Made by a program: the position numbers and the translations under genes | Part shown: piece by piece, positions 1 to 64,000 of the stretch | How positions within the stretch are numbered: position 1 is the first letter of the stretch | Layout of the letters: every line of letters starts with the position of its first letter | The notes under the pieces: generated by a model | What the model saw: the letters and a program-made list of their open reading frames with translations, nothing else | What the model was told of the DNA's origin: nothing | Database searches by the model: none | IMG/VR virus record: IMGVR_UViG_3300020474_000005 | Span: 12,000 to 75,999 of that record | From: a virus | Reading direction: 5' to 3' (one strand) | DNA: 64,000 nucleotides

Positions 1-16
1 GAGCAAGAGATCTGGT

Positions 17-292
17 ATGACGGAAGAAGAAAAATTACTCGCGGAATACAACGACTACATGAATAGGATCACAACATGGAAAAAGAACCATGGAATATTC
101 TATAAGGACATACAAAAATTAGAAGACGCAGTTGCTATAATCATGGATAAGCGGTCAGATAAACTGATTGATTACCGTAGAACACGAAAACAACGTTATC
201 TAGACGAAGCAAACGATATACTCAAAGATGCACTAAAAACCATTAAAACGTTCTCGAAAGTGGAACTATTGGCATCACTCAGCAAACGATAA
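17..292 (+). CDS. hypothetical protein (91 aa, helical, charged)
   Basis: Open ORF with phage-like codon usage; its stop overlaps the next TAAATA motif. Confidence 0.6.
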   Translation: MTEEEKLLAEYNDYMNRITTWKKNHGIFYKDIQKLEDAVAIIMDKRSDKLIDYRRTRKQRYLDEANDILKDALKTIKTFSKVELLASLSKR

Positions 293-295
293 ATA
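290..295 (+). promoter_or_regulatory. T4-like late promoter core TAAATA. Other copies: 2973, 6206, 12561, 17754, 23824, 26231, 27235, 29124, 32931, 48551, 50990, 54279, 55005, 57470, 58430, 58960, 59549, 61801; on - strand 48527-48532 and 50924-50929; TAAGTA variants at 28351 and 60199
   Basis: The same hexamer, usually ATAAATA, recurs just upstream of most structural genes and resembles the T4 gp55 late promoter TATAAATA. Confidence 0.75.
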
Positions 296-306
296 CCTTG
301 TAACAT

Positions 307-371
307 ATGTTTTGGGCCAGGAGTTTACTCTTGGACTTATGGGGAATACCGACCCCGTAGACCTAGAACGT
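307..371 (+). ncRNA. candidate structured 5' leader (three-way junction)
   Basis: Stems 309-316/362-369, 317-323/328-334 and 338-344/353-359 lie between a late promoter and a GAGGAG RBS. Confidence 0.45.
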
Positions 372-390
372 CAAAAAGAGGAGAAAACAA

Positions 391-765
391 ATGGGAAGAC
401 CAGTAAACAAACGTAACTTCGGCGCTCTTGCCGATGGTACTAATATCACTATCAACTGTAAAGTAGCGGGTAATGGCGCTTCAGCAGTAGGTATGATTAA
501 AAGACAACGTTCAAACAACAAATTCTTAGTTGATGATGCAAAAGACGATTCAGGAAATGAAGGCGTTTGTACACTTGTAAACAAAGCAAGTGGATCACTA
601 GGATCAAATGAAATGTCTATAAACGGACAAATCGCGGCAACAGGTCAATCTGTGTTTATCAAAAGACTTTACAACAGAACTTGTAGAGACTTTGAAAACA
701 GAAGATACACTTATGCAATAAGTGATGACTCAACTGTTTCACAGTTATTGTTAACCGAGATATAA
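391..765 (+). CDS. hypothetical late protein, probably virion (124 aa)
   Basis: GAGGAG RBS and upstream late promoter. Confidence 0.75.
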   Translation: MGRPVNKRNFGALADGTNITINCKVAGNGASAVGMIKRQRSNNKFLVDDAKDDSGNEGVCTLVNKASGSLGSNEMSINGQIAATGQSVFIKRLYNRTCRDFENRRYTYAISDDSTVSQLLLTEI

Positions 766-820
766 TAAATTGATTTTTTAGGGGGTGGAAACACTCCCTA
801 AAAATTAAAAAGGATTTTTG

Positions 821-1828
821 ATGTCGAAAAATGTAATAGTAACAGATGGCAATTATAAAATTGTTGTACCTGATAATAACAGTATCGTTCTTGATACTGG
901 TACGTCTGTCGGCACAGTTGAGATTACAGGTAACTTACTTGTAAAAGGAACACAAACAACAGTAAATTCTGCAACACTAGAAATTGATGACAACATAATT
1001 GTTGTTAACAAAAATGAAAGTGCAAATGGTGTTTCTGAGACAACAGCAGGATTAAGAGTAGACAGAGGTGGACAAACTTATGAAGACGTTCAATTTGTTT
1101 ATGATGAATCAATTTCTTGGAACGATCCACAAACACAAACAACGTCACAAGGACCAAAAGGTGGTGGACCGCAAGGACCAAACTTTGGTGGCTGGGCAGT
1201 AACTTCAGCATCAGGAGATATATTAAGTTTAAGAGTTGCGAACATTAATAACAACAATGCAATTTATTTCCAACCAGGTGGTGCAGGCACATTAAGAATT
1301 ATTAGAGCAGGATACAAAGCATTAATAACAGACAACAATGATATTCCTAACAAAGAATATGTTGACTATGAAATTAATCAGGCTGTAATTGGTGCTAACA
1401 TTCCTAAGATTGGACAACAGGATACAGAAGTAATAATCACTGACACAGGTGTAGGTAAAATAGAATTTAAAGTTGATAACTCACTTTTAGGTTTATGGAA
1501 ACTAGGTGGTAACAACACAGGTCATTTAGAAATTTACAATGGCACAACTGATATAGGAAGTGTAAGAATAGAAGATGCAACAATAAGTGGATTGAATTCA
1601 AACCAAGATTTAGAACTTGTTGCTCCAGGAACTGGATCAGTAAGAATAAATGATTCAATGGTTATGCAAAACGTAACTGTTGATCCAGCAAAAGACAATA
1701 CAGGTGTCAAAATGTATGCTAAAACTCCAGGCGGAGGAGGCACAGGATTAAATTTTGTAAATACAAACGACTCAAGAGGAGAAGTAATCAGCACAAATAG
1801 AGCATTACTTTTTGGATTGATATTTTAA
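821..1828 (+). CDS. putative baseplate/fibre structural protein
   Basis: Gly/Thr/Asn-rich beta-type sequence; ATG at 821 follows AAGGA; ends in a hydrophobic tail (RALLFGLIF). Confidence 0.65.
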   Translation: MSKNVIVTDGNYKIVVPDNNSIVLDTGTSVGTVEITGNLLVKGTQTTVNSATLEIDDNIIVVNKNESANGVSETTAGLRVDRGGQTYEDVQFVYDESISWNDPQTQTTSQGPKGGGPQGPNFGGWAVTSASGDILSLRVANINNNNAIYFQPGGAGTLRIIRAGYKALITDNNDIPNKEYVDYEINQAVIGANIPKIGQQDTEVIITDTGVGKIEFKVDNSLLGLWKLGGNNTGHLEIYNGTTDIGSVRIEDATISGLNSNQDLELVAPGTGSVRINDSMVMQNVTVDPAKDNTGVKMYAKTPGGGGTGLNFVNTNDSRGEVISTNRALLFGLIF

Positions 1829-1837
1829 GGAGAAACA

Positions 1838-2170
1838 ATGGCAATAACAAATGGTAACGTTGGATCAGGACAAACAGTTGACGTGTTAACTGTGCCTGCA
1901 GGTAAAAGTTATGCTATCACTTCTGTGTTAATAACAAACACAGGATCAGAAGACCCAAATGGTGGACAGGACAGTAGATTTTATCTATATGCTGTGACTG
2001 GTTCGTACACTGCGAACAATTCTATGATAGTCAATAATGCAGTACTTCCAGGAGCAGAAACGTTTACGTTAGACACTGAAAAATTAGTGTTAGCGGAAAA
2101 TGACAAGTTAAAAGTTAGTGTGTCTGGTACAAACAGTGCATCAGTAGTAGTAAGTTATCTGGAGGTATAA
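1838..2170 (+). CDS. small virion connector-like protein (paralog of 10075..10407 and 23486..23806)
   Basis: Shared pattern T-x-P...N...EKLVL...L-x-V...S-Y-x-E; AGGAG RBS. Confidence 0.7.
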   Translation: MAITNGNVGSGQTVDVLTVPAGKSYAITSVLITNTGSEDPNGGQDSRFYLYAVTGSYTANNSMIVNNAVLPGAETFTLDTEKLVLAENDKLKVSVSGTNSASVVVSYLEV

Positions 2171-2967
2171 TGAGATATCTTAAGAGACAAAGCACCAACA
2201 GAAGACTGTTGAGAGGTAAAGGCGTAATATACGATCAATATGAAAATATTGAAATCCAATCTACTGGAGCCTTGTTAATGCCTAAAGGTACGACAGCGGA
2301 AAGACCGGTTTCTGTCGTTGGACAATTAAGATACAACACAACAACAAAATCATTTGAAGCCTATGAAGATTTACAAGGAGGTGGAGCCACTTGGAAAGAA
2401 TTTAGACTGGCTGAGCCTGTTGCCATCACACAACAAAATTTAGGAAATGGTGACGACACAGAAGTAAACTTTGGAATATTAAATTCTGCATACACAGGAT
2501 ATCTTGTGCCAACAACTGCACAATCAGTTTTAGTAATGGTGGAAAATGTTTTACAAATTCCAAGCACAAACTATACACTAACACAAAATCCATGCGATGT
2601 TTCAAGCAATCTTATAGGCGCAATTGGTAATTACAACTCAACTGGCGTAGGTGCATATGTAAGTTCTAACACAGGTATTGTAGACTTTACTTCTAAAGGA
2701 TACCACGTTGGACAGACTATTGTAGTATCAGGTGCCCAGACTGGTGGAAACAACGGAACAAAAACTGTAACGGCTGTAACGCCAAGTCATTTGAGTGTAA
2801 ATGCATTATTAACCACTGAAGCAAACAGTGGACAAGGAAATACCTTCGTCATTGACGGTAAAAGTTCAATTACAGGTGTTTCATATCCAACAGGCACATA
2901 CATCACATTCGGTACAGCAGTACCAACAGGAAAGCCTGTTACTGTGCTACATAACTTCGACAAATAA
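2170..2967 (+). CDS. virion structural protein with PxGTTAxRP...G-x-RYNT module
   Basis: Motif PKGTTAERPVSVVGQLRYNTTTKSFEAY recurs in the next two proteins; TAATG coupling to the previous gene. Confidence 0.65.
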   Translation: MRYLKRQSTNRRLLRGKGVIYDQYENIEIQSTGALLMPKGTTAERPVSVVGQLRYNTTTKSFEAYEDLQGGGATWKEFRLAEPVAITQQNLGNGDDTEVNFGILNSAYTGYLVPTTAQSVLVMVENVLQIPSTNYTLTQNPCDVSSNLIGAIGNYNSTGVGAYVSSNTGIVDFTSKGYHVGQTIVVSGAQTGGNNGTKTVTAVTPSHLSVNALLTTEANSGQGNTFVIDGKSSITGVSYPTGTYITFGTAVPTGKPVTVLHNFDK

Positions 2968-2994
2968 TCCAATAAATACTAAAAAAGGAGTGTC

Positions 2995-5900
2995 ATGCCA
3001 GTCACAAATGTAGGTAAAATATCGGGTCAGTTATTAAAAGCAAATTTAACACGTACAAGTGATTTGCTTATAGATAACACTCAAACCACATCCACTCCTA
3101 CACTATTCATCGGACACACAAACAATAGAATAGGTATCAAAACAGATAGTCCTACAAGAGAATTATTAGTAAATGGAGATACCAAAATTGCTGGTGACAG
3201 TATTCAAACAAACTCCATGACCGTGGGAAATCTTACCTTTAACGGCGTCACAAGCACCGTTACAGCGTCGGTAGGCAAGATTAACTTAAACAGTAGCGGA
3301 AGCCACGTGTTCAGCGAATTACGTACAGATAATTTGGCATTTACCAATAGCGGTATTAGAAGTTTGGGTGGATCGGACATTATGATTTATCCAGGTCCTG
3401 GCACAGGAAAATTTATAATTCCAACAGATTTAAAAAGTTATGGTGGCATTCATGCAACTGGTGATATAACTTTTGACGGCAGTGTATTCCTTGGAGGAGA
3501 TGGTTCAGAAGATTCATTAACTATTGGTGCAGATATCCATTCTAATTTAATTCCAGATGTCACAGGAACATATGATTTAGGTGAAACAGGAAAACGTTGG
3601 GGCGATGTAAGATTGGCTTCAATGCCAGGATTGAATGACGTAACAATTGACAACACAATTTCATTGGCAGGTGTTGCCGTCAACTTAGGTATTCAGAATA
3701 AATGGTATGTAAGTACAAACGGTGCAGACAACTTGGCAGGTAATCACCCTAACTTTGCGTTTGGTTCTATAAAACACGCATTAAGTTACATACAAGAAAG
3801 TTCAGGTGGTCCACATCAATTACACATTTTGCCAGGAACATATATAGAAGACTTTCCATTAGAAATACCTGAAAACGTAAGTATAAAAGGTTCAGGCATA
3901 CGTTCATGTATTATTAAACCTAGAGTACAATACAGAGGTAATGATGCATTCATAATGAACAATGCAACTATGGTTGCAGATGTAACCATTACAGATTTCC
4001 AGTATGTCCCGGCGGAGGACAAAGGTTATGCATTTAGATTTTCTACAAATGCTGGAATAGTAAGTAAGTCACCTTACGTTCAAAACGTGACAGTATTAAC
4101 ACATGGCGAAACAACTTCAGCATCTGATCCAAGAGGTTTTGCTTCAGGAGATGCTGGTAAGGGTGCATTATTAGATGCCAACGTTTTAGATACTGCATCA
4201 CCAAGAGCAAGTATGCTTTTCAATGGTGTAACATTTATCACTCCAGGTGTAGATGCTGTAACAGTTAAAAATGGATCAAGAATAGAATTTATAGATTGTT
4301 TTACATACTTCGCAAACAGAGGTTTGTATATGCAACACTCATTGAATCAGTACACACCATCAGCAGGTTCATACAATCCAGTTACTGGAGACATGAGTTT
4401 GACAGTTGGAAGTCATACAATGAGAGTTGGCGAAACTGTAACAATCGCAGACAACAGTTTAACTTTCACGTGTGCCCAAGACAATCATCAAACTGATCAC
4501 ACTTACCCTAGATCTACTGATCCTTATTCAGGTAAAAAAGTAACAATCACAGCCACAACTGCAACTGGTTTCACTTGTAACGTTGGAACTTCGAGCAACG
4601 TCACAGCACACTTATTCAAAAGTGCAACTTCAAACGCAGTTTCAGAAGGCACAATGAACGAAGCAAGAGTAATTGCAAGTGCAACAATATATGGAAACAA
4701 AGGTGTTGTTGCAGATGGTAATGGTTGTTTAGCATACCTTATCAGTCATAACTTTGCTTATGTTGGCACAGGAAAAAATGTTGAAAACGAAACAGATCAA
4801 ATCAATCAAGAAAATGAAGTTGAAGCATTAAACAATGCGAAAGTACACTTTGTAAGTCAAGACCAAGATGGAGATTTTAGAGTTGGTGACAACTTTGTTG
4901 TTGATTTAGGAAAAGGTACAACCACAATAGATGTAACTGGATTAGATTTAACAGGTTCAACGTTAACTGTTGGTACACCAGGTTCAACAACATTAATCAG
5001 TGCAACAGGTATCGACGTACCAAATTTCAGAATTAGTAATAATACTGTATCAACATTAGACAATGGATTAACAATAGATTCATCTGGTACAACTAATATT
5101 ACTGCAAATGCAAATATGCAGGCAAATGTAACTGTGTCAGGTGATGCAACTATTGCCGGTAGCGGTATTAATTTTGGTGATGCTCCTGGAGATACTATTA
5201 ATTTCTCTATGGACTTTACTGATAATCTTTTACCAAGCACAACCACTTTAAGCAATTTAGGAAGTGCAATTAAACAATGGCGTTCTGCCCAATTTGAGAC
5301 GGCAAATATTGATGGAATACAAATTAAAGATTCTACAATACAAACAACGGATACAAACTCAGGTTTAGATTTAAGAGGTAGCGGAACAGGTTCAGTAAAC
5401 CTAGAAGACATAAAATTCAAAACAGAAATAACATCAAATAATTCAAATGATGTGGGATTTGGTGTTGGCTCAGGTAGTTTACGATTTACAGGTTTACAAG
5501 ACATTCAATTGCCTAAAGGTACAACTGCACAAAGACCGGTTGCACAAAATTCAGTTAGATACAACACAGATGTAAATGAATTTGAAGTTCAATCAACTGG
5601 AAATATTCCTTTAGGTGGAATTAGAGATGGTGATTTAGATACAAAAGTTGACCTAACAAACAATGAATTTACTTTCTTTGCACAAGGCAACAACATGGGA
5701 ACAATCAACGGTTCGGGCCATTTGACTGTGCCAAGATTTGCTTCTCAAGACAAATTTACTATTGATGGCAATCAAATTACAGTCAGCACACCCGGTCAAG
5801 AAGCGGCCCTTGTTGCTAAAGGAAATGCAAAAGTTTTCCTAGATACATCACAATTTGAAATTCAAGGCGGTGAATTATTGACCACTGGCACAAACAGTGA

Positions 5901-6165
5901 CATGGTATTCACTGGTACTGGTCTAAAACAAAACAGAGTTATCTTCTTTGAAACTACACAGGCTTACAAAGGTCACGCAGGAAACACTGCGGCCCGAGAT
6001 GCACAAACAGCCAGACAGGGTGAATTGTGGTGGAATCAAACAACTTCGACACTTGAAGTATACACAGGAACTCAATGGAAATCTGCAACAGGTTTACAAG
6101 AAATCACAGTTACAGAGTCGTTTGCACAGGACTTGAATTTGCTCTACAACCTCATATTAAACTAA
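2995..6165 (+). CDS. large tail fibre/baseplate protein with pectin-lyase-like beta-helix (1056 aa)
   Basis: YVSTNGADN...FGSIKHAL...PGTYIE beta-helix cap; paralog of 6340..10068. Confidence 0.7.
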   Translation: MPVTNVGKISGQLLKANLTRTSDLLIDNTQTTSTPTLFIGHTNNRIGIKTDSPTRELLVNGDTKIAGDSIQTNSMTVGNLTFNGVTSTVTASVGKINLNSSGSHVFSELRTDNLAFTNSGIRSLGGSDIMIYPGPGTGKFIIPTDLKSYGGIHATGDITFDGSVFLGGDGSEDSLTIGADIHSNLIPDVTGTYDLGETGKRWGDVRLASMPGLNDVTIDNTISLAGVAVNLGIQNKWYVSTNGADNLAGNHPNFAFGSIKHALSYIQESSGGPHQLHILPGTYIEDFPLEIPENVSIKGSGIRSCIIKPRVQYRGNDAFIMNNATMVADVTITDFQYVPAEDKGYAFRFSTNAGIVSKSPYVQNVTVLTHGETTSASDPRGFASGDAGKGALLDANVLDTASPRASMLFNGVTFITPGVDAVTVKNGSRIEFIDCFTYFANRGLYMQHSLNQYTPSAGSYNPVTGDMSLTVGSHTMRVGETVTIADNSLTFTCAQDNHQTDHTYPRSTDPYSGKKVTITATTATGFTCNVGTSSNVTAHLFKSATSNAVSEGTMNEARVIASATIYGNKGVVADGNGCLAYLISHNFAYVGTGKNVENETDQINQENEVEALNNAKVHFVSQDQDGDFRVGDNFVVDLGKGTTTIDVTGLDLTGSTLTVGTPGSTTLISATGIDVPNFRISNNTVSTLDNGLTIDSSGTTNITANANMQANVTVSGDATIAGSGINFGDAPGDTINFSMDFTDNLLPSTTTLSNLGSAIKQWRSAQFETANIDGIQIKDSTIQTTDTNSGLDLRGSGTGSVNLEDIKFKTEITSNNSNDVGFGVGSGSLRFTGLQDIQLPKGTTAQRPVAQNSVRYNTDVNEFEVQSTGNIPLGGIRDGDLDTKVDLTNNEFTFFAQGNNMGTINGSGHLTVPRFASQDKFTIDGNQITVSTPGQEAALVAKGNAKVFLDTSQFEIQGGELLTTGTNSDMVFTGTGLKQNRVIFFETTQAYKGHAGNTAARDAQTARQGELWWNQTTSTLEVYTGTQWKSATGLQEITVTESFAQDLNLLYNLILN

Positions 6166-6218
6166 TAGTTTATTAAAGCAATATAATATAAAAACCAAAT
6201 CTTAATAAATAGTATTAA

Positions 6219-6317
6219 TGGTATGTCAGACCAGATATGCCAGGACAAACCGTGGTTAACCGGCGAAGAACTAACAAATAACGTTAGGTGAAAAACAGGT
6301 TAGAGGGACAAGATCCC
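6219..6317 (+). ncRNA. candidate structured 5' leader RNA
   Basis: Stems 6219-6227/6234-6242, 6256-6261/6298-6303, 6271-6275/6283-6287 and 6305-6308/6314-6317 in a 128-nt GC-richer region between TAAATA and the start codon. Confidence 0.5.
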
Positions 6318-6339
6318 CGTGCTAAAAAAGGAGTACACA

Positions 6340-9300
6340 ATGGCCGTTGGTCGAATTTCCGGGCAACTCTTGAAGTCAAACCTTCTGAGACAAGGTCAGA
6401 ATTTGGCTTTTGAGACTAACCTGTTATACATTGATGTTAATAACAACAGGGTCGGTATTAAAACCGCAACTCCGCAATATCCGTTAGATGTTAACGGAAC
6501 AGCACGTACAACAAATTTAGAAGCAACTGGAAACGTCCAAGTTGGCAATATCACAATATCAGGAAACAGTATCACAACAACTGCATCGCAGTTAAACTTA
6601 TCTGCACCTGACGGAATTCTATACAACAACAATCTACAAATTGATGACCTTATAATCAGCGGAAATACTATTAGAGCCACTGATTCTAATCAAAATTTTG
6701 AAATTGTTACAAGTGGAACAGGTACAGTTGATATCTATGGTGACACAAGAGTAAATGGTAATATCCATGCAACAGGTAACATCAGAACAGATGGTAATAT
6801 TACAATTGGTGACCAAGACACAGACTCATTAACAATCAATGCAGACGTGGCATCCAACTTAACTCCTGATGTTAGCAACACATATAACTTGGGTACAGCA
6901 ACAAAAAGATGGAACAACGCATACGCAAACAATTTAACTGTTGATAACTTAACACTATCAGGCAACATCACAGTACAAGGACTAAACTTAACAGCACGTC
7001 CAGGTAAAGTGATTTACGTTGCAACTAACGGCAGTGACAGTAATTCAGGAACTCACCAAAATGATCCTTACGCAACAATAGAACAGGCTTTGTCTGTATG
7101 TGTTGCTGGTGATCACGTTCACGTTTATCCAGGCACATACACAGAAGCATTTCCTTTAACTGTGCCAACAGGCGTATCAATAAGAGGTGATGGTTTAAGA
7201 GCAGTATCAATCCAACCAACTGGTTCAACAAATACGAAAGATGCTTTTATATTAAATGGTGAAGTAACAATTGAAGATATCACTATCACAGGTTTTTATT
7301 ACAACAGTTCAGCAAATGAAGGACACGCATTTAGATTTAATCCGTCTGGCAATGATGACAGTAGTGGTTTCCAAGTTACATCTAGATCACCTTACATAAG
7401 AAATATTACAGTAATCACGCAAGGTTCAACAACAACTGCGGCTGACCCAAGAGGTTTTGCGGCGGGAGATGCTGGAAGAGGAGCATTTTTTGATGGAGAA
7501 CTTGCTACACCAAACAGTAACGAAGCAAGTTGTTTATTTCAAAATGCAACATTTATTACTCCAGGTGTTGACGCAATCACATTAACAAACGGTGTTAGAA
7601 TTGAATGGTTAAACTCTTTCACATACTTTGCATTAACAAGTATCAATGCTTACGACGGCACAAACGGAATTAAAGGTGCAGGTCAAACTGCATTGAAACT
7701 TGGTGGCTTTTCAGGAGCCGCACTTGCACAAGGTCAAGTACTTTCTTACTATGACACATCAGGAAATATATTAGCAACAGGAACTATTGCGGCAGTTGAT
7801 GGTGGTAAAATTTTTATTAACGGAAAAAGCAGTGGTTTCCAATTGCCTTCAGAGCAAAACGGAAAAACAATTCAAGCAATAGGTGATGCAAAATTAGACA
7901 CAACAACTAAAAAATTCGGTTCAGCAAGTTTAAAATTAGACGGAACTGGTGACGCGGCAAAAATTAATACCAATGCCGACTTTGGATTTGGAACGGGTGA
8001 CTTTACGATTGACTTCTGGGCATATCCTAACGCAGTACAAACAACTTCATTGATTGATATGCGTAACAATGTATCAGTAGAAAATGCTTTTTACTTTTAT
8101 GTCGCAAACAATGTTCCAAAAATTTACATAAATGGTGTAGATATCATAACTGGTACACAGGGTTTCAACTTATCGGTATGGACGCACTGTGAAATAGTTA
8201 GAAGCAGTGGCACAATAACAGTTTACATCAATGGTACAAGTGTAGGAAGTGCAAGTGCATCGGCGGATTTTGCAAACGCGAAACCAATGGTAATAGGAAA
8301 CAACTATGGAAACACAAATGGTTGGAACGGATACATTGATGGATTAAGAGTTTACAAAGGACAAGCATTACACACAGGTAACTTTACAGCGCCAACTACA
8401 GAAGCAGTTGGTAATGCAAACACAAAACTAGTTGCAAACTTTAACGGTAACAATGCATCTACAACATTCTTAGATACAAATTTAATTGCACAAGATATTA
8501 GAACATCTGCAGGTGCAACAGCAACATCATTCACTCTTGTTGATTACACAGACTTTGGTGCTGAAGTAAGATCAATAGCATCTGCTTCTATCTATGGAAG
8601 ATTTGGAGTTAAAGGTGACGGTGTTGGTGTAAAAATGTATTTGATAAGTCATAACTTTGCGTACATTGGAAATGATTATGAAGTAGACAACGATGCGGCA
8701 ACAGTAATTCAAGCAAACGAAGTCGTTGCAAACAATGGAGCAAAAATATTTTATAGTTCAGTTGACCATAGAGGAGACTTTAGAGTTGGTGATCAATTTA
8801 GTGTTAATCAACAAACTGGACAAGTAAGTTTCACAAGTGCGGATTTAAACATTGATGTTGATTCTACTTTAACATTTACTACAGGTTCAGATGTTACAAC
8901 TATTTCAGGAAGTGAAATCCAATCAGGAAATGTAAAAATTAGTGGTAATACAATTACAACAACTTCAGGAAATTTAAATTTAGATTCATTTACTAATACA
9001 GTTGCTTTCAGCGACAATGTTAACATCACAGGAAATTTAGATGTTGGTGGAGATATTACAATTGGTGGTAACGTAACTATTGGTGATCAAACAACTGACA
9101 ATATTACAATATCGGCAGGTATTGCATCTGACTTAATTCCTGCAACAAACAATTTATACAACATTGGTTCTCCTACAAAAAACTGGAACAAACTTTTTGC
9201 AAACGAAGTAATAGTTGACAGTGTAAAAATTACAGGTAATCAGATTGAAACTATTGACACAAATGCAGATTTAGATTTAAGAACAAGTGGAACAGGAAAC

Positions 9301-10068
9301 ATAACACTTGAAAACTTTACGGCATCAGGTGATACAATTTCAAACACAACTGGAGACTTTATAGTAAATCCAGCAAGTTCAGTGTTTAAGGTTTCAGGTA
9401 CTGGCTCAATTAGAATACCATCTGGTAACACAGCACAAAGACCAGGCTCTCCAGTAGCAGGTATGATGAGATTTAACACTCAAACAAATGTATTTGAGGG
9501 TTACAACGGCAGTAACTGGATAGCACTTACTGGTGTTTATGACCTTGACCAAGACACTTACATCACAGCAGAACTTACGCCAGGTAACGATGATGACACA
9601 ATAAGATTTTATGCGGCAAATACTTTAGTAGCCAGTGTAAATTCAACTAGATTTGACGTCACAAAATTGGTAGTTGATAATATTGAAATTAGTGGAAACA
9701 CACTTACGACCACTGGAACCGACCAGGATTTGATCTTAAACGCCAATGGAAATGGTAGTATCAGGATTGAAGACTTCAGATTCCAAGGAAATACGATAAC
9801 TAATACTATATCGGCTCCGTTAAAGTTAAAAACTACTGGAACTGGGTATATTGACGTATCAGACGCTGGTGGATTTGTTATTCCGGTTGGATCAACAATT
9901 GATAGACCAGCAACTGGCTTGTTAGGTATGATTAGATACAATACCAATGATGAGCGGGTTGAGTTATACGACGGTCTACAATGGGGATCAATTGCAGGAT
10001 CTTCAGGTGCAGTAAGTATAATTGATGCAACAGAAATAGCCGTACAAATGGCGGTAACATTAGGATAG
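6340..10068 (+). CDS. large tail fibre protein with beta-helix and LamG/concanavalin-A-like domain
   Basis: True start is probably ATG 6340 (AGGAG upstream; MAVGRISGQLLK matches the paralog). LamG-like FGTGDFTIDFW...YING...GYIDGLRV at about 7909-8447. Confidence 0.75.
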   Translation: MAVGRISGQLLKSNLLRQGQNLAFETNLLYIDVNNNRVGIKTATPQYPLDVNGTARTTNLEATGNVQVGNITISGNSITTTASQLNLSAPDGILYNNNLQIDDLIISGNTIRATDSNQNFEIVTSGTGTVDIYGDTRVNGNIHATGNIRTDGNITIGDQDTDSLTINADVASNLTPDVSNTYNLGTATKRWNNAYANNLTVDNLTLSGNITVQGLNLTARPGKVIYVATNGSDSNSGTHQNDPYATIEQALSVCVAGDHVHVYPGTYTEAFPLTVPTGVSIRGDGLRAVSIQPTGSTNTKDAFILNGEVTIEDITITGFYYNSSANEGHAFRFNPSGNDDSSGFQVTSRSPYIRNITVITQGSTTTAADPRGFAAGDAGRGAFFDGELATPNSNEASCLFQNATFITPGVDAITLTNGVRIEWLNSFTYFALTSINAYDGTNGIKGAGQTALKLGGFSGAALAQGQVLSYYDTSGNILATGTIAAVDGGKIFINGKSSGFQLPSEQNGKTIQAIGDAKLDTTTKKFGSASLKLDGTGDAAKINTNADFGFGTGDFTIDFWAYPNAVQTTSLIDMRNNVSVENAFYFYVANNVPKIYINGVDIITGTQGFNLSVWTHCEIVRSSGTITVYINGTSVGSASASADFANAKPMVIGNNYGNTNGWNGYIDGLRVYKGQALHTGNFTAPTTEAVGNANTKLVANFNGNNASTTFLDTNLIAQDIRTSAGATATSFTLVDYTDFGAEVRSIASASIYGRFGVKGDGVGVKMYLISHNFAYIGNDYEVDNDAATVIQANEVVANNGAKIFYSSVDHRGDFRVGDQFSVNQQTGQVSFTSADLNIDVDSTLTFTTGSDVTTISGSEIQSGNVKISGNTITTTSGNLNLDSFTNTVAFSDNVNITGNLDVGGDITIGGNVTIGDQTTDNITISAGIASDLIPATNNLYNIGSPTKNWNKLFANEVIVDSVKITGNQIETIDTNADLDLRTSGTGNITLENFTASGDTISNTTGDFIVNPASSVFKVSGTGSIRIPSGNTAQRPGSPVAGMMRFNTQTNVFEGYNGSNWIALTGVYDLDQDTYITAELTPGNDDDTIRFYAANTLVASVNSTRFDVTKLVVDNIEISGNTLTTTGTDQDLILNANGNGSIRIEDFRFQGNTITNTISAPLKLKTTGTGYIDVSDAGGFVIPVGSTIDRPATGLLGMIRYNTNDERVELYDGLQWGSIAGSSGAVSIIDATEIAVQMAVTLG

Positions 10069-10074
10069 AATAAA

Positions 10075-10407
10075 ATGGCAACGACCTTTAGAAACAACGT
10101 AACAAAAAACATAGGTACAATACCTAACTCAGTTTATACAGCAGGTAATGGAATTTACACAACTGTGGTTGGAATGGTTTTAGCAAATTTAACAGAATCA
10201 GTTGTAAAAGCAAGTGTAACTTTAACTGCTACTCCAGATTCAGTATCAGGTTTTATAGTAAAAGATGTTTTGATAGCACCTAACTCAAGTTTACGTGTGT
10301 TAAACTCGGGAGAAAAATTAATTGTTGCAAGTCAAAACAGTTTGAACGTACAAGCAAACATCAACGACTCACTTGATTGTGTGTTAAGTTATGTGGAGAT
10401 AAGTTAA
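10075..10407 (+). CDS. small virion connector-like protein (110 aa)
   Basis: Paralog of 1838..2170. Confidence 0.7.
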   Translation: MATTFRNNVTKNIGTIPNSVYTAGNGIYTTVVGMVLANLTESVVKASVTLTATPDSVSGFIVKDVLIAPNSSLRVLNSGEKLIVASQNSLNVQANINDSLDCVLSYVEIS

Positions 10408-10408
10408 G

Positions 10409-10870
10409 ATGTCAAATACAGTTGGACAGGATACAGTTGTTTATTTAGAAAATGGTATAAAGTCGAGATACTTCTACGGATTAAGAAGAACAGAAGAAGG
10501 AACTTTATACATTGGAAAAGTTGACCAACTACAAGCAAACGACCCTGTAACGATAAACGTACCAGGTGCAGTCGCTGACAACTACGAAGGATTTGACCAA
10601 GGTGAAGATTTTTACGAAGGAAGAGATTTAAATCACGCTAAACCATTTAAAAATTTACAATACGAACAATTTAGATGGGATGATGTAAACTTAAATTATT
10701 ACATCAACAGCGAAGGAGAATTTGTTGTTCGATTAAACAGTAAAGTTGGAGACGGAACTATCACGTATCCACAAACTGATGAAACTTTAGTGGCACAACC
10801 AAGTGTGTTTACTATGGACAAGAACACAATTAAGTTTGATAGTAACGAAATAACATTCGATAGAACGTAA
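10409..10870 (+). CDS. virion structural protein (paralog of 12182..12556)
   Basis: Shared RYFYGLRRT, GEDFxEGRD, NLxYEQxxWD and YYxNxxGE motifs. Confidence 0.7.
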   Translation: MSNTVGQDTVVYLENGIKSRYFYGLRRTEEGTLYIGKVDQLQANDPVTINVPGAVADNYEGFDQGEDFYEGRDLNHAKPFKNLQYEQFRWDDVNLNYYINSEGEFVVRLNSKVGDGTITYPQTDETLVAQPSVFTMDKNTIKFDSNEITFDRT

Positions 10871-10889
10871 ACGTGGGAGGATACGAAGA

Positions 10890-12173
10890 ATGACAAGACA
10901 ACTAATTAACACCGGTACTTTACCTAACGATGGTCAGGGTGACTCGTTACGTGATGCTGGTACAAAACTAAATTCCAATTTCAATGAGGTATATACTGCC
11001 CTTGGAAATGGAACGACTTTAACAGTCGTACAAAATAATTTATTCAACGCAACAGGTGCCAACAAAATTGCATTTTTATATAATGCACTTTCCGATCTGC
11101 CTAATGCTACAACCTATCATGGTATGTTCGCCCACGTACATACTGAAGGTGCGGCATACTACGCTCACGCAGGCAACTGGGTTAAACTTCTTGACGCTAA
11201 CAAGTCGATTGACCTTCTATCGGATGTAGACACTTCATCAGCGGCTCCAACAAATGGACAAGCATTAGTTTGGGACGCAGGTGGTTCAAAATGGAAACCG
11301 GGAACAGTATCCGGTGGTGGAGGCGGCAGTGGTGTCACTTTATTCACAGGACTGACTGATACTCCAAGTTCATTCAGTGGATATGCAAATGGTTTTTTAA
11401 GAGTTAACACCGCGGCAGATGGTCTAGAACTTACAACAAGTTTTGGAATTGACACATTGTCAGATGTTGACACAACAACTTCGGCTCCAACAGCAGGACA
11501 AGTTTTAAAATGGAGTGGTACAAAATGGCAACCAGCGGCTGATTCAACATCAGGCGGCGGTGCATCGGATGCCTCAACATTAGATGGTTTAGATAGTACA
11601 TACTTCTTAAACTACAACAACTTGAACAACAAACCTACAATCGCAACTGCATTTACAGGATTAACAGATACTCCTGCAAACTTCTCAGGTGCTGAAGGTA
11701 GATTTGTTAAAGTCAACGCAGGTGGAACAGCATTAGAATTTGTGACTTCGTCAGCGGCTTCAACAGCATTCAATGATTTGACAGACGTTACAACAACAGG
11801 TGCGGCACAAGGTGATGTAGTTTACTACAATGGAACTGCATGGGTGTTGCAAAATGGTCCAGTAACTAGATGGAATCTTGGAACTAATGGAGCACAAGAC
11901 TACACATTCAGTGGTCCTGGTTTTCCAACAACAACTAATGACCCAGTATTATATTTGAGCAGAGGACAGACTTACGTTTTTGTAAATGGTGGAGGCTCTA
12001 CGCACCCATTTGAAATAAGAGTTTCAAACGGTGGAAGTGCGTATAGTTCAGGAGTAAGTGGTTCACAATCAGGAACACAGGTGTTCACTGTACCAATGAA
12101 TGCTCCAAGTACTTTGTATTATCAATGTACGGCGCATAGTGGAATGGGTAACACAATTAATATTGTAACATAA
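10890..12173 (+). CDS. short fibre with T4 gp9/gp10-like N-terminus and cupredoxin-like C-terminal domain
   Basis: N-terminal INTGTLPNDGQGDSLRDAGTKLNSNF; internal LSDVDT...GQxLxW and FTGLTDTP repeats; C-terminal HPF...YQCTAHSGM. Confidence 0.7.
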   Translation: MTRQLINTGTLPNDGQGDSLRDAGTKLNSNFNEVYTALGNGTTLTVVQNNLFNATGANKIAFLYNALSDLPNATTYHGMFAHVHTEGAAYYAHAGNWVKLLDANKSIDLLSDVDTSSAAPTNGQALVWDAGGSKWKPGTVSGGGGGSGVTLFTGLTDTPSSFSGYANGFLRVNTAADGLELTTSFGIDTLSDVDTTTSAPTAGQVLKWSGTKWQPAADSTSGGGASDASTLDGLDSTYFLNYNNLNNKPTIATAFTGLTDTPANFSGAEGRFVKVNAGGTALEFVTSSAASTAFNDLTDVTTTGAAQGDVVYYNGTAWVLQNGPVTRWNLGTNGAQDYTFSGPGFPTTTNDPVLYLSRGQTYVFVNGGGSTHPFEIRVSNGGSAYSSGVSGSQSGTQVFTVPMNAPSTLYYQCTAHSGMGNTINIVT

Positions 12174-12181
12174 GGATTATA

Positions 12182-12556
12182 ATGGCACAAGTTTTTGGAG
12201 TAGGCATAGATGAATTACAGAAGACACTTGGTAACAACAGGTATTTCTATGGTTTACGCAGAACTTCAGATGGAACGATCTACATGGTAAAAGCAGATTT
12301 GCTTGAACTGGAAGATGGTGTAGAATTGAATAGACCAGGAAATATTAATGAAAATTATAACAATTGGTCACGTGGAGAGGATTTCTTTGAAGGCAGAGAC
12401 ACTCAACACAAACTTGTTTATAAAAACCTTGTTTATGAACAGTACAAATGGGACGGAAGAAACCTATTTTACTACGTGAATAAAGATGGTGAATTGGTAT
12501 TAAAAGTTAACGAGGCGCAGACGTATACAGGATACGTTGAACCTTATAGTAGTTAG
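12182..12556 (+). CDS. virion structural protein (paralog of 10409..10870)
   Basis: Motifs shared with 10409..10870. Confidence 0.7.
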   Translation: MAQVFGVGIDELQKTLGNNRYFYGLRRTSDGTIYMVKADLLELEDGVELNRPGNINENYNNWSRGEDFFEGRDTQHKLVYKNLVYEQYKWDGRNLFYYVNKDGELVLKVNEAQTYTGYVEPYSS

Positions 12557-12584
12557 GAAATAAATAGTATTAAGGAATTAATCA

Positions 12585-15500
12585 ATGGCAGATTTTCGAA
12601 TAGATAGGATACGTTTTAAATGGAGAGGTGACTGGACAGCAGGAACTCTTTATGTAAAAGATGATGTCCTAAGATTCGGTGCAAAAGTTTATGTTTGTAC
12701 TGAAGTACACACATCAGATTCAAATTTTTACAACGACTTAAACGCAACAATTCCAAGATGGACACAAATGATGGACGGTCAAAGTTGGACCGGCGCATGG
12801 CAACCATCTACATTTTACAAAATAGGTGAACTTGTTAAAGTTGGTGGTCTTATATACAAATGTATAACAGGACACACTTCTAATTCATCAGCATCAAATG
12901 GTGTATTAGGTGATGAAACAAAATGGGTTTACTTTGCTAGAGGAGAAGACTGGGCAAGTGTATGGCAACCAGCGACTCTTTACAACGTTGACCAAACTGT
13001 TATCTATGGTGGATCAATTTGGAAGTGTAACACAGCACACACTTCTGCCACAGCAGATGACGGTTTGCAATACAACGCGGCATACTGGGATCAATATTCA
13101 AGATCAGACAACTGGAGAGGTGACTGGACACACAATACTTTATACTATCCAGATGATGTTATATACCACGGTGGTATGGTTTACAGATGTCTATCAGGAC
13201 ACAGATCTTCCACAACAAATGAATTTATTAGTCCAACAATAAAAACAAGTAACGTATCAGGTACAAGTTTTACATTCGCAATTTTCAAAGTAACAACAAC
13301 TTACTATTGTAGAATTATTACTGCTGGTTCAGGATACACAGCACTAGGCACAATCACAATAGATGGTGCGAACATAGGCGGTGTGACTGGAACAAATGAT
13401 GCAGTGATTACACTTAACACCGTAGACGGTTCAGGTGCGGTAACGGCAGTTTCAGTTGATGGTACTCCTAATTCAAACACAGATGGCTTAGAAGCCAACC
13501 AAGCACAATGGGAAACTGTTATGGATGGTATTAGATACCAAGGTGATTGGGGATTTGGTAAGAGATATTCAAAAGGTGATTTAGTAAGATGGTCTCCAGG
13601 TATGTGGAGAACAACAACAGGACACTGGTCAACTACTGGAACTATGGACGAATCCAAGTTTACACTGTGGTTACCAGGATTAGAATTCGAACAACTTTGG
13701 ACAACGTCACAATATTACCAACAAGGTGACATTGTTTTATATGGAGGTTACACATATCTTGCTTTAAAAAGTAACATCGGCGTAACTCCATTAGTAACAG
13801 ATTCAAGCGCCACATGGCAATTACAGATTGTTGGATACACATTCAAAGGCGACTGGGTAGGACAAACAATAGTAAACAACCAACTTACTCCATACGAATA
13901 CAAAACAGGTGATGTTGTAACAGCAGGTGGTCATTTATACATCGCGGTTAGAACGCACAGCAACACAGATCCGAACACGGATACAACCTACGATCCTGGT
14001 ACAGATACTCCATTCCCATGGCAAAAACTTGTAGATGCTCATGCTTGGAAAGGTCCTTGGAAAACACAAGACATCGGTGGCAAAACTGGTGAGTCAACTT
14101 ATTTCCCAGGAGATGTAGTTTCAGTTGCAGGTACAATATATAGATGTATACTAACACACGAAGCAAATTCATCAGATGCTAAACCACCGTTAGACTTTGC
14201 ATCTGAAAACGTTGGACCATATTGGGTATTATTAGCACAAGGTCACGCACCAAACGTATTGGAATATCCAGGTGATGTTAAAACAGTACAATCAGATTCA
14301 ACAAGATTAAGAATAGGTTTAGGAACGGCGGGACAATTATTAAAAGTAAACACAAACGGTTTACCTTATTGGGAAGACTTTGAAGTAGTACAAAAAGTTT
14401 TCTATGTTGCTCCAGAAGGAAATGACACAATTAATAATGGAGATAAATTATCTGCTCCATTCAAAACTATAAAATATGCTTGTGATTACATTCAACAAGA
14501 TTTAAACAACAGAGCACCAGCAACTGTTTTTGTTAAAACAGGAATTTATGAAGAAATATTACCAATCACAGTTCCAAGAGACGTTGCTATTGTTGGAGAT
14601 GAATTAAGAAGTACAACAATTAAACCTGCGTCAGGATATGAAACAGGTTATGATATGTTCAGAGTAAACAACGGAACTGGTATTAGAAATTTAAGTTTAA
14701 TGGGACTAACAGGTTCTTTGGGAGCGATGAATTCCTATGGTACAAAACGTCCAACAGGTGGAGCATTTGTTACCTTAAATCCAGGAACAGGTCCAACAGA
14801 CGCAAGTGCATGGATTACAAGTAAATCTTGTTATGTACAAAACGTTTCTACATTTGGTACAGGTTGTATTGGAATGAAAGTAGACGGCGATTTACACAAT
14901 GGTGGTAACAAATCAATTGTTGCCAATGACTTTACACAGGTAATTGACCAAGGTATTGGTTATTGGGCAAACGGTGAAGGTAAATCGGAACTTGTATCTG
15001 TGTTTACGTACTATTGCCACATAGGTTATCTTGCTACAAACGGTGGAAAAGTTAGAGCAACAAACGGAAACAATTCATATGGAGATTTTGGTTCGGTTGC
15101 AGAAGGTGTTACACCAACTGAAACAGCAATTACGGCAAAAATTAACAACAGAACAAAAGAAGCGACTGTTGACGCAGTTTACAATGATGAAAACGAAATA
15201 TTTGCATTTGCTTATGCTCATGCAGGTCAGGATTACACATCAGGAACAATTACAATTTCAGGTTCAGGTGCAGGAGCGGCAGGTACTCTTGGATATGCAA
15301 ACACACGTGATGGTGGTGTAAACAGAATTAGATTAATGGGTCCTGGAGATTCTACTCCAGCAGGAGGTGCCGGTTATACAAGTATATCTGGTCCAGCAAT
15401 TTCAGGTGATAAAACATCTATCAAACTTAATGCACAATTTCAAGGTACGTCGGCACAGACTATTGGACAAAGAATATACATAAGAGAAGGTACAGGTAGA

Positions 15501-17750
15501 GGACAGTACGCGATAGTTGATACTTTTAACGAAGTGACAAAAGTTGCAACAGTTAAAAAAGAATTTGATAATACACCAGGTTGGCAACATTTACTAGGTG
15601 GCTTCCCGATTGCGGCTGTATTAGATCCATCTACAAAATATTTCATCGAGCCTAGAGCCAGTTTTGCAGAACCAAGTTATACTAGCACAACTCCAAATTT
15701 AGCGATAGCAGGTGATTATCAAGTTGGTTGTCATGGAAGAATAGGTTCTTCTAACATCACAGTATTATTAGGTTCTGGCAGAGGTTCTAGAACATCAGAC
15801 GGTACAAACTTTACTACTTGTAGTGGTGTATCCACAACTACTTGGAATGATATCGAAGCAAATCAAAATAAATTTATAGCAGTTTCGTCAAGCGGTGTAG
15901 TAAACACATCTAACGATGGTGCTACATGGAGTGACATAAGTGGTTCAGTTGGTTCAGACACATTCACAGGTGTTGCGGCGATTGGAACAACTTGGATAAT
16001 TGTATCAGACACAGGTATTATATATCGTTCAACAGATAACGGTTCAAGTTGGACAAACTCACAAGTAGAACCATATGATGGTTCAACTCCGATATTTAAA
16101 TATGTTGCGGCAGGTAACGGATTGTTTATAACTTCTAACCAATACGGACAAACTTGGGAATCAGTTGATGATGGTGTTACATGGCAATTGGCGGCAATAG
16201 TTGGTGGACAAGGTGTAGGTGGTTACAAATATCTTGCAAAAGATTTAGTTTTCAAAAATGGAAAATTCTTAATGCCTGTACAAGATTCACCATTAGATGA
16301 TTCAACGTCATTGAATAAAATTTTTGTAACAAACGCTAACGTGGCACAAAGTTCTACAAGTGCAGTTACAACTTGGACTGAATCAGATACTTTACCACAC
16401 AGTGGACCTTACAAAGTTACAGGTATGCAAGGAACTTTTGTGGCAATCACTGCAAATGGTGAGGTAGCATACAGTTACGATGGTATGTGTTGGAAACAAT
16501 TAACAGGAACACTTTCAGGAACATATGACAAAATTGTTGAAGGAAGAAATTCAGGTGGTTACTTTATTCCACTAAAAACAACTGCAATGAGTTCAGCAAC
16601 TGTAATGAAAAAAGGTGCTCCACCATTAGCAAGAGTTATTACAAACGCAGGAAAACTTTCAAAAGTACAAATTTTTGATCCAGGAAGTGGTTATTCGGCG
16701 GCGCCTAACATAACAATTACTGATAATAGAAATACTATAGATGCACAACTGCAATGTAGAATTGCAAATGGTGTACTAGGGCAACCTACATTTACAAACA
16801 GAGGTACAGGATTTATAAATGTAAGTGCAACAATTACTGGTGATGGTTTAGCAGATGAATATCAAGTTGGAAAAGTTGTACAAATAAAAGATTTATCACG
16901 TGAACCTGGTCCAGGAGACTTGTTATACGTGACTGGAATCGCAGATCAAATATATAGAGTTACACAAATTACAAACGTAAGTGGAAGTGCACCAAACTTA
17001 TCAGCAACGTTTAGAATATCACCAAGTTTTAAAGAAAATGAATCTCCGGATCATGAAACAACGTTAACTATCAGACAACAATATTCACAAATTAGATTAA
17101 CTGGACACGACTTCCTAGATATAGGTACTGGTGGAACAAGCACAACAAACTATCCAGACTTATACACTAACCTAGGATTTACTACTGGTTATGAAGCACA
17201 ACAAAATAAAGAAGTTAAAATGAGTGGTGGTGGAAGAGTATTCTACACTTCAACTGACCAAGATGGTAACTTTAGAACAGGTGAATTGTTTGAAGTAGAA
17301 CAGTCAACAGGTATTGTAACACTAAACGCAGACTTATTCAACCTATCAGGATTAAGTGAATTAAGTTTAGGTGGTGTTGTATTAGGTGGTACAGAAGTTG
17401 TAATTAGAGAATTTAGTACAGACGAAACTATGTCTGCCAACTCTAATGAAAAAGTTCCAACGCAGAAAGCAGTTGTTTCTTACATTGGAAACAGAGTATC
17501 TGGCGGTGGTGCTAACTTGAACGTTTCTGGATTTAGAGCAGGTCAAGTTAAAGTAAGAAATGCCGAAATATTTAACGAAGCATTTCCAACTAATGGAACT
17601 ATTACGTTCCCACAAACCACTGAATTAGCAGGTGGAATTGACGGTTACTTGATGGCATTAAACTATTTTACAGGTGGTGTTGCAAGTACAGAATTAAATG
17701 AAGGAGATCCGATTAGTGCAACAGACCCATCTAACGGATATGGACAATAA
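12585..17750 (+). CDS. giant fibre/adhesin with CBM5/12-like Trp/Tyr repeats, beta-helix and BNR/Asp-box-like propeller (1721 aa)
   Basis: Repeated W-x-G-x-W...Y..GD.V..GG..Y.C; SxDGxTW/STDNGSSW motifs; paralog of 17786..23461. Confidence 0.7.
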   Translation: MADFRIDRIRFKWRGDWTAGTLYVKDDVLRFGAKVYVCTEVHTSDSNFYNDLNATIPRWTQMMDGQSWTGAWQPSTFYKIGELVKVGGLIYKCITGHTSNSSASNGVLGDETKWVYFARGEDWASVWQPATLYNVDQTVIYGGSIWKCNTAHTSATADDGLQYNAAYWDQYSRSDNWRGDWTHNTLYYPDDVIYHGGMVYRCLSGHRSSTTNEFISPTIKTSNVSGTSFTFAIFKVTTTYYCRIITAGSGYTALGTITIDGANIGGVTGTNDAVITLNTVDGSGAVTAVSVDGTPNSNTDGLEANQAQWETVMDGIRYQGDWGFGKRYSKGDLVRWSPGMWRTTTGHWSTTGTMDESKFTLWLPGLEFEQLWTTSQYYQQGDIVLYGGYTYLALKSNIGVTPLVTDSSATWQLQIVGYTFKGDWVGQTIVNNQLTPYEYKTGDVVTAGGHLYIAVRTHSNTDPNTDTTYDPGTDTPFPWQKLVDAHAWKGPWKTQDIGGKTGESTYFPGDVVSVAGTIYRCILTHEANSSDAKPPLDFASENVGPYWVLLAQGHAPNVLEYPGDVKTVQSDSTRLRIGLGTAGQLLKVNTNGLPYWEDFEVVQKVFYVAPEGNDTINNGDKLSAPFKTIKYACDYIQQDLNNRAPATVFVKTGIYEEILPITVPRDVAIVGDELRSTTIKPASGYETGYDMFRVNNGTGIRNLSLMGLTGSLGAMNSYGTKRPTGGAFVTLNPGTGPTDASAWITSKSCYVQNVSTFGTGCIGMKVDGDLHNGGNKSIVANDFTQVIDQGIGYWANGEGKSELVSVFTYYCHIGYLATNGGKVRATNGNNSYGDFGSVAEGVTPTETAITAKINNRTKEATVDAVYNDENEIFAFAYAHAGQDYTSGTITISGSGAGAAGTLGYANTRDGGVNRIRLMGPGDSTPAGGAGYTSISGPAISGDKTSIKLNAQFQGTSAQTIGQRIYIREGTGRGQYAIVDTFNEVTKVATVKKEFDNTPGWQHLLGGFPIAAVLDPSTKYFIEPRASFAEPSYTSTTPNLAIAGDYQVGCHGRIGSSNITVLLGSGRGSRTSDGTNFTTCSGVSTTTWNDIEANQNKFIAVSSSGVVNTSNDGATWSDISGSVGSDTFTGVAAIGTTWIIVSDTGIIYRSTDNGSSWTNSQVEPYDGSTPIFKYVAAGNGLFITSNQYGQTWESVDDGVTWQLAAIVGGQGVGGYKYLAKDLVFKNGKFLMPVQDSPLDDSTSLNKIFVTNANVAQSSTSAVTTWTESDTLPHSGPYKVTGMQGTFVAITANGEVAYSYDGMCWKQLTGTLSGTYDKIVEGRNSGGYFIPLKTTAMSSATVMKKGAPPLARVITNAGKLSKVQIFDPGSGYSAAPNITITDNRNTIDAQLQCRIANGVLGQPTFTNRGTGFINVSATITGDGLADEYQVGKVVQIKDLSREPGPGDLLYVTGIADQIYRVTQITNVSGSAPNLSATFRISPSFKENESPDHETTLTIRQQYSQIRLTGHDFLDIGTGGTSTTNYPDLYTNLGFTTGYEAQQNKEVKMSGGGRVFYTSTDQDGNFRTGELFEVEQSTGIVTLNADLFNLSGLSELSLGGVVLGGTEVVIREFSTDETMSANSNEKVPTQKAVVSYIGNRVSGGGANLNVSGFRAGQVKVRNAEIFNEAFPTNGTITFPQTTELAGGIDGYLMALNYFTGGVASTELNEGDPISATDPSNGYGQ

Positions 17751-17785
17751 TGATAAATAACTTTAATAAGAGGAAATTTTAACCC

Positions 17786-20700
17786 ATGGCAGAGTTTAAA
17801 CTAGGTAGAATACGTTTTGTATGGAAAGGTGCTTGGTACACGAGCACTATATACAGTGTAGATGACGTTGTAAGATACGGTGGTAGAACATATATCTGTG
17901 TTGTCAACCACACGGCTAACGCATCATTTCAAGTTGATTTAACAGCGGCAAATTGGGCGTTGATGTCCGATGGTCAAGAATGGAAAGGCGATTGGAGTCT
18001 TAACACAACTTACAAACCAAACGATATTGTAAAATACGGTGGTTACATTTACATTGCTAACACAGGACACACATCTAGTTCAAGTGCATCAGACGGATTA
18101 GAAGTTGATTCTTCTAAATGGGATTTATTCATTGAAGGTTTTGATTACAAATCATCTTGGGCAATCAACACAAGATACAAAGTTAACGATTTAGTAAAAT
18201 ACGGCGGAGTAGTTTATCTTTGTATAACAGAACACACTTCAGCGGCAACAACCGCAGATGGTTTAGAAACTGATCAAGCGAAATGGGAAGCATTTTCAAA
18301 AGGATTCAATTGGTTAAACACTTGGGCAACTAGCACAAGATACAAATCAAAAGACACAGTTTCATATGGTGGACAGATTTATGTTTGTATAACAGGTCAC
18401 ACATCAAACGCATCGGCGGCATCAGGATTAGAAGCCGACCAAGCGAAATGGGAATACCTACACAAAGGTATAGAGTACAAAGGTGCTTTCGCAGGTACAA
18501 CAAGATACAAAGCAAACGATGTTGTTAAAGGTGGAGCAAACTTATACATCTGTACAACAGGTTACACATCAACAACAGATATAAATGCAGATGCATCTAA
18601 CTGGTCATTATTTGTTCCAGGTTTAGAATTTGAAGATTCATGGAGTTCAGCAACAAAATATCAACCAGGTGACACAGTTACTTACGGTGGTTACCAATAT
18701 GTTGCAAAAACTTTAAACGAAAATAAAGTTCCGTCAACGCAAACAAGTGACTGGGCATTATTTGTAACAGGATTTAATTTAAGAGGCGACTACAACAACG
18801 GAACAGCATACAAAACTGGTGACGTTGTAAGAGTTGGTGGTTTCACTTACATAAACATTGCAGACTCAACAGGTAATAGACCACCTAACGTTGTATACTG
18901 GAACAAACTTAATGAAGGTATGTACTGGAAAGGCAACTGGGCCAATGCAACTTATTACGACAAAGGTGATATTGTAAGAGGAACATTAAACACAGATACA
19001 TCTTATATTTGTGTTGGTTCGCACACATCGAACAATCAAGCACCAAGCACAATCAATCAACCAGATTATCCAGCAGGAGCAGGTGTAGACACATCTAACT
19101 GGCAATTATTATCAGGCGGTCCTGAAAATGATGTATTATCTGCACAAGGTGATATTTTAATTTACGGTGCATCTGGTCCACAAAGATTACCAATTGGCAC
19201 ATCGGGACAAGCATTAGTTGTTAATGCGGCAGGTACTTTACCAGAATGGGGCAACGTAGGTAAAATTGATCAAGTTTATTATGTAAGTCCAAATGGAACG
19301 GACAAACCAGCACCAACATCAGGTGTAACTTTAGATAGAGCATGGAAAACAATTAGATATGCACTTCATGAAATAGATAAAGGTCCTAGAAACCCACAAG
19401 CGGCTTATATGCTTACAAGAAACAAAGCATACATCCAAGATGAAACTATTGCTTGGATCAATGCACAGATTGCCGGTAACGTTCCACCATTTACAACTTC
19501 GTTCACATACGGCGCAGTAAAATGTAGAAGAGACATTGGTATAATCATTGACGCAACAATCTATGACTTAACACACGGTGGAAACATTAAATCAAGATTT
19601 GCGGCATTAAATTACTTTACACCAGCAGGTGCTTCTTATGTAACAGGACAAACGTCTGAAACAGCGGCGTCTATTGTTCAGGCAAGTGCTATTGCTAAAT
19701 TAGTTGTTGCAAACGGAACACACAGTAACTTACAAGGTTCAACACCTAAGTATGCAAATGCGGCTTACACAGCAGAAGAAGGTACAACTACACTAATTGA
19801 AACATTGATGAAATATTCATCAGATGCAATCACGGCAGGTAACGTAACAAGTGTACCAGTAGCAAACAATCCAAACATTACTTTAAATGTTAAAACAGGA
19901 ATTTACAACGAAATTCTTCCAATGAGAGTTTCAAGAAACACAGCAGTTGTTGGAGATGAATTAAGATCAACAAACATCAGACCAGCGGCTTCAGTTGTTA
20001 ACTCTTCAGATGTACAATACAGTCTACAAGGTATACAACGTATGGAAGCAATTATAAGCGATGTTGTACAAAACAACTCAGTAACAAAAACACCATCAGG
20101 TGGTGTTGTGTCAGTTACTATGCCAGGTGGTTACATAGGTGTAACTCAAGGTACAGGAACAGCAGTTTCTTCAACTGGTGGTGATGGTACAGGTGCAACA
20201 TTTAATATCACAACTAACGCATTTGGTTTCGTAACTAATTTAACAGTGGCGGCTCCAGGACAAAGTTATATAATTGGAAACAATATTACAATACCAGCAA
20301 GTACAGTTATCGTTGGAACAAGTGGTAACACAACACTTGGTGTTGCAGTTACTTTCCCAGTTACAGCAGTAACTTCAGGAAACACACTAACACAGAACAC
20401 AGATGCTCCGGCAGGTAACGCGACTGTTGGTACTAGAGCGGCTACAATCGCTGATCAAATTGAGAAGTACATTGACTTCAAAATCAACGCAAACGGTTCG
20501 GAACCAGCACTTCAAGGTAGCAATATTGCTGAATTTACAGCGGCTTACACAGATGCAAGATTAAGACTTTTAGCAAACAAAGAATTTATTGCCAAAGAGG
20601 CGGCTGAATATGTGAAAAGACAAAACCCAGGCGTAAGTTTTGTTGTTGCAGATTGTGAAGATGACATCAAAGATTACGTAGACGGAATTATTCACGACTT

Positions 20701-23461
20701 ACAATACACTGGTAACCAAAGATCATTACAAGGTGCAGAATGGTATGTGAACGCAGTACAAGGTTCAACTACTAAAAATATGTTCCATATGAGAAATGCA
20801 ACTGGTTTAAGAAACTGTACACTACAAGGTTTAACAGGAACACTAGGATCAGCAAACAGTTATGGTACAAAACGTCCATCAGCAGGTGCTTTTGTTTCAC
20901 TAGATCCAGGATACGGTCCACAAGATTACAAAACATGGATTGCTACTCCGGCGGCAGGTACATTATCATACACACCAACTAATGGTACATATGATCCTGC
21001 AACAGGAACAACAGTATTAACAATTGGTGCTCACAACATGGAAGCAGGTGAGTCTGTTAGAATTACAACAGCAAGTTTAAGTTTCCAATGTTCACAGGAC
21101 AACTACAACACAACTCATGCTTATCCAAGAACAACTGACCCAGCGGCAGGTAAAGAATTATTAATCGAAGCAGTCACTGACACAACAATTCAAGTTAATG
21201 TTGGTGCAAGTGGCGGCGGAGACCAATACATTCACAGATGGGTAAGTGCATCAGCAAACTCAGTACAACAAGAAGTTGTATGTAGAGTAGGTGGTAGATC
21301 ACCTTACGTACAAAACGTAACAAACTTTGGTACAGCGGCAATTGGATTAAAAATTGATGGTAACTTACACGAAGGTGGTAACGATTCAATCGTTGCTAAT
21401 GACTTCACACAGGTAATTTCCGATGGTATAGGTGCTTGGGTAACTAACTTAGGTAGAGCAGAACTTGTTTCTGTATTCTCATACTACGGACACATAGGTT
21501 ACCTTGCAGAGAACGGTGGAAAAATTAGAGCAACAAACGGTAACTCATCATATGGTGACTTTGGTTGTGTGTCAGAAGGTGTTGACTCAACAGAAGTTCC
21601 AATTACAGCAACAGTTGACAACAGATCAACAGATGCACTTGCAGATGTATTCACAGACGGAAGTGCGATACAGGCGCTATTCTACAAAAACGCAGGTAGA
21701 GAATATGTTGCTAACCAAGTAACTTTAACTTTCTCAGGTGATGGTTACGGATTGAACACACCAGCGGCAACAGTTAATACAGGTGGTATATACGAAATTA
21801 GAGTAACTGATCCAGCAGGTAACAACTTGGGTGGTGACGGTTACATTACAACAACTAACTCAGCACAAACAGGAACAACAACACAGATCACTTTAGCGGC
21901 GGCAGACAGCAGAGCCTCAAGTGCTTATGTTGGTATGTTCTTATTAATTACAGAAGGTAAAGGTGCAGGTCAATATGGTTACATTGACACTTACAGTTCA
22001 GCAAGTAAAATTGCAACAATTAAAAAACTTTCAGACAACAGTGCAGGTTTTGATGTACTAGGTGGCGTAAGTGTTGAAGCAAGTTTAGATTCTACAACAA
22101 CTTATGAAATTACTCCAAGAGTACAGATAGGTGCACCGGCAGGAGATGGTTCAACTGCAACAAGAAACGCAGTTGGTATAGCAACAGTTGTAACAAATAA
22201 AATTACACAAATTAGAATGATCGATTGTGGTGCTTCTTACACAACTGCACCAACAATAACACTTGTTGATCCTAACAACACAGCGGACGCAACATTACAA
22301 TCTTACATTGGTGATGGTGTGTTAGGTCCACCAACATTTGTTGCAAGAGGTATTGATTACAAAACAGCGGCAGTAACTATAACTGCACAAGGTACACAGG
22401 CAACTGTGACAGGTATCACACAGGCTGGACCTGCAGTGGTAACAACACAGGCGGCTCACAACTTTAGCACAGGTGATAGAGTTAAATTCACTGGTATAGT
22501 TGGAATGATAGAATTGAATACTGCTGTGTTCTATTATGTAAAAACTATAAACGCAACTACATTTTATCTTTTTGCTGATAATGACTTTTTAGTTCCAATA
22601 GATTCAACAAATTACACTGCATACTCAAGTGGTGGTACAGCAGAATTGTTTGGTGGATTTAGAGATTCACATCAATCAGGCAAATACATACAAGTAGAAA
22701 ATTTAAGTGCTTTACCAAGAGCAGGAGCAAACATCGAGTTTGGTCACAGACCAGGCATTTACTACAAACTAGTTGCTATCACTAGTCAACTTGGAACACA
22801 AACACCTTACAGTGCATTGTTACAAGTTTCACCAAACGTGACGGCGCAGTATGCACCTGACCATGGAACAAGTTTATCTATAAGAATTAGATATTCACAA
22901 AACAGATTAACAGGACACGATTTCTTAGATATTGGTACTGGTAACTTCACTTCAACGAATTATCCAGGCTCACCAAATCAGAATCCAATACCGGCTAACG
23001 AAACTGTTGAAGGCGGCGGAGGTAGAGTATTCTTTACTTCAACTGACCAAGACGGTAACTTCAGAGTTGGTGACTTGTTCAACGTAGAACAGGCAACAGG
23101 TATTGCGTCATTGAATGCAGATGCATTCAACATTTCAGGACTACAAGAATTACAGTTGGGAGATCTAGCATTAGGAGGATCTAGTGCTTCAATTAACGAG
23201 TTTTCAACTGATGGAACGATGGCGGCTAACTCAGACGCTATTGTACCAACACAAAGAGCAATACGAACTTATATCGCTTCACAGATCGGTGGTGGTGCTA
23301 GTTCGCTCAATGTTAACTTAATTACTGCTGGATTAGTGGTAATTACGGGTAATACAATAAGTACAAGTAACAACAGTAAAATTACTATTAGCAGTGTTGC
23401 AAACTTCACAAAAGGTGTAACTGGTGTGCCAATAGCGATGAATATGTTGATACATAGTTAA
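17786..23461 (+). CDS. giant fibre/adhesin with CBM5/12-like repeats and beta-helix (1891 aa)
   Basis: Same architecture and C-terminal RLTGHDFLDIGTG...STDQDGNFR block as 12585..17750. Confidence 0.7.
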   Translation: MAEFKLGRIRFVWKGAWYTSTIYSVDDVVRYGGRTYICVVNHTANASFQVDLTAANWALMSDGQEWKGDWSLNTTYKPNDIVKYGGYIYIANTGHTSSSSASDGLEVDSSKWDLFIEGFDYKSSWAINTRYKVNDLVKYGGVVYLCITEHTSAATTADGLETDQAKWEAFSKGFNWLNTWATSTRYKSKDTVSYGGQIYVCITGHTSNASAASGLEADQAKWEYLHKGIEYKGAFAGTTRYKANDVVKGGANLYICTTGYTSTTDINADASNWSLFVPGLEFEDSWSSATKYQPGDTVTYGGYQYVAKTLNENKVPSTQTSDWALFVTGFNLRGDYNNGTAYKTGDVVRVGGFTYINIADSTGNRPPNVVYWNKLNEGMYWKGNWANATYYDKGDIVRGTLNTDTSYICVGSHTSNNQAPSTINQPDYPAGAGVDTSNWQLLSGGPENDVLSAQGDILIYGASGPQRLPIGTSGQALVVNAAGTLPEWGNVGKIDQVYYVSPNGTDKPAPTSGVTLDRAWKTIRYALHEIDKGPRNPQAAYMLTRNKAYIQDETIAWINAQIAGNVPPFTTSFTYGAVKCRRDIGIIIDATIYDLTHGGNIKSRFAALNYFTPAGASYVTGQTSETAASIVQASAIAKLVVANGTHSNLQGSTPKYANAAYTAEEGTTTLIETLMKYSSDAITAGNVTSVPVANNPNITLNVKTGIYNEILPMRVSRNTAVVGDELRSTNIRPAASVVNSSDVQYSLQGIQRMEAIISDVVQNNSVTKTPSGGVVSVTMPGGYIGVTQGTGTAVSSTGGDGTGATFNITTNAFGFVTNLTVAAPGQSYIIGNNITIPASTVIVGTSGNTTLGVAVTFPVTAVTSGNTLTQNTDAPAGNATVGTRAATIADQIEKYIDFKINANGSEPALQGSNIAEFTAAYTDARLRLLANKEFIAKEAAEYVKRQNPGVSFVVADCEDDIKDYVDGIIHDLQYTGNQRSLQGAEWYVNAVQGSTTKNMFHMRNATGLRNCTLQGLTGTLGSANSYGTKRPSAGAFVSLDPGYGPQDYKTWIATPAAGTLSYTPTNGTYDPATGTTVLTIGAHNMEAGESVRITTASLSFQCSQDNYNTTHAYPRTTDPAAGKELLIEAVTDTTIQVNVGASGGGDQYIHRWVSASANSVQQEVVCRVGGRSPYVQNVTNFGTAAIGLKIDGNLHEGGNDSIVANDFTQVISDGIGAWVTNLGRAELVSVFSYYGHIGYLAENGGKIRATNGNSSYGDFGCVSEGVDSTEVPITATVDNRSTDALADVFTDGSAIQALFYKNAGREYVANQVTLTFSGDGYGLNTPAATVNTGGIYEIRVTDPAGNNLGGDGYITTTNSAQTGTTTQITLAAADSRASSAYVGMFLLITEGKGAGQYGYIDTYSSASKIATIKKLSDNSAGFDVLGGVSVEASLDSTTTYEITPRVQIGAPAGDGSTATRNAVGIATVVTNKITQIRMIDCGASYTTAPTITLVDPNNTADATLQSYIGDGVLGPPTFVARGIDYKTAAVTITAQGTQATVTGITQAGPAVVTTQAAHNFSTGDRVKFTGIVGMIELNTAVFYYVKTINATTFYLFADNDFLVPIDSTNYTAYSSGGTAELFGGFRDSHQSGKYIQVENLSALPRAGANIEFGHRPGIYYKLVAITSQLGTQTPYSALLQVSPNVTAQYAPDHGTSLSIRIRYSQNRLTGHDFLDIGTGNFTSTNYPGSPNQNPIPANETVEGGGGRVFFTSTDQDGNFRVGDLFNVEQATGIASLNADAFNISGLQELQLGDLALGGSSASINEFSTDGTMAANSDAIVPTQRAIRTYIASQIGGGASSLNVNLITAGLVVITGNTISTSNNSKITISSVANFTKGVTGVPIAMNMLIHS

Positions 23462-23485
23462 TAATAAAAAGAAGGAGAAAAGGAC

Positions 23486-23806
23486 ATGGCATCAGGAAGA
23501 ATAGGAAAAGCAAATCTTACTGCCGCTACCAATACCACTGTGTATACGACACCTGCTTCAACTTTCACGGTTGCATCAGTATCGTTTTGTAACAGAGGTA
23601 ATCAAGCCATTAGTGTCAGATTAGCGGTGGCGGATAGTGCAACTCCAGATAACGCAGAATTTGTTGAATTTGAAACAGAAATTCTGTCTCATGGGGTGTT
23701 AGAAAGAACAGGTTTGGTACTGAGTGCAACACAGAAATTGGTTGCATACTCTAGTGCGGCTAACGTAAGTGTGGTAGTTACTGGTATAGAAACAAGTACT
23801 GCTTAA
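23486..23806 (+). CDS. small virion connector-like protein (106 aa)
   Basis: Paralog of 1838..2170; AGGAG RBS. Confidence 0.7.
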   Translation: MASGRIGKANLTAATNTTVYTTPASTFTVASVSFCNRGNQAISVRLAVADSATPDNAEFVEFETEILSHGVLERTGLVLSATQKLVAYSSAANVSVVVTGIETSTA

Positions 23807-23853
23807 TTTTGTGTAGAATAACATAAATAGTATAAACGAAGGAAACAAAAAAA

Positions 23854-24186
23854 ATGGGAAGATACATATCAACAACTGGAACTGCTGGAGTATCCACTAA
23901 AATAGTGAGTACAACACACCAAGCGGCGGTAAATGAGAGAATCTTAGCAAACAGTTCTTCAGGAACGTTTACAATAACGTTACCTACGAACACTAGTTTA
24001 TTGACAAATGATACAATTCAAATCATCGACGCAAACTCTAGTTTCGGAACTAACGCGGTAACTGTTGCAAGAAATTCATCTTTAATTCAAGGAGCGGCAG
24101 ACGATTTGACTCTTGACTTAAATGGTGCAATAGTAACTTTAATTTACACAGGTTCGACTTATGGTTGGATCGTAGGTGCTGTATAA
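23854..24186 (+). CDS. stand-alone tail-fibre attachment-type domain (T4 gp34 N-terminal repeat-like)
   Basis: Motif FTITLP...IQIIDA...NAVTVARN...IQG..DDLTLD.NGA.VTLIY....GW. Confidence 0.55.
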   Translation: MGRYISTTGTAGVSTKIVSTTHQAAVNERILANSSSGTFTITLPTNTSLLTNDTIQIIDANSSFGTNAVTVARNSSLIQGAADDLTLDLNGAIVTLIYTGSTYGWIVGAV

Positions 24187-24234
24187 TATTTTTTATTATA
24201 CTACACTTATAAAACTAATTGGGAATCGGAGACT

Positions 24235-25197
24235 ATGGCAAGTTTAAAATCATTACTCGGTACAAAGCAAGATGCATTCGTATCGGTTGCGGAATCTAAC
24301 CTAGAAAAAGGTCAGATTTTTACATACCATAACGGTGCAAACTACTCTAGAATATGGTGCGGATTTTGTTTCCATCCAAGCGTATCTGGAACAGCAGTAG
24401 TAGAGGCGTGGGGAGCAGGTGGCTCTGGCGCTGAGATGTGTTGTTGCGGTTTTGGTCTTCCAGGTAACTCAGGTGCCTATGTTAAGAAAACAGTTGTGAT
24501 GTCAGTCGGCGACTACATTTGTGGTTGTACTGGTATATCTTGCGGAAATTCATCAGATTTATGTTTTAGAGGTTGTTCAGAACCTACCATGTTAAGATTT
24601 TGCATAGGTGGCGCAGAGACTTGCGTGTGTGCAGAAGGTGGTAGAGGTGGAATAACTTATTGTTCAACTAATAACAGTTTTTATTGTTGCTACAGAGCAA
24701 ATGGTTTCTGTGTAACAAAAACAGACAATAACCAATGTGGAATTATTTGTAACCAATGTAACGGTGCATGGGTAGCCTGTGCATACGGTGGTGAAACAAA
24801 TAAACCAGGATTAAATTCTTGTGTATCAGCATTTGGTTGTTATCCATCATGTATTTGTATGTTTAATCACCACATTCCAACTCCAGCGGGACAAGGTTCC
24901 AAAGAGGGAAGGATGATTGTATATACAAATGACAACAGTAACGATTTTGCACAATGGTCAGGTCAAGGTCATCACCAACACAGAGCAAATTTAGGATCAG
25001 GTAGATTTCCAACAGGCGGTATACCTTGGTCATCTTGTTGGGGTTTCAGTGGTGCTTGTGGTTGTTATGAAAACGACGGTTGTGTTCCAGTGCTTCCAGT
25101 AGGAACTGGTGGTAGAGGACCTAACCCTTGTCCAGGTGTTAGAGATCACGCAATCAGAGGTGGCTTTGGAGCAGTAAGGATTAGATTTATTAGTTAA
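24235..25197 (+). CDS. Cys-rich glycine-rich-domain protein 1 (putative adhesin/fibre tip)
   Basis: About 30 Cys in 320 aa; WGAGGSGAEMCCCG, A-x-GG-x-GG and RGGFGAVRIRF. Confidence 0.6.
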   Translation: MASLKSLLGTKQDAFVSVAESNLEKGQIFTYHNGANYSRIWCGFCFHPSVSGTAVVEAWGAGGSGAEMCCCGFGLPGNSGAYVKKTVVMSVGDYICGCTGISCGNSSDLCFRGCSEPTMLRFCIGGAETCVCAEGGRGGITYCSTNNSFYCCYRANGFCVTKTDNNQCGIICNQCNGAWVACAYGGETNKPGLNSCVSAFGCYPSCICMFNHHIPTPAGQGSKEGRMIVYTNDNSNDFAQWSGQGHHQHRANLGSGRFPTGGIPWSSCWGFSGACGCYENDGCVPVLPVGTGGRGPNPCPGVRDHAIRGGFGAVRIRFIS

Positions 25198-25206
25198 GGA
25201 TTTATT

Positions 25207-26220
25207 ATGGCAAGTTTAACAACATTATTACAAACCAAATATGATTTTGCAGTAGGTAACGAGACTAACCTAGAGCAAGGAAGAATTTATCAGTACTATC
25301 CAGGCAGTGCTAGAGGTACAAACTTTAGATGTCACGTATGTTGGGTAGCACCATCGGCTGGTACAGCAACTATTGAGATATGGGGTGCTGGTGGATCAGG
25401 TGCAGAGATGTGCTGTTGTGGATTTGGTATTAACGGAAATCCAGGAGCATACAGTAAAAAAGTTTTAACAATGGCATCAGGCTGTTTCATTTGTGGAATA
25501 GTTGGTCAGTCATGTGGTAACGCAGATGACCTATGTCACAGAGGTACTTCAGAGTCAACACAAATTTGTTGGTTTGCAGGCGGTGCCGACGGTTGTATGT
25601 GTGCCCAAGGTGGTAAGGGTGGTTACTCTTACTGTTCAACAGGTAACTCAGGTTACTGTTGTTTTGTAGCAGGTGCTTTCTGTAACACACAAGGCGGAGA
25701 TTCATACTGCGGAATTATTTGTAACTTTAAAGATTCATCAAGTGAACCAACTTTCTGTGCCCAAGCATATGGCGGAGATAATAACTGCTACGGCGGATTC
25801 AGTTGTTTCTATTTTAGAGGATGTCAACCAAACTGTAACTGTAGACAAGTTCCAGTTCTTAGATTCCCACCAGGACAGATATCTACAAAAGGTGGTGAAG
25901 TACACTACACATTAGATTCTGACAATGGAAGATCACAATGGTCAGGAATGGGTGGTTGGATGAATGCCTCACACGGATTTAACCTTGCAACAAGATCACC
26001 AACACAGGGTGGTCCATACACTGCTTGTTGGACAGGTAACAGAAGTTGCGGTTGTTATCAAGCAAATGGTTGTATACCTTTCATGCCAGCAGGAATTGGT
26101 GGACAAGGTCCAAGACCATGTGATGGTGTAAGAGATCACGCACACAGAGGTGGTCATGGTATGATTAGAATTAAATTTGTAAGTACTACTAGTGATTACG
26201 ATCTAGATAGTGCACCGTAA
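25207..26220 (+). CDS. Cys-rich glycine-rich-domain protein 2
   Basis: About 29 Cys in 337 aa; same motifs. Confidence 0.6.
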   Translation: MASLTTLLQTKYDFAVGNETNLEQGRIYQYYPGSARGTNFRCHVCWVAPSAGTATIEIWGAGGSGAEMCCCGFGINGNPGAYSKKVLTMASGCFICGIVGQSCGNADDLCHRGTSESTQICWFAGGADGCMCAQGGKGGYSYCSTGNSGYCCFVAGAFCNTQGGDSYCGIICNFKDSSSEPTFCAQAYGGDNNCYGGFSCFYFRGCQPNCNCRQVPVLRFPPGQISTKGGEVHYTLDSDNGRSQWSGMGGWMNASHGFNLATRSPTQGGPYTACWTGNRSCGCYQANGCIPFMPAGIGGQGPRPCDGVRDHAHRGGHGMIRIKFVSTTSDYDLDSAP

Positions 26221-26242
26221 GGATAAGGAGTAAATATAGTAT

Positions 26243-27220
26243 ATGGCTAGTTTAAAAGGATTATTAACTAATAGAAACCCAGCAGAGATGGTTGAGGAAA
26301 ACCTAGAGACTGGATATATCTACGTATGGACTCCAGGTACTAACTACACTAACTTTTGTAATGGTGTATGTTGGACGGCTCCAGCGGCTGGTAAGGCTCA
26401 CATAGAAATATGGGGAGCAGGCGGTTCAGGTGCTAGAATGTGTTGTTGTGGTGACGGATTACCAGGCAACGCAGGTGGATATTCTTATAGAGAAATTACT
26501 GTAGAAGCAAACGACACACTAACAGGATGTACAGGTATGCCTTGTCAGGCTCACCCATTATGTCACTCAGGATGTTCTAACCCAACAGGTATTTGTTGGA
26601 TAACAGCATCTAACGGAAATGGCTGTATGTGTGCAAGAGGTGGTTACGGTGGAAAATCAATGTGTACAACAGGAAGTTCTTTATACTGTTGTTACAGAGC
26701 ACAAGGATTCTGCACTGTAAGATGTAACAATGATAACTGTGGACTAGTTTGTAACGTATGTACAGACGGTAGTACAGATTCATGGCAGTCGTGTGCTTAT
26801 GGTGGAACAATTAACTGTTGCGGACAATTCGGTTGTGTATCATTCTTTGGATGTTGCCCACACTGTAAATGTAGATTCCAGCAACACGTTCCGATTCCAG
26901 CAGGACAATTTGCTGTTAACGGTGCGTTGATTACTTTCCAGAAAGAGTCGGATGGAACTCCGATGTCTAACTGGTCAGGTAACCAAATATTCCAATACTA
27001 TGCGGCTTTGAACTCAGCATCTAAAACGCCAAGACAAGGAACTCCAGACTCACACTGTTGGAGATCAGATAGAGCGTGTGGATGTTATGAAATGCAAGGA
27101 TGTAACAACTATCTACCAGTGGGTGGTGGCGGAATTGGCCCTAACCCATGTCCTGATGTAAGAGATCACGGAATCAGAGGTGGATTCGGAGGAGTAAGAA
27201 TCAGATTTGTTGCTTCATAA
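26243..27220 (+). CDS. Cys-rich glycine-rich-domain protein 3
   Basis: About 33 Cys in 325 aa; same motifs. Confidence 0.6.
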   Translation: MASLKGLLTNRNPAEMVEENLETGYIYVWTPGTNYTNFCNGVCWTAPAAGKAHIEIWGAGGSGARMCCCGDGLPGNAGGYSYREITVEANDTLTGCTGMPCQAHPLCHSGCSNPTGICWITASNGNGCMCARGGYGGKSMCTTGSSLYCCYRAQGFCTVRCNNDNCGLVCNVCTDGSTDSWQSCAYGGTINCCGQFGCVSFFGCCPHCKCRFQQHVPIPAGQFAVNGALITFQKESDGTPMSNWSGNQIFQYYAALNSASKTPRQGTPDSHCWRSDRACGCYEMQGCNNYLPVGGGGIGPNPCPDVRDHGIRGGFGGVRIRFVAS

Positions 27221-27262
27221 TAATTGAAGTTAGATAAATAAAACTGTAAGAGGATAAAAACA

Positions 27263-27907
27263 ATGTTTACAAAAGAATTTAGTATAGCAATGCCAAATGA
27301 ACCACTAAAGAACGACTTTAGTGACAACACAACTATCACAGGAACTTACAAAGGTCCAAGATACATTAAAATCGAGTACAACAACGAATCTAAAGTTGTT
27401 GGTAACTGGATTGATGAAGGTGACACAGAGGCAGAATTTGCAGGTAACCCAGTAGCAGAAGGTTATACATCAACAACTTTAGACGCAGATGTTGATACAA
27501 AATGGGTTGCATACATAACAGGTTTTTATTCAACAGGTGACGTTGCTGACTACGAAGAAGACTTAGGCACAACAGATGGTAACGGTGACGCAGAAAAATT
27601 TACTTTTTACTGGCACGATGGTTCAGGTGTACTTGCACAGATTTACAATCAAGGCACAATGAAATTTGAAGACGGTGCTATCACAGAACCTTCAGTAAGA
27701 GTTCACACAGTATCAGAAGCAGATTTCACAGAATCAGTAAACAGCCATATTGCTAACGCAACAACAGAAGCGGCAAGAGATGTTTACTCAGATGATGAAA
27801 AAACGGCTATCAATGCTTACAAATCTACACTAGAAGGTTTAAGCACAAAATACAGTGGTAAAGATCACTGGAAAATTCCTTTCCCACAACAACCAGACTA
27901 CAAATAA
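27263..27907 (+). CDS. putative tail-fibre assembly chaperone-like protein
   Basis: Acidic; C-terminal Y...L..L...HWKIPFPQQP resembles the ends of phage tail assembly chaperones; paralog of 28362..29090. Confidence 0.45.
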   Translation: MFTKEFSIAMPNEPLKNDFSDNTTITGTYKGPRYIKIEYNNESKVVGNWIDEGDTEAEFAGNPVAEGYTSTTLDADVDTKWVAYITGFYSTGDVADYEEDLGTTDGNGDAEKFTFYWHDGSGVLAQIYNQGTMKFEDGAITEPSVRVHTVSEADFTESVNSHIANATTEAARDVYSDDEKTAINAYKSTLEGLSTKYSGKDHWKIPFPQQPDYK

Positions 27908-27916
27908 TAATTTGCC

Positions 27917-28303
27917 ATGGCAACTGTAACAAGAGTAAACGGATCAGGTCTTTCAACAGCAGGAAACGTTTTTTACCCAGGTGCATTTGCATTTAAAATT
28001 TTAGTAAAAATTGCAAACGGTACAGCAGTTGATTTAAGAGCAGAAGATGATGCCCTTGACGAAACAGTAGAAGCAATTTGCAAAGAAATTAATCCTTTAG
28101 TTTATTGTACTACAGACGACAACAGTGGGACAATGACTGTTGTATGTGATAACAGTGCAACAGCGGCGGACTTACAAGCACGTATTAGACTAATTGGTAG
28201 AGCGGAAAACTATCCAACAAGCACAGTTACAGCAGTTGGACCAAATACTATTGATACAAGCGGTACATTAGTAACTCTCGCGGCAACATTAACAGCAACG
28301 TAA
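27917..28303 (+). CDS. hypothetical probable virion protein (128 aa)
   Basis: Ala/Thr-rich with highly expressed codon pattern. Confidence 0.65.
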   Translation: MATVTRVNGSGLSTAGNVFYPGAFAFKILVKIANGTAVDLRAEDDALDETVEAICKEINPLVYCTTDDNSGTMTVVCDNSATAADLQARIRLIGRAENYPTSTVTAVGPNTIDTSGTLVTLAATLTAT

Positions 28304-28361
28304 TCCAAAAAACACCAATCATTTTTAAAAGCAAGGTTTCGTTCACAAAATAAGTACGAGT

Positions 28362-29090
28362 ATGCCTTACAAAAAGATTGAAGTAGATGAAGCAGACAAA
28401 TACTCACAAGATGATTTGAATCATCTCACATTTATCAACAATAAAATCCCATTCGACGTCACACTACCAAATCAACCATACGTAGACGATTTCAGCGAAG
28501 GTGTAACTCACCCTTGTTTTTACACAGGACTGAATTTCATGAGAGTCAATAGACGTATCAAGGATGGATTGATATTGGAAGTTCTAGTAGAAGCAATGAG
28601 CCTGGAAGAAATAGAATCTAGAAAGATTATTCACGACGAGGGTTGCGACAGTTTTATAATTGATGCGAGAGAATATCCATGGGAAGCGGCTTTTATCAGT
28701 GGTAGATACTATCATGAAGATGTTCCAAACTATGTAGAGGAAATAGGCACAACAGATTTCTGGGGCAAACCAGAAGTTTGGGAGTATGTGCATTCACCTG
28801 AAACAGGATTAATGGCACAAATTTATTATGTGGGATCAATGCATTACAACGACGGCAAATATAGCACACCAAAATTTAGAGCACACATAATCGAACGCGA
28901 ATCATTTGATATGAACGTACAGGTACACATCAAAGACTGTGTTAGAGAAGCAAAAAGAGATGTTTACAACACGGAAGAAAGAGATTATATTATTAAGTAT
29001 GGTGAATGGTTAAAAACAGTGCCTCAAACATACAAAAATATCAAGCATTGGAAGATATTATTCCCTCAACTTCCCGAGTTTAAACCCTAA
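28362..29090 (+). CDS. putative chaperone-like protein (paralog of 27263..27907)
   Basis: Shared PNxPxxxDFS, YxEExGTTD, GxxAQIY, EAxRDVY and HWKIxFPQxP. Confidence 0.5.
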   Translation: MPYKKIEVDEADKYSQDDLNHLTFINNKIPFDVTLPNQPYVDDFSEGVTHPCFYTGLNFMRVNRRIKDGLILEVLVEAMSLEEIESRKIIHDEGCDSFIIDAREYPWEAAFISGRYYHEDVPNYVEEIGTTDFWGKPEVWEYVHSPETGLMAQIYYVGSMHYNDGKYSTPKFRAHIIERESFDMNVQVHIKDCVREAKRDVYNTEERDYIIKYGEWLKTVPQTYKNIKHWKILFPQLPEFKP

Positions 29091-29135
29091 TCAGACTTAA
29101 CATACCTTTAGCAGACCAATCATTAAATAAATTAT

Positions 29136-30086
29136 ATGAGCAATTCGAAAAGACCTAAGGCTTTTTTTCTAAATGGCGGAATGGGAAGAATAATATCTGC
29201 GATTCCTGCCTTGGAAAAATATTATGAATCAAAGGAAGATCCTGATTTTATTATTGTGATTGAAGGTATTTGTAATATCCTAAATGGACATCCAACATTG
29301 GATAATAAAACTTATGATATGTATCATAAAAATTTATTCCACACAAAATTAATTAACATGGACATAGTAAGTCCTGAACCTTACAGACTGAATGAATATT
29401 TCAATCAGAAATGTGACATCGCCCAAGCATTTGATATACTGATTAACAAAAAAGGAGTAAGAAAATTGCCTGCTCCAACGTTAATATTAAGTAAAGAAGA
29501 ACTTTTAGAAGGAAGAAAAGCAGTAGATGAAATAAAAGAAAAAGTTAAGAAAGAAAAATTAGTCATCATACAACCTTTTGGACGTGCTATTACACAAATA
29601 GATAATTCTTTCATAGACAAAAGCAATAGAAGTATAGAATTCACAAATTTAAAAAAAATTATTAAAAAATTACAAGAAAAAGATTGGGCAGTATGCGTAA
29701 TGGCTGAGTTCGGAATAGAATTTAAAGACGCAGGATTTAAAGATGAGGTTGCTATTCCTGAAATAGCAGATTTACGTAACTGGGCAGGTTTAATAAAGTA
29801 TGCAGATCACTTTTTAGGATGTGATAGTGTAGGTCAACATCTTGCAAAAGCAATGGAAACTCCAGCAAGTGTTGTTATGGGAGCAACGTATCCGATAAAC
29901 ACTTCATATCCAGACGATAAAAGTTTTAAAATTATTGATATGGGACAATTTGATAGAGAATATGACCCTATAAGAATAAGTTTCGATGAAAGGATCAGTA
30001 GAAAGCATGAAAGAATTATGTCAATGACTCCTGAAATAGAAGATTATGTAGTGTCTGCTGTTAACGGAGATCCAATAGAGGAATAA
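29136..30086 (+). CDS. GT9 (ADP-heptose heptosyltransferase-like) glycosyltransferase A
   Basis: GGMGRIISAIPAL resembles WaaC SSMGDVLHTLPAL; ADHFLGCDSVGQHLAKAMETPASVVMGAT resembles the GT9 DxGxxH motif. Confidence 0.7.
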   Translation: MSNSKRPKAFFLNGGMGRIISAIPALEKYYESKEDPDFIIVIEGICNILNGHPTLDNKTYDMYHKNLFHTKLINMDIVSPEPYRLNEYFNQKCDIAQAFDILINKKGVRKLPAPTLILSKEELLEGRKAVDEIKEKVKKEKLVIIQPFGRAITQIDNSFIDKSNRSIEFTNLKKIIKKLQEKDWAVCVMAEFGIEFKDAGFKDEVAIPEIADLRNWAGLIKYADHFLGCDSVGQHLAKAMETPASVVMGATYPINTSYPDDKSFKIIDMGQFDREYDPIRISFDERISRKHERIMSMTPEIEDYVVSAVNGDPIEE

Positions 30087-30087
30087 C

Positions 30088-31920
30088 ATGAGTGATGATT
30101 TAAACAAATACAACAAAACAGGATACATAGCCGCAGTGGCAAGAGGTCACAACGCAGGTGTATGTTTACTGAAAGACGGCAAAATAGTATTTTCAATAGA
30201 AGAAGAAAGACTATCAAGAAGAAAATATGATGGTGGTCCTTATGCTTCCATGTTTGAAATATTAAAATACACGGACAAGATTGATTACCTAATAATTGCA
30301 CATACACAATCATTGAAAGATCCATCTACTGGCAGAGTAGATTATTCAGGAGATGATGTATACACAGGTATTGCTAGAAAGTTAGGATTAATAGATCCAT
30401 ACATTCATAAGATAGAACATCCACAAGTTATTGACTTATCACATATACACCACAAACTTCATGCCGCGTGTGCATTTTATAGATCAGGTTTTGACAAAGC
30501 AGTTGCAGTGATTGTTGACGGTGCAGGAACTTTTATACCTATTAAGAATAGTGTAGCAGGTGACATGACTGTATTTGAAGTTGAAAGTATATTCAGTTGT
30601 GATTATCCTAATGATATCTTTGCACTGTACAAACATTATGCAACAGGCACAGCAAGTCCAGGAGGTTACTATCCTGAAATGGATTCGGAAAGTATTAGTG
30701 AACCAGGAAAAACACATGAAGCATTATTCACAGACAAAGCAGGCATAACAAAAACATATGAAGCAATAACTCAGTATTGTGGATTCAGTGCCATTGAGGC
30801 AGGAAAGACTATGGGATTGTTTCCTTATGGAAAGAAAAATGATGTAATACCACCACTGTTTCAAAAAGAAGGAAAATTTGAATTATCAAATAGAAACTTT
30901 ATCATACCAACTTACCCAAATGCGGCGCAGGTAAACAGTCAAATATATCCTTTTGTGGATGCTAATCCTGATTCTGATAAAGGCGAAGATTGGACAAAAA
31001 TGCAAAACAGAAGAGACATGGCTTACGCAGTACAAAAAGAAACACAGAAACAATGTTTAGATTTAATTTACAAAGCAGTTGAGATGAGTGGATGTAAAAA
31101 TGTTGTGTTTTCTGGAGGATACGGATTAAATTGTGTGGCAAATTATTATTATCTTGAAAGTTTACAAAAAGACGGTATTAAGTTATATGCTGAACCAGTT
31201 TCAAATGATGCGGGAACGGCAATGGGTGCGGCTATGTTGTTCTATTACAGCCTTACACAAACAAAAGAAAAGAAAGTTGATGCACCAACTTTGTACTTAG
31301 GTCCAAAAAGAGAATACACACAAGAGCAAATAAGCGGAATATGTCAAAGACCAGGTGTTGTTTTAGAAGATTGTGACGATTCTAAAGTTGTAGAACTTTT
31401 AGTTAATAAAAATATTGTATCAATATTCCAAGGGCAAAGTGAAAATGGTCCTAGGGCATTAGGTAATAGAAGTATTTTGTTTGATCCAAGATTCAAAGAC
31501 GGTAAAGATTATGTAAACAGAGTGAAAAACCGTGAATACTTTAGACCATTTGCTGGAACAATACTTCATGATTACGTGCATGATTGGTTTGATCTACGTG
31601 GAATGGAAGAAACTCCACATATGATGTATGCTGTAAACTGTCAACCAGGTATAGAAGAGAAGATTCCAAGTATAATTCACGTGGACGGTACTTGCAGAAT
31701 ACAATCTGTGAAACGTGAACAGAATCCTTTGTATTATGACCTAATAAAAGAGTTCCATAAACAAACAGAATGTCCTATAATTTTCAATACATCATTTAAT
31801 TTAGGTGGTGAACCATTAGTTGAGACATTAGAAGACGCAGTAAGAACATTACAACACAGCGAAATAGAATATCTATATTTGCCAGAGTACAAAAAGATAG
31901 TAAAGGTTTTAAATGGCTAG
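30088..31920 (+). CDS. O-carbamoyltransferase (NodU/CmcH/TobZ family)
   Basis: EEERLSRRK, HHKLHA, VDGAG, GKTMGL, SGGYGLNCVAN, GPRALGNRSIL, RPFA, HVDGTCRIQ and NTSFN. Confidence 0.92.
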   Translation: MSDDLNKYNKTGYIAAVARGHNAGVCLLKDGKIVFSIEEERLSRRKYDGGPYASMFEILKYTDKIDYLIIAHTQSLKDPSTGRVDYSGDDVYTGIARKLGLIDPYIHKIEHPQVIDLSHIHHKLHAACAFYRSGFDKAVAVIVDGAGTFIPIKNSVAGDMTVFEVESIFSCDYPNDIFALYKHYATGTASPGGYYPEMDSESISEPGKTHEALFTDKAGITKTYEAITQYCGFSAIEAGKTMGLFPYGKKNDVIPPLFQKEGKFELSNRNFIIPTYPNAAQVNSQIYPFVDANPDSDKGEDWTKMQNRRDMAYAVQKETQKQCLDLIYKAVEMSGCKNVVFSGGYGLNCVANYYYLESLQKDGIKLYAEPVSNDAGTAMGAAMLFYYSLTQTKEKKVDAPTLYLGPKREYTQEQISGICQRPGVVLEDCDDSKVVELLVNKNIVSIFQGQSENGPRALGNRSILFDPRFKDGKDYVNRVKNREYFRPFAGTILHDYVHDWFDLRGMEETPHMMYAVNCQPGIEEKIPSIIHVDGTCRIQSVKREQNPLYYDLIKEFHKQTECPIIFNTSFNLGGEPLVETLEDAVRTLQHSEIEYLYLPEYKKIVKVLNG

Positions 31921-32893
31921 AAAAACAGCAATATTTGTAAACGGTGGTGCAGGTAGAAGCATAAGTTCAATACCAGCAATAGAAAAATACATAGAAGAGA
32001 ACGCAGATCTAGATCCAATTATCATTTGCGAAGGTGGTACAGATGCATACAAAGGTCATCCTAAACTACATTATAGAGCATATGACAATTGGCACAAAAA
32101 TTTATTCCAAGATTTATTAAAAGATAGAGATTTATTATCGCCTGAACCATATAGAGTATGGGAATATTACAATCAAAAATGTAGTTTAGGTCAAGCATAT
32201 GATATAGCAATAAATGATAAAGGAATTAGAGATTTGCCAAGAGCAAATTTAAAATTAAGCAAGGAAGAAATATTATTAGCACGAAAAATGATTGCGGAAG
32301 TCAAAGAAAAAACAGGAAAAGATAAGATTGTTGTATTCCAACCTTTCGGCAGAGGCGCACAGCCAGAAAAACTTGATGAAAAACAAAAAGAAAAACAACC
32401 TGACATAATAGACTCTACAGGAAGAAGTGTAGAACTACAAAATGTTTGGAATATTGTACGTAAATTAAGCAAAGATTATGGTGTAATGGTAATGAGTGAA
32501 TTTCCATTAGACTTTGGAAAGCACATACCCAATAAACCAGTGGCATTGCCTATGGGAACACACATTAGAGTATGGATGGGTATTATTCAACAAGCGGATC
32601 ATTTTGTTGGTTGCGATTCAGTGGGTCAACATATTGCTCATTCATATAATAAATCAGCAACTGTGATAATAGGCTCTACGTATCCTATTAATACTACTTT
32701 TCCAGATGATGAAAAATTCAATGTAATTGATTTAGGTAAAGATGAACGTGTGTACAGTCCAATAAGAGTCACTTCAGATGAGTTTTCAGACAGACTTAAT
32801 GAAGGTATTATGGCTATGGATGAGGAAGTAGAAACACGTATTATTAAATCTGTACAAAGGCTTATCAAACACGGCAAAAACGCCCGTAAATAA
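31913..32893 (+). CDS. GT9-like glycosyltransferase B (paralog of 29136..30086)
   Basis: GGAGRSISSIPAI, QPFGRG and ADHFVGCDSVGQHIA. Confidence 0.7.
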   Translation: MARKTAIFVNGGAGRSISSIPAIEKYIEENADLDPIIICEGGTDAYKGHPKLHYRAYDNWHKNLFQDLLKDRDLLSPEPYRVWEYYNQKCSLGQAYDIAINDKGIRDLPRANLKLSKEEILLARKMIAEVKEKTGKDKIVVFQPFGRGAQPEKLDEKQKEKQPDIIDSTGRSVELQNVWNIVRKLSKDYGVMVMSEFPLDFGKHIPNKPVALPMGTHIRVWMGIIQQADHFVGCDSVGQHIAHSYNKSATVIIGSTYPINTTFPDDEKFNVIDLGKDERVYSPIRVTSDEFSDRLNEGIMAMDEEVETRIIKSVQRLIKHGKNARK

Positions 32894-32960
32894 CCTATAT
32901 CTACGTATTCCACAACTACTGCCAATTAGGTAAATACACTATAACAAGGGATTTTCGACT

Positions 32961-33395
32961 ATGTTTGATGTATCAAGATTTTTTGGCAAGGGTGATAAAA
33001 ACACGCTTCTTTTGAAGAATGGTTTAAATTTTTCACACAATGGGCCATATGGAGTTGTAGAGGACGGTCTAGTATTAGACAAGTTCCATGTGAATACGTT
33101 TTCATCGGCTGAATATGCCATACAAGTTGACTACGATACTAACAACAAAGAACTTATTAAAATGTTAGTAACAGCAAGTCCCAATCAATCAGCACTTACA
33201 ATATATGCTAGAACAAATTTAGGAAACAATCTAATAACAATAGACAGCACAGTAGACAATTCATTGTGTAAAATAACAGTAAGTCCTACGGATAAAACTC
33301 AAACAGAGAAATATTCAGGATCTAAAATAATATTCAGTGCCACTTATTTTGCAACGCAAAATGCATTAGTGGGAGGAAGTCAGGTAACAAGTTAA
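32961..33395 (+). CDS. hypothetical probable virion protein (144 aa)
   Basis: Late promoter at 32931; beta-rich SAEYxIQV pattern. Confidence 0.6.
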   Translation: MFDVSRFFGKGDKNTLLLKNGLNFSHNGPYGVVEDGLVLDKFHVNTFSSAEYAIQVDYDTNNKELIKMLVTASPNQSALTIYARTNLGNNLITIDSTVDNSLCKITVSPTDKTQTEKYSGSKIIFSATYFATQNALVGGSQVTS

Positions 33396-33396
33396 T

Positions 33397-35253
33397 ATGG
33401 CAGTAGTAAAAAGACCTTTCATAAGTGAAAATGGTTTTCAAAGTACAGGATTCGCAGTTGATACGGCAGGTAACGTAACTGTCCGTACAATTACTAACAC
33501 ATATACTCCACCTGCTCCGGCAGTGGTTCCAGATTTTAATGTAGAGGAAACATCAGGTGCTTTTACATGGAAAAAAGACGGTACAGCAGTTGCAGGAAAC
33601 AATCCAACAATTACTATAGAACGTGGTAAAACATATTCTATAAATTTAACTTTAAACAGTTTAGCATTTAACATTTACAAAGCAGATACAGGTAACAGTG
33701 CTGTTCCAGGATTACTTTACAGCACAGGATTATCACACACAAACATTGTAACTGGTTCGACATTAGTTACAGGAAGTAAAAATTTCTCACAAACTTGGCA
33801 ACAAGCAACTACTGGAGCAAATAGAACTGCACAATATTTTGTGCCTGACACAACAGGAACGTCATATGCAACTAAAAAATTACCAGTTGTAATTGCTTTA
33901 CATGATTCAGGTAGCACTAGTGCAACAGGATTAGCGTCAATAAATTACATTACAAATTCAGTGTTAATTGCGCCTCAAGGTTACAATAACACATGGAACG
34001 TAGGATATCAATCTAGTAAAGCAGATGATATAGCATTGTTAGATTCAATTATTGCTGACTTGGCAAATTATGATAACGTTGATACAAGAGAAATTACAAT
34101 AATAGGTTATGGAAACGGTGCTCAGTTGGCTCTACAATATTCTAATTACAATCAATCTGCAACAATAAAAAATATAATTTGTTACAATGGTCTTCTACAC
34201 ATGGACCAATACAATTCTACTTTAGGAAAATTTTACAATTATTCTTTAAATTCTGTAGACAACGATACATCAACTGAAATTAGTTGGAGTGAACTTACAC
34301 CAATAGGACAAAGACAAGTATTAATGTTCAATGGTGAACAAGAACTTAATTTTTTATTCAACGGCGGAACTTACTTAGGTCAAAGTTTATACAGCGGTGT
34401 AGATAGTATTCATGGAATGGCTGTTGCAAACGCTTACAGTGGAACAAAAATTACATCAGCAACTTTACAACCAAATGGAAGTAATCTATACGATTACACA
34501 TCAGTTAAAATGTACTCATTTCCAACTGTGGCTAACAATTTTTCTGGTGTACAGAATGATATTAGAACATTAATTACAACACAAATTACTCCTTCAACAT
34601 ATTTGGATATTCCTACATCTACGACTTTGACAGATGCGGCGGCGCAAGGTCAACAAACAGGAAATTTAAGTTACACAGTTCCAGTAGATGCTCCGGACAG
34701 TATGTTTTATGGTGACAGTGATGGAAATCCGTTCGGAACGGTTACAGTTACACAACCATCAGTAATTGGTGTTGGTGTATTCAGCAGTATTTTAAACACA
34801 GGAAATTTATTACAGAATGGTGTTAATGCAAATATAGAAATGAAACCAACTGGAACAGGATTGATCACCATTAATCCTGAGACTACAGGTAGCATTAATA
34901 ACATGAATGTTAATACAGCACAATTAACAACATCAGGAAACGTAAATTTAACACCAAATGCAGATGTTACAATAAGTCCACAAGCAAGTGGTAACCTTAC
35001 AATTAGTCCTCTTTCAGTAGGCTCATTAGATAACGTCACAGTGGGCGGAACAACACCAAGAAATGGAACCTTTTCAAGTTTGGTTTCGAGTGCAGGAACG
35101 TTAAATAGTACTACAATAGGATTAACAACTGCGGCGCAGGCGGCATTTACATCGGCTACTGTAACAAGTGGGCCGGCAACGGCTAATAGTTTAACTAGAA
35201 AGTCGTATGTAGATAACACGGCGACAGTATTAAGTATTGCCTTAGGAGCATAG
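33397..35253 (+). CDS. fibre-type protein with inserted, degenerate alpha/beta-hydrolase (PHB depolymerase/LpqC-like) domain
   Basis: KLPVVIALHD, LIAPQG...WN, DDIALL...VD.REI.IIGYGNGA; C-terminal SIALGA. Confidence 0.6.
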   Translation: MAVVKRPFISENGFQSTGFAVDTAGNVTVRTITNTYTPPAPAVVPDFNVEETSGAFTWKKDGTAVAGNNPTITIERGKTYSINLTLNSLAFNIYKADTGNSAVPGLLYSTGLSHTNIVTGSTLVTGSKNFSQTWQQATTGANRTAQYFVPDTTGTSYATKKLPVVIALHDSGSTSATGLASINYITNSVLIAPQGYNNTWNVGYQSSKADDIALLDSIIADLANYDNVDTREITIIGYGNGAQLALQYSNYNQSATIKNIICYNGLLHMDQYNSTLGKFYNYSLNSVDNDTSTEISWSELTPIGQRQVLMFNGEQELNFLFNGGTYLGQSLYSGVDSIHGMAVANAYSGTKITSATLQPNGSNLYDYTSVKMYSFPTVANNFSGVQNDIRTLITTQITPSTYLDIPTSTTLTDAAAQGQQTGNLSYTVPVDAPDSMFYGDSDGNPFGTVTVTQPSVIGVGVFSSILNTGNLLQNGVNANIEMKPTGTGLITINPETTGSINNMNVNTAQLTTSGNVNLTPNADVTISPQASGNLTISPLSVGSLDNVTVGGTTPRNGTFSSLVSSAGTLNSTTIGLTTAAQAAFTSATVTSGPATANSLTRKSYVDNTATVLSIALGA

Positions 35254-35260
35254 AAAAAGA

Positions 35261-38200
35261 ATGGCTAAAAAACGAATAAACGACTATAAATTTATACCAG
35301 GTATACCTTCAACAGGTAATCTTTATCCTAATGCTTGGGCACAACTAAATGCCAACTTTGAATTTTTAAAAGATGAAGCAACGGCTTTTATTGCTTCAAG
35401 AGTAACAACAGACACAGCATACAATCCCTACCCAAATGCATCAGCAAGAATAGTAAACAACTTAAATTACATCAAGGCGGAAGTTGCCAAGTATGTTGAA
35501 AACCAAGTTGCAGGAAACGTGGCTCCATTTGCAGGTTACACAGGTTTATCAGCGAACATCAAAGCAGACGTTGAGAAAGTTGTTAATGCGGCATACAAAG
35601 ACACAAGATATGGTGGTAACGAAAGAATGCGAACACAATCCAACACATACTATATCGATGGTGTACTACAATTAGGAGACCAAGGTAATCCTGAAATACA
35701 ATATTTGACTTACGCAAGAACTTTGATCGACAGTTACATCTTACCAGGTGTTGCTAACTCTACAATAAACACAGAAGGAATATCACAAAACACTTCAGGT
35801 TCTAATGGAGAAGCGGCTGGTAGAACATTGATGAAGTCAAACATGGATGTAATAATTAATGCGATTGACAATGGAATACTTACTTTACCAGCAGAAGTGA
35901 TTTCAAGTTATCCATTTGCAGATTACACATATGACTCTTACCTTTGTGAAAGAGATATGGGTTACAATCTAACTGGTATATTAAAAGATTTAAGATATGG
36001 TGGAAATGAACAATCAAGATACAACGCAGGAACTTACTGGAACGGTGAAGTATCTGTTTTAACAGGAAATAGACAACCAGAAATACAAACAAAAAATGAA
36101 ATAAAAAGCATTATCAACAATTACATTTTTCCTGGTACAGCATTTTCAAGCAGACAGAGTCCTGTTGTTACACAACAAACAATTTTAGGTTCAGCAGGTG
36201 AATCTGCGGCAAGTACAAGAGTTACGAGTTTATTCGGAATAATCACAGACGTGATACAAAATGGTTTAGACAACTTACCTGCACAGGTATCAAACGGAAT
36301 ATCTAGTGTAAAAATTCCTGAAAGAGTTGAATTAGCAGAATTATTATTGATCACGAACACTACAGACAACACAGTATTATACACATTCAACGACGCGACA
36401 CAAGGTGCAACAGTAAGTTACAAAAGAGAATACGAAACAGGAACATCTAACACAACAGCATTTGTTGATCCAGATTTTCCTAAGGCATATCACGGAAATG
36501 ATGTAATCACTACAATATTTTTAAATGCTGATACATCAGCAGATGCCTCAACAGATGAAATACAAATATTTGTTGAAGATGATGAAGTAAGAACACGTCC
36601 ACATGACTTTGGAACAGATGCGATTGAAAGACTTAGAGTTGCACAACCAGAATCAATGCTTGACGCTGACTTTGAATACGGACTTCAGCCTACGAAGTGG
36701 CAAGCGATTGCAACACAAAGAGGTTATCCATCAATTTATGAAGTACCAGGTACAGACTTTGATATAGCAACTGTAACTTCTGATGCTTCTGCGGGAACAC
36801 AAGGTATTGGTTCATCTTTAATCACTGTGACAACAGTAGGTCCACACAACTTTGAAGCAGGACAACCGTTTACAATTACAGGATTTAACAACGCAGTATC
36901 AGGTTCAAGTAGAGCGGCGGGTTCATTTGTTGTAAACACTATTGTAAGTAACACACAATTTACATACTACGCAAAAGCAAAAGTTGCCGTTGCAAACCCA
37001 ACAACGATTTCTACAACTAACACACAGTTAAGAGAAGGTGACTTCTACACAGGAGCGGCGATTGGATTTCCTTCGTTCAGTGTTGCAAGTAATGGTTCTT
37101 CAGGAACTTTCACAACAACAATAAGTGCTTTAAGTGGTGCGAGTATTTTACCATACACAGGTACAACGCCACCAATTGGTGCACCTTTATCAGGAACAGG
37201 TATACAAACAGGTACACAGGTAACTGGTGCTAACGGATCCGGTGGTTCATTAGCATCTCCAAACGTTACAGGAGACTTTTTATCAGGTGTTACAGAAATT
37301 ACTGTGGCAAGTTCAGCAGGTATTGTGCAAAACTCAGTAATTGATAGAGGAGATGGTTACGCAGTTGCAATCACAAACATCGCTGGAAATAACTTAACAT
37401 TATCAGGACCTCTTACACAAAATTTAATTGGTGACATTACACAATACACAGGACTAGCAGGTGTAAATTATAACCCAGCGGGACAATTAGCAACATTTGA
37501 TATCACTAGAAATGGTGGAAACTACTCCGTTGTTATTGCGGGATCAGGTCAAGACTACACAGTAGGTGATGCGATAGTTGTAGCAGGAACAACTCTAGGT
37601 GGTTCTACTCCAGCCAATGACGCAACAGTATTAGTAGAAAGTGTAGACACAGGAGGAGAAATCCTTACAGCAACTATTTCAGGATCTGCATTCACTGGTT
37701 CAGGAAGCACAACAGGTACACCAGCAGTATTCCAAGGTGGATTAGGACAAGGTGCACAACTCAATGTAACAAAAACAAACCAATCTTACACAGTTGCATT
37801 AAATTCACCAACTTACACAGGCACAGCAGTAGGAACTTTCCCAGGAGCGGCAGGTTCAAGTGCAACATTTGATGTTGTTGCAACAGCAGGATCTTATTCT
37901 GCAAGTGTAAACGGAGCAGGTACAGGATACATTGTCAATGATGTAATTAGAATTGACGGTTCAACATTTGGTGGTACAAGTGCCAACCATGCAAACATCA
38001 GAGTAACAGCAGTAACAGGTGGTGGAGCAATTCAAACACTTTCAGTATTAGGTACAGCACCAGCACAGACAGTAACTTATAACACAGTTGCATTTACAGG
38101 TGGTAACGGTTCGTCAGCGGCATTTAACATTACGAGAACAGGTACAACTTATTCAGCGGCAATTACAAATTTAGGTTCTAACTATCAACAGAATGATATT

Positions 38201-41200
38201 TTAACTTTCGTTGGAACAAATCTAGGTGGTGCTACAACTGCCAATGATGCGGCATTAGAAGTAACAGCAGTTGATGGCAATGGTGGAATTTTAACTTTCA
38301 ACGTTACAGGTACAGCGGTTGATACAAAATCTTACACAGCAATATCAAGCGGTACAAACTTATCAGGTGTTGACGCAACATTTGATGTTGCAATTTCTGG
38401 AACATCTTATTCAGTATCAGTAAACCAAGCAGGTAGCGATTACAGTGTAGGACAAGATTTAAAAATATTAGGAACTTCTTTAGGTGGTACAACACCAGCA
38501 AACGATTTAACAATAACAGTAGCATCAATCACAGGTTCTACTGGTGCAGGCCCTATCAACACAATTTCAACATCAGGCACAGCGGCACTAGAAGGAACAA
38601 ATGGTTACAAAGTAGGTGATCGATTCTTAGTAGGCGGCGGTGACGTAGGTGGAGTGGCAACAACCAATGATGCTTATGTGGCTGTAAGTGGTGTAAACGG
38701 TACAGGTGGTATCACAGGTGTAACAATCAGTGGTACGGCAACAGATGCCAATGTAGATTATACAAGTCCAGCATACACAACATCCGCTTCGGGTACTGGT
38801 GCAGTGTTTGATATAAACAGAACAGGCACAACTTATACAGCAACATTCAGCAACAATGGTAGTTCATTTGTAGGTGCAGAAACAATAGATATTGCGGGTA
38901 CGGCATTAGGTGGAACAAGTCCAGCAAATGATTGTCAAATTACTGTTGACACAGTTTCAGCAGGTGCGGTAGCAACATTCACAGTAACTGGTACGGCTGT
39001 AAACACACAGGTTTACAACAATGTTAACAAAGCAGGTATAACAGGAACAGGTTTAAGTGTTAACGTAACACTGAACAGTGGTTCTTACAACGTTGCACTT
39101 AACAATCCAGGTGCAAACTACGCCGTTGATCAAACATTTAAAATTGCAGGAACAGATTTATTTGGTACATCACCAACAAACGATTTAACTTTTACAATCA
39201 CAGCGGTAAACAATATTCCAAGTGGTGTTGTAACAACAATAGGCAGTGTGGCAGGAACGGCAAACACAGGTACTGGTAACTCTTTAGGAGTAAGTGGTAC
39301 AAACAGAACTCCATCAGGAGTTGGTGCTCAGTTCAGTGCTACAAGATCCAACCAGACTGACTCTTCAACAGCATACACAGAAGTTACAATAACAAGTTTA
39401 GGTTCGAACTATGCAATAGGTGACAAACTTGTGATAGCAGGTACTAGTTTAGGTGGACAAACTCCGGCAAATGATATCACGTTAAGAGTTCAAAGTGTAA
39501 ACACAACTGGCGGAATATTGACACAAACACACAGCGGTACAGCAGTGGCTGGTACAGGATTAAGTGTGTATGGTTCGATATCTATATCAGAAACAATTTC
39601 ACAAAACATCGCACAGAACAGCACAATAAGTTACAGTGCGTTAGCAACTATACAGGTAGACTTTACTACTCCTCACGGACTAGTTCCAGGAAACGCATTC
39701 TTGATTGTGATACAATCAGATGACGGTGCCAATAATCACATACTTGCATCAGGTCCATTCCTAGCAACGGCAATTCCATCCTCAACAAGATTACAATATC
39801 AAGTTAGATCTCCGGGTGCAATAACAGATTCAGGTTGGCAAGGTTTTGTATATGCAAGACCAGATTCATTCTTTATACATAGACCATTTGATGGAGGTGT
39901 ACAATTAGGTACAGGTGGTCCATCACACGGTGCACAGGCGATACGTCAATCTAAAAAATACATTAGATATCAATCAGGTAAGGGTTGTATGTATACGACG
40001 GGTGCCTTGTTTGCTCCAAGTTATGACCTATTGACTGTGACAGCAGACGGATTAGCACAGGGATCAACAATCACAGTAACGACTGATGATGTTGACCACA
40101 ATTTACAGGTAGGTGCTAGAATAAGATTGATTGGTATTGCCACATCGGGTTATGATGGCACATACACTATCGCAAGTATTGTAAATGAAAGAACATTTAC
40201 AGTATTGGCAACTATCGCACTTGGCGGAACGACAGCAGAATTTACAGATCAACCACAGGTATCATTGTATCAATGGAATGGTGCAACTGTAAGATCAGGA
40301 ATATTTGATGACCAAAACGGAATTTATTGGGAATATGATGGACAAACAACAAACGCAGTACAAAGAACAGCAACAAGACAACTTGCAGGTGTAGTAACTG
40401 TTACACCTAACAGTAACACTGTATCAGGAACTGGTACAAGATTTAGAGAACAAGTTAAAGCAGGTGACAGAATAGTAATCAGAGGTATGACACACGTTAT
40501 ATCATCTGTTGCTTCTAATACATCAATGTTTGTTACTCCAGATTATAGAGGTGTCAACACTTCAACTGGTGTAAAAGTTTGTGCTGTTGTAGACAAAAAA
40601 GCAAAACAATCAGAATTTAATAGAGATAAAATGGACGGTAATAGCAAGAGCGGTTACAATTGGGACGTATCTAAGATGCAGATGATCGGGATACAATTTT
40701 CATGGTACGGGGCTGGATTTATTGACTGGATGGCAAGAGGTCAAAAGGGTGACTTTATATTTGCTCACAGAATGAGAAATTCAAACATTAACACAGAAGC
40801 ATTTATGAGAACAGGTAACCAACCTGTACGTTACGAAGTAACCAACGAAGGTCCAAACGGTAGATTAGAATTAGATATGACAACTGTACAAACAACTGTA
40901 CAATTAGTTGATGCAAGTTTCTTTCCGTCAACAGGTGGAACAATTTTCATAGACAATGAAATTATCACTTACACAGGTAAGACAGGTGACGTATTGACTG
41001 GTGCCACAAGAGCGGCAACACTTACAAACTTTAACGCAGGTGCTACAAGAAACTATACAGCCGGCGCGGCAACAACACACTTTAGAAACACAGGAGTTGT
41101 GTTAATATCTAACACAGCATCACCGATCATATCACACTGGGGATCAGCATATCTAACAGATGGTAACTTCGATGAAGATAGAGGATATCTATTCAGTTAC

Positions 41201-42271
41201 GCTTCCACAGGATTAGCACTTACAACTACAAAACAAACAGTGTTCCTATTAAGACTAGCACCGTCAGTATCCAACGCATTGACAGGTGACCTAGGAGATA
41301 GAGATCTACTTAACAGAGCCCAGTTGCTACTAGACGGTGTTGAGATTACAACTGACGTTCCAGCGGCGGGTGTAAACGGACAGTTGGTTGTACAGGGTGT
41401 ATTGAATCCACAAAACTATCCAATTGATCCAGCAGATATAGGTTGGGGTGACTTGAAAGGTCCAGCACAAGGTGGACAGCCAAGTTTTGCCCAGATTGCG
41501 GCAGGTGGTTCGGTTAACTGGAACGGTGGTGCATCGCAAACAACAGCGACAGCAAATACACAGGCACAGATGACTGCAACAGCAAACCACTGGTTCAACT
41601 TGAGTGGTAACAGAAACTATGCATACTTCCTTGAAGCACAATGGGAAGGCAAAGGTTTAAGAGTAGGTATGGCAGTATCTTCCGGACAGTTCCCTTCAGG
41701 TACAGTTGTTACACAGATTATTGACTACAACTCATACTACTTTGTAAGATTCAGTAATAGACACACAGGAATAAGTTCAAATCAAGCAGTGACATTTACA
41801 CTTGGTGGTGATCTATCCGGTACTAACTTCTTGTACATGGATCAAACAACGTGGGAGGCTTCTAACGCAGTTAGCGGTACAGAAGTTGATGTAAGTTACG
41901 CTACTTTCCCACCAGGTACAACAGTGGCATCAGTTGACTCATTAGATACATTTGGAACAACTGACTTCTACAGAGTTACGTTCACACAGACGTCGACGGG
42001 TAATATTGCGGCGGGTGATGCAATTACATTTACATTTGGACAACCACCATATGCACAACCGGGTGAAACAATCTTTTCATTCATTGGGGTACCGGGTGAA
42101 AGAGCAACATTGGCTCTTAGCGCCATTAAAGCCTTAACTAACACAACACTAGGTGGACGTGGTACGTTCCCTAATGGTCCAGACGTGTTGGCTATCAACG
42201 TATTTAGAACAGCGGGAACGGGTTCTGTTGCAGGAACAGTTACACTGCGTTGGTCAGAAGCACAGGCTTAA
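35261..42271 (+). CDS. giant virion structural protein (2336 aa) with about 8 Gly/Thr-rich repeats
   Basis: Repeat G..Y..GD.i.i.G..LGG.TPAND.T.V; also DADFEYGLQPTKW and lectin-like WYGAG segments. Confidence 0.75.
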   Translation: MAKKRINDYKFIPGIPSTGNLYPNAWAQLNANFEFLKDEATAFIASRVTTDTAYNPYPNASARIVNNLNYIKAEVAKYVENQVAGNVAPFAGYTGLSANIKADVEKVVNAAYKDTRYGGNERMRTQSNTYYIDGVLQLGDQGNPEIQYLTYARTLIDSYILPGVANSTINTEGISQNTSGSNGEAAGRTLMKSNMDVIINAIDNGILTLPAEVISSYPFADYTYDSYLCERDMGYNLTGILKDLRYGGNEQSRYNAGTYWNGEVSVLTGNRQPEIQTKNEIKSIINNYIFPGTAFSSRQSPVVTQQTILGSAGESAASTRVTSLFGIITDVIQNGLDNLPAQVSNGISSVKIPERVELAELLLITNTTDNTVLYTFNDATQGATVSYKREYETGTSNTTAFVDPDFPKAYHGNDVITTIFLNADTSADASTDEIQIFVEDDEVRTRPHDFGTDAIERLRVAQPESMLDADFEYGLQPTKWQAIATQRGYPSIYEVPGTDFDIATVTSDASAGTQGIGSSLITVTTVGPHNFEAGQPFTITGFNNAVSGSSRAAGSFVVNTIVSNTQFTYYAKAKVAVANPTTISTTNTQLREGDFYTGAAIGFPSFSVASNGSSGTFTTTISALSGASILPYTGTTPPIGAPLSGTGIQTGTQVTGANGSGGSLASPNVTGDFLSGVTEITVASSAGIVQNSVIDRGDGYAVAITNIAGNNLTLSGPLTQNLIGDITQYTGLAGVNYNPAGQLATFDITRNGGNYSVVIAGSGQDYTVGDAIVVAGTTLGGSTPANDATVLVESVDTGGEILTATISGSAFTGSGSTTGTPAVFQGGLGQGAQLNVTKTNQSYTVALNSPTYTGTAVGTFPGAAGSSATFDVVATAGSYSASVNGAGTGYIVNDVIRIDGSTFGGTSANHANIRVTAVTGGGAIQTLSVLGTAPAQTVTYNTVAFTGGNGSSAAFNITRTGTTYSAAITNLGSNYQQNDILTFVGTNLGGATTANDAALEVTAVDGNGGILTFNVTGTAVDTKSYTAISSGTNLSGVDATFDVAISGTSYSVSVNQAGSDYSVGQDLKILGTSLGGTTPANDLTITVASITGSTGAGPINTISTSGTAALEGTNGYKVGDRFLVGGGDVGGVATTNDAYVAVSGVNGTGGITGVTISGTATDANVDYTSPAYTTSASGTGAVFDINRTGTTYTATFSNNGSSFVGAETIDIAGTALGGTSPANDCQITVDTVSAGAVATFTVTGTAVNTQVYNNVNKAGITGTGLSVNVTLNSGSYNVALNNPGANYAVDQTFKIAGTDLFGTSPTNDLTFTITAVNNIPSGVVTTIGSVAGTANTGTGNSLGVSGTNRTPSGVGAQFSATRSNQTDSSTAYTEVTITSLGSNYAIGDKLVIAGTSLGGQTPANDITLRVQSVNTTGGILTQTHSGTAVAGTGLSVYGSISISETISQNIAQNSTISYSALATIQVDFTTPHGLVPGNAFLIVIQSDDGANNHILASGPFLATAIPSSTRLQYQVRSPGAITDSGWQGFVYARPDSFFIHRPFDGGVQLGTGGPSHGAQAIRQSKKYIRYQSGKGCMYTTGALFAPSYDLLTVTADGLAQGSTITVTTDDVDHNLQVGARIRLIGIATSGYDGTYTIASIVNERTFTVLATIALGGTTAEFTDQPQVSLYQWNGATVRSGIFDDQNGIYWEYDGQTTNAVQRTATRQLAGVVTVTPNSNTVSGTGTRFREQVKAGDRIVIRGMTHVISSVASNTSMFVTPDYRGVNTSTGVKVCAVVDKKAKQSEFNRDKMDGNSKSGYNWDVSKMQMIGIQFSWYGAGFIDWMARGQKGDFIFAHRMRNSNINTEAFMRTGNQPVRYEVTNEGPNGRLELDMTTVQTTVQLVDASFFPSTGGTIFIDNEIITYTGKTGDVLTGATRAATLTNFNAGATRNYTAGAATTHFRNTGVVLISNTASPIISHWGSAYLTDGNFDEDRGYLFSYASTGLALTTTKQTVFLLRLAPSVSNALTGDLGDRDLLNRAQLLLDGVEITTDVPAAGVNGQLVVQGVLNPQNYPIDPADIGWGDLKGPAQGGQPSFAQIAAGGSVNWNGGASQTTATANTQAQMTATANHWFNLSGNRNYAYFLEAQWEGKGLRVGMAVSSGQFPSGTVVTQIIDYNSYYFVRFSNRHTGISSNQAVTFTLGGDLSGTNFLYMDQTTWEASNAVSGTEVDVSYATFPPGTTVASVDSLDTFGTTDFYRVTFTQTSTGNIAAGDAITFTFGQPPYAQPGETIFSFIGVPGERATLALSAIKALTNTTLGGRGTFPNGPDVLAINVFRTAGTGSVAGTVTLRWSEAQA

Positions 42272-42661
42272 TTATTTTTCTTCAGTAACGGTAGTTTGTT
42301 GATTATCGCCTTTAATTATGCGATAATTGTCATTGGGATCATCAGCAGTACTAACTTCAGTAATACTTCCATTGTCAGTAAGACATTGTACTTGATGAGG
42401 TAGGAACGGCGGATTACGCCATGTGTCGCCTTCATTTAATTCTTTGGTATATAATGTTGCATCTTTGGTATCTATCCAACTTAATAAAAATTTACCGTTG
42501 TTTATAAACCATGATTCATCTTTTACAGCGTGATAGTGCATTGAAAATTTTGCACCTTTTCTATTGAAAACCATTATTTTTCCACAATATAAATCATTGG
42601 AAGCAAAGATTAATTCATATCCCCAACCTTTGTCTATTTTTCCTTCTTTATTAATTGACAT
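42272..42661 (-). CDS. cupin, sugar isomerase-like
   Basis: KGWGYE...YCGK...SMHYH..KDESW...G...H..C...EVS cupin metal motif. Confidence 0.75.
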   Translation of the reverse strand: MSINKEGKIDKGWGYELIFASNDLYCGKIMVFNRKGAKFSMHYHAVKDESWFINNGKFLLSWIDTKDATLYTKELNEGDTWRNPPFLPHQVQCLTDNGSITEVSTADDPNDNYRIIKGDNQQTTVTEEK

Positions 42662-43469
42662 TTAAGAATTCCTCCACTGTTCTAAATTTGTGTTCTATAT
42701 TTTTATTTAATTCTGTTAAATCTGCACTGGTGTAGGTCTGATATTGACCTTGTAATTTTGCAGGCATGGGTATTGTTTCTATTTGTGCGTCATATTTTTT
42801 GGCAACAAGTTCTGCAACTTTTTGAAAAGATATTGGTGCTCCTGTGCCAACATTGAATATACCAGAAACATCAGCATTAAGCATTTTTCCATGTACCTCA
42901 CAGACATCATCTACACTAACAAAATCACGTAGATACTTGTCACTGTTTTCAAACAATTTTATTTTGCCAGTCTTTGCTTGATTGGCAAATTTAGTTACAG
43001 GAGATGCTTGATCGCCTTTCTTTTCTTCGTTGTGTCCATACACATTAAAATATCTAAATCCTTGTACAAGCACTTTAAATTCTCCCATTACAGAATTAAC
43101 AAATCTATCAAATAGGTATTTGCTCCAAGCATAAGCATTTAATGGATACACGTCACCATCTTCCTTGAAATTTCCTGTGTTCCCATACACACTTGCGGAA
43201 CTGGCATACTGAAAATTTGTACCCATGTTGTCGCACATTTCCAAAAGTTTCATGCTGTATTCTAAATTCGTTTTCATGATTTTATCAACGTCTCTTTCAG
43301 TTGTGCTTGTGATTGCTCCTAGATGTATGATCCAATCATACAAAGACGGATCCGGAAAATGATTATAATCTTCCCATCTAAAGCCGATGACTTCATGCCC
43401 TTGTTTTGTAAGATGCATTCCTAAATGATCTCCGATAAATCCTTTGTAACCTGTTAAGCAAATTTTCAT
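42651..43469 (-). CDS. hldD: ADP-L-glycero-D-manno-heptose 6-epimerase
   Basis: GYKGFIG, HLGAITSTT, YASSASVYG, PLNAYAWSK, RYFNVYG, RDFVSVDD and YQTYTSAD. Confidence 0.9.
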   Translation of the reverse strand: MKICLTGYKGFIGDHLGMHLTKQGHEVIGFRWEDYNHFPDPSLYDWIIHLGAITSTTERDVDKIMKTNLEYSMKLLEMCDNMGTNFQYASSASVYGNTGNFKEDGDVYPLNAYAWSKYLFDRFVNSVMGEFKVLVQGFRYFNVYGHNEEKKGDQASPVTKFANQAKTGKIKLFENSDKYLRDFVSVDDVCEVHGKMLNADVSGIFNVGTGAPISFQKVAELVAKKYDAQIETIPMPAKLQGQYQTYTSADLTELNKNIEHKFRTVEEFLNVN

Positions 43470-44071
43470 TTAACATTCTCCCACAATTTTATAATTTTAT
43501 CAGCGCCTTCTGGTCTTATGTCTTTAGTAAGTTCATCGTGCCAGTTGGTCAAGTAGTTCATGTTTATGTTAATCCTGCTTCTTTTATCTGTACAAGTCGT
43601 GCCTGTGTGTTCCATGTAACTTGGAAATACCACCATTGAATTTTCTACACTAGGAACTTTTGTGCCATCTTTAAATTCAGTGTAACCATCTGTTGTGTTT
43701 ACATAATAAATTGCGGTGTAACTTAATGCCACTCTTGTATCTGCATGGAATCCATGCTTAATAATTTTTTCTGTTCTTGGTATGTTGTTTGCTTTTACTC
43801 TAATAAAAGTATTTGCTTTCAATACATTAAAGATTGGATAAAGCATTACCCAATTACTGTGTTCAGTGGTCACATCGGAAACTCCATGAAAGTTGTGTTG
43901 AAACTGTAATTGTTCTTTTTCCTCAGTCATTTTTTGTGCATCTTCAACAACGTGTTCCGAGTAATACCAAGGAAAATGATCACTTAACATTTTGTCCGTA
44001 AGTATCTTAAATTCTTCTTTTTGAATTACATTGGTGCAAATTAATTTGCCTTTTTCAATTCTTGTTTCCAT
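43466..44071 (-). CDS. 2OG-Fe(II) oxygenase, phage type
   Basis: HAD...TAIYYVN..DGYTEF...VFPS...HTG......RININ (HxD...H...R). Confidence 0.8.
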   Translation of the reverse strand: METRIEKGKLICTNVIQKEEFKILTDKMLSDHFPWYYSEHVVEDAQKMTEEKEQLQFQHNFHGVSDVTTEHSNWVMLYPIFNVLKANTFIRVKANNIPRTEKIIKHGFHADTRVALSYTAIYYVNTTDGYTEFKDGTKVPSVENSMVVFPSYMEHTGTTCTDKRSRININMNYLTNWHDELTKDIRPEGADKIIKLWENVK

Positions 44072-45308
44072 TAACCTTGTCCACTATGTTTGATGTTGAA
44101 AAACCTTCTACTGTTGGAAATATTATCACTTCGGCAAGGTCATTTCCGACCACTGTGTCGAACGTGTAATCTCCACCTTTTACAATCACGTTTGGTGTAT
44201 GTTCTTTTAATGCATCTATGGGAGTATCTTGTTCAAATACAACCACTTGGTCCACCCAGGGCAGTTGTAATAGTTGTTGTTCTCTTGCCCAAGCATTATT
44301 GAATGGTCTATCGTCACCCTTTAATCTTTTTACACTTGCATCAGAATTAATTCCAACAATTAATCTATCTCCTTGCTGTTTCGCAAATTTTAATAATTCT
44401 AAATGTCCTTTATGCAGAATATCAAAAACGCCATTTGTCCATACCACTGTGTCTTCAATATCTGATCTATCTATTATAGATACTCCTCTTTTTTGCACAA
44501 TTTTTTCTGCACCTTTAACTGCTAATTCACAACAAGCAATCATATTGTTGGTTTTAAAATAATGTGCAATTATGGCAAGTACAGAATCACCTGCACCACT
44601 TACATCTGCAACTTCAACAGTATTGCTTTTAATATGATCATAAGAATCTTTAGTGACTACGTGTATACCGTTCGCTCCATCAGTTACAACAAGCCATGTC
44701 CATACATTATCTTCACACATTTTTTTAGCAGTTTCAATATTAAAATTACCAAACCATGCTTCATATTCTTTCATATTTGGTTTGACTAAAAATGCACCAA
44801 CGTATCTACTAAATCCTTGTTTTGGATCCACATATACATTCTTACATTTTTCTAAAATTTTCGTTATTGTATCTTTTTTGATTACTCCTTTGTTGTAATC
44901 ACTTACAATTACCACATCGGTTTCATTTAAATTTTCAAGCAGTATTTCAACAGGAGTATCTGCCTTATATTTCTCCTCCTTGTCCACACGAATAAGGTGT
45001 TGTCCGTTCTGTCCTATGATTCTAGTTTTGGTAGTTGTCATTTCACCATCTTGGCACAGATGCGACTTTACTCCATTTTGCAGTAAAATTTCTTGGATTT
45101 TGTGTCCGGGGATGTCGTTGCCCACGGCACCATAAAGCCACGTGTCTGTGCCCAAGTTTGATAGGTTTAACGCTAGGTTTCCAGCGCCTCCAACATTGAA
45201 ATCTTTGTTTGTTTCTTTAACTACAAGCACCGGTGCTTCTGGACTCACTTTTTGGCAATCGCCCTGTGTCCACATATCAAGCATTACATCACCGATGATT
45301 TTAATCAT
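44055..45308 (-). CDS. hldE: bifunctional heptose-7-phosphate kinase / heptose-1-phosphate adenylyltransferase
   Basis: IGDVMLD, SPEAPV, GGAGN, SDYNKG, VDPK, KPN..E and DVSGAGD, followed by NGVFDILHKGH, NSDASVKRLKG..RP and KGGDY. Confidence 0.93.
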   Translation of the reverse strand: MIKIIGDVMLDMWTQGDCQKVSPEAPVLVVKETNKDFNVGGAGNLALNLSNLGTDTWLYGAVGNDIPGHKIQEILLQNGVKSHLCQDGEMTTTKTRIIGQNGQHLIRVDKEEKYKADTPVEILLENLNETDVVIVSDYNKGVIKKDTITKILEKCKNVYVDPKQGFSRYVGAFLVKPNMKEYEAWFGNFNIETAKKMCEDNVWTWLVVTDGANGIHVVTKDSYDHIKSNTVEVADVSGAGDSVLAIIAHYFKTNNMIACCELAVKGAEKIVQKRGVSIIDRSDIEDTVVWTNGVFDILHKGHLELLKFAKQQGDRLIVGINSDASVKRLKGDDRPFNNAWAREQQLLQLPWVDQVVVFEQDTPIDALKEHTPNVIVKGGDYTFDTVVGNDLAEVIIFPTVEGFSTSNIVDKVNGNKN

Positions 45309-45736
45309 TACATTAATTTTAACATTTTGAACACAGTATCTAATTTGACCTGGTTCATTTTATTTTGAAGAGTCTTACGTAAACCTTGGTGTAATGGCTT
45401 GGGCCAATTACCAAAACTTACCCACGCATATCCATCGTGTTCTGTGTTTAATTTTGGAATAAATTCTTTCTCTACAACACACAAGAAAGTGTGATATAAA
45501 AAATTTTCATCATTGCTTATAAAAGTTTCCATAGGTATTTTCTTTTTTATTTCTACTTCACCTACTTCCTCTTTAATCTCTCTATGTAGTCCTTCCCATA
45601 AATTTTCATCTACGGTTGTGCCACCTACTAATCCCCATACGTGATTTTGTTTGCTCTGCACTCTATGAAGTACTAAAAACCTTTGGGTATCCAAAGTATA
45701 GAAGAGTGCACCGCACCCTATAATTTTACTGCTCAT
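45308..45736 (-). CDS. NUDIX hydrolase
   Basis: Nudix box G-x5-E-x7-REIKEEVG. Confidence 0.85.
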   Translation of the reverse strand: MSSKIIGCGALFYTLDTQRFLVLHRVQSKQNHVWGLVGGTTVDENLWEGLHREIKEEVGEVEIKKKIPMETFISNDENFLYHTFLCVVEKEFIPKLNTEHDGYAWVSFGNWPKPLHQGLRKTLQNKMNQVKLDTVFKMLKLM

Positions 45737-45752
45737 GTTAATAATTATGTGA

Positions 45753-47210
45753 TTAAGAGATCTTCCAGGTTCCTTTACGATATTCGCCTTCGAAACTTAA
45801 TATCCATTCACTACCATTCCATTTATATTGGATACCAGTTTTTAAATTGGTAATGTATGTTGGTGTAAATGTGCTATCACCTGGATCAGGATTTGTACTT
45901 GCGTCAAATATTATTTGCCAATTTGCACCATTCCATTCTACAATGTCATTGGCACTTGCAATTAAATCTACATTGCTGTTGCTTTTCCAAGCATCTGCAC
46001 CATCTGTGTTTTGTGAACTACCAATATCTTTTAGTAGCAATACACGTTTTCCATTTTGTTTAATTGCACTTGGATTAAATGTTGTAGGATCAACAATAAA
46101 GTCTACACTACCTCTTGTATCTTGAGGTCCTACTATTACTGTGTCTGTAGGTATTGTGTCCATGTCCCACGTGACCAATAATTGCATAGGATTAGATTCG
46201 TTCAATGCAATAGTTCCTACTACAGGCACATCTATACCTTCTCTGTTCAATTGTATTTTACTTAAACCTGCTTTGTAATTTAACAACACATCTAAATATC
46301 CGTTCCATGCTAATCCGCCTATCACGCCTTTGTCAATTATAGATGCTGTTTGTCCTAGGACGTAGATATCGAATTGTGTTCCTGTTGTGCCTTGTACACT
46401 AGCAGTATCTTTACGCGAAGCAACGCTTGTATCGACGCTACCATCAGCATTTGTTCTGATTGACGCTTTAATACTTTTGTCATAGTCATCTTGATATGCC
46501 ATTAGTTCTGGCATAGATTGACTTAGGTCTATGTTCCCAGTCTTTTCGTTGAATATACTTGTAATAATATGAGTAATCACTCCTAATTTTTTTACTTTGG
46601 TTGGTGGACTAATGAATATAGGCATACTGAAAGTTAATGTTGCCACGTCCACTTCTGTTTCTGTACCAACAGGAATAGACCTGCTAGAAAAATTTATATT
46701 GTCTAATTCAACTACACTCAAACTTGTCCAGTCTATATAATTGTCAGTGGTTTGAATTTCTAAACTTGGATTGAATAACATACAAATTTGTTCTATTATT
46801 TGTAATTTTTGTTCTGTATTGCTTGACCAAATATCACAGTTCACTGTTAATGTGTATGGAGTTGGCATCAGTCTTTCAACTGTAACATTTTTTCCTTGCG
46901 TGTTTAGGTATTCTTTGCCTGTTGCATCGTAGGAACGTTCTCTTAAATGTACTTTACTAATAAAACTTGCATCAGATAATCTTGTTCTATCCATTTGCAA
47001 GTTGGTAATGTATATTCCCATTCTAGGAATGCTTGGCAATTTATTTTCGGAATTATCTCTGATTATGTGTGCAACTTGACGTGTCATATCACCATACATT
47101 ACAGGGATAGTTCTTAATGCATCATCACCATCTTTGTAAGAAAAATTACTCATCAATCTAATGATCTGAGTAATATATCTTCTAACCTGTCCGTCGTAAA
47201 AATGTTGCAT
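45753..47210 (-). CDS. gp15: T4 gp15-like tail completion / sheath stabiliser with C-terminal extension
   Basis: N-terminal HFYDGQVRRY, IPVMYG, PTPY.L...IW...QIIEQI..LFNP. Confidence 0.7.
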   Translation of the reverse strand: MQHFYDGQVRRYITQIIRLMSNFSYKDGDDALRTIPVMYGDMTRQVAHIIRDNSENKLPSIPRMGIYITNLQMDRTRLSDASFISKVHLRERSYDATGKEYLNTQGKNVTVERLMPTPYTLTVNCDIWSSNTEQKLQIIEQICMLFNPSLEIQTTDNYIDWTSLSVVELDNINFSSRSIPVGTETEVDVATLTFSMPIFISPPTKVKKLGVITHIITSIFNEKTGNIDLSQSMPELMAYQDDYDKSIKASIRTNADGSVDTSVASRKDTASVQGTTGTQFDIYVLGQTASIIDKGVIGGLAWNGYLDVLLNYKAGLSKIQLNREGIDVPVVGTIALNESNPMQLLVTWDMDTIPTDTVIVGPQDTRGSVDFIVDPTTFNPSAIKQNGKRVLLLKDIGSSQNTDGADAWKSNSNVDLIASANDIVEWNGANWQIIFDASTNPDPGDSTFTPTYITNLKTGIQYKWNGSEWILSFEGEYRKGTWKIS

Positions 47211-47362
47211 TATTTTTTCTCTTTATTCTTTTCATTAATCTTGTTACCAACAGGTTCGTAATAAGTTCTTACTTTACCCATTAATTTTTTTGAAACTTTT
47301 TTAAGTCCAACTGCTTTTTCTGTACCTGGTATAGGTATTCCCCAAAGTTCTCTTAATCTCAT
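47210..47362 (-). CDS. small basic protein (50 aa), not in the ORF track
   Basis: MRLRELWGIPIPGTEKAVGLKKVSKKLMGKVRTYYEPVGNKINEKNKEKK; TAATG overlaps at both ends. Confidence 0.7.
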   Translation of the reverse strand: MRLRELWGIPIPGTEKAVGLKKVSKKLMGKVRTYYEPVGNKINEKNKEKK

Positions 47363-48519
47363 TATCCGTCCGCCTTAGGTTTAAGTGCTTTTGATAGACT
47401 TTGTCTTTCTGTAACAGTTTCACCAGCAATAGATGATGTTTTTGTGTTATTAACGAAAGTACCTTTCAAGTTGCTTCTTGTATCTGTGTTAGATAATGTC
47501 ATACGCACATTGTCTTCCATTTTAATCCAACGTCCACCATCGTATCTAAACAATCTATTAGGTAAAAAATCTGTTCTTAAGAAATAATCACCTTTGTCTG
47601 AAGCACTCGGAAAACTAATTCCAAATCCAAATACTTCTCCGTTAGGTGCAAGTCCGTCTCCTAATAGATAACCATCATAACCTGATTTACTAGGCGTTTG
47701 ATTAATTCTGTCTGTTAAGGTATTGTGTGTTGTTGTATCTAAAGTAGAAGTATCTGTTGTTACTAGTTCAGGCTTACCTTTGTCATCTACTTGTAAGGTA
47801 TATAAATTTGTTGTATCGTAACCTGCTTTTTTAGTATTTGCTTCTGCTTGAGCAACAACGGCATTGTTAATTTGCATTTCTTTTTCGTAAGTTGAAAGCA
47901 CATCACGTAAAGTTTTTCCATCTCCAGCACCAGCGTCTTTTTGTAGTATTTCTTTGAACTCTTGACTGTCGTAAATTTGTTTTAATTTTACTCTATACAA
48001 GTGTGGATACCATGTTGCCGAAAATCCTTCAGCGGCTCTGTTGACATCTTCCACAACATAAAACCTTTTCAATGCTACATTAAAATCATTTAAAGCATAT
48101 TCGTCTTTAAGATGTGGTAATTCAAATACATCACCTGGCATCACCTTTCTACCCAATACTTTCACACTAGAAGTTATAGGTATGGTCATGAATAAAGTGT
48201 CGTTCTGTAAAAATAAACCAAATTGACTCATATCAAAGTCAATATCTTGCACGTTGTAAATGCCTCTTAAATTATAAATTGATGAATCATATTTTCTATC
48301 GCGGTTTTCTAAAAACAGCATATCTTGAATATTTGTTTCTTTTACTGAATCGTACCTAGGTTCATCAGATGTGGCATCTGCTTCAGCAGGATTTTTAGGT
48401 CCTAAATATTTGTGGACAAAAACGTCTGTTCCACCCACAGTAAACATCTCTACTACGGTCTTATCTAAAAACGTGTAATCCTGACCTTTTTCCGGCTTAT
48501 ATAGACTTAATCTAGGCAT
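47362..48519 (-). CDS. gp14: T4 gp14-like neck protein, extended
   Basis: Start MPRLSLY at 48519 (or 48525); IQDMLFLENRDRKY, SQFGLFL and PGDVFELP; adjacent to gp13-like and gp15-like genes. Confidence 0.6.
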   Translation of the reverse strand: MPRLSLYKPEKGQDYTFLDKTVVEMFTVGGTDVFVHKYLGPKNPAEADATSDEPRYDSVKETNIQDMLFLENRDRKYDSSIYNLRGIYNVQDIDFDMSQFGLFLQNDTLFMTIPITSSVKVLGRKVMPGDVFELPHLKDEYALNDFNVALKRFYVVEDVNRAAEGFSATWYPHLYRVKLKQIYDSQEFKEILQKDAGAGDGKTLRDVLSTYEKEMQINNAVVAQAEANTKKAGYDTTNLYTLQVDDKGKPELVTTDTSTLDTTTHNTLTDRINQTPSKSGYDGYLLGDGLAPNGEVFGFGISFPSASDKGDYFLRTDFLPNRLFRYDGGRWIKMEDNVRMTLSNTDTRSNLKGTFVNNTKTSSIAGETVTERQSLSKALKPKADG

Positions 48520-48521
48520 AG

Positions 48522-48561
48522 ACATATATTTATCGGATGGTGGTGAGTGATAAATATATGT
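48522..48561. promoter_or_regulatory. divergent late promoter pair forming a perfect 13-bp inverted repeat
   Basis: ACATATATTTATC-N14-GATAAATATATGT. Confidence 0.75.
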
Positions 48562-48575
48562 AAGGAACGTATTAA

Positions 48576-49334
48576 ATGGCAAATTTAACCACAGAAAAAC
48601 AAGAGATATTCGACTACGTATTCAATTCGCTGGGTGGCGGAATGGTAGATGTAGAGTTGGATCCTGCCCACTATGAGACCGCTGTAAAGGATGCCTTAGA
48701 TAGATTCAGACAGAGATCGGACAATGCAGTAGAAGAAAGTTACATATTTTTACCATTAGTGCAAGATCAGAATGATTATACACTTGCTGATGAGATAATT
48801 GAAGTAAGACAAATTTTCAGAAGAAGCATTGGTTCTAGATCAGGTGGTGGAGACGGTGGTACACTATTTGAACCATTCAATCTTGCCTACACAAACACTT
48901 ACCTATTAGCAAGTTCTAATATGGGTGGTGTTGCAACTTACAATATGTTCTCGCAGTTCCAAGAATTGGTTGGAAGAATGTTTGGTTCTTTCATAGAATT
49001 TAAATGGAACACCACAACTAAAAAATTAACAATCCTACAAAGACCAAGACAGGGTGAAGAAGTTTTGATGTATGTCTATATGTACAGACCAGATACGGAA
49101 CTATTCAAAGACTATTTGGCAAAAAAATGGATTAAAGATTACACTTTGGCAAAGTGCAAATTTATGCTTGGCGAAGCCAGAAGCAAATTTAACACAATAG
49201 CAGGACCACAAGGCGGAACCACATTAAATGGTGACGCACTTAAACAAGAAGCACTTGCAGAAATGGAACGTTTGGATGCAGAAGTCAAAACTCAAACTGC
49301 TGGTGGTCAAGGTTACAGTTTCTTAATCGGCTAA
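48576..49334 (+). CDS. gp13: T4 gp13-like neck protein
   Basis: LGGGMVDVEL, AL..FRQ, WIKDY.LA..K..LG..R.KF and GG.TLNG. Confidence 0.8.
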   Translation: MANLTTEKQEIFDYVFNSLGGGMVDVELDPAHYETAVKDALDRFRQRSDNAVEESYIFLPLVQDQNDYTLADEIIEVRQIFRRSIGSRSGGGDGGTLFEPFNLAYTNTYLLASSNMGGVATYNMFSQFQELVGRMFGSFIEFKWNTTTKKLTILQRPRQGEEVLMYVYMYRPDTELFKDYLAKKWIKDYTLAKCKFMLGEARSKFNTIAGPQGGTTLNGDALKQEALAEMERLDAEVKTQTAGGQGYSFLIG

Positions 49335-49340
49335 TTCCTA

Positions 49341-49369
49341 TTGACATTACCGTAATTTTGTTGTATTAT
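49341..49369 (+). promoter_or_regulatory. sigma70-type promoter TTGACA-N17-TATTAT
   Basis: Perfect -35, 17-nt spacer, 5/6 match at -10; 8 nt before ATG 49378. Confidence 0.75.
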
Positions 49370-49377
49370 CGTAAGAT

Positions 49378-50022
49378 ATGCAACATGAAATGATTCCGTT
49401 ATTTTCCGTGCCTTTGATCAAAACTAACATTGGAGTAATGGATCCAGTGTCTATGGCATGGGTACGTGGGTTGGATTATCCTTCCCAAAGAACAGGTACA
49501 GATCATTCAGATGATGATTTACCTATGATGAATAGAGGTATGAAAATACTTGAAAGACCACAACTAAAAGATTTAAAATACAAAATACAAAATGCAATAA
49601 ATTATTTTGTGGGCGATGTTTTAGGCATAGTGCAAAATTTTCAAATTACAACAAGTTGGATTAACAAAACAGACAAGACAGAATACATAGACAAACATTC
49701 ACACCCAAACAGTATAATAAGTGGTGTATATTATATAAGCACAACTCCTAAATGTGCTCCAATTATTTTCAGCAAACCTCATCTATACTCTAACATTACA
49801 TTTCAAAACATACAGTTGGCGTACAGTGGTGAAAATAAAAATCAATACAATACAGATTACTATGGAATAAATCCACTGCCTGGAGAATTATTAATGTTTC
49901 CATCTTGGTTAGAACATGAAGTATTAGAACAAGGACCAGAACACAACCGTATCAGTCTAGCATTTAATACATATCCAAAAGGAGACATTGGAGAAGGTAC
50001 AAAGCAGTTAAAAATATTATGA
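49378..50022 (+). CDS. putative 2OG-Fe(II) oxygenase (TIGR02466-like)
   Basis: LFSVP, SWIN, HSHPNSIISGVYY, GELLMFPSWLEHEV and RISLAFN. Confidence 0.82.
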   Translation: MQHEMIPLFSVPLIKTNIGVMDPVSMAWVRGLDYPSQRTGTDHSDDDLPMMNRGMKILERPQLKDLKYKIQNAINYFVGDVLGIVQNFQITTSWINKTDKTEYIDKHSHPNSIISGVYYISTTPKCAPIIFSKPHLYSNITFQNIQLAYSGENKNQYNTDYYGINPLPGELLMFPSWLEHEVLEQGPEHNRISLAFNTYPKGDIGEGTKQLKIL

Positions 50023-50645
50023 TAGTTGGAATTTGTGGATTAATAGGGTCTGGAAAAGACACAATAGCAGATCATTTAGTAAAAGATCATAATTTTGTAA
50101 AAATATCCTTTGCAGATAAACTTAAAGACACAGTGGCAACATTATTCGACTGGGATCGAACGTTGCTTGACGGCAAGACCGAACAAAGTAGACTATGGAG
50201 AGAACAAGAAGATCCTTATTGGAGCAAAGAATTAAAGAAAAAAGTTACTCCAAGATATGTACTTCAAGTATTTGGAACTGAATGTATGCGTGATGGATTT
50301 TACGATGGTATTTGGGTCAGTATGTTAAAGAAGAAAGTGACTGAAAATCCAGACATAAATTGGGTTATACCCGATGTTAGATTTGAAAATGAAGTGAAAG
50401 TACTCAATGACATAGGCGGTGAAGTATGGTGGGTAAAACGTGGTCAAATTCCTATGTGGTTTAGAATGTATCAAGACATAGGTCAAAAACCTAAGGACAT
50501 ACATCCATCGGAATGGCAATGGGCAAGATCAAAATTTCATAAAGTTTTCGACAATGACAGCACTATAAATTCGCTTAAAAGTCAGGTACAAGATCACCTT
50601 GTTTCCAACGGATTCCTTCAAGGTGCAGTGTTGTTTGACAATTAG
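50019..50645 (+). CDS. deoxynucleoside monophosphate kinase (T4 gp1-like)
   Basis: GLIGSGKDT, FADKLKD, TPRYVLQVFGTE, DVRFENE and HPSE. Confidence 0.9.
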   Translation: MIVGICGLIGSGKDTIADHLVKDHNFVKISFADKLKDTVATLFDWDRTLLDGKTEQSRLWREQEDPYWSKELKKKVTPRYVLQVFGTECMRDGFYDGIWVSMLKKKVTENPDINWVIPDVRFENEVKVLNDIGGEVWWVKRGQIPMWFRMYQDIGQKPKDIHPSEWQWARSKFHKVFDNDSTINSLKSQVQDHLVSNGFLQGAVLFDN

Positions 50646-50916
50646 CACACACAGTTTTTAAATTATCAAATTTACAGTTATTAAGATTAGTGTCTATATG
50701 AAACACTCTGAAATGCTCTTTGTATTCACTTTTATGACCACACTTATCACATTGTTGCTTAGGTCTATATCCTGCCACATACCATTTGGGCATATAACCA
50801 GAAGGTCCACCATAACGTAAACACATTTCACAAAGGCTTCTATAGTAAGTCTTGTTGCCCTTTTTATAGTTTACTGCCGAGGGTCTTTCGTTGCATTTAT
50901 TACATAAAGGTCTCAT
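50575..50916 (-). CDS. Zn-binding HNH-like protein
   Basis: Four CxxC pairs and FHIDTNLNNCKFDNLKTVCANC; likely start MRPLC at 50916. Confidence 0.65.
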   Translation of the reverse strand: MRPLCNKCNERPSAVNYKKGNKTYYRSLCEMCLRYGGPSGYMPKWYVAGYRPKQQCDKCGHKSEYKEHFRVFHIDTNLNNCKFDNLKTVCANCQTTLHLEGIRWKQGDLVPDF

Positions 50917-51039
50917 ATACACGTATTTACCTGCCCTTTACCACCCCTTTTCGATGCCTTTTAATTTGGTGCATTTTACCTGTATTACATAAATACAAAC
51001 AATACAAAAGTTTTATATTAAAACTAGGAGATTTAACAC

Positions 51040-54000
51040 ATGGCAATAGTTTCACCAGGAGTACAAGTCAGCGTAATTGACGAAAGTTTTTATACACCAG
51101 CCGAACCAGGCACGGTGCCAATGATCTTTGTTGCGACAGCACAAGATAAAACATCAAGCACAGGAACAGGAACAGCATCAGGAACAACAGCGGCTAACGC
51201 CGGCAAAGTTTTCTTAATGACTTCTCAAAGAGAGTTAGCAGAAACGTTTGGTGATCCAGTATTCAAAACAGATACAAGCAATAATCCAATCCATGGTGGT
51301 GAAACTAATGAGTTTGGATTACAAGCGGCTTATTCATACTTAGGTGTTGCCAACAGAGCATACGTTGTAAGAGCAGATGTTGACTTAGGTCAATTAGAAG
51401 CAAGTGCAAATGCACCAGCGGCAAATCCAGCATCAGGAACATATTGGTTTGACACAGCAAGTTCAAGATATGGTATATTTGAATGGAATGGTTCAGCGGC
51501 AACTGTAACAGGTGGTCAATCATTCACAAACAAAATTCCAACAGTAATCACATCAACTACACAATTATCAGCAGGACTAGGAAGTGCACCAAAAACTTCA
51601 GTTGGTTCAATTGGTGATTATGCGATTACGGCTACAGACACAAACAACGATGTATACTACAAACAATACGACGGAAGTTGGGTTGCAGTAGGAACAGCGG
51701 CTTGGGTAGCATCAAGACCAACAATAGCAGGTGGTACTCCAGGTACTATCACAGGTGGTCAAAATTTCACAATCACTATTAACAGTGCGGCAACAACAAT
51801 CACAGCAAGTGGTACAACAGTTACAGATATAGCAAGTGATATCAGCGGTGCTGGTGTTTCAGGTTTATCTGCAAGAGTTAATGGTGGTAAATTAGATATT
51901 CATTACAACGGTTCAAATGATAGTGCAGTAATAATAGCAGATGGTACAATGACGATCTCAACTGCTTTAGGTATTACAGCAGGAACTTATTATGTTCCAG
52001 CAGTATCAGTTGCACCACACACTTCAGTACCAGCGTTCAAATCAGGCGACACGAATCCAAGACCAACAGGTTCTTTATGGTTCAAAACAACTGATCCAAA
52101 CTTAGGTGCAAAATGGAGTGTTAAAAAATTCAACGGCACAACAAAACTTTGGGAAGAAGTAAGTGCACCACTTTACGCAAGTAACGAAAGTGCATTATAC
52201 AATCTAGACAGAGCAGGTGGCGGAAAAAACATTGCAGTTGGTAACCTTTACATTAACTACGGTAACGGAACAACTGAAACAGATTTCATTATCCACAGAA
52301 GAGAAAACACAGCAAACACAACTATTACATCATCAGCAGTTGCAACAGGTCAAGGTGCTGGTAGTAAATCATTTACGATTGCAGAATCAATTGTAGGTCA
52401 AGAAGCACTTAACAGTGCAATTACTGTAACGGTTACAACAAACAATAACTCAGCAGACGCAGATGTTATTGCAGGTGGCATTAACGGTGCAGGATTTACT
52501 AACGTCGTAGCAAGTGTTGATTCACAAAACAGAGTAGTGATCGAACACAACGATGGTGGTGAGTTTGTTATTGTTGATACAAATGGTTTAATAGAAGCAA
52601 TTGGTTTAACAAACGCTTCAACAAATTTAGGATTTGAGCCAGGAACAACAAACGCAACAAGTCCAAAACAATTCAGAGCAAGTAACTGGAAAATTTTAAC
52701 TTATACTGCAAGTGCAAACGCAGTAACTTCATTAACTACAAACGGACAACTATGGTACAGTTCAGTTGTAGATCAAGTTGACATCATGGTACACAACGGT
52801 ACAACATGGAAAGGTTACACTGGAGTTTATACAAATACAGATCCAGCAGGTCCACAAGTTTCAGCAACTGCTCCAACTACACAATCAGATGGAACGGCTC
52901 TTGTAGCAAACGACTTATGGATAAGCACAGCAGATTTAGAATCATATGCAAACATTTACAGATGGAACGCAAACAGTTTGAAATGGGAAGTACTAGACAA
53001 CTCAGATCAAACTACTGAAAACGGTGTCCTATTTGCAGATGCAAGATTTGGAACTTCAGGTGGTACGGCAACAGTTGCTCCATCAGGAACTATTGCAGAA
53101 TTACTATCAAGTGACTTCTTAGATCCAGATGCTCCAGATCCAGCATTATATCCAAAAGGTATATTGTTATTCAACACAAGACGTTCTGGATTTAACGTTA
53201 AGAAATTTGTAAGAAACAGTATTGATACAACAGCAACTAACTTAAGACAAGGTGGTGCTAGTATGTCTGCTTACTATCCACACAGATGGGTAACTGAGTC
53301 TGCTAACCAAACAGATGGTGCAGGTTCTTTCGGAAGAAAAGCACAAAGAAAAGTTGTTGTACAAGGTTTACAAGCATTAGTAACAAGCAACCAAGAAATC
53401 AGAGACGACGAATCAAGATTATTCAACGTAATGGCAACTCCAGGTTATCCAGAGTTGATTGGTGAAATGATCACATTAAACACTGACAGAGGATTATCAG
53501 CGTTTATACTTGGTGACTCACCAATGAGATTAACTCCTGATTCAACTTCATTAGCCAACTGGGCGACAAACGTAAACAAAGCAGTTGAAGATAATGACAA
53601 CGGTTTAGTTTCAACTAACTCATACTTGGGTGTGTTTTATCCATCAGGATTCACAACAGACAACTTTGGAAACAACATTGTTGTTCCAGCATCACACATG
53701 ATGTTAAGAACTATTGCATTAAGCGATCAAGTTTCTTTCCCATGGTTTGCTCCAGCAGGTACAAGAAGAGGTGGTATTACAAATGCAAGTTCAACAGGTT
53801 ACATCAACAGCGAAGGTGAATTTGTTTCAACAGCATTAAATGAAGGTCAAAGAGACACTTTATACACAAACAAAGTTAACCCAATTACGTTTATTACAGG
53901 TGCAGGTTTAGTCAACTACGGACAAAAAACTAGATTTGCTGGTACAAGTTCTTTAGATAGAATCAATGTATCAAGACTAGTAATTTACTTAAGAAGTCAA

Positions 54001-54273
54001 TTAAACAAACTTGCAAGACCATTCGTGTTTGAGCCAAATGATAAAATCACAAGAGATGAAATCAAGGCACAAGCAGAAAGTTTATTACTAGAACTTGTAG
54101 GTAACAGAGCAATTTTTGACTTCCTAGTAGTATGTGACGAATCAAACAACACACCTACAAGAATAGACAGAAACGAGTTGTATTTAGATATTGCGATTGA
54201 ACCAGTCAAAGCAGTTGAGTTCGTTTACATACCGTTAAGATTGAAAAATACTGGCGAAATAGCAGGATTATAA
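51040..54273 (+). CDS. gp18: contractile tail sheath protein (1077 aa)
   Basis: SPGVQVSVIDES N-terminus; PWFAPAG..RG, LY..KVNPI, GQKT, LDRINVSRL, FEPND and PVKAVEFVYI. Confidence 0.93.
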   Translation: MAIVSPGVQVSVIDESFYTPAEPGTVPMIFVATAQDKTSSTGTGTASGTTAANAGKVFLMTSQRELAETFGDPVFKTDTSNNPIHGGETNEFGLQAAYSYLGVANRAYVVRADVDLGQLEASANAPAANPASGTYWFDTASSRYGIFEWNGSAATVTGGQSFTNKIPTVITSTTQLSAGLGSAPKTSVGSIGDYAITATDTNNDVYYKQYDGSWVAVGTAAWVASRPTIAGGTPGTITGGQNFTITINSAATTITASGTTVTDIASDISGAGVSGLSARVNGGKLDIHYNGSNDSAVIIADGTMTISTALGITAGTYYVPAVSVAPHTSVPAFKSGDTNPRPTGSLWFKTTDPNLGAKWSVKKFNGTTKLWEEVSAPLYASNESALYNLDRAGGGKNIAVGNLYINYGNGTTETDFIIHRRENTANTTITSSAVATGQGAGSKSFTIAESIVGQEALNSAITVTVTTNNNSADADVIAGGINGAGFTNVVASVDSQNRVVIEHNDGGEFVIVDTNGLIEAIGLTNASTNLGFEPGTTNATSPKQFRASNWKILTYTASANAVTSLTTNGQLWYSSVVDQVDIMVHNGTTWKGYTGVYTNTDPAGPQVSATAPTTQSDGTALVANDLWISTADLESYANIYRWNANSLKWEVLDNSDQTTENGVLFADARFGTSGGTATVAPSGTIAELLSSDFLDPDAPDPALYPKGILLFNTRRSGFNVKKFVRNSIDTTATNLRQGGASMSAYYPHRWVTESANQTDGAGSFGRKAQRKVVVQGLQALVTSNQEIRDDESRLFNVMATPGYPELIGEMITLNTDRGLSAFILGDSPMRLTPDSTSLANWATNVNKAVEDNDNGLVSTNSYLGVFYPSGFTTDNFGNNIVVPASHMMLRTIALSDQVSFPWFAPAGTRRGGITNASSTGYINSEGEFVSTALNEGQRDTLYTNKVNPITFITGAGLVNYGQKTRFAGTSSLDRINVSRLVIYLRSQLNKLARPFVFEPNDKITRDEIKAQAESLLLELVGNRAIFDFLVVCDESNNTPTRIDRNELYLDIAIEPVKAVEFVYIPLRLKNTGEIAGL

Positions 54274-54299
54274 TAAGATAAATATTATAGGAGAAACAA

Positions 54300-54926
54300 A
54301 TGAGTATATCTACACTATCAAAACTTACAGTCCCATTGAATAGTAGCCAAAGTGCTTCTAATCAAGGTCTGTTAATGCCTAAATTACAGTATCGTTTTAG
54401 AGTAAGTTTAGAAAACTTCGGTGTTTCTACACCTACAACAGAATTAACTAAACAGGTGGTAGATATTACAAGACCTAATTTATCTTTTGAACAAGTAACT
54501 GTTGATGTTTACAACTCAAAAGTTTACCTTGCTGGTAAGCACACATGGGAAGCAGTAACATTAACTTTAAGAGAAGACGTATCAAACAACGTACAAAAAT
54601 TAGTTGGTGAACAACTACAGAAACAATTCGATTTCTTTGAACAAAGTGCGGCGGCTTCAGGTTCAGACTACAAATTTGTTACTAGAATAGAAATTACAGA
54701 TGGTGCTAACGGTGCCAATGCAGTTAACGTTTTAGAAACATTTGAATTGTATGGTTGCTACATAGATTCAGCAAACTACAATCAGTTAGCATACGGTACT
54801 AGCGATCCAGTTACTGTAACGCTATCATTAAGATATGACAACGCAATCCAAACTCCACAAGGTACAGGAGTAGGAACAGCAGTAGGTAGAACTACAAATA
54901 CTCTAATTACAGGCGGCGGTGCATAA
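54300..54926 (+). CDS. gp19: tail tube protein
   Basis: Follows the sheath gene; PKLQYRFRV, AGKHTWE and LSLRYDNA. Confidence 0.85.
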   Translation: MSISTLSKLTVPLNSSQSASNQGLLMPKLQYRFRVSLENFGVSTPTTELTKQVVDITRPNLSFEQVTVDVYNSKVYLAGKHTWEAVTLTLREDVSNNVQKLVGEQLQKQFDFFEQSAAASGSDYKFVTRIEITDGANGANAVNVLETFELYGCYIDSANYNQLAYGTSDPVTVTLSLRYDNAIQTPQGTGVGTAVGRTTNTLITGGGA

Positions 54927-54951
54927 TTTTCGTAAGCATTTATAAATTTAG

Positions 54952-54978
54952 AAAGGGGGCTACGGCCCCTTTTTTATT
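54952..54978 (+). terminator. Rho-independent terminator
   Basis: AAAGGGGGC-TACG-GCCCCTTTTTT: UNCG loop followed by a U tract. Confidence 0.9.
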
Positions 54979-55016
54979 CTGTGACCCACCATTTTTACGA
55001 TACATAAATACAGTAT

Positions 55017-56141
55017 ATGGCAAATTTCTTAAAAGGTTTTTTAGACAACGTACTAAAAGGAACACTAAATCCAAAAGGTAATCTGGCGGATTTTGCCCAT
55101 GCATCTAGATTATATGTAGATGACAGTTTTAGATTAGCACCCAAGCAAAAGTTTTTATATCATGTTGTTTTTAATTTAAATCCAAACAGTTTGAAATCAG
55201 ACCCACCACTAGGAAATCATAACAATGAATTGAATATGTTGGTGAAAAATATAGATTTACCTAAGTACACAATTGATATGGCAACTGTACAACAATACAA
55301 TAAAAAAAGGAAATTACATACACGTATTGCTTATGATCCAGTCACTATTGTATTCCATGATGACAACTATGGTGTGACCACTGCATTATGGGAATCATAT
55401 TATAGATATTATTTCCAAGATGGAAACTATGCAAAACCTAACACAGTAGGCGATCCATCTACAACATATCCTGAATATAGAAGAAGCCAAATTTTTGAAA
55501 GCAATTACAGTAAAAGATTTGGTCTAGATAACGATGCTGTGGAACCATTCTTTACAAGTATTCAAATTTATCAAATGGCAAGGAAAACTTATACTTGCTA
55601 TACACTTGTTAATCCTTTGATTCAACAATGGCAACACGACACATTGAACAATCAAGAAAGTGGACCAGTTGCTAACCAAATGACAGTAGAATACGAAACA
55701 GTTTTTTATTCAAGAGGCAGAGTAATGGCAAACGGTGCACCTACAGGATTTGGGAAGGAACATTACGACAAAACTCCATCTCCTAATTCTTTATCAGGTG
55801 GTGGTTCAACAAGTTTACTTGGCACGGGTGGTGTGTTATCAGATTTATTTGGAGCCAACGATGGTCCATACACTTATATAGGAAGTGCTTTAGGAAGTTC
55901 AAGAGGCGGGATTACTTTAGGTTCTATAATTAGAACAGCAAACAGATTAAAAAATGCAAAAAAACTTTCTAAAGAAGGTCTTGCACAAGAAGGTTTTAAT
56001 ATACTTACAGGTGCAATAGGAAGGATAGGTGGAACTGCGGATTCGGCTTACGGAATTCCAAACACATTTATTGGTAGAAGTGTAAGTAATATTAGAACAG
56101 GTGTTACACTTGGCATTAAAAAAATTAGAGGGGGACTATAA
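55017..56141 (+). CDS. tail-tube-like baseplate protein (gp19/gp48/gp54 fold)
   Basis: LVKNIDLPKY...QYN.KR...YDPVTIVFHDD...LVNP.I..W.HD...MTVEYE. Confidence 0.6.
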   Translation: MANFLKGFLDNVLKGTLNPKGNLADFAHASRLYVDDSFRLAPKQKFLYHVVFNLNPNSLKSDPPLGNHNNELNMLVKNIDLPKYTIDMATVQQYNKKRKLHTRIAYDPVTIVFHDDNYGVTTALWESYYRYYFQDGNYAKPNTVGDPSTTYPEYRRSQIFESNYSKRFGLDNDAVEPFFTSIQIYQMARKTYTCYTLVNPLIQQWQHDTLNNQESGPVANQMTVEYETVFYSRGRVMANGAPTGFGKEHYDKTPSPNSLSGGGSTSLLGTGGVLSDLFGANDGPYTYIGSALGSSRGGITLGSIIRTANRLKNAKKLSKEGLAQEGFNILTGAIGRIGGTADSAYGIPNTFIGRSVSNIRTGVTLGIKKIRGGL

Positions 56142-56503
56142 TGAGTAATATACCTAATGAATCCAAAGATAGTCAAACACCAGTAAAAGAATTTTTTGAC
56201 AATTATTTTAATGAAACTTTAACGTTTCCAGGTGCAGAAGTAGATGCTGTTGTAGGATATTTTGAGAGTAGAGGATTCGATAAAACATCTAGTATAAGCA
56301 CAGCATCAGTTATATTGCAACAAGCAAAAATTGATAACGTAAAAGTATTTGAATTATTAGATACTCTAAAAGGTTTAAATGGAACACAGTTAAGTTACAT
56401 AGTTACTGAAGTTTTAAACAACAACAGAGTGAACACATCCTCACTTGGTTACAAAGTTCAATCACCTGAAGACCTTACTGAAAAACGCAACATAGTGGTT
56501 TAA
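56141..56503 (+). CDS. hypothetical protein (120 aa)
   Basis: TAATG coupling to the previous gene. Confidence 0.7.
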   Translation: MSNIPNESKDSQTPVKEFFDNYFNETLTFPGAEVDAVVGYFESRGFDKTSSISTASVILQQAKIDNVKVFELLDTLKGLNGTQLSYIVTEVLNNNRVNTSSLGYKVQSPEDLTEKRNIVV

Positions 56504-56507
56504 TACA

Positions 56508-56936
56508 ATGGCAAAGTTTGCTCAGGGAAGATATAATATGAAAAATCCTGACAAGTACATTGGTGGAAAAACGCCTCTGTATAGAAGCAGTTGGGAGTTC
56601 GCATTTATGAGATTTTGTGATGAAAGTCCAAGCATACAAAAATGGGCAAGTGAATCTATTCGTATTCCATACAGACATCCTTTCACTGGTAAATTTACAA
56701 TTTACGTTCCAGACTTTTTTATAGCATACGCAGATAAGAATGGAAAACAACACGCAGAGGTAATTGAAATAAAACCAGAAAACCAAACAATCTTAGAAAA
56801 AGCAAAGTCAAAACAGAATCAAGGTCAATTAATTGTGAACAGAGCAAAATGGAAAAATGCACAACTATGGTGCAAGAACAAAGGCTTTAGATTTAGAATT
56901 ATAAATGAAAAAGATATCTTCCATGGCGCAAGATGA
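56508..56936 (+). CDS. gp4: T4 gp4-like head completion nuclease (TnsA-like PD-(D/E)xK)
   Basis: NPDKY.G...YRSSWE..FM..CD, WASE.I.IPY, YVPDF, IEIKP and NRAKW. Confidence 0.85.
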   Translation: MAKFAQGRYNMKNPDKYIGGKTPLYRSSWEFAFMRFCDESPSIQKWASESIRIPYRHPFTGKFTIYVPDFFIAYADKNGKQHAEVIEIKPENQTILEKAKSKQNQGQLIVNRAKWKNAQLWCKNKGFRFRIINEKDIFHGAR

Positions 56937-57472
56937 GTACGTTAAAAATAAGACAATGGGCGTGGCCCTTTATTAAAAACTTCCGTACATACATAGACGT
57001 AGGTGCGTTCAACGGAGACACATCTGGTCCATTTGTAAATGATTTCAAAAGAGTGATAGCATTTGAACCCAGTCCTATAACATTTCCACATATTCCAGAT
57101 ACAGTTGAAAAATACAATGTTGCTTTAGGCAATCAACATGAAATACAAACACTGAAGGTTCCTGGTGGGACTGGAAATCCTGTTCATGGTAGTCTTGTAA
57201 GATATGGCAAAGGTGTAATTGAACACGAAGTTCCTGTAAAATGTTTAGACGATTATAATTTTGAGGACGTAGATTTTATAAAAATAGATGTGGAATGGTA
57301 TGAATTAAAAGTATGTCAAGGTGCGGAAAACACAATTAAAAAATATATGCCTACTATAATGTTTGAAAATAAACGCAACGAAGCAGATGACTGCAAACAA
57401 TACCTAAAAACACTAGGCTACACTACTAAATGGTACAAATCAGATACCGTTGCTTACACACTTGATAGATAA
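56933..57472 (+). CDS. FkbM-family methyltransferase
   Basis: IDVGAFNG, AFEP, ALG and LDDY....VDFIKIDVE..E. Confidence 0.85.
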   Translation: MSTLKIRQWAWPFIKNFRTYIDVGAFNGDTSGPFVNDFKRVIAFEPSPITFPHIPDTVEKYNVALGNQHEIQTLKVPGGTGNPVHGSLVRYGKGVIEHEVPVKCLDDYNFEDVDFIKIDVEWYELKVCQGAENTIKKYMPTIMFENKRNEADDCKQYLKTLGYTTKWYKSDTVAYTLDR

Positions 57473-57483
57473 ATACGTATATA

Positions 57484-57933
57484 ATGAAAAGACTAGATAT
57501 TAGCGATCAAACGGCAATCAGTATGCCAATGAAGAACTTGATAGCCATTGTGTCAGCAGTGGCAGTTGGTGTATGGGCATACTTTGGTGTAATTGAGAGA
57601 TTAAACAAAATAGAAACCAAAGCAGTGCTTTTGGAAAGAGACATGACAGCCGAAGATGAGAGATTACACAGCGAAGTCACAAAAAATACAGATTTTAGGA
57701 TCAAATGGCCAAGAGGCGAATTAGGTCAATCACAAAGTGATTTAGAACAATACATGATGATTGAAGAGTTGTACAAAAATATAGATAAAATGCAACAGCA
57801 TTTAGACAGTATGGCTAACAATAAGATTAATATAGAATTTTTACAAGAACAAATGGAAAAAGCACAAAAGAATATTGATAAACTTAAAGATGCTGATAGG
57901 GAAATAGTTTACAAAAACGGAAACGGAAAATAG
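57484..57933 (+). CDS. N-terminal TM helix plus coiled-coil protein
   Basis: LIAIVSAVAVGVWAYFGVI followed by a heptad-rich region. Confidence 0.7.
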   Translation: MKRLDISDQTAISMPMKNLIAIVSAVAVGVWAYFGVIERLNKIETKAVLLERDMTAEDERLHSEVTKNTDFRIKWPRGELGQSQSDLEQYMMIEELYKNIDKMQQHLDSMANNKINIEFLQEQMEKAQKNIDKLKDADREIVYKNGNGK

Positions 57934-58145
57934 TGTTTAAAATGTTCGCAATCATGTGCGTGGTCACATTAGTAGATTGCAGAACAATGTATGAGGATCC
58001 ACCTAGAACATTCAATACAAAGGCAGAATGTTTAGCGGCGGCAGTTGAGAAAGAAAAGAGTACGAGAGAAATGCTTACTGATGAGGACGGATTTTTGACT
58101 GTTGAACACCTAGAAGTTGGATGTGAAAAGGAGAAAACGATATGA
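57933..58145 (+). CDS. small protein with hydrophobic N-terminus and 4 Cys
   Basis: GTG start overlaps the previous stop. Confidence 0.55.
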   Translation: MFKMFAIMCVVTLVDCRTMYEDPPRTFNTKAECLAAAVEKEKSTREMLTDEDGFLTVEHLEVGCEKEKTI

Positions 58146-58354
58146 TTGAAACAGTAGTAGCCTTGTTGATGTTCGTTAACAACGAAATCAAGGAACACAG
58201 AATCCAAGAAAATATGGCATTGTGTCTAAGGGGAAAAAGAACTGCTGAACGTCAATTTAGTGCAGGTACAAAGTATCAGTGCATCAGGACAAAAGCGGAA
58301 CTTGAAGAAAACATAGACGGTTCAAGATCAATTAAAAAGATTATAATAGAATAA
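58142..58354 (+). CDS. small protein with hydrophobic N-terminus and 2 Cys
   Basis: AGGAG RBS and ATGA overlap. Confidence 0.7.
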   Translation: MIETVVALLMFVNNEIKEHRIQENMALCLRGKRTAERQFSAGTKYQCIRTKAELEENIDGSRSIKKIIIE

Positions 58355-58422
58355 TGGAAAAGTTAATATTTTGGATTATTGTCATCGCGATAGCAACCTA
58401 TCTTGGAATATACGTTTGGTAG
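58354..58422 (+). CDS. 22-aa single-TM micropeptide (MEKLIFWIIVIAIATYLGIYVW)
   Basis: TAATG-coupled to the previous gene; almost entirely hydrophobic. Confidence 0.5.
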   Translation: MEKLIFWIIVIAIATYLGIYVW

Positions 58423-58450
58423 TCAACCATAAATATTTTTAGCAAAAGTT

Positions 58451-58981
58451 ATGACCAAAAAATTAGAAGAATTACTGAATCTGCCCGAATCACAGGAAAT
58501 TGTGAAAGAGGAAAAAGAGAAGGCAGAAGTACAGGACAAGAAGGCTGAGGACAAACAACAATCATTAGAAGCACAAAAGACAACCATGCGTGATATTGCT
58601 GAATTTGACAAGATTGCGGCGGCATTACCTAAGGTAGAAGGACTGGGAGAAATGGGCGATTCCGAGCTCGATGACGTCGGCACACGGGCGATAAGTGCCT
58701 ATGAGGATCTCATGGACTTAGGCATGAACGTAGAAAGCAGATACAGTGCCCGTATTTTTGAGGTTGCAGGACAGATGTTGAAGACCACTTTAGACGCAAA
58801 AGTGGCTAAAATGGACAAGAAATTGAAGATGGTTGACCTACAATTAAAGAAGCAAAAGCAAGACACCAAGTCTGGTGACGGTGATGCAACTGTTATTCCG
58901 GGCGAAGGATACGTGGTAACTGACCGGAACAGTTTACTCGAAAAACTTAAAAAGATGGATAAATACAACGATGACAAGTAA
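58451..58981 (+). CDS. putative terminase small subunit (gp16-like)
   Basis: Helical ARIFEVAGQMLKT...coiled coil...DRNSLLE architecture; lies upstream of TerL. Confidence 0.45.
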   Translation: MTKKLEELLNLPESQEIVKEEKEKAEVQDKKAEDKQQSLEAQKTTMRDIAEFDKIAAALPKVEGLGEMGDSELDDVGTRAISAYEDLMDLGMNVESRYSARIFEVAGQMLKTTLDAKVAKMDKKLKMVDLQLKKQKQDTKSGDGDATVIPGEGYVVTDRNSLLEKLKKMDKYNDDK

Positions 58982-59555
58982 ATTACAACAGATATTAGCA
59001 GAAAGCAAAAGAACATACCCATTCAAAATTGGTATAGTTGGTGAGCCTAAAGACATAGACGTAGGCTTACTAGAAAACGCACTTCAAAAATTCGTAGTAG
59101 AAAAAATGAGTTCAGGCAAAAAGACTCCTATTACAAAAAGACCATTGGATTTTCCACACATTGAGAATCAAAGTGTCACATATTTCGACGTAGAATTAAC
59201 ATACCCAACAACAAGTGCTGTATTACACAACTACCTAACAAAATCTTTAGGCATTGCTGAAGCACACATGGTAGTTAGACATCCTAATGAACCAACAGAA
59301 CAGTATCAAGCAGACAAAGATGATGCTCCATATGAAGCAAAATTAAATTCACCATATGAAGACAGCAAGGACGAACAGAAGTCAGCAGGTTCAAGTAGAG
59401 TAATGGATTTATTAAAAGAATTAGAAAAAGACAGAAAAGACAGATCAGCACCAGACGCCGCAAGTGGTATTAAACCAGGCGGTAATGTACTTCCAAACGA
59501 AGGCGACAGCAAAAACAAAATGTCACCTATTTCAGGAAAGTCGAAAGGTAAATAA
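58971..59555 (+). CDS. hypothetical late protein (194 aa)
   Basis: TAAATA ends 5 nt before the ATG. Confidence 0.7.
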   Translation: MTSKLQQILAESKRTYPFKIGIVGEPKDIDVGLLENALQKFVVEKMSSGKKTPITKRPLDFPHIENQSVTYFDVELTYPTTSAVLHNYLTKSLGIAEAHMVVRHPNEPTEQYQADKDDAPYEAKLNSPYEDSKDEQKSAGSSRVMDLLKELEKDRKDRSAPDAASGIKPGGNVLPNEGDSKNKMSPISGKSKGK

Positions 59556-59559
59556 TAAT

Positions 59560-60003
59560 ATGGACATTAGAGATTTTTTAAAGAAAGTTGATAACATTCA
59601 AAACAAAGAGCAGATGAAAGAAGACGTGAAAAGAATACACGTTAAAGAAGCATCGCAAGTTATGTTATATGGTGACACACCAGAAGATATGAATGCTATT
59701 GCACAAATATTTAAAAGTGCAGGAGTAACTCCTCCAGCACCAGTTGAAGGTCCTAAGCCAGAAGCAGAAGAAGTTCCAGCAACTGAAGAAGTTCCAGGCA
59801 AAGCAAACACAACGCCAAAACCTGAATACAAAGACACAGGTTATATGCAGAAAGATATTGCAGGCGGAATCAACAAGCCAAAAAAAATGTACAGAAAAGA
59901 TTATCCAGGTGATAATCCAATGGCTGTTGAGACAGAAGAAAAAACTAATTCTATCAAAGAAGAATTACAAAAAGCATACGAAGATTTCAAAAAAAAAGAC
60001 TAG
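59560..60003 (+). CDS. hypothetical charged protein, possibly extended to 60167 by -1 frameshift
   Basis: Likely start MDIRDF at 59560; ends TTC AAA AAA AAA GAC TAG. Confidence 0.7.
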   Translation: MDIRDFLKKVDNIQNKEQMKEDVKRIHVKEASQVMLYGDTPEDMNAIAQIFKSAGVTPPAPVEGPKPEAEEVPATEEVPGKANTTPKPEYKDTGYMQKDIAGGINKPKKMYRKDYPGDNPMAVETEEKTNSIKEELQKAYEDFKKKD

Positions 60004-60210
60004 CGGAACGTCCACTTACCAAGCCAGAAAAGCGTAAAGTCACTCATTACAAAAAGAAATTTGACAAGAAAAATGTCAAAAAAGACTTTATAAAACGTTA
60101 TGGAAAAGAAAAAGGCACTGCTTATATGTACGCAACCATCAATAAGATGGCAAAGAAAAACGCATAATCAAAATATTTTTCACCTACCTATAACAGCATA
60201 AGTATATTAT

Positions 60211-61797
60211 ATGAGTAATAAAAGTTTAGATGGTGTATTAACGAAGAAAGCACACACAAGGGAAAAGTTTTCCGAAGAACAGATACAAGACCTTGTTGAG
60301 TGTTCAAATACCAAAACAGGTTTTGAATACTTTGCCAGAAAGTTTTTTTATATTCAACACCCAGTTGAAGGCAAAATGTTATTCAAAGCATTTGAATATC
60401 AAAAAAATTTATTACACAGTTATCACAATCATAGATTTAATGTTAATATGTTACCTAGACAAAGTGGTAAAACAACCACTGCGGCTTGTTACCTATTATG
60501 GTTTGCTATGTTTCATCCGGATCAAACAATATTAATTGCGGCACACAAATACACTGGTGCACAGGAAATTATGCAACGTATCCGTTATGGATATGAACTT
60601 TGTCCTAATCATGTTAGAGCAGGTGTTGTAAATTATAATAAAGGATCAATGGAATTTGAAAATGGATCACGTATTGTAAGTGCAACGACAACAGGTAACA
60701 CAGGTAGAGGTATGTCGATATCTTTACTTTACTGTGATGAGTTTGCATTTGTTAATCCAGGAATAGCAAAAGAATTTTGGACTTCAATATCTCCAACACT
60801 AGCAACTGGTGGACGTGCGATTATTACTTCAACTCCTAATTCAGATGAAGATGTCTTTGCAACAATCTGGAGAGAAAGCCAAAACAAATTTGATGAACAC
60901 GGCAACGAACAGGAACTAGGACAGAATGGTTTCCATGGCTTTACTGCAAGTTGGGACGAACATCCTGACAGGGACGAAAAATGGAAACAAGAAGAACTTG
61001 GTCGTATCGGTGAAGAAAGATTTAGACGTGAATACGGTTGTGAATTTTTAGTATTTGACGAAACATTAGTCAACAGTATTATACTATCCACATTAGAAGG
61101 TACGCAACCTATTGTGAACATGGGACAAACACGTTGGTACAAAAAAATGGATGCTCAAAAAACTTATGTGATTGCTTTAGATCCTGCTATGGGTACAGGT
61201 GGAGACAATGCCGCAATTCAAGTTTTAGAATTACCTACGTTCGAACAAGTAGCAGAATGGAAACACAACACAACAGCGATACCACAACAAATAAGAATAT
61301 TAAGGGATATTATAAATCACATAAAAGAGGAAACACAGAGCACAGGTTCTAATATCTACTGGAGTGTGGAGAACAACACAATAGGTGAATCAGCACTGCT
61401 TGTTATCAACGACTTTGGGGAAGAAAACATACCGGGAATGTTTGTTAGTGAACCTATTAGAAAAGGTCATATTAGAAAATTTAGAAAAGGATTCAACACA
61501 ACACACAGAACTAAAATTAGTGCCTGTGCTAGATTGAAGTCTATGGTAGAAAAGGGCAAACTAAAAATTAATAGTAAACCATTCATTACTGAATTAAAGG
61601 CATTTGTTGCATCAGGATCATCATACAAGGCTAAAACCGGAGAAACAGATGACCTAGTAAGTTCTATGCTTCTAGCCATGCGGATAGTGTCCGTTTTAAA
61701 GGATTGGGATCCTAAAGTATACACGTCATTCAGTCAAGCAGACGAGGATACAGCGGATAGAGTGTACCCATTACCCCTTTTCATTAGTAGCAGTTAG
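60211..61797 (+). CDS. terL: terminase large subunit (T4 gp17-like)
   Basis: PRQSGKTT Walker A, LLYCDEFAF Walker B, ITSTPN, FRREYGCEF, DPAMGTGGD and DDLV. Confidence 0.95.
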   Translation: MSNKSLDGVLTKKAHTREKFSEEQIQDLVECSNTKTGFEYFARKFFYIQHPVEGKMLFKAFEYQKNLLHSYHNHRFNVNMLPRQSGKTTTAACYLLWFAMFHPDQTILIAAHKYTGAQEIMQRIRYGYELCPNHVRAGVVNYNKGSMEFENGSRIVSATTTGNTGRGMSISLLYCDEFAFVNPGIAKEFWTSISPTLATGGRAIITSTPNSDEDVFATIWRESQNKFDEHGNEQELGQNGFHGFTASWDEHPDRDEKWKQEELGRIGEERFRREYGCEFLVFDETLVNSIILSTLEGTQPIVNMGQTRWYKKMDAQKTYVIALDPAMGTGGDNAAIQVLELPTFEQVAEWKHNTTAIPQQIRILRDIINHIKEETQSTGSNIYWSVENNTIGESALLVINDFGEENIPGMFVSEPIRKGHIRKFRKGFNTTHRTKISACARLKSMVEKGKLKINSKPFITELKAFVASGSSYKAKTGETDDLVSSMLLAMRIVSVLKDWDPKVYTSFSQADEDTADRVYPLPLFISSS

Positions 61798-61812
61798 TGA
61801 TAAATATAAAAT

Positions 61813-64000
61813 ATGAACTTACAAGCAATAGGAAAAGACCTTTTTAACAAGATCAGAGGACGATTCCCTGGTGTCACCATAGGTGATTCAACGGGTAAAA
61901 TTACCAATAAACCAGAGGATGCAAGGTTTTTCGACTTCGAATTCAAAGAAGGTGGAAACGTGCTAGGAAAGGTAAGTATTAGTATAAGCGAAGAAGATGG
62001 CTTGGTTGTACTGCATAATAAGGACATGGTTGAAGGCGCAGATGACGGTGTCAAAACGAGTTGGTATAACTTTTTAAAGGAAATGGGTCAATTCGCAAAA
62101 GCAAGAGTGCTTTCATTCGATACAAGAGATATCACAAAAAGCAATCTTGAAAAAAGAGACTATGAGTTTTTAGGTCAAGGGAAAGAGGTAGATACAATGA
62201 GTGAATCAAACTTATTTGGAACAACAAAAACAAGTTTCCAATCAATAGGAGAAGCGAGACTTGTAATAAAACATTCAGCACCCGTAGACCAATCAGTTGC
62301 AGGCGGACGCACACACAAAATAGAATCAATTTTTATTGAATCTCCAGAAGGTGAAAGATTCAAGTATCCAATCAAACATTTAAATGGTGCAAGAGCGATG
62401 GCACGTCACGTAAGTGAAGGTGGTAAACCATATGACTCATTTGGAAAACACATAACAGGTTTAAGTGAAGAATTAAGCAAATTAAAATCTTTCAAAACTT
62501 ACATAAATCGTTCAAACGTTATGGCAGAAGGTTTAAAAGAATATCAAGGTATAGTTGATGAAAGAATAGATTCAATCAAAATTGAATGCGTAAAATTACA
62601 AAGATCATCAAACTACAAAGAAAATTTAGAAAGTTTTAAAGAATCAGATTCAATAGAAGTTCCAGAAGACATCAAGAAAAACTGGATAGATGAATTAACA
62701 ATCAAAACTTTCAAAGAAGAATTACAAGATGTATTTCCTTACATTTACAAATTAGTAACAGAAAAAACAGCAATACAAGATTTAGAACCAGAATCATTTG
62801 AAGCACATGGTTATCAAGGTGGCACAGAAGCAAGAAGATATGAATACGATCTTGCTGGTGACTATTCACCTGAAGAGCCAGTTTCAGAAAAAGATGCTGA
62901 ACAGGTAAAAGAACTTTTACAAAAAGCAGGTATTAATGCAGATGTACAATCAAGAGAAGACAGATACCAAGGTATAGTAATTCACACAGATGCAGGAAAA
63001 GAAGAAGTTGAAAAAGTTTTAGGTGGAATGATTGAAACTATGGGACAAGTGTTTGGTGATTTCGAAGACGCAATGGAACAAATAGTAGATGAAGGTAATG
63101 CTTTATTTTCTCAAGATCCAGAAGAACAAAAAGAAGCAGTACAAAAATTAAATCAAATGATGCAGAAACATTTTCCTGTTGGTGTAAACGGTACAAATGG
63201 TATTGAAAGCATTCAAGGTATAATAGACGATGAGGAATTCAACGATGCAATAGAACAAGCGTCTAAAGAAAACAGTGATCTTTGTATGCGTCCAATGATT
63301 ATGGATTATGTAATGTCAAAAGATCCACAACTTGCATCAAGACTAGACACAGGAGACATGAAGAAAGAAAATGCTCCAATTACGTTTGAAGATATCAAAC
63401 CATATGTTTCAATGTACAAAGGTGACGATGGCAAAATGGTTTATGACGTGCTAGACAAAGATGAGAAATCTGTTTTCAAAACAAATAAAGCCGAAGATGC
63501 AATGAAGTATTTGAAAAAGAATTTTGACAAATTAAGATACAAAGATGTAAAAGAAGATAAAAAAGATGGTTTTGAATATCCAGAAGACGGAAAGTATGGA
63601 TATAAAGCAGAAGTAGGAAAAACTGATGCAGATATTACAATTCATGACAGTGAAACAGATGAAATTTTACATATAAAAGATATGCAGAATGTAGATATAG
63701 AAGACCAAGAAACACTTGCAATGATTTGGGACGAGAACCACGACGGGGATGAAAGAGCAATCGCGGCAATGAAAACTGCTAGAGATCAAGAAGAATCAGA
63801 AGAATCAAAACCAGAATTACCAAATGCAACACCTGAAATGGTTGAAGAATTTATCAAAAGTTTCTTTGACTACACAACAAATAAATTTCCAAAAGGTGAA
63901 ACTGCAATCTTAACTGCTGTTGAGAAAAAGTTTGGAGAAGACCTAATAGGCTCTGCACAGGAGACTATCCACAAGATGACAGCCGGCAACGACCAAGAAA
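61813..64000 (+). CDS. large acidic hypothetical protein, truncated by the window end (more than 729 aa), not in the ORF track
   Basis: MNLQAIGKDLFNKIRGRF...; I read the frame open to 64000; TAAATA ends 6 nt before the ATG. Confidence 0.8.
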   Translation, partial: MNLQAIGKDLFNKIRGRFPGVTIGDSTGKITNKPEDARFFDFEFKEGGNVLGKVSISISEEDGLVVLHNKDMVEGADDGVKTSWYNFLKEMGQFAKARVLSFDTRDITKSNLEKRDYEFLGQGKEVDTMSESNLFGTTKTSFQSIGEARLVIKHSAPVDQSVAGGRTHKIESIFIESPEGERFKYPIKHLNGARAMARHVSEGGKPYDSFGKHITGLSEELSKLKSFKTYINRSNVMAEGLKEYQGIVDERIDSIKIECVKLQRSSNYKENLESFKESDSIEVPEDIKKNWIDELTIKTFKEELQDVFPYIYKLVTEKTAIQDLEPESFEAHGYQGGTEARRYEYDLAGDYSPEEPVSEKDAEQVKELLQKAGINADVQSREDRYQGIVIHTDAGKEEVEKVLGGMIETMGQVFGDFEDAMEQIVDEGNALFSQDPEEQKEAVQKLNQMMQKHFPVGVNGTNGIESIQGIIDDEEFNDAIEQASKENSDLCMRPMIMDYVMSKDPQLASRLDTGDMKKENAPITFEDIKPYVSMYKGDDGKMVYDVLDKDEKSVFKTNKAEDAMKYLKKNFDKLRYKDVKEDKKDGFEYPEDGKYGYKAEVGKTDADITIHDSETDEILHIKDMQNVDIEDQETLAMIWDENHDGDERAIAAMKTARDQEESEESKPELPNATPEMVEEFIKSFFDYTTNKFPKGETAILTAVEKKFGEDLIGSAQETIHKMTAGNDQE

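Follow-up and report, generated by a model that had tools for sequence, protein, structure and literature searches.

Layout of the locus

The window, i.e., the whole 64,000-nucleotide stretch of DNA that was analysed, comes from an uncultured jumbo myovirus of marine origin, with a terminase that most closely resembles those of PA5oct-type phages. Identity as a cyanophage is rejected; psbA is absent from related jumbo phages in up to 268 kb of examined sequence. Two enzyme blocks are found on either side of a pair of large fibre genes (Table 1). On the plus strand, three Cys/Gly-rich paralogues are followed by two chaperone-like genes and then by a carbamoyltransferase (CT) gene enclosed between two GT9-like glycosyltransferase genes. 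This order had been proposed in the initial annotation and is borne out, and every open reading frame lies where it had been placed, with the GT9-like/CT/GT9-like block at 29136-32893. The second block, which comprises the sugar genes at 42272-45736, does abut the gp14/gp15-like genes and is co-oriented with them, as had been noted, with the correction that it is on the minus strand and convergent with the fibre genes. Another element reported from this DNA, TATAAATA, has zero occurrences anywhere in the window.

Table 1. Genes and sequence motifs of the fibre and neck region, in window positions
Feature	Coordinates	Strand	Evidence or remark
Two small fibre-associated genes (106 + 110 aa)	23486..24186	+	tail-fibre and tail PHROG matches
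Cys/Gly-rich fibre-tip-like paralogue 1 (320 aa)	24235..25197	+	phrog_4205; WGAGGSG...CCC motif; family HMM
Cys/Gly-rich paralogue 2 (337 aa)	25207..26220	+	family HMM
Cys/Gly-rich paralogue 3 (325 aa)	26243..27220	+	AlphaFold fold matches
ATAAATA late-promoter-like motif	27234..27240	+	upstream of chaperone gene, heads chaperone/GT9/CT run
Chaperone-like protein (214 aa)	27263..27907	+	phrog_9740 match
Second chaperone-like paralogue (242 aa)	28362..29090	+	family HMM
TAAATA (TTAAATA), weak late-motif variant	29124..29129	+	12 nt before GT9A start
GT9-like glycosyltransferase A, GT9A (316 aa)	29136..30086	+	phrog_8954; weak Pfam GT9
NodU/TobZ-type O-carbamoyltransferase, CT (610 aa)	30088..31920	+	Carbam_trans_C E 7e-58; Carbam_trans_N E 4e-24
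GT9-like glycosyltransferase B, GT9B (326 aa)	31913..32893	+	GT-B fold nearest GT9 structures
144-aa beta-sandwich-like protein	32961..33395	+	weak Cadherin-like match
Two large fibre proteins (618 + 2336 aa)	33397..42271	+	between two enzyme blocks
Metal-binding cupin (129 aa)	42272..42661	-	companion of phage heptose genes
HldD-like ADP-heptose 6-epimerase (272 aa)	42651..43469	-	PDB 1eq2 E 4e-49; TIGR02197 233 bits
2OG-Fe(II) oxygenase (201 aa)	43466..44071	-	phrog_274 E 3e-42; phrog_81; HxD...H...R motifs
Fused HldE: heptose-7-P kinase + heptose-1-P adenylyltransferase (417 aa)	44055..45308	-	PfkB + CTP_transf_like
NUDIX hydrolase (142 aa)	45308..45736	-	intact NUDIX box
gp15-like tail sheath stabiliser + gp14-like neck protein	45753..48582	-	head minus-strand run
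ATAAATA motif	48527..48533	-	minus-strand gp14/gp15 run

ATAAATA is the late-promoter motif of this phage: of the 16 copies present in the window, 14 shortly precede a gene, at most 115 nt before a same-strand start. The GT9/CT block had been assigned to a TAAATA late promoter; GT9A itself is preceded only by the weaker TTAAATA, whereas a perfect ATAAATA at 27234 heads the run. No terminators above chance were detected in the gene runs. Late expression of the cassette is plausible, its timing resting on this sequence motif.

Enzymes of the two blocks

GT9A and GT9B are paralogues (47% identity) that both match phrog_8954 with E<=1e-125. Against Pfam GT9 (PF01075) they score poorly, with 20.5 and 12.3 bits for a cut-off of 22, and a PDB sequence search gave zero matches. 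The best matches of a GT9-like AlphaFold model (pLDDT 84.5) are GT9 structures, namely 3tov, TibC, WaaF and WaaC; 3tov, 1psw and 2gt1 are among the top entries of the fold search, while TibC is found at ranks three to ten. Both paralogues have preserved the C-terminal ADP-heptose motif D-[ST]-x-x-x-H, and D235..H240 of GT9B aligns with D261..H266 of WaaC. The phage enzymes thus share the GT-B fold and the donor motif with WaaC, WaaF and WaaQ (CAZy GT9), and genes for ADP-heptose synthesis adjoin. They differ from these enzymes in scoring at or below the Pfam cut-off, in their location in a fibre operon with obligate linkage to fibre-tip proteins, and in carrying an invariant Arg (Arg15 of GT9B) at the position of the catalytic Asp13 of WaaC. 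This replacement makes even the transfer of a sugar to a hydroxyl uncertain. The acceptor-side N-domain is conserved as strongly as the donor domain, with 22 invariant residues common with the cyanophage orthologues, a pattern that would fit a conserved acceptor supplied by the phage.

The TibC/AAH enzymes (BAHT) are GT9-related, heptosylate an adhesin in the cytoplasm from ADP-heptose and are encoded beside their substrate (PMC4358343). A TibC/Aah-type identity of the phage enzymes is ruled out by missing TibC-specific features: the four-Cys iron finger and the N-terminal beta-barrel are both absent, and the proteins are about 80 residues shorter. The candidate substrates also differ, being glycine-rich fibre domains in the phage and beta-helical autotransporters in the case of TibC/AAH.

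The CT has in common with NodU, NolO, CmcH and TobZ a two-domain architecture (above Pfam cut-offs) and the GPRALGNRS segment. Its best PDB matches are O-carbamoyltransferases, it falls far under the NodU equivalog cut-off, and it shares 59% identity with its counterparts in S-SSM7 and Sf-FS3.

On the minus strand, the identities first proposed for hldE, hldD, the cupin, the 2OG oxygenase and the NUDIX gene all withstand domain, motif and profile comparison. HldE matches NCBIfam HldE with E 6e-98, the HldD-like protein carries the GxxGxxG and YxxxK motifs, and the cupin accompanies heptose genes in P-SSM2, S-SSM7, Sf-FS3 and P-TIM68. The 'DenV' label of phrog_274 is an annotation error, the phrog_274-type protein of S-SSM7 being a 2OG-FeII_Oxy_3 protein. 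Since the NUDIX gene is fixed beside gp15 in relatives, its membership of the sugar module is uncertain.

Fibre-tip proteins and their linkage to the enzymes

The Cys-rich trio (24235-27220) shows about 45-51% identity among paralogues, with some 30 Cys apiece. The model of paralogue 3 (pLDDT 69.5) has its best fold matches in the cyanophage Pam3 fibre (7ypx), the Bxb1 tail tip (9d93) and the ALK glycine-rich domain, and the protein Atlas links this paralogue to Gly_rich_2 clusters. In relatives, the proteins at this position score above the Gly_rich_2 cut-off of Pfam and alternate with Phage_tail_APC proteins. The Cys-rich proteins are thus predicted, from the modelled structure, to fold like the glycine-rich domains of phage fibres and tail tips, with which they also have in common the WGxGGxG motif and a C-terminal G-rich strand. 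They differ from these domains by a cysteine content of about 10%, an invariant CCC, their arrangement as a tandem trio and their linkage to a GT9-like gene and CT. The 214-aa chaperone-like protein belongs to an HMM family shared with proteins of relatives carrying Phage_tail_APC, and is 33% identical to its 242-aa paralogue.

Co-occurrence was examined in both directions. In the 80 IMG/VR loci recovered with a GT9-like profile, CT is present in 76, the chaperone-like family in 72 and the Cys-rich family in 68, the last in exactly three copies wherever the flank is complete; the loci in which CT, Cys-rich or chaperone-like genes are missing are truncated. The two small genes upstream of the cassette are found in 61/80. 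Conversely, a scan for the WGxGGxG..CCC motif yielded 68 loci with true Cys-rich family members, 30 of which contain a GT9-like gene in the fetched chunk; in the other records the gene lies elsewhere on the contig in 30/37, and the 5 exceptions that were checked all have their Cys-rich genes at the extreme contig end. A tblastn search of 50,697 records matched Cys-rich proteins only in phages with a GT9-like gene. Among complete Kyanoviridae genomes, Sf-FS3, P-SSM2 and S-SSM7 carry 3, 2 and 3 Cys-rich copies, respectively, each set adjoining a single GT9-like gene, while P-TIM68 and S-SM2 have neither Cys-rich nor GT9-like genes, yet do possess heptose genes. Where flanking DNA suffices, no clean exception to the pairing was found in either direction; the counts are inflated by synteny and reflect some two to three independent lineages (two jumbo-phage architectures and the Kyanoviridae).

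The initial annotation had treated the heptose genes as part of the same system. The GT9-like genes, CT and the Cys-rich trio form a single co-occurring unit in both IMG/VR jumbo-phage contigs and Kyanoviridae, but hldE/hldD assort independently: in P-TIM68 and S-SM2 they lie in other glycan islands that lack a GT9-like gene and CT, and several relatives possess a GT9-like gene and CT on contigs from which hldE/hldD are absent. Because the GT9-like, CT and Cys-rich genes co-occur without clean exception, these data support a functional link between the enzymes and the fibre-tip proteins.

The same cassette is present in the fibre/neck region of P-SSM2, S-SSM7 and Sf-FS3, annotated as "LPS genes" or hypothetical. 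The cyanomyovirus 'LPS gene' clusters (P-SSM2, S-SSM7, Sf-FS3, S-CAM1/3) are orthologous cassettes, and so is what has been called the 'host recognition cluster' in marine T4-like phages. Located between tail-fibre and neck genes, they encode in order the Cys-rich paralogues, a chaperone-like protein, (a 2OG oxygenase), a GT9-like protein and CT, followed by heptose kinase, nucleotidyltransferase, GmhA, cupin and epimerase; their GT9-like proteins are 42-54% and their CTs 48-60% identical to those of the window. By comparison, the window, from a jumbo myovirus, has a fused HldE, no GmhA, a duplicated GT9-like gene and heptose genes split off behind gp15. In published work, these cyanophage genes have been taken for LPS genes of the host or for 'stuffer' DNA (PMC3037559), and their GT9-like and Cys-rich members were left hypothetical. 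In relatives, the second GT9-like gene is replaced by one or two unclassified proteins with an FGCSYT motif that resembles, by eye, block I of SGNH esterases/acyltransferases; the tailoring chemistry therefore appears to vary.

Candidate acceptors and the proposed sugar transfer

A role in DNA hypermodification, in which CT and a GT-B enzyme would decorate hydroxymethylated bases of the phage DNA, has precedents: a phage CT of the same Pfam family carbamoylates 5hmC (PMC8670742), and a phage cluster of kinase, cytidylyltransferase and GT-B enzyme, which can adjoin structural genes, makes heptosyl-5hmC (bioRxiv 10.1101/2023.12.21.572611). DNA-modifying CTs, however, accompany a gene of the thymidylate-synthase/dCMP-hydroxymethylase family, while CTs on unmodified contigs adjoin glycosyltransferases (PMC8670742). 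This partner, which sets the 5hmC carbamoyltransferase clade apart, is absent from five related contigs, one of them 268 kb long and about 75% complete. The fold is moreover nearest GT9 rather than T4 beta-GT-like enzymes, the genes are obligately linked to those for fibre-tip proteins and the promoter context is late, which makes DNA modification very unlikely.

Remodelling of the host envelope is a rather less probable explanation than modification of the virion. Heptose or carbamoyl-heptose would be added to a host surface glycan (LPS core or another polymer) that is itself the receptor of the same fibre-tip proteins, so that superinfection, or adsorption of progeny to debris, is blocked. 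GT9 is the LPS heptosyltransferase family, some homologues are so named by JGI, and modification of LPS or O-chain is the published reading of these cyanophage and pelagiphage genes (PMC3037559, PMC7029224). P-TIM68 and S-SM2 also have their heptose genes in islands of polysaccharide type that contain further glycosyltransferases. Receptor masking would predict linkage to receptor-binding genes just as well, as receptor specificity would make the enzymes travel with the cognate genes. Against such masking, both gene runs carry late-promoter motifs inside morphogenesis operons, and new LPS made late would presumably mask slowly. Conservation of the acceptor domain between psbA-lacking jumbo phages and cyanophages would mean that different hosts offer an identical acceptor, and the phage enzymes have another residue in place of the catalytic Asp of the LPS enzymes. 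In addition, the full heptose pathway of the cyanophage versions, GmhA included, suggests hosts without ADP-heptose; if cyanophage hosts do not make it, as seems probable, they would have no heptose core.

The sugar may also be destined for another target in fibre assembly, such as the 144-, 618- or 2336-aa protein, a chaperone-like protein, or a molecule, small or attached to a lipid, that serves the Cys-rich domain as ligand or cofactor. The 144-aa gene is beside the GT9-like gene in 75/80 related loci and the large fibre genes co-occur with it in 74/80, about as frequently as CT. The invariant Arg15 could indicate a thiol, carboxylate or phosphate acceptor, or one non-catalytic paralogue, and the substitution of FGCSYT proteins for the second GT9-like gene also speaks for this reading. 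Yet the Cys-rich family is the tightest partner and the only one tested bidirectionally, and neither paralogue has lost the donor-binding motif; such a target is judged unlikely.

The best reading, tentatively held, is late modification of the fibre-tip proteins with heptose, perhaps carbamoylated. Decoration of the phage's own fibres or adhesins had been proposed at the outset; linkage of the enzymes to fibre-tip genes supports that proposal in part, while its heptose genes prove independent and its enzymes are not of the TibC/Aah type. In the proposed scheme, the three Cys/Gly-rich proteins and their lineage-specific chaperone-like partner(s) would be made late, alongside CT and either one or two GT9-like enzymes. 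In late infection, the supply of ADP-heptose would be increased by HldE and HldD, aided by GmhA/GmhB of the host and perhaps by the cupin. In the cytoplasm and before assembly, the GT9-like enzymes would transfer heptose from ADP-heptose to a Cys-rich fibre-tip or other fibre protein, and CT may then carbamoylate a sugar hydroxyl from carbamoyl phosphate and ATP. As a precedent, Freeman et al. (2023, cited in PMC12801897) are said to have described phage-encoded virion glycosylation in mycobacteriophages. Altogether, the evidence suggests, but does not prove, that this phage sugar-coats its own host-recognition proteins, a modification that may benefit the virion through, for example, stability, shielding or receptor specificity.

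Organisation and setting of the fibre cassette

The plus-strand fibre region carries two GT9-like glycosyltransferase paralogues (GT9A and GT9B) flanking a carbamoyltransferase (CT), downstream of three Cys/Gly-rich proteins resembling fibre tips (the Cys-rich trio), while genes related to heptose supply lie in a minus-strand run. The gene list of the initial annotation proved correct, both ORFs and families being found in the window. Its description of the heptose genes as downstream of gp15 holds on the minus strand only; relative to the plus-strand fibre genes, the two runs are convergent. The 128-aa ORF, located between two chaperone-like genes, is present in one of the 80 related loci (L012, 94%), which points to a lineage-specific insertion.

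Features of the fibre cassette, its candidate late-promoter motifs and the terminase gene (window coordinates)
Feature	Position	Strand	Arrangement
Two huge fibre genes, then two small fibre-associated genes		+	Start of the plus-strand order
Three Cys/Gly-rich paralogues	24235-27220	+	After the small fibre-associated genes
ATAAATA	27234	+	Heads the chaperone/GT9/CT run
214-aa, 128-aa and 242-aa proteins		+	Between the Cys-rich trio and GT9A
128-aa ORF	27917-28303	+	
GT9A	29136-30086	+	
Carbamoyltransferase	30088-31920	+	
GT9B	31913-32893	+	
144-aa protein, then fibres of 618 and 2336 aa		+	Downstream of GT9B
gp14-like, gp15, NUDIX, HldE, 2OG oxygenase, HldD-like, cupin		-	Convergent with the fibre genes; ends overlapping or abutting
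Cupin	42272-42661	-	
2OG oxygenase	43466-44071	-	
ATAAATA	48527-48533	-	Heads the gp14-to-cupin run
ATAAATA on both strands, 17 nt apart	48527-48556	both	Between divergent gp14-like (-) and gp13-like (+)
Listed TTG start of the gp14-like ORF	48582	-	Upstream of that gene's own promoter motif
Large terminase	60211-61797		

A motif search showed that T4's TATAAATA is absent from the window. ATAAATA is present in 16 copies, about 14 of which lie 12-115 nt upstream of a start on the same strand, mostly in intergenic positions. Because such motifs head both the chaperone/GT9/CT run and the gp14-to-cupin run, one can reasonably infer that the cassette would be co-expressed late with the fibre and neck genes. 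The motif upstream of GT9A itself is TTAAATA only, and scans of the window for sigma-70-like sites and terminators remained at chance level. The couple of motifs between the gp14-like and gp13-like genes looks like a divergent late-promoter pair, and the position of the listed TTG start implies that the true gp14-like start is probably further in.

The window belongs to an IMG/VR viral contig of 76 kb, estimated to be 22% complete. Its large terminase resembles PA5oct-type jumbo myovirus terminases (~52% identity) rather than those of cyanomyoviruses, its closest relatives being found in Pseudomonas PA5oct-type and Sinorhizobium/Agrobacterium jumbo phages. This affinity, together with the size of the related contigs (up to 268-364 kb) and the lack of psbA in them, points to an uncultured marine jumbo myovirus. 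Megablast of both enzyme blocks against 50,697 phage records returned no match. At least seven marine metagenome studies contain DNA nearly identical to positions 27000-46999; two of the DNA runs bear a coded organism label in place of 'metagenome', a label that could hint at the host. Segments of the GT9/CT genes and of the HldD/2OG junction recur, almost unchanged, in seawater metatranscriptome contigs from three studies; DNA carry-over is possible for these fragments, and bins without cover among them carry no information.

The GT9-derived enzymes, the heptose-supply genes and the Cys-rich proteins

GT9A and GT9B share 47% identity and score 20.5 and 12.3 bits, respectively, against the Pfam GT9 family (PF01075; gathering cut-off 22), a six-frame search reaching 22.1 bits with neighbouring matches counted in. 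A PDB sequence search with either protein gave nothing meaningful. The AlphaFold model of the GT9-like protein, built from 30 sequences, adopts the two-Rossmann GT-B fold (pLDDT 84.5), and its best Foldseek matches in the PDB are all GT9 or GT9-related, i.e., 3tov (E 6e-11), TibC, WaaF (1psw) and WaaC (2gt1), with TM-scores of 0.5-0.62. On the donor side, hhalign places D235-S-V-G-Q-H240 on the ADP-heptose donor motif of WaaC, D261-T-G-L-S-H266, and all 33 sequences compared keep D235, S236, G238 and H240.

The acceptor side departs from the WaaC pattern. In WaaC, the catalytic G-D pair consists of G12 and D13, which are invariant in the E. coli enzymes WaaC, WaaF, WaaQ and WaaU. The phage motif G-R-x4-[IL]-P-A-[IL] matches the WaaC motif G-D-x4-L-P-A-L without gaps, at the strand 1/helix 1 junction of the model, so the catalytic base Asp13 is not kept in the phage family and the aligned position is taken by Arg15, which is invariant in 33 phage sequences, cyanophage orthologues included. 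Because the profile-profile alignment of the phage family with the four E. coli GT9 enzymes covered the C-terminal domain only (60% probability), this equivalence is drawn from motifs that match without gaps and from the secondary structure of the model, not from superposition. Since Arg15 is invariant at the position of Asp13, GT9A and GT9B are predicted to be GT9-derived enzymes with altered acceptor-side chemistry.

The protein heptosyltransferases TibC and AAH (BAHT) possess an iron finger of four conserved cysteines (PMC4358343). Other BAHT characters are an N-terminal beta-barrel with a beta-hairpin thumb, and assembly into a dodecameric ring. In contrast, the four-Cys iron finger was not found in the phage GT9-like family, in which a single cysteine (C234) is invariant, and the model holds no BAHT-like N-terminal domain, the proteins being 316-326 aa long and starting with a Rossmann strand (residues 5-9) followed by a helix (13-29). 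Identity of GT9A and GT9B as TibC/AAH-type enzymes, lacking both the iron-finger cysteines and the N-terminal beta-barrel, is ruled out.

CT is unambiguously assigned by its sequence to the NodU/TobZ-type O-carbamoyltransferases, with 86 bits for Carbam_trans_N and 195 bits for Carbam_trans_C (cut-offs 24 and 27) and PDB matches to 7xb6, GdmN and TobZ (E 6e-54 to 1e-40). Among the heptose-supply genes, HldE combines PfkB (E 3e-31) and cytidylyltransferase-like (E 7e-19) Pfam domains, and its best family is NF008454 (E 6e-98, 328 bits), for which the equivalog cut-off of 521 is not reached. The HldD-like protein matches E. coli HldD (PDB 1eq2, E 4e-49), keeps the GxxGxxG and YxxxK motifs, scores 233 bits on TIGR02197 (cut-off 274.6), and is ~25 residues shorter than E. 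coli HldD in its N-terminal part. The NUDIX protein keeps a full NUDIX box, and the cupin has metal-binding His/Glu ligands. The 2OG oxygenase (201 aa) bears the HxD...H...R signature and matches phrog_274; its BLAST comparison with the 2OG proteins of the cyanophage cassettes was not significant. The name of phrog_274, 'DNA endonuclease V' (cyanophage 'denV', T4-GC 100), appears to be an inherited annotation error, the S-SSM7 member (L093:16613-17167) scoring as 2OG-FeII_Oxy_3.

GmhA (SIS_2) had no match in contigs G000, G001 and G005, and no phosphatase was identified as GmhB. The cyanophage versions of the heptose genes include a short GmhA; the jumbo phages, which do without it, presumably depend on a heptose-making host. 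A look at HldE homologues for hints of that host yielded no usable taxon names. The metal-binding cupin was a neighbour of phage heptose genes wherever these were encountered (P-SSM2, S-SSM7, Sf-FS3, P-TIM68, G001 and the window) and gives a weak D-lyxose-isomerase-like match; that it could be a cupin-type sugar-phosphate isomerase is speculative. A pairing of the cupin with the SDR as an RmlC-type epimerase and reductase, as in Campylobacter heptose tailoring, was rejected, since the SDR plainly belongs with HldD and the metal-binding His/Glu residues of the cupin are retained.

The Cys-rich trio gave no hit in a Pfam search. The AlphaFold model of paralogue 3 (28 sequences) is of moderate confidence (pLDDT 69.5), and in fold it comes closest to the cyanophage Pam3 fibre, to Bxb1 tail-tip proteins and to the glycine-rich domain of ALK/LTK; in the protein Atlas, paralogue 3 neighbours viral Gly_rich_2 clusters. 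Positional equivalents in a related locus, L081, pass PF21722 (Gly_rich_2) with 26.6 and 25.5 bits (cut-off 24.3). Because BLAST between a Cys-rich protein of the window and a Gly_rich_2 protein of a relative was not significant, an HMM was needed to link the two, and a joint HMM finds both the Cys-rich proteins of the window and the Gly_rich_2 positional equivalents of the relatives. Twelve residues, C67-C68-C69 among them, are invariant across the two cassette architectures described below. The Cys-rich proteins are most likely fibre-tip receptor-binding modules, presumably present in virions. A complex prediction of GT9B with paralogue 3 scored 0.30 (mark 0.32), which weighs neither for nor against their interaction.

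Linkage of the GT9-like, carbamoyltransferase and Cys-rich genes

Among the 80 best IMG/VR loci retrieved with the GT9-like profile, CT is present in 76, the 144-aa protein in 75 and the large fibre in 74. Family HMMs detect the chaperone-like proteins in 72/80 and the Cys-rich proteins in 68/80, with exactly three copies of the latter wherever the flank is complete, and the loci without one or the other family are cut by contig ends. In the reverse direction, scanning DNA for the motif WGxGGxG..CCC yielded 80 loci, 68 of them with true family members; a GT9-like gene lies within the fetched piece for 30 loci and elsewhere on the contig for 30 of the 37 remaining records. In all five exceptions examined, the Cys-rich genes sit at the extreme end of the contig.

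Two architectures emerge from these loci, the GT9-CT-GT9 arrangement of the window and a second one in which a GT9-like gene is followed by one or two FGCSYT-motif proteins and then CT. In the latter, the Cys-rich proteins, two of which pass Pfam Gly_rich_2, alternate with Phage_tail_APC chaperones. The proteins intercalated between the single GT9-like gene and CT (L081:10995-12796; L024:10987-11817) are paralogues of ~280-300 aa that match no Pfam family; their N-terminal RLFAFGCSYT motif, judged by eye, is reminiscent of SGNH/GDSL block I. Such proteins may be tailoring enzymes of another kind that take the place of the second GT9-like gene.

The cyanophages P-SSM2, S-SSM7 and Sf-FS3 show the same cassette order between the tail fibres and gp13-15: a tail fibre gene, two to three Cys-rich paralogues with a chaperone-like protein, a 2OG oxygenase in some, the GT9-like gene (annotated 'hypothetical'; 42-54% identical to those of the window), CT (48-60% identical), and then heptose nucleotidyltransferase, kinase, GmhA, cupin, epimerase and 2OG oxygenase. 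Their Cys-rich proteins contain 25-36 cysteines and the same WGAGG.G...CCC motif. Searches by tblastn with Cys-rich queries are insensitive and retrieved only 7-9 records; in S-CAM1, the one Cys-rich hit lies ~1.4 kb upstream of the GT9-like gene. The fibre cassette has counterparts of 50-60% identity in Kyanoviridae, yet the terminase of the window is closest to those of PA5oct-type and Sinorhizobium/Agrobacterium phages, and these different closest relatives suggest that distant marine phage lineages have exchanged the cassette.

The five complete cyanophage genomes compared hold either both the Cys-rich and GT9-like families (Sf-FS3, P-SSM2 and S-SSM7) or neither (P-TIM68 and S-SM2). In P-TIM68 and S-SM2, the kinase, nucleotidyltransferase, GmhA, cupin and epimerase genes belong to glycan islands of another kind, whose glycosyltransferases differ. 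These islands (P-TIM68, 160-173 kb; S-SM2, 143-161 kb), in which the heptose set is found amid transketolase-like, alcohol-dehydrogenase, GT11 and capsule-type genes, are near hli genes or tRNAs and unrelated to the fibre region. Conversely, three large relatives of the window encode a GT9-like gene and CT with no HldE or HldD on the contig. The heptose genes assort independently of the GT9-like/CT/Cys-rich unit. The co-occurrence anticipated by the initial annotation is therefore borne out, in both directions, for the GT9-like gene, CT and the Cys-rich genes, and fails for hldE and hldD. Because of this two-way linkage and independent assortment, the stable unit consists of the Cys-rich trio, the chaperone(s), the GT9-like gene and CT, with nucleotide-sugar supply being optional.

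Candidate acceptors and significance

In the reading that we favour, the GT9-like enzymes would use ADP-heptose to modify the fibre-tip proteins, or a neighbouring fibre protein, prior to assembly, and CT would then carbamoylate the added sugar. We consider it plausible, if somewhat short of probable, on the grounds of the bidirectional linkage of the Cys-rich and GT9-like genes, the late morphogenetic context and the TibC/AAH precedent, in which a GT9-related enzyme is encoded beside its adhesin substrate (PMC4358343). In addition, jumbo-phage and cyanophage orthologues have an acceptor-side domain just as well conserved as their donor side; this agrees with the phage itself providing the acceptor and favours modification of a fibre protein. 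The standard reading, receptor masking by enzymes acting on the host envelope, would likewise have the cassette travel with receptor-binding genes. However, late timing, the substitution of the catalytic Asp and the conservation seen in different hosts agree with it less well, and we hold it to be rather unlikely. Less likely again is the action of the enzymes on another acceptor or in making an assembly-related product. DNA hypermodification by a carbamoyltransferase and a GT-B enzyme has real precedents (PMC8670742; bioRxiv 10.1101/2023.12.21.572611), but the expected partner of the thymidylate-synthase family is missing, PF00303 (thymidylate synthase/dCMP hydroxymethylase) having no match in the related contigs G001-G005, up to 268 kb. 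The neighbours of CT here are GT9-like genes, and hypermodification, which would leave the fibre-tip linkage unexplained, is very improbable.

More specifically, and more tentatively than modification of fibre proteins as such, the cassette could be the first phage protein-heptosylation system, encoded by jumbo and T4-like phages of the sea. Its GT9-derived enzyme, in which Arg replaces the catalytic Asp, would modify Cys-rich fibre-tip adhesins, possibly at an unusual group, a thiol for instance, and CT would cap the sugar; the 'LPS genes' of cyanophages, P-SSM2 and S-SSM7 among them, would then serve virion maturation, adjusting host recognition or the stability of the particle.

What the 'LPS genes' of large cyanophage genomes are for has been an open question since their first description. 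A comparison in 2010 regarded their function as uncertain and asked whether they are functional at all or 'stuffer DNA' (PMC3037559), and the cyanophage cassette genes fall within a hypervariable 'host recognition cluster', to which a role in changing the O-chain of the host has been attributed (PMC7029224). None of the genes is new in itself; what is new is the recognition of the GT9-like family, of its altered catalytic residue and of its obligate partnership with a Cys-rich fibre-tip family. Part of the 'LPS gene' set, namely the previously unannotated GT9-like gene and CT, is locked to a fibre-tip protein family and not to sugar-nucleotide genes, and this linkage makes the question directly testable on cultured phages. 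If confirmed, the favoured reading would reveal a new chemistry on phage receptor-binding proteins and, because the GT9-like family has >4,800 members in metagenomes, would bear on host-range prediction in abundant marine phages.

Follow-up and report, generated by a model that had tools for sequence, protein, structure and literature searches.

Three cysteine-rich paralogues and their gene neighborhood

The window analyzed here, 64,000 nucleotides of the IMG/VR virus record IMGVR_UViG_3300020474_000005, encodes three paralogous Cys-rich proteins on its plus strand, hereafter A, B, and C, in one tightly packed, operon-like run. Paralogue A (24235-25197) has 30 Cys in 320 aa (9.4%), B (25207-26220) has 29 in 337 aa (8.6%), and C (26243-27220), the member that was modeled, has 33 in 325 aa (10.2%). 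These exact counts, at the stated positions, agree with those of a preliminary description of this DNA, in which the trio was reported with about 30, 29, and 33 Cys. Gly accounts for 15 to 17% of each protein, and pairwise identity among the three is 48 to 51%. The motifs WGAGGSGAxMCCCG, CxCAxGGxGG, YCC, CG(I/L)(I/V)CN, CGCY, and VRDH..RGG.G..RI.F, listed previously as common to the trio, are invariant in A, B, and C. All three have a significant profile match to phrog_4205, a PHROG family of unknown function (E 1.1e-12, 8.8e-13, and 8.2e-15, respectively), and A and B fall into orthologue groups A and B in the tree. Neighboring proteins were indeed Cys-poor, as had been noticed: Cys makes up 0 to 2.4% of the other plus-strand ORFs of at least 100 aa in the window, including 0.6% of the flanking fiber and none of the 110-aa and 214-aa proteins that adjoin the trio. 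The one exception is an ORF at 44218-44562 (7.9% Cys); it runs antisense within a minus-strand ORF of 417 aa and probably does not represent a real gene.

Directly upstream of the cassette is the plus-strand gene of a tail-fiber protein of 1891 aa (17786-23461). An orthologous large fiber precedes the cassette in related loci, and in S-CAM1, S-CAM3, S-SSM7, and P-SSM2 this place is taken by genes annotated 'tail fiber protein'. Two small plus-strand genes separate this fiber from the trio. The first encodes p106 (23486-23806), a stand-alone fiber-like domain of 106 aa that matches positions 124-214 of 380 in phrog_11338, 'tail fiber protein' (E 5e-7), and for which no solved relative was found by sequence; it always precedes p110 and the trio in related loci, and homologs occur in S-CAM1, S-CAM3, and P-SSM2. 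The second, p110 (23854-24186; 110 aa), had been described as gp34-like. It matches not gp34 but the XD2 domain of the CBA120 tailspike TSP4 (residues 99-174 of the tailspike in PDB 7rej, 7rfo, and 7rfv, E 2e-7) and of T4 gp10 (residues 67-138, E 0.035), together with PHROG tail and tailspike families. In S-SSM7, a p110-like domain is fused to the C terminus of the upstream fiber. Domains of the XD2-type family dock several different spikes (CBA120 TSPs, T4 gp10), and by analogy with this known role p110 is a plausible candidate for a docking adaptor.

Downstream of C, the plus strand encodes p214 (27263-27907; 214 aa), a conserved partner protein predicted by AlphaFold2 (AF2) to consist of a beta domain and C-terminal helices (pLDDT 95). 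Its gene follows the trio in IMG/VR loci that extend past the trio, and in the cultured phages a gene of about this size comes after the Cys-rich ones; in S-CAM1, S-SSM7, and Sf-FS3 the encoded sequence looks p214-like by eye. It is also the fastest-evolving gene of the cassette, with 30 to 54% identity where the trio keeps 51 to 81%. The p214 model has no solved relative with Z of at least 8, p214 has no detectable similarity to the Pam3 chaperone gp25, and a chaperone function for it would be a guess. Two further plus-strand genes follow: p128 (27917-28303; 128 aa), an optional small gene found in only 3 of 33 related loci, and p242 (28362-29090; 242 aa), a paralogue of p214 (32% identity over 211 residues, E 1e-38) confined to part of the lineage. 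In one metatranscriptome contig, 27905 is followed directly by 28317, so that p128 is skipped. The plus-strand segment 29136-32893 encodes a GT9-like protein, a carbamoyltransferase, and a second GT9-like protein, which always accompany the Cys-rich genes. The carbamoyltransferase matches Carbam_trans_C (E 7e-58) and Carbam_trans_N (E 4e-24). The Glyco_transf_9 match is weak (E 3e-4, below the cut-off), and the first GT9-like protein belongs to phrog_8954 (E 4e-125).

Distribution of the cassette in uncultured viruses and cultured cyanophages

The cassette recurs in about 70 viral contigs, and the fixed order of fiber, p106, p110, A, B, C, p214, GT9-like protein, and carbamoyltransferase was found in 33 and then in 79 IMG/VR loci. 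Closely related cassettes occur in the cultured cyanophages S-CAM1, S-CAM3, S-SSM7, Sf-FS3, and P-SSM2; the GT9-like gene is present in 24 phage records, and every isolate examined, namely these five, has Cys-rich genes just upstream of it. The cultured homologs (S-CAM1 SXBG_00224-226, S-CAM3 gp156-158, S-SSM7 114-116, Sf-FS3 97-99, and P-SSM2 304 and 306; phrog_4205) are 260 to 356 aa long, contain 8 to 12% Cys, and lie in the same cassette as in the window. Profile comparison with hhalign places them within the family, at a probability of 98% for S-CAM1 and 87% for S-SSM7. All are annotated 'hypothetical protein', and we found no publication on them. The terminase of the window is closest to those of PA5oct-like jumbo phages (52%). 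Given that the cassette also occurs in T4-like cyanophages, it crosses phage families, the trio moving as a unit with its cassette between jumbo phages of one lineage and classical T4-like cyanophages. Identity of the trio is 75 to 81% where that of the fiber is 69 to 77% and that of p214 is 44 to 54%. Hence, the trio is not hypervariable; many receptor-binding tips vary more, which counts against a fiber-tip role.

In each of the four subfamilies of the family, the Cys-rich genes are followed by GT9-like and carbamoyltransferase genes; heptose-synthesis genes are added in S-CAM1, S-CAM3, and P-SSM2, and a prolyl-4-hydroxylase-like protein is encoded in between in S-SSM7 and Sf-FS3. In bacteria, adhesins are known to be heptosylated by GT9-like enzymes of the TibC/AAH family. 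A, B, and C might likewise be substrates, decorated by the enzymes of the cassette on Cys or on Ser/Thr/Pro with (carbamoyl-)heptose, with the Cys-rich surface acting as the carrier. We consider this improbable: the invariant, buried-looking Cys patterns (CCC, and CxC within strands) better fit a structural role, the GT9 assignment is below the Pfam threshold, and GT9-like and carbamoyltransferase genes are commonly assigned to a lipopolysaccharide cluster whose target is the host surface (Sullivan 2010). Thiol modification by the adjacent enzymes, one of the options raised in the preliminary description, found no support, although these genes always travel with the trio.

Predicted fold and comparison with known systems

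The AF2 model of C (pLDDT 83, pTM 0.83) is a TNF-like two-sheet beta-sandwich from which a distal domain emerges; A is likewise assigned a TNF-like plus Cys/Gly-rich domain. The best solved match of the model is the tail fiber gp24 of Pam3 (7ypx_A; Z 15.8 over 192 residues, rmsd 3.0, model residues 22-325 against gp24 76-277), in agreement with the glycine-rich fiber-tip or adhesin scaffold suggested beforehand. Further structural matches are the Bxb1 tail tip (Z 11.9), the TG domains of ALK/LTK (Z 8-9), TNF/C1q-type domains (Z 4-5), and viral predicted structures named 'glycine-rich domain' or tail fiber. In the distal part, the first Gly motif is kept (WGAGGSG, then G.G.PGN.G), DSSP assigns many short strands, and of the 154 residues from 58 to 211, 26 are Cys (17%) and 28 are Gly (18%). 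Helix 3-10 alone precedes the sandwich, the gp24 alignment beginning at residue 76, and the long N-terminal helical bundle of the Pam3 type, which trimerizes and docks to the baseplate, is missing in the C model. In the P-SSM2 members, the N-terminal extension is longer and, judged by eye, appears to be helical.

In Pfam searches, C matched PF21722 (Gly_rich_2) at 12.7 bits (E 0.13) against a cut-off of 24.3 bits, and A and B gave no match. This weak alignment is full-length, pairing residues 43-322 of C with model positions 7-225 of 226. Ten of 81 family members match PF21722 with E of at most 1 (best 5e-4), all below the Pfam cut-off, and in the ESM Atlas a Gly_rich_2 cluster (0.95) is among those closest in feature space. 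As modeled, the trio is a Cys-rich version of a known fiber-tip fold, the fold being known and the variant new. A confident match to a characterized family, which the preliminary description had set against its own proposal, was thus found for the fold, while no description of the Cys-rich subfamily was found in the published literature.

Gp24 of the freshwater cyanophage Pam3 (PDB 7ypx, 7yfw) is a trimeric fiber whose TG part has been proposed to bind the host (PMC9608196, PMC9942802). With the trio it shares the TNF-like plus glycine-rich fold, the character of a fiber protein and the trimer (both predicted here), an adjoining partner gene, and the first Gly motif before a Y-x-K strand, here WGAGGSG...PGNAGAY. 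Unlike the three paralogues, however, Pam3 has one gene, and its product is 18% identical to C with no sequence-level match. Residues 1-75 of gp24 form a long N-terminal helical shaft, in place of which the trio has a 10-residue helix, and the trio proteins have about 120 residues more. Distal Gly content is about 39% in Pam3 (motif GGGGxGG) and only 16 to 18% here, and Cys makes up 9 to 10% of the trio proteins. The same fold class, in the same place beside tail-fiber genes, is represented by PF21722 and by Syn9 gp36, gp38, and gp39, and the IEIWG..G..R..G..Y motif aligns gap-free with Syn9 gp36. The Syn9 proteins contain 22 to 35% Gly and 0.8 to 2.5% Cys, and the CCC of the trio corresponds to G-Q-S in gp36; these Cys-poor, Gly-rich TG proteins show the Cys-rich state to be a derived variant. 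The extracellular TG domain of ALK/LTK has the same TNF-like plus glycine-rich supradomain over about 150 residues, a likeness at the fold level only, as these animal receptor kinases are eukaryotic cytokine receptors, monomeric and of unrelated function.

For the seating of A, B, and C on a fiber, the adhesin gp38 of Salmonella phage S16 and of T2-type phages serves as a working analogy. It is small and separately encoded, carries Gly motifs, and caps a trimeric fiber by a short N-terminal region, as described in the Pam3 papers (PMC9608196, PMC9942802). It differs in being a monomer, in having a beta-helix middle domain instead of a TNF-like sandwich, and in not being Cys-rich, and it was not among the structural matches of the C model.

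The solved relatives of the fold are virion parts (Pam3 fiber, Bxb1 tail tip). This argues against the alternative that A, B, and C act inside the cell, for instance as assembly factors, or on the host envelope. Precedents for such a role are T4 gp38, which is a chaperone and not a virion protein, and the Cys-poor TG proteins gp38 and gp39 of Syn9, which are annotated 'tail fiber assembly'. Furthermore, the published virion proteomics that we found covers S-SM1, with S-PM2 and Syn9 cited (Sullivan 2010), none of which carries the Cys-rich family; hence, we infer a virion location from fold and gene context. A role off the virion nevertheless seems very unlikely, as a 320-aa fold with 23 near-invariant Cys would be hard to keep reduced and functional in the cytoplasm, and p214 already provides a separate candidate assembly partner.

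Cysteine conservation, spacing, and chemistry

No residue type in the family is better conserved than Cys. Across 81 homologs, 23 alignment columns are at least 90% Cys, and column entropy is 0.08 to 0.18 bit for Cys, compared with 0.24 to 0.46 for Gly and 0.7 to 0.94 for other residues; the Cys positions of the trio are therefore conserved among homologs, as the earlier proposal demanded. Only six Cys columns are common to all four subfamilies. Cys cluster in two stretches, residues 58-211 and residues 272-316, and for the most part lie away from the predicted trimer interface; their conserved spacings are CC, CCC, CxC, and CxxxC. CC and CxC are enriched, and CxxC is depleted (1.37 per protein vs. 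2.87 in shuffles). One variable pair, C161/C205, is gained and lost together (phi 0.78). Among 230 members, the Cys number is even in 123 and odd in 107, and sums per trio are also of mixed parity (92, 93, 94, 96, and 93). Given that odd counts are as frequent as even ones, not every Cys can sit in a disulfide.

Because CxxC is depleted and one Cys pair covaries, sequence patterns favor disulfide cross-links over metal sites. Disulfides in cyanophage fiber attachment are documented for Pam3 (PMC9608196, PMC9942802). A metal-loaded tip, in which Cys thiolates would bind Zn, Fe, Cu, or a cluster, either for stability or as a 'Ferrojan horse'-style bait for host metal-uptake receptors, would draw on the overall Cys content (9 to 10%, and 17% distally), on the odd counts that place some Cys outside disulfides, and on the occurrence of CC and CxC in metallothioneins. 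Assembly in a reducing cytoplasm is also in its favor, and no DsbA was found encoded in the carrier phages. We nonetheless judge metal loading unlikely. CxxC, the usual metal knuckle, occurs at half of the shuffled expectation, and in the family alignment the Cys-rich part contains neither a conserved His nor conserved Asp or Glu partners. A single His is nearly invariant, that of the VRDH motif near the C terminus, and this motif is missing from the S-CAM, S-SSM7, and P-SSM2 members. Trace metals are, moreover, scarce in the habitat of these phages. Pfam metal-binding domains gave no significant match in the family, and a DUF4213 match (E 0.4) was discarded as noise. Paired CxxC or CxxCxxC knuckles of zinc-ribbon, zinc-knuckle, or ferredoxin type, which often include His, did not emerge from the spacing analysis, with which metallothionein-like thiolate clusters are compatible. 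Fe-S or zinc sites in the trio thus gained no support, with CxxC depleted and no conserved His in the Cys-rich part.

Predicted trimer, copy number, and proposed role

Complex prediction for A, B, and C (A and B as chains 1 and 2) gave an ipSAE of 0.91 compared with 0.33 for the best control, a test that does not separate a heterotrimer from homotrimers and in which proteins closely related to a true partner are known to score as partners too. The mark used for ipSAE is reached by 58 of 80 solved complexes and by 2 of 110 mismatched pairs. The runs shared at least 84% of their contacts, and the pLDDT of the partner was 80 or higher. The predicted interface is cyclic, with strand 21-42 of one chain against residues 220-237 and 250-279 of the next. 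As a like complex, the Pam3 trimer, has been solved, part of the trimer score may reflect likeness. The prediction supports a trimeric assembly of the three paralogues, in line with the original proposal.

The tandem trio is present in 59 complete loci, and all five large contigs searched have three copies each. Of the lineages with a single-copy locus, the one for which the larger record was searched has split copies, 2 + 1, 22 kb apart, which still total three. Four of the five cultured phages carry three copies each, and P-SSM2 carries two. Nearly all genomes, from four subfamilies that have diverged deeply, hold three copies, and none holds four or more. Since exactly three paralogues are nearly always kept, the trimer probably comprises one A, one B, and one C. 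Near-constancy of this kind would be unexpected for freely expanding adhesins and weighs against three separate homotrimers, which would serve as alternative or additional knobs for different receptors or hosts and dock by their shared N-terminal helix on equivalent sites, like CBA120-like branched tailspikes. The operon-like packing of the three genes and the high-confidence prediction of a mixed A:B:C trimer, by a score that does not tell the two arrangements apart, also speak against them. Separate homotrimers would, on the other hand, suit the lineage with split copies, in which one copy lies 22 kb off beside other large fiber genes as if for different fibers, as well as the two copies of P-SSM2, the homotrimeric state of Pam3 gp24, the many large fiber proteins encoded in the window, and the adjoining XD2-type domain, whose family docks several different spikes. 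We therefore regard them as a possible, if doubtful, arrangement.

The reading that we hold to be probable, with modest confidence, is that of a virion fiber-tip trio forming an A:B:C trimer with a disulfide-linked distal half. A, B, and C would be virion fiber-tip proteins of the Pam3-type TG fold that keep a short conserved N-terminal helix (MASLKxLL) without the Pam3 shaft. The trio would hang as a small trimeric knob on another fiber component, the likely docking site being the XD2-type domain at 23854-24186 or the upstream 1891-aa fiber, and the TNF-like sandwiches are predicted to pack head to tail into the trimer, probably with one copy of each paralogue. In the distal half, which in relatives is a lattice of Gly stretches, about half of the glycines are gone and about 26 Cys have been added. 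These Cys may form an intrachain cross-linking network, most likely of disulfides formed once the particle meets oxic seawater, and the cross-linked tip would be rigid, stable, and host-binding. For a particle assembled in a reducing cytoplasm, a tip with about 90 Cys in each trimer would be chemically unusual, and such a tip may matter for how stable particles are and how they decay in seawater. That an uncultured jumbo lineage and T4-like cyanophages unrelated to it both carry the cassette is consistent with a role at the surface of marine picocyanobacterial hosts.

A more far-reaching version, which we think quite unlikely as a whole, would make the A:B:C tip obligate and its Cys lattice chemically active, either holding metal in a metal-starved ocean or acting as a redox switch that is reduced in assembly, oxidized and locked in seawater, and perhaps reopened at the host. 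The tip might then also be heptosyl- or carbamoyl-decorated and belong to a module moving between unrelated phage families that infect marine picocyanobacteria.

How marine cyanophages recognize Prochlorococcus and Synechococcus is largely unknown, and most of their fiber genes are annotated 'hypothetical'. Here, a predicted fold and a probable assembly are assigned to a conserved, unannotated gene trio. With S-CAM1, S-CAM3, S-SSM7, Sf-FS3, and P-SSM2 as cultured carriers, its virion location, stoichiometry, disulfide or metal content, and any glycosylation are directly measurable. In the tree, the S-CAM trio and the trio of the window clade fall into separate clades, and hence the two triplets are not simple one-to-one orthologues.

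A Compact Family of Cysteine-Rich Proteins

Three tandem plus-strand ORFs, A (24235-25197; 320 aa, 30 Cys, 9.4%), B (25207-26220; 337 aa, 29 Cys, 8.6%), and C (26243-27220; 325 aa, 33 Cys, 10.2%), are separated by 9 (A-B) and 22 (B-C) bases and encode paralogs with 48 to 51% pairwise identity and 15 to 17% Gly. The coordinates, Cys counts, and motifs reported for this trio in the preliminary description were all confirmed, the motifs being invariant among A, B, and C. Remaining plus-strand ORFs of at least 100 aa in the window contained 0 to 2.4% Cys, bar one 114-aa ORF (44218-44562, +; 7.9% Cys) that lies antisense to a 417-aa minus-strand ORF (44055-45308), within a minus-strand gene block, and is probably not a gene.

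A word-indexed search recovered 252 relatives, every one unnamed, metagenomic, and approximately 320 aa in length. When 1.84 billion cluster representatives were searched exhaustively with a profile, only 218 proteins matched; the 150 listed were of family length (about 310 to 490 aa) or shorter fragments, and among them was no bridge to Cys-poor glycine-rich proteins. Judged from sequence, the Cys-rich proteins form a compact family, and A, B, and C were all assigned to phrog_4205 (function unknown) in PHROGs. Aligning 81 members gave 23 columns with at least 90% Cys. Within orthologue groups, column entropy was 0.08 to 0.18 bit for Cys versus 0.24 to 0.46 for Gly and 0.7 to 0.94 for other residues. 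Residues 58-211 of C hold 26 of its 33 Cys (17% Cys, 18% Gly) and residues 272-316 a further five, with two in segment 1-57 and none in 212-271.

The Trio Is a Cysteine-Rich Variant of a Known Fiber-Tip Fold

The Pfam Gly_rich_2 family (PF21722) aligned over the full length but scored below threshold (12.7 bits vs. a cut-off of 24.3), and at E values up to 1 only 10 of the 81 family members matched it. The 81-member profile gave no match among PDB sequences. An AlphaFold2 model of C, built from the 81-sequence alignment (mean pLDDT 83, pTM 0.83), had the cyanophage Pam3 tail fiber gp24 as its top structural match in both Foldseek and VIA-align (Z 15.8 over 192 residues, rmsd 3.0; model 22-325 against gp24 76-277), followed by a Bxb1 tail-tip chain (Z 11.9), the TG domains of ALK and LTK (Z 8 to 9), and TNF/C1q-type sandwiches (Z 4 to 5). 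Among predicted viral structures, uncharacterized proteins of cyanophages S-CAM3 and P-SSM2 ranked best, then many "glycine-rich domain" or tail-fiber proteins. On the evidence of this model, kinship of the trio to Pam3 gp24 is detectable by structure only, and the glycine-rich fiber-tip scaffold proposed in the preliminary description was the right one. The Cys-rich variant of this known fold is real, strongly conserved, and new.

Pam3 gp24 is a trimeric fiber in three parts, a helical shaft at the N terminus, a TNF-like domain, and, distally, a glycine-rich domain (39% Gly) for which host binding is proposed; a chaperone encoded next door aids its assembly, and disulfides fix the fiber to the baseplate (PMC9608196, PMC9942802). 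Like gp24, A, B, and C have TNF-like and distal parts; unlike gp24, they have no helical shaft, only a 10-residue N-terminal helix before the sandwich. This helix (MASLKxLL) was kept in A, B, C, and most relatives.

In Syn9, a cyanophage without the Cys-rich family, TG-type proteins adjoining the fiber genes are Gly-rich (22 to 35%) and Cys-poor (0.8 to 2.5%), and the Cys-rich state is hence a derived variant. The cysteines occupy the places of the relatives' glycine-rich stretches: by eye, the CCC triplet of the trio aligns with G-Q-S of Syn9 gp36. With hhalign, the family showed no significant match to Syn9 gp36 and gp38 (probability 2 to 9%). Syn9 gp39 (11150-12328 of the extracted Syn9 locus) reads like two gp38 copies joined by an out-of-frame-looking hydrophobic stretch, and may reflect a duplication that is frameshifted in the record.

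A Predicted Trimer and a Near-Constant Copy Number of Three

Complex prediction of A+B+C, with each chain given its own alignment, returned a score of 0.91 (0.90 to 0.92 across runs) against 0.33 for the best control. Of 80 solved complexes, 58 attained that mark, as did 2 of 110 mismatched pairs. Contact agreement across the A+B+C runs was at least 84%, with partner pLDDT of at least 80. With about 400 contacts, the predicted interface is large, and it is cyclic: the first strand region of one chain (about residues 21-42) packs against about 220-237 and 250-279 of the following chain. These segments are the least confident parts of the monomer model, and most Cys lie outside the interface. 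The prediction supports a TNF-like trimer, though its score may partly reflect likeness to the solved Pam3 trimer. It fits a mixed trimer and three homotrimers alike and is not proof of binding.

Of the loci clear of contig ends, 59 carried three genes in tandem and 11 had just one. For the one lineage of the latter kind with a larger record searched, two further copies were found 22 kb away in the usual cassette, so this genome again holds three; its third Cys-rich gene stands apart from the cassette, in front of other large fiber genes. All five large contigs searched, two of them judged complete, had three copies, as did four of the cultured phages encoding the family, with P-SSM2 having two. 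Because paralog number equals oligomer order in almost all genomes, we infer one A, one B, and one C per trimer. The earlier suggestion of a "heterotrimeric or alternative" tip thus gained a predicted trimer and a matching copy number, its two options being indistinguishable by complex prediction. In a maximum-likelihood tree, A, B, and C formed three orthologue sets inside the window's clade. The S-CAM triplet branched apart, in another, fully supported clade, indicating that triplets arose more than once or were homogenized within lineages.

The Cassette Is Common to Unrelated Marine Phage Lineages

The window comes from a viral contig of 76 kb, estimated at 22% complete, and includes a contractile-tail structural module (gp9/10-like protein, baseplate wedge, sheath, tube, and terminase). 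The terminase (60211-61797) was closest to those of PA5oct-like Pseudomonas jumbo phages (52%), not Kyanoviridae, and the largest related contigs reached 364 kb. Across IMG/VR loci, 33 of them close and 79 more distant, gene order was fixed: large fiber, p106 (23486-23806), p110 (23854-24186), A, B, C, p214 (27263-27907), sometimes p128 (27917-28303) and p242 (28362-29090), then genes for a GT9-like protein and a carbamoyltransferase, often with another GT9-like gene after them.

No cultured phage was hit in a megablast search with the region, and tblastn with C gave only one short match, in S-CAM1. Closely related cassettes were present in the cultured T4-like cyanophages S-CAM1, S-CAM3, S-SSM7, Sf-FS3, and P-SSM2, where the Cys-rich members are annotated as hypothetical; those of S-SSM7 and P-SSM2 were reached solely via the neighboring GT9-like gene. 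The proteins contain 36, 31, and 25 Cys in S-CAM1, 36, 35, and 24 in S-CAM3, 29, 28, and 30 in S-SSM7 (261 to 264 aa), and 28, 28, and 25 in Sf-FS3, and the two P-SSM2 proteins (356 and 355 aa, with a longer N-terminal extension) contain 36 each. Homology was confirmed by hhalign (probability 98% for S-CAM1, 87% for S-SSM7). Only six Cys columns were common to all four subfamilies, with Cys content kept at 8 to 12%. We found no paper describing these proteins; the published virion proteomes are those of S-SM1, S-PM2, and Syn9, all outside the carriers identified here. The cassette is common to unrelated marine phage lineages, including cultured cyanophages, and the combination of a PA5oct-like terminase with a cassette (23486-32893) found in T4-like cyanophages (Kyanoviridae) looks like exchange of a host-interaction module between phage families.

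Seawater metatranscriptome contigs from at least three studies included the trio, with 0 to 2 differences over 300- to 960-base pieces in two studies and somewhat more divergence in the third. These contigs show that the phage is common in seawater; since DNA can contaminate RNA libraries, they were not counted as proof of transcription.

Proposed Role of the Tip and Its Cysteines

We propose that A, B, and C are virion fiber tips that would dock via the short N-terminal helix onto the XD2-type protein p110 or the upstream fiber. Trio identity was 75 to 81% where p214 and p242 kept 33 to 54%. With other cassette genes evolving faster than the trio, an arms-race tip fits less well than a structural role or a conserved receptor, and mainly for this reason our confidence in a receptor-binding function is moderate.

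The cysteines would cross-link each chain internally as a network, most likely, and in our preferred reading, through disulfides that close after lysis, on release into oxic water. The spacings CC, CxC, and CxxxC were enriched and CxxC was depleted by half (1.37 vs. 2.87 in shuffled sequences), and a variable Cys pair (161 and 205 in C numbering) was gained or lost jointly (phi 0.78). These spacing statistics, the covarying pair, the absence of His ligands, and the virion disulfides of Pam3 favor disulfides over metal sites; a metal- or Fe-S-loaded tip, as had been suggested, found no support. Of 230 members, 123 had an even and 107 an odd number of Cys, with no even-number rule per protein or per trio, so some thiols must stay free, bind metal, or bond to another chain. 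No DsbA was found in phages carrying the family (control positive), and a search of them for Erv1/ALR, without a match, was uninformative because its control was likewise silent. Modification of the thiols by the adjacent enzymes (29136-32893), a further earlier proposal, had strict co-inheritance of these enzymes with the trio as its sole point in favor.

Genes Neighboring the Trio

The protein p110, previously described as a gp34-like adaptor, instead matched T4 gp10 and, at E 2e-7, the XD2 domain of TSP4, a tailspike of CBA120. In these phages, domains of the XD2 type provide the platform on which other fibers dock. In S-SSM7 this domain forms the C terminus of the upstream tail fiber (1-2871 of that locus); in the window, S-CAM1, and S-CAM3 it is a separate 110-aa gene. 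This split or fused occurrence ties p110 to the fiber.

The AlphaFold2 model of p214 (pLDDT 95) comprises a beta domain and C-terminal helices; Foldseek and a wide VIA search gave no structural relative above the helical-hairpin background (best Z 6.4, residues 148-214 only). That p214 is a tail-fiber chaperone like Pam3 gp25 or Mu Tfa is a guess that draws on its domain order and gene position. The paralogs p214 and p242 (32% identity) are the fastest-evolving genes of the cassette, with conservation of a C-terminal motif, HWKIPFPxxP; they may be chaperones or the real specificity determinants. The p128 gene is optional, occurring in 3 of 33 related loci, and an RNA-library contig joins 27905 straight to 28317 without it; its product had a weak match (E 9e-4) at the C terminus of phrog_11445, a 2001-aa minor tail protein family.

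Additional genes accompany the cassette in cultured cyanophages. S-SSM7 (6311-6970 of its locus) and Sf-FS3 (5305-5937) encode a prolyl-4-hydroxylase-like 2OG dioxygenase between the p214-like and GT9-like genes. In S-CAM1, S-CAM3, and P-SSM2, ADP-heptose synthesis genes lie 3' of the carbamoyltransferase, which is also followed by a small cupin annotated as "cysteine dioxygenase." Taken together, the dioxygenase, heptose, and cupin genes are a hint that the cassette may be tied to modification of proteins or glycans.

Follow-up and report, generated by a model that had tools for sequence, protein, structure and literature searches.

An uncultured marine cyanophage of the T4-like type carries, among its tail-fibre genes, two neighbouring genes that are best read, from sequence and predicted structure, as encoding heptosyltransferase-like proteins of the GT9 fold. 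The branch of this fold to which they belong is found only in phages, keeps the donor pocket of the bacterial enzymes and carries an arginine at the position of their catalytic aspartate. In the window (the whole stretch of 64,000 nucleotides analysed), GT-A (29136..30086, plus strand; phrog_8954) encodes a 316-aa heptosyltransferase-like protein of the GT9 type (GT-B fold), and GT-B (31913..32893, plus strand) encodes its 326-aa paralogue, with 47% identity; hereafter GT-A and GT-B denote these genes and their products, unless a fold is named. Between them lies the gene for a NodU/Nol-like, O-type carbamoyltransferase (CT) of 610 aa (30088..31920, plus strand; PF02543 and PF16861, E 7e-58; phrog_1601; NodU), which starts 2 nt past the GT-A stop and overlaps the GT-B start by 8 nt at its end. 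As the two genes are embedded among tail-fibre genes, GT-A and GT-B probably decorate the virion with a seven-carbon sugar. In a large phage family the G-D aspartate, otherwise treated as universal, gives way to a conserved arginine network while the donor pocket is kept, a natural experiment in how an inverting enzyme of GT-B fold can do without its usual base. The family further points to a sugar on the tail fibres of some of the ocean's most abundant phages, a decoration that could alter host recognition, particle stability or protease resistance. Cultured carriers of the family are S-CAM1, S-CAM3, S-SSM7, P-SSM2, P-SSM5 and Sf-FS3.

Fold, donor pocket and the position of the catalytic aspartate

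The AF2 models have a pLDDT of 96 (GT-A) and 95.7 (GT-B). Compared with 3TOV, 1PSW, 4RAP, 2H1H, 2GT1 and 6DFE, both gave VIA Z scores of 18.6-23.9, at an rmsd of 3.3-4.0 Å over 252-281 aligned residues. The GT-A model scored 23.8 with 3TOV, 21.3 with WaaF, 20.3 with TibC and 19.2 with WaaC, and the GT-B model scored 23.9, 21.9, 20.4 and 18.8 with GT9 structures, while the best non-GT9 structure of GT-B fold reached 11.6 and 12.7, respectively; Foldseek gave an E of ~1e-10 for the GT9-type match. The PF01075 model, with a gathering score of 22, gives GT-A 20.5 bits and GT-B 12.3 bits (22.1 bits in the genome search, for GT-A with its neighbours in the frame), and in comparison with PDB profiles the top matches are GT9, at an E of only 0.01-0.07. 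Alignment by hhalign of an 80-sequence family alignment with four E. coli GT9s gave a probability of 97.6% and an E of 3e-12 over 261 columns, or an E of 2.7e-12 with GT-B as the top row. The GT9-like character that the initial annotation had given to both proteins is thus borne out by the structural Z scores and by hhalign. The family search found 575 clusters at 50% identity, and every sampled member is viral.

The aspartate of the G-D pair (WaaC D13) is described as the strictly conserved, essential general base across heptosyltransferases. The D13A mutation lowers activity ~4700-fold. E. coli K-12 WaaC reads SSMGDVLHTLPAL around D13, and G12-D13 is invariant across WaaC, WaaF, WaaQ and WaaU. 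GT-A reads NGGMGRIISAIPAL, with R18 (AGA codon, 29187-29189, plus strand) at the position of Asp13, and GT-B reads NGGAGRSISSIPAI, with R15 (codon 31955-31957, plus strand) at the same position. These peptides and codon positions had been reported exactly, and the by-eye alignment of both arginines with D13 holds: profile-profile alignment by hhalign places G17-R18 on G12-D13 and, with GT-B as the first row, R15 on D13, and the structural alignment of the models with WaaC agrees in its range, pairing residue 6 of GT-A and residue 3 of GT-B with WaaC residue 1. Among 83 family representatives (clusters at 50% identity), this column holds R in 77, K in 3, and C, S and E in one each, and never D. 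The search behind these representatives was family-wide and the residue at this column was not a selection criterion; the arginine is therefore not a product of chance. It is present in 89/89 distinct cyanophage copies and is written with codons of both families (AGR 86, CGN 37), and a search of genuine phage genomes for canonical GT9s of the Asp type found none.

The donor motif D-S-x-x-x-H, also noted initially, is indeed kept, as CDSVGQH in both proteins. D230-S-V-G-Q-H235 of GT-A (29823..29840, plus strand) and D235-S-V-G-Q-H240 of GT-B (32615..32632, plus strand) align with the heptose- and phosphate-binding D261-T262...H266 of WaaC, and no member of the 80-sequence alignment departs from D230 or H235. 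Upstream of this motif, an Asp161-x3-Arg165 motif (29616..29630, plus strand; each residue conserved in 85/86 sequences) places Arg165 on WaaC Lys192, with Asp161 in a family-specific hairpin insertion. The donor residues R165, D230, S231 and H235, which correspond to K192, D261, T262 and H266 of WaaC, are conserved at 97-100%. Heptose and phosphates are bound by these four residues in WaaC, where the D261A and K192A mutations cost 2027-fold and 926-fold of the activity, respectively (PMC5713226; bioRxiv 10.1101/2021.06.16.448588).

The arginine does not vary alone. Glu81 of GT-A (codon 29376..29378, plus strand), in a P-E-P-Y loop following strand 4 of the N-lobe, is a candidate relocated base or salt-bridge partner; it is E in 82/86 sequences, and its four changes all fall in sequences that also lack Arg18 (4/6, against 0/80 with Arg18; p 7e-6). 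Similarly, Arg280 (codon 29973..29975, plus strand), in a Y-x-P-x-R motif, is changed in 5/6 sequences without Arg18 and in 1/80 with it (p 1e-6), and P0215 carries an E81K/R280D charge swap. This covariation is a property of six sequences, perhaps five independent lineages, of which P0192 and P0268 look generally decayed; the sequences without Arg18 still keep D230, S231, H235, P82 and Y83. The specificity of the covariation points to an Arg18-Glu81-Arg280 network in place of a simple D-to-R substitution. The initial annotation had considered that another acidic residue might occupy the base position; the column itself holds arginine, and relocation of the acidic base to Glu81 is a live possibility, given the near-invariance of this residue and its covariation with Arg18. 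The net charge of the N-lobe is +2 in GT-A, 0 in GT-B and -2 as the family median, compared with +8 in E. coli WaaC, +6 in WaaF, +2 in WaaQ and +10 in WaaU; an N-lobe that is not basic argues against an LPS-like polyanionic acceptor.

Gene neighbourhood and donor supply

Upstream of GT-A lies a tandem trio of Gly-rich, Cys-rich genes (24235..27220, plus strand; 8.6-10.2% Cys), whose products are candidate acceptors and fibre-tip proteins. The gap between the trio and GT-A is filled by three small genes in conserved synteny (214, 128 and 242 aa; 27263..29090, plus strand), which possibly encode accessory proteins or chaperones of the fibre; a distant clade has a tail-fibre assembly chaperone (PF16778) in the corresponding place. 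A late-promoter-like ATAAATA at 27234..27240 (plus strand) is the nearest such motif upstream of GT-A, CT and GT-B, and all copies of the motif on the plus strand (15/15) stand 12-114 nt upstream of ORF starts. In 80/80 related loci the genes follow one another in the order Cys-rich trio, small genes, GT, CT, (GT-B), fibre-like proteins. At least 34 of these 80 carry both GT copies; many others are single-copy, like the cultured P-SSM2 and S-CAM1, and some family members have no carbamoyltransferase nearby.

The initial annotation had put forward the Cys-rich neighbours as targets of S-heptosylation. Their adjacency is a real feature of the family, as Cys-rich ORFs (at least 5% Cys) make up 21/131 within 3 kb of family members and 5/170 farther off (p 6e-5; by clusters, 12/27 at 60% identity, and p 0.015 at 45% identity), and the deep clades have neighbours with 7-12% Cys that Pfam does not link to the trio. 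Of eight cyanomyovirus records, G000, P-SSM2 and S-CAM1 have both the trio and the GT, and S-CAM8, P-RSM4, S-SSM5, S-RIM44 and Bellamy have neither; profile A7 of the trio matches the GT-bearing cyanophages only. On this evidence cysteine, or any other anionic group, is at most a candidate acceptor.

A donor-supply operon lies elsewhere in the window (42272..45736, minus strand) and encodes, by Pfam and NCBIfam, a cupin, an HldD-like ADP-heptose 6-epimerase (heptose_epim, 233 bits), a 2OG-oxygenase-like ORF, a bifunctional HldE (328 bits) and a Nudix protein; its 201-aa ORF matches phrog_274 and phrog_81. Heptose genes also adjoin the GT in divergent clades with ~30-35% GT identity (L088/89, L093-L100, L107/108, L114, L116 and L117). 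A distant clade has the order Cys-rich fibre, fibre-assembly chaperone, GT, CT, HAD, HldE, cupin, HldD. From the heptose genes in the window and beside related GTs we infer that ADP-heptose is the donor of GT-A and GT-B. In the Aeromonas phage HJ05 the GT is flanked by baseplate/fibre genes on one side and by the tail sheath on the other; the neighbours scanned include no heptose-pathway or carbamoyltransferase gene. The host of HJ05 is a gammaproteobacterium, expected to make ADP-heptose and therefore able to supply the donor. Cyanobacterial LPS is described as having neither heptose nor Kdo (PMC4515613); on this description the phage must bring the pathway with it, and the acceptor of WaaC is absent. 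The synteny of T4-like phages is partly inherited, so that the association of GT and fibre genes is not fully independent evidence.

Proposed function and its alternatives

On balance, we lean towards the reading that GT-A and GT-B are active heptosyltransferases decorating the fibre proteins of the virion, with a base that is relocated or dispensable. The phage's own HldE/HldD operon would make ADP-heptose, which GT-A and GT-B would bind via a WaaC-like pocket (Arg165, Asp230, Ser231, His235), and they would transfer the heptose, at a late stage of infection, to an acceptor other than LPS; a tail-fibre or fibre-tip protein encoded alongside is the likeliest. The carbamoyltransferase encoded between GT-A and GT-B would then O-carbamoylate the sugar. 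On the acceptor side of the cleft, Arg18/Arg15, within the Arg18-Glu81-Arg280 network, would stand in for the general base (WaaC Asp13, TibC Asp110): either Glu81 or the family-specific Asp161 may be the new base, positioned by the arginines (which might instead position the leaving diphosphate), or the nucleophile of the acceptor may have no need of a base. A literature search for virion glycoproteomics found none.

The second of these options has a particular form, in which the enzymes are S-heptosyltransferases and the Cys-rich fibre-tip proteins encoded nearby provide the cysteine thiolates; no base is required for a thiolate, which the arginine would stabilise or orient. The missing canonical base, the enrichment of Cys-rich proteins near the family (including those in the deep clades that Pfam does not link to the trio) and the joint presence or absence of trio and GT in the eight records agree with it. 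However, the arginine is equally conserved in members without a Cys-rich neighbour (L088/89, L092 and L123), the cysteines may have no other role in extracellular fibre tips than disulfide formation or metal binding, the adjacency could stem from a common location in the fibre module with no enzyme and substrate involved, and the near-invariant Glu81, coupled to Arg18, could be an ordinary base for O-glycosylation. To our knowledge, moreover, the known S-glycosyltransferases (glycocin SunS/ThuS type) have the GT-A fold (GT2, DXD motif), and S-glycosylation therefore has no precedent with the GT-B fold. We consider this form unlikely, as we do its product, an S-linked (carbamoyl-)heptose on cysteines of fibre-tip proteins, made at an Arg-Glu-Arg site that takes a pre-ionised nucleophile. 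If it were true, it would be the first S-heptosylation, the first S-glycosyltransferase of GT-B fold and a novel virion decoration in abundant ocean phages. A little less likely still is a target outside the virion, i.e. a host envelope glycan or lipid-linked intermediate modified for superinfection exclusion or receptor masking. Such a role is usually proposed for 'LPS genes' in cyano- and pelagimyophages, and the GTs and rfaE of the marine-myophage host-recognition cluster have been interpreted as modifying the host O-chain (PMC7029224); one clade of the family has a larger glycan-type cluster (GT, DXD glycosyltransferase, FkbM methyltransferase, HldD, HldE). Yet the N-lobe is not positively charged in the way that LPS heptosyltransferases are, cyanobacterial LPS as described above has no heptose/Kdo core to extend, and in unrelated phages, HJ05 among them, the genes stand within late structural runs beside those for fibres and their chaperones.

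Loss of transferase activity is improbable in our view. Non-catalytic ADP-heptose binders or scaffolds, which might present the nucleotide sugar to the carbamoyltransferase or help to assemble the fibre, would fit the absence of the catalytic Asp, the close packing or overlap of GT-A, CT and GT-B, and the existence of GT9-fold subunits without known activity, such as the plant NDH subunit PnsB1 (Z 18-20 to the GT-A and GT-B models). Across the more than 500 clusters at 50% identity, however, a dead enzyme would not be expected to retain one particular substitute (Arg, 93%) in coevolution with Glu81 and Arg280, or to leave the heptose-contacting D230 and H235 unchanged. The heterodimer scaffold of the initial annotation is weakened further, as single copies are common and some members have no carbamoyltransferase nearby. 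Glycosylation of phage DNA, giving heptosylated bases, is very improbable: heptose-modified 5hmC made by phage enzymes of GT-B fold has been reported (bioRxiv 10.1101/2023.12.21.572611), but those enzymes are like T4 beta-glucosyltransferase, not GT9. T4 BGT is absent among the best 50 structural matches of either model, and the context is a fibre module, with no hydroxymethylase or similar gene linked.

Comparison with known glycosyltransferase systems

A parallel to virion fibre decoration by GT-A and GT-B is the glycosylation of mycobacteriophage virions, reportedly described by Freeman et al. in 2023, with phage glycosyltransferases decorating the phages' own structural proteins. That system differs in its enzyme families, sugars and targets, and we know of no heptose, carbamoylation or Arg-for-Asp active site in it. 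A glycocin-type (SunS/ThuS) S-glycosyltransferase identity was also considered and rejected, both phage models having the GT-B fold and not the GT-A fold.

The closest structural scores are with WaaC/WaaF (CAZy GT9, PF01075; 2H1H, 2GT1, 6DFE, 1PSW) and the uncharacterised Veillonella GT9 3TOV. The phage enzymes share with WaaC/WaaF the glycine loop before helix 1, the donor pocket and the linkage to ADP-heptose genes. They differ in having Arg in place of the Asp13 base together with their own Arg18-Glu81-Arg280 network, a four-stranded N-lobe that is not basic, and a hairpin insertion of ~9-17 residues with the near-invariant Asp161 before the K192 equivalent. Unlike WaaC/WaaF, they are phage-only and stand in tail-fibre modules, and the LPS of their hosts has no WaaC acceptor.

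TibC/AAH (BAHT family, TIGR04414; 4RAP, 4RB4) resembles the phage enzymes in its GT9-type fold (Z ~20) and four-stranded N-lobe sheet, and its acceptor is a protein, not LPS, as is also favoured for the phage enzymes. TibC, however, keeps the Asp base (D110, TLGD), has PSGLSW in place of the D-S-x-x-x-H motif, and possesses an N-terminal extension of ~90 residues, a beta-hairpin thumb, a Cys4 iron-finger and a dodecameric assembly. The extension, the thumb and the iron-finger are all lacking in GT-A and GT-B, whose alignments with TibC start at residue 89 or 92 and which contain ~1% Cys; in a TIGR04414 search GT-A scored 12.3 bits against a cut-off of 200, and GT-B was not among the matches listed. 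D110 (in TGTLGD) would correspond to Arg18 by motif and by the published superposition of TibC on WaaC (PMC4358343), the hhalign alignment with TibC covering the C-lobe only.

The carbamoyltransferase finds its parallel in a different system. In the LPS inner core of the Pseudomonas type, GT9 heptosyltransferases and a carbamoyltransferase together produce 7-O-carbamoyl-heptose, and the pairing of heptosyltransferase-like enzymes with a carbamoyltransferase of the NodU/CmcH family suggests that the product here, too, is a carbamoylated heptose. The Pseudomonas pathway uses enzymes of the Asp type on Kdo2-lipid A, whereas the phage system is fibre-linked and of the Arg type.

Family assignment and the residue at the catalytic base position

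Window positions 29136-32893 hold three closely packed plus-strand genes, in a portion of a 76-kb uncultured-virus fragment that is about 22% complete and contains T4-like cyanophage structural genes. The outer two encode the heptosyltransferase-like proteins GT-A (29136-30086, +; 316 aa) and GT-B (31913-32893, +; 326 aa), both of which belong to phrog_8954, annotated as 'unknown function' (E 4e-125 and E 8e-134, respectively), and which are paralogues, 47% identical along their entire length (E 6e-106). Between them lies the gene for CT (30088-31920, +), a NodU/Nol-like carbamoyltransferase recognised by PF02543 and PF16861 (E 7e-58) and by phrog_1601. The Pfam GT9 match is weak, at 20.5 bits for GT-A and 12.3 bits for GT-B against a gathering score of 22, and megablast of the region against phage records gave no match. 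Searches of PDB sequences with single sequences and small profiles returned nothing relevant, whereas an 80-sequence family profile gave weak GT9 matches. The family-wide search covered 1.8 billion representatives (E <=0.001) and yielded 575 clusters; the family alignment comprises 80 full-length members. Only three sites are conserved within the GT-A and GT-B orthologue groups and differ between them, and these give no clear signal of divergent specificity. One 558-aa member, P0262, has about 244 extra residues fused N-terminally to the family domain (residues 245-541). Single-copy homologues, such as PSSM2_307 of P-SSM2 (L001:7995-9107) and that of S-CAM1 (L002:7998-9137), end in a low-complexity tail, about 55-65 residues long and enriched in Lys, Ser, Pro and Gly, which is absent from GT-A and GT-B.

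The initial annotation had reported, from alignment by eye, that both proteins carry Arg in place of the catalytic Asp13 of WaaC and retain the D-S-x-x-x-H donor motif. The peptides and codons it quoted are exact (R18, AGA at 29187-29189; R15 at 31955-31957), and profile alignment bears out both observations. E. coli K-12 WaaC reads SSMGDVLHTLPAL, and G12-D13 is invariant across WaaC, WaaF, WaaQ and WaaU. Aligning the 80-sequence family with these four E. coli GT9 proteins by hhalign gave a probability of 97.6% and E 3e-12 over 261 columns, with the N-terminal strand-loop-helix ungapped. In GT-A numbering, which we use for the family, G17-R18 falls on G12-D13 of WaaC, R165 on K192, and D230, S231 and H235 on D261, T262 and H266; with GT-B as the top row, R15 is again placed on D13. 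In HepI, D13A, D261A and K192A reduce activity 4688-fold, 2027-fold and 926-fold, respectively, and D13 was found in every heptosyltransferase compared (PMC5713226).

The AlphaFold models (pLDDT 96.0 for GT-A and 95.7 for GT-B; pTM 0.93) lead to the same placement. The top structural matches of both are all GT9 proteins, with 252-281 residues aligned at 3.1-4.0 A: 3TOV (Z 23.8 for GT-A and 23.9 for GT-B), WaaF 1PSW (21.3 and 21.9), TibC (20.3 and 20.4) and WaaC (19.2 and 18.8), against just 11.6 and 12.7 for the best unrelated proteins of GT-B fold. Since the aligned ranges begin at model residue 6 (GT-A) or 3 (GT-B) against WaaC residue 1, the Arg comes to lie on residue 13. Both models also match chains 7WFF_a, 9GRX_1 and 7F9O_6 of chloroplast NDH-PSI supercomplexes (Z 18-20), which we take to be subunit PnsB1, an example of the GT9 fold serving a role other than glycosyl transfer. 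Superposition on WaaC identified Asp110 as the residue that TibC uses (PMC4358343), and it sits in TGTLGD in the H10407 gene; neither MAFFT nor hhalign gave a residue-level alignment of the TibC N-lobe. Judged by their sequences, GT-A and GT-B are GT9-like on the donor side and fail the defining feature of GT9, the catalytic base, and we therefore file them apart from ordinary GT9 members.

Conservation of the arginine and its covarying partners

In a search that did not select for the residue, column 18 is Arg in 77 of 83 sequences, Lys in three, and Cys, Ser and Glu in one each; it is never Asp. Arg is present in each of the 89 distinct copies from cyanophages (24 GT-A-type, 25 GT-B-type and 40 single-copy). 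Both families of Arg codons are in use (AGA 80, AGG 6, CGN 37). Even a very distant, long-branched member from Aeromonas phage HJ05 reads NGGLGR and keeps E81, D161, R165, D230, S231 and H235. When WaaC and WaaF were searched by tblastn against 50,697 phage records, no Asp-type GT9 was found in genuine phages; most matches were nearly identical copies from enterobacteria, in records that are contaminated or mislabelled, and two further, weak ones fell in small faecal contigs without annotation. Among genuine phage genomes, this analysis thus found no GT9-like family other than the Arg type. MG065691.1 and MG065686.1, which are labelled as Campylobacter phages A11a and A18a, include waaC or waaF of E. 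coli (100% identity at the protein level), most likely through host or laboratory contamination of the deposited records.

A comparison of the six sequences without Arg18 with the remaining 80, made at every conserved column, shows just two columns that track the Arg. Glu81, which lies in a P-E-P-Y loop following N-lobe strand 4, is changed in four of the six and in none of the 80 (p 7e-6), and Arg280, in a Y-x-P-x-R motif, in five of the six and in one of the 80 (p 1e-6); the six represent perhaps five independent lineages on the tree, and two of them, P0192 and P0268, have further changes and are possibly decaying. The alignments are locally clean, and D230, S231, H235, P82 and Y83 are unaltered in all six. 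One sequence, P0215, combines R18S with E81K and R280D, a charge swap of the kind expected of contacting residues, and these positions are probably in contact. The joint behaviour of these positions indicates that Arg18 is part of a co-evolving Arg-Glu-Arg unit and not a lone substitution. Glu81 is a candidate for a relocated base, as is Asp161, a family-invariant residue in a hairpin insertion, four residues N-terminal of Arg165 (the K192 equivalent). Alternatively, because the backbone of M11 and G12 in WaaC touches the donor phosphates (bioRxiv 10.1101/2021.06.16.448588), an Arg one position further on could reach the leaving diphosphate.

Donor supply, neighbouring genes and probable late expression

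A minus-strand run at 42272-45736 of the window comprises donor-supply genes, namely bifunctional HldE (328 bits to the HldE model), an ADP-heptose 6-epimerase-like protein (233 bits), a cupin and a Nudix protein, with a 2OG-oxygenase-like ORF (43466-44071, -) embedded in the operon; a search of the 76-kb record, about 22% of a genome, detected no GmhA (PF13580). P-SSM2 and S-CAM1 have a single GT followed by CT, HldE pieces, phosphoheptose isomerase, cupin and epimerase. The link to heptose genes recurs in clades with a GT that shares only about 30-35% identity with GT-A: L093-L100 carry GT, CT, HAD phosphatase, HldE, cupin and HldD, L107, L108, L114, L116 and L117 have HldE or HldD near the GT, and L088/89 combine GT with a DXD glycosyltransferase, an FkbM methyltransferase, HldD and HldE. 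The L088 locus (9986-14839) is a larger glycan-type cluster in which the Arg-type GT is accompanied by a 179-aa ORF, the DXD enzyme being of PF04488, and which is without a carbamoyltransferase. In S-CAM8, P-RSM4 and S-SSM5 (L130-L132), where the GT is absent, CT paralogues (38-40% identity) adjoin a divergently oriented 2OG-Fe(II) oxygenase; the carbamoyltransferase therefore operates in a further context as well.

One gene order is common to all 80 closer loci: a trio of tandem Cys-rich proteins (24235-27220, + in the window), small genes, GT, CT, in some loci GT-B, then proteins of 144 aa and 618 aa. Both GT copies are present in at least 34 of the 80. The L093 clade places a 7-12% Cys protein (500-1140 aa) and a tail-fibre assembly chaperone (PF16778 and several 'tail fiber assembly' PHROGs) before GT and CT, and the HJ05 GT is flanked by baseplate J, tail protein I and DUF4815 genes on one side and by tail sheath on the other. 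The exact T4 late promoter TATAAATA was found 0 times in the 64-kb window against 5.8 expected, and the shorter ATAAATA, which we take to resemble the late promoter core of T4-like phages, was used instead. Its 15 plus-strand copies (for instance at 2972, 12560, 17753, 23823, 27234, 48550, 54278 and 61800) all lie 12-114 nt upstream of an ORF start, that at 27234 being the closest upstream of GT-A; a minus-strand copy is at 48527. The GT-CT-GT genes thus appear to be transcribed late, with the structural genes.

Likely acceptors

The most likely reading, somewhat more probable than not, is that these are active, late-expressed heptosyltransferases that decorate fibre proteins, the sugar then being modified by CT. 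The initial annotation had proposed S-heptosylation of the neighbouring Cys-rich proteins, and the association behind that proposal is real. With one locus taken per GT cluster at 60% identity, Cys-rich ORFs (at least 150 aa and 5% Cys) make up 21 of 131 ORFs within 3 kb of the GT against 5 of 170 at greater distances (one-sided Fisher p 6e-5) and occur in 12 of 27 clusters; at 45% clustering the figures are 8 of 65 and 2 of 89 (p 0.015). A profile of the trio, run as an HMM search with positive controls, finds three copies in the IMG/VR record, two in P-SSM2 and three in S-CAM1, and no copy in five complete cyanomyoviruses from which the GT is missing as well (S-CAM8, P-RSM4, S-SSM5, S-RIM44 and Bellamy). 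However, such an association does not reveal the type of bond, and the Arg is kept by members without Cys-rich neighbours. S-linkage to Cys has a low probability. Three of these members, L088, L090 and L092, have a 2OG-Fe(II) oxygenase-family gene directly upstream of the GT (L088:9391-9996, L090:3262-3876, L092:9387-10004), and the window has, besides the one in the ADP-heptose operon, another gene of this family at 49378-50022 (+); hydroxylation of protein residues followed by glycosylation is a possibility. In distant clades the GT adjoins proteins of very high Cys content (10-12% Cys, lengths of up to 1141 aa, runs such as CCCC) at L093:7173-9311, L094:6499-9924 and, with approximate ends, L121:8389-9957 and L124:9070-9981; Pfam and PHROG gave no match for them, and no similarity to the window trio was detected.

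The remaining readings are less likely than fibre decoration or S-linkage. Modification of host envelope glycans seems rather improbable. The net charge of the N-lobe, with a family median of -2 (GT-A +2, GT-B 0) against +8, +6, +2 and +10 in E. coli WaaC, WaaF, WaaQ and WaaU, disfavours an LPS-like acceptor, and heptose and Kdo are absent from cyanobacterial LPS (PMC4515613), which argues against such an acceptor in the host. A non-catalytic role, which the initial annotation had raised as binding of ADP-heptose, is less probable still, and DNA modification is highly improbable. As regards fibre-protein decoration, the protein-modifying TibC has a four-stranded N-lobe sheet (PMC4358343), and the models of GT-A and GT-B have the same number of strands.
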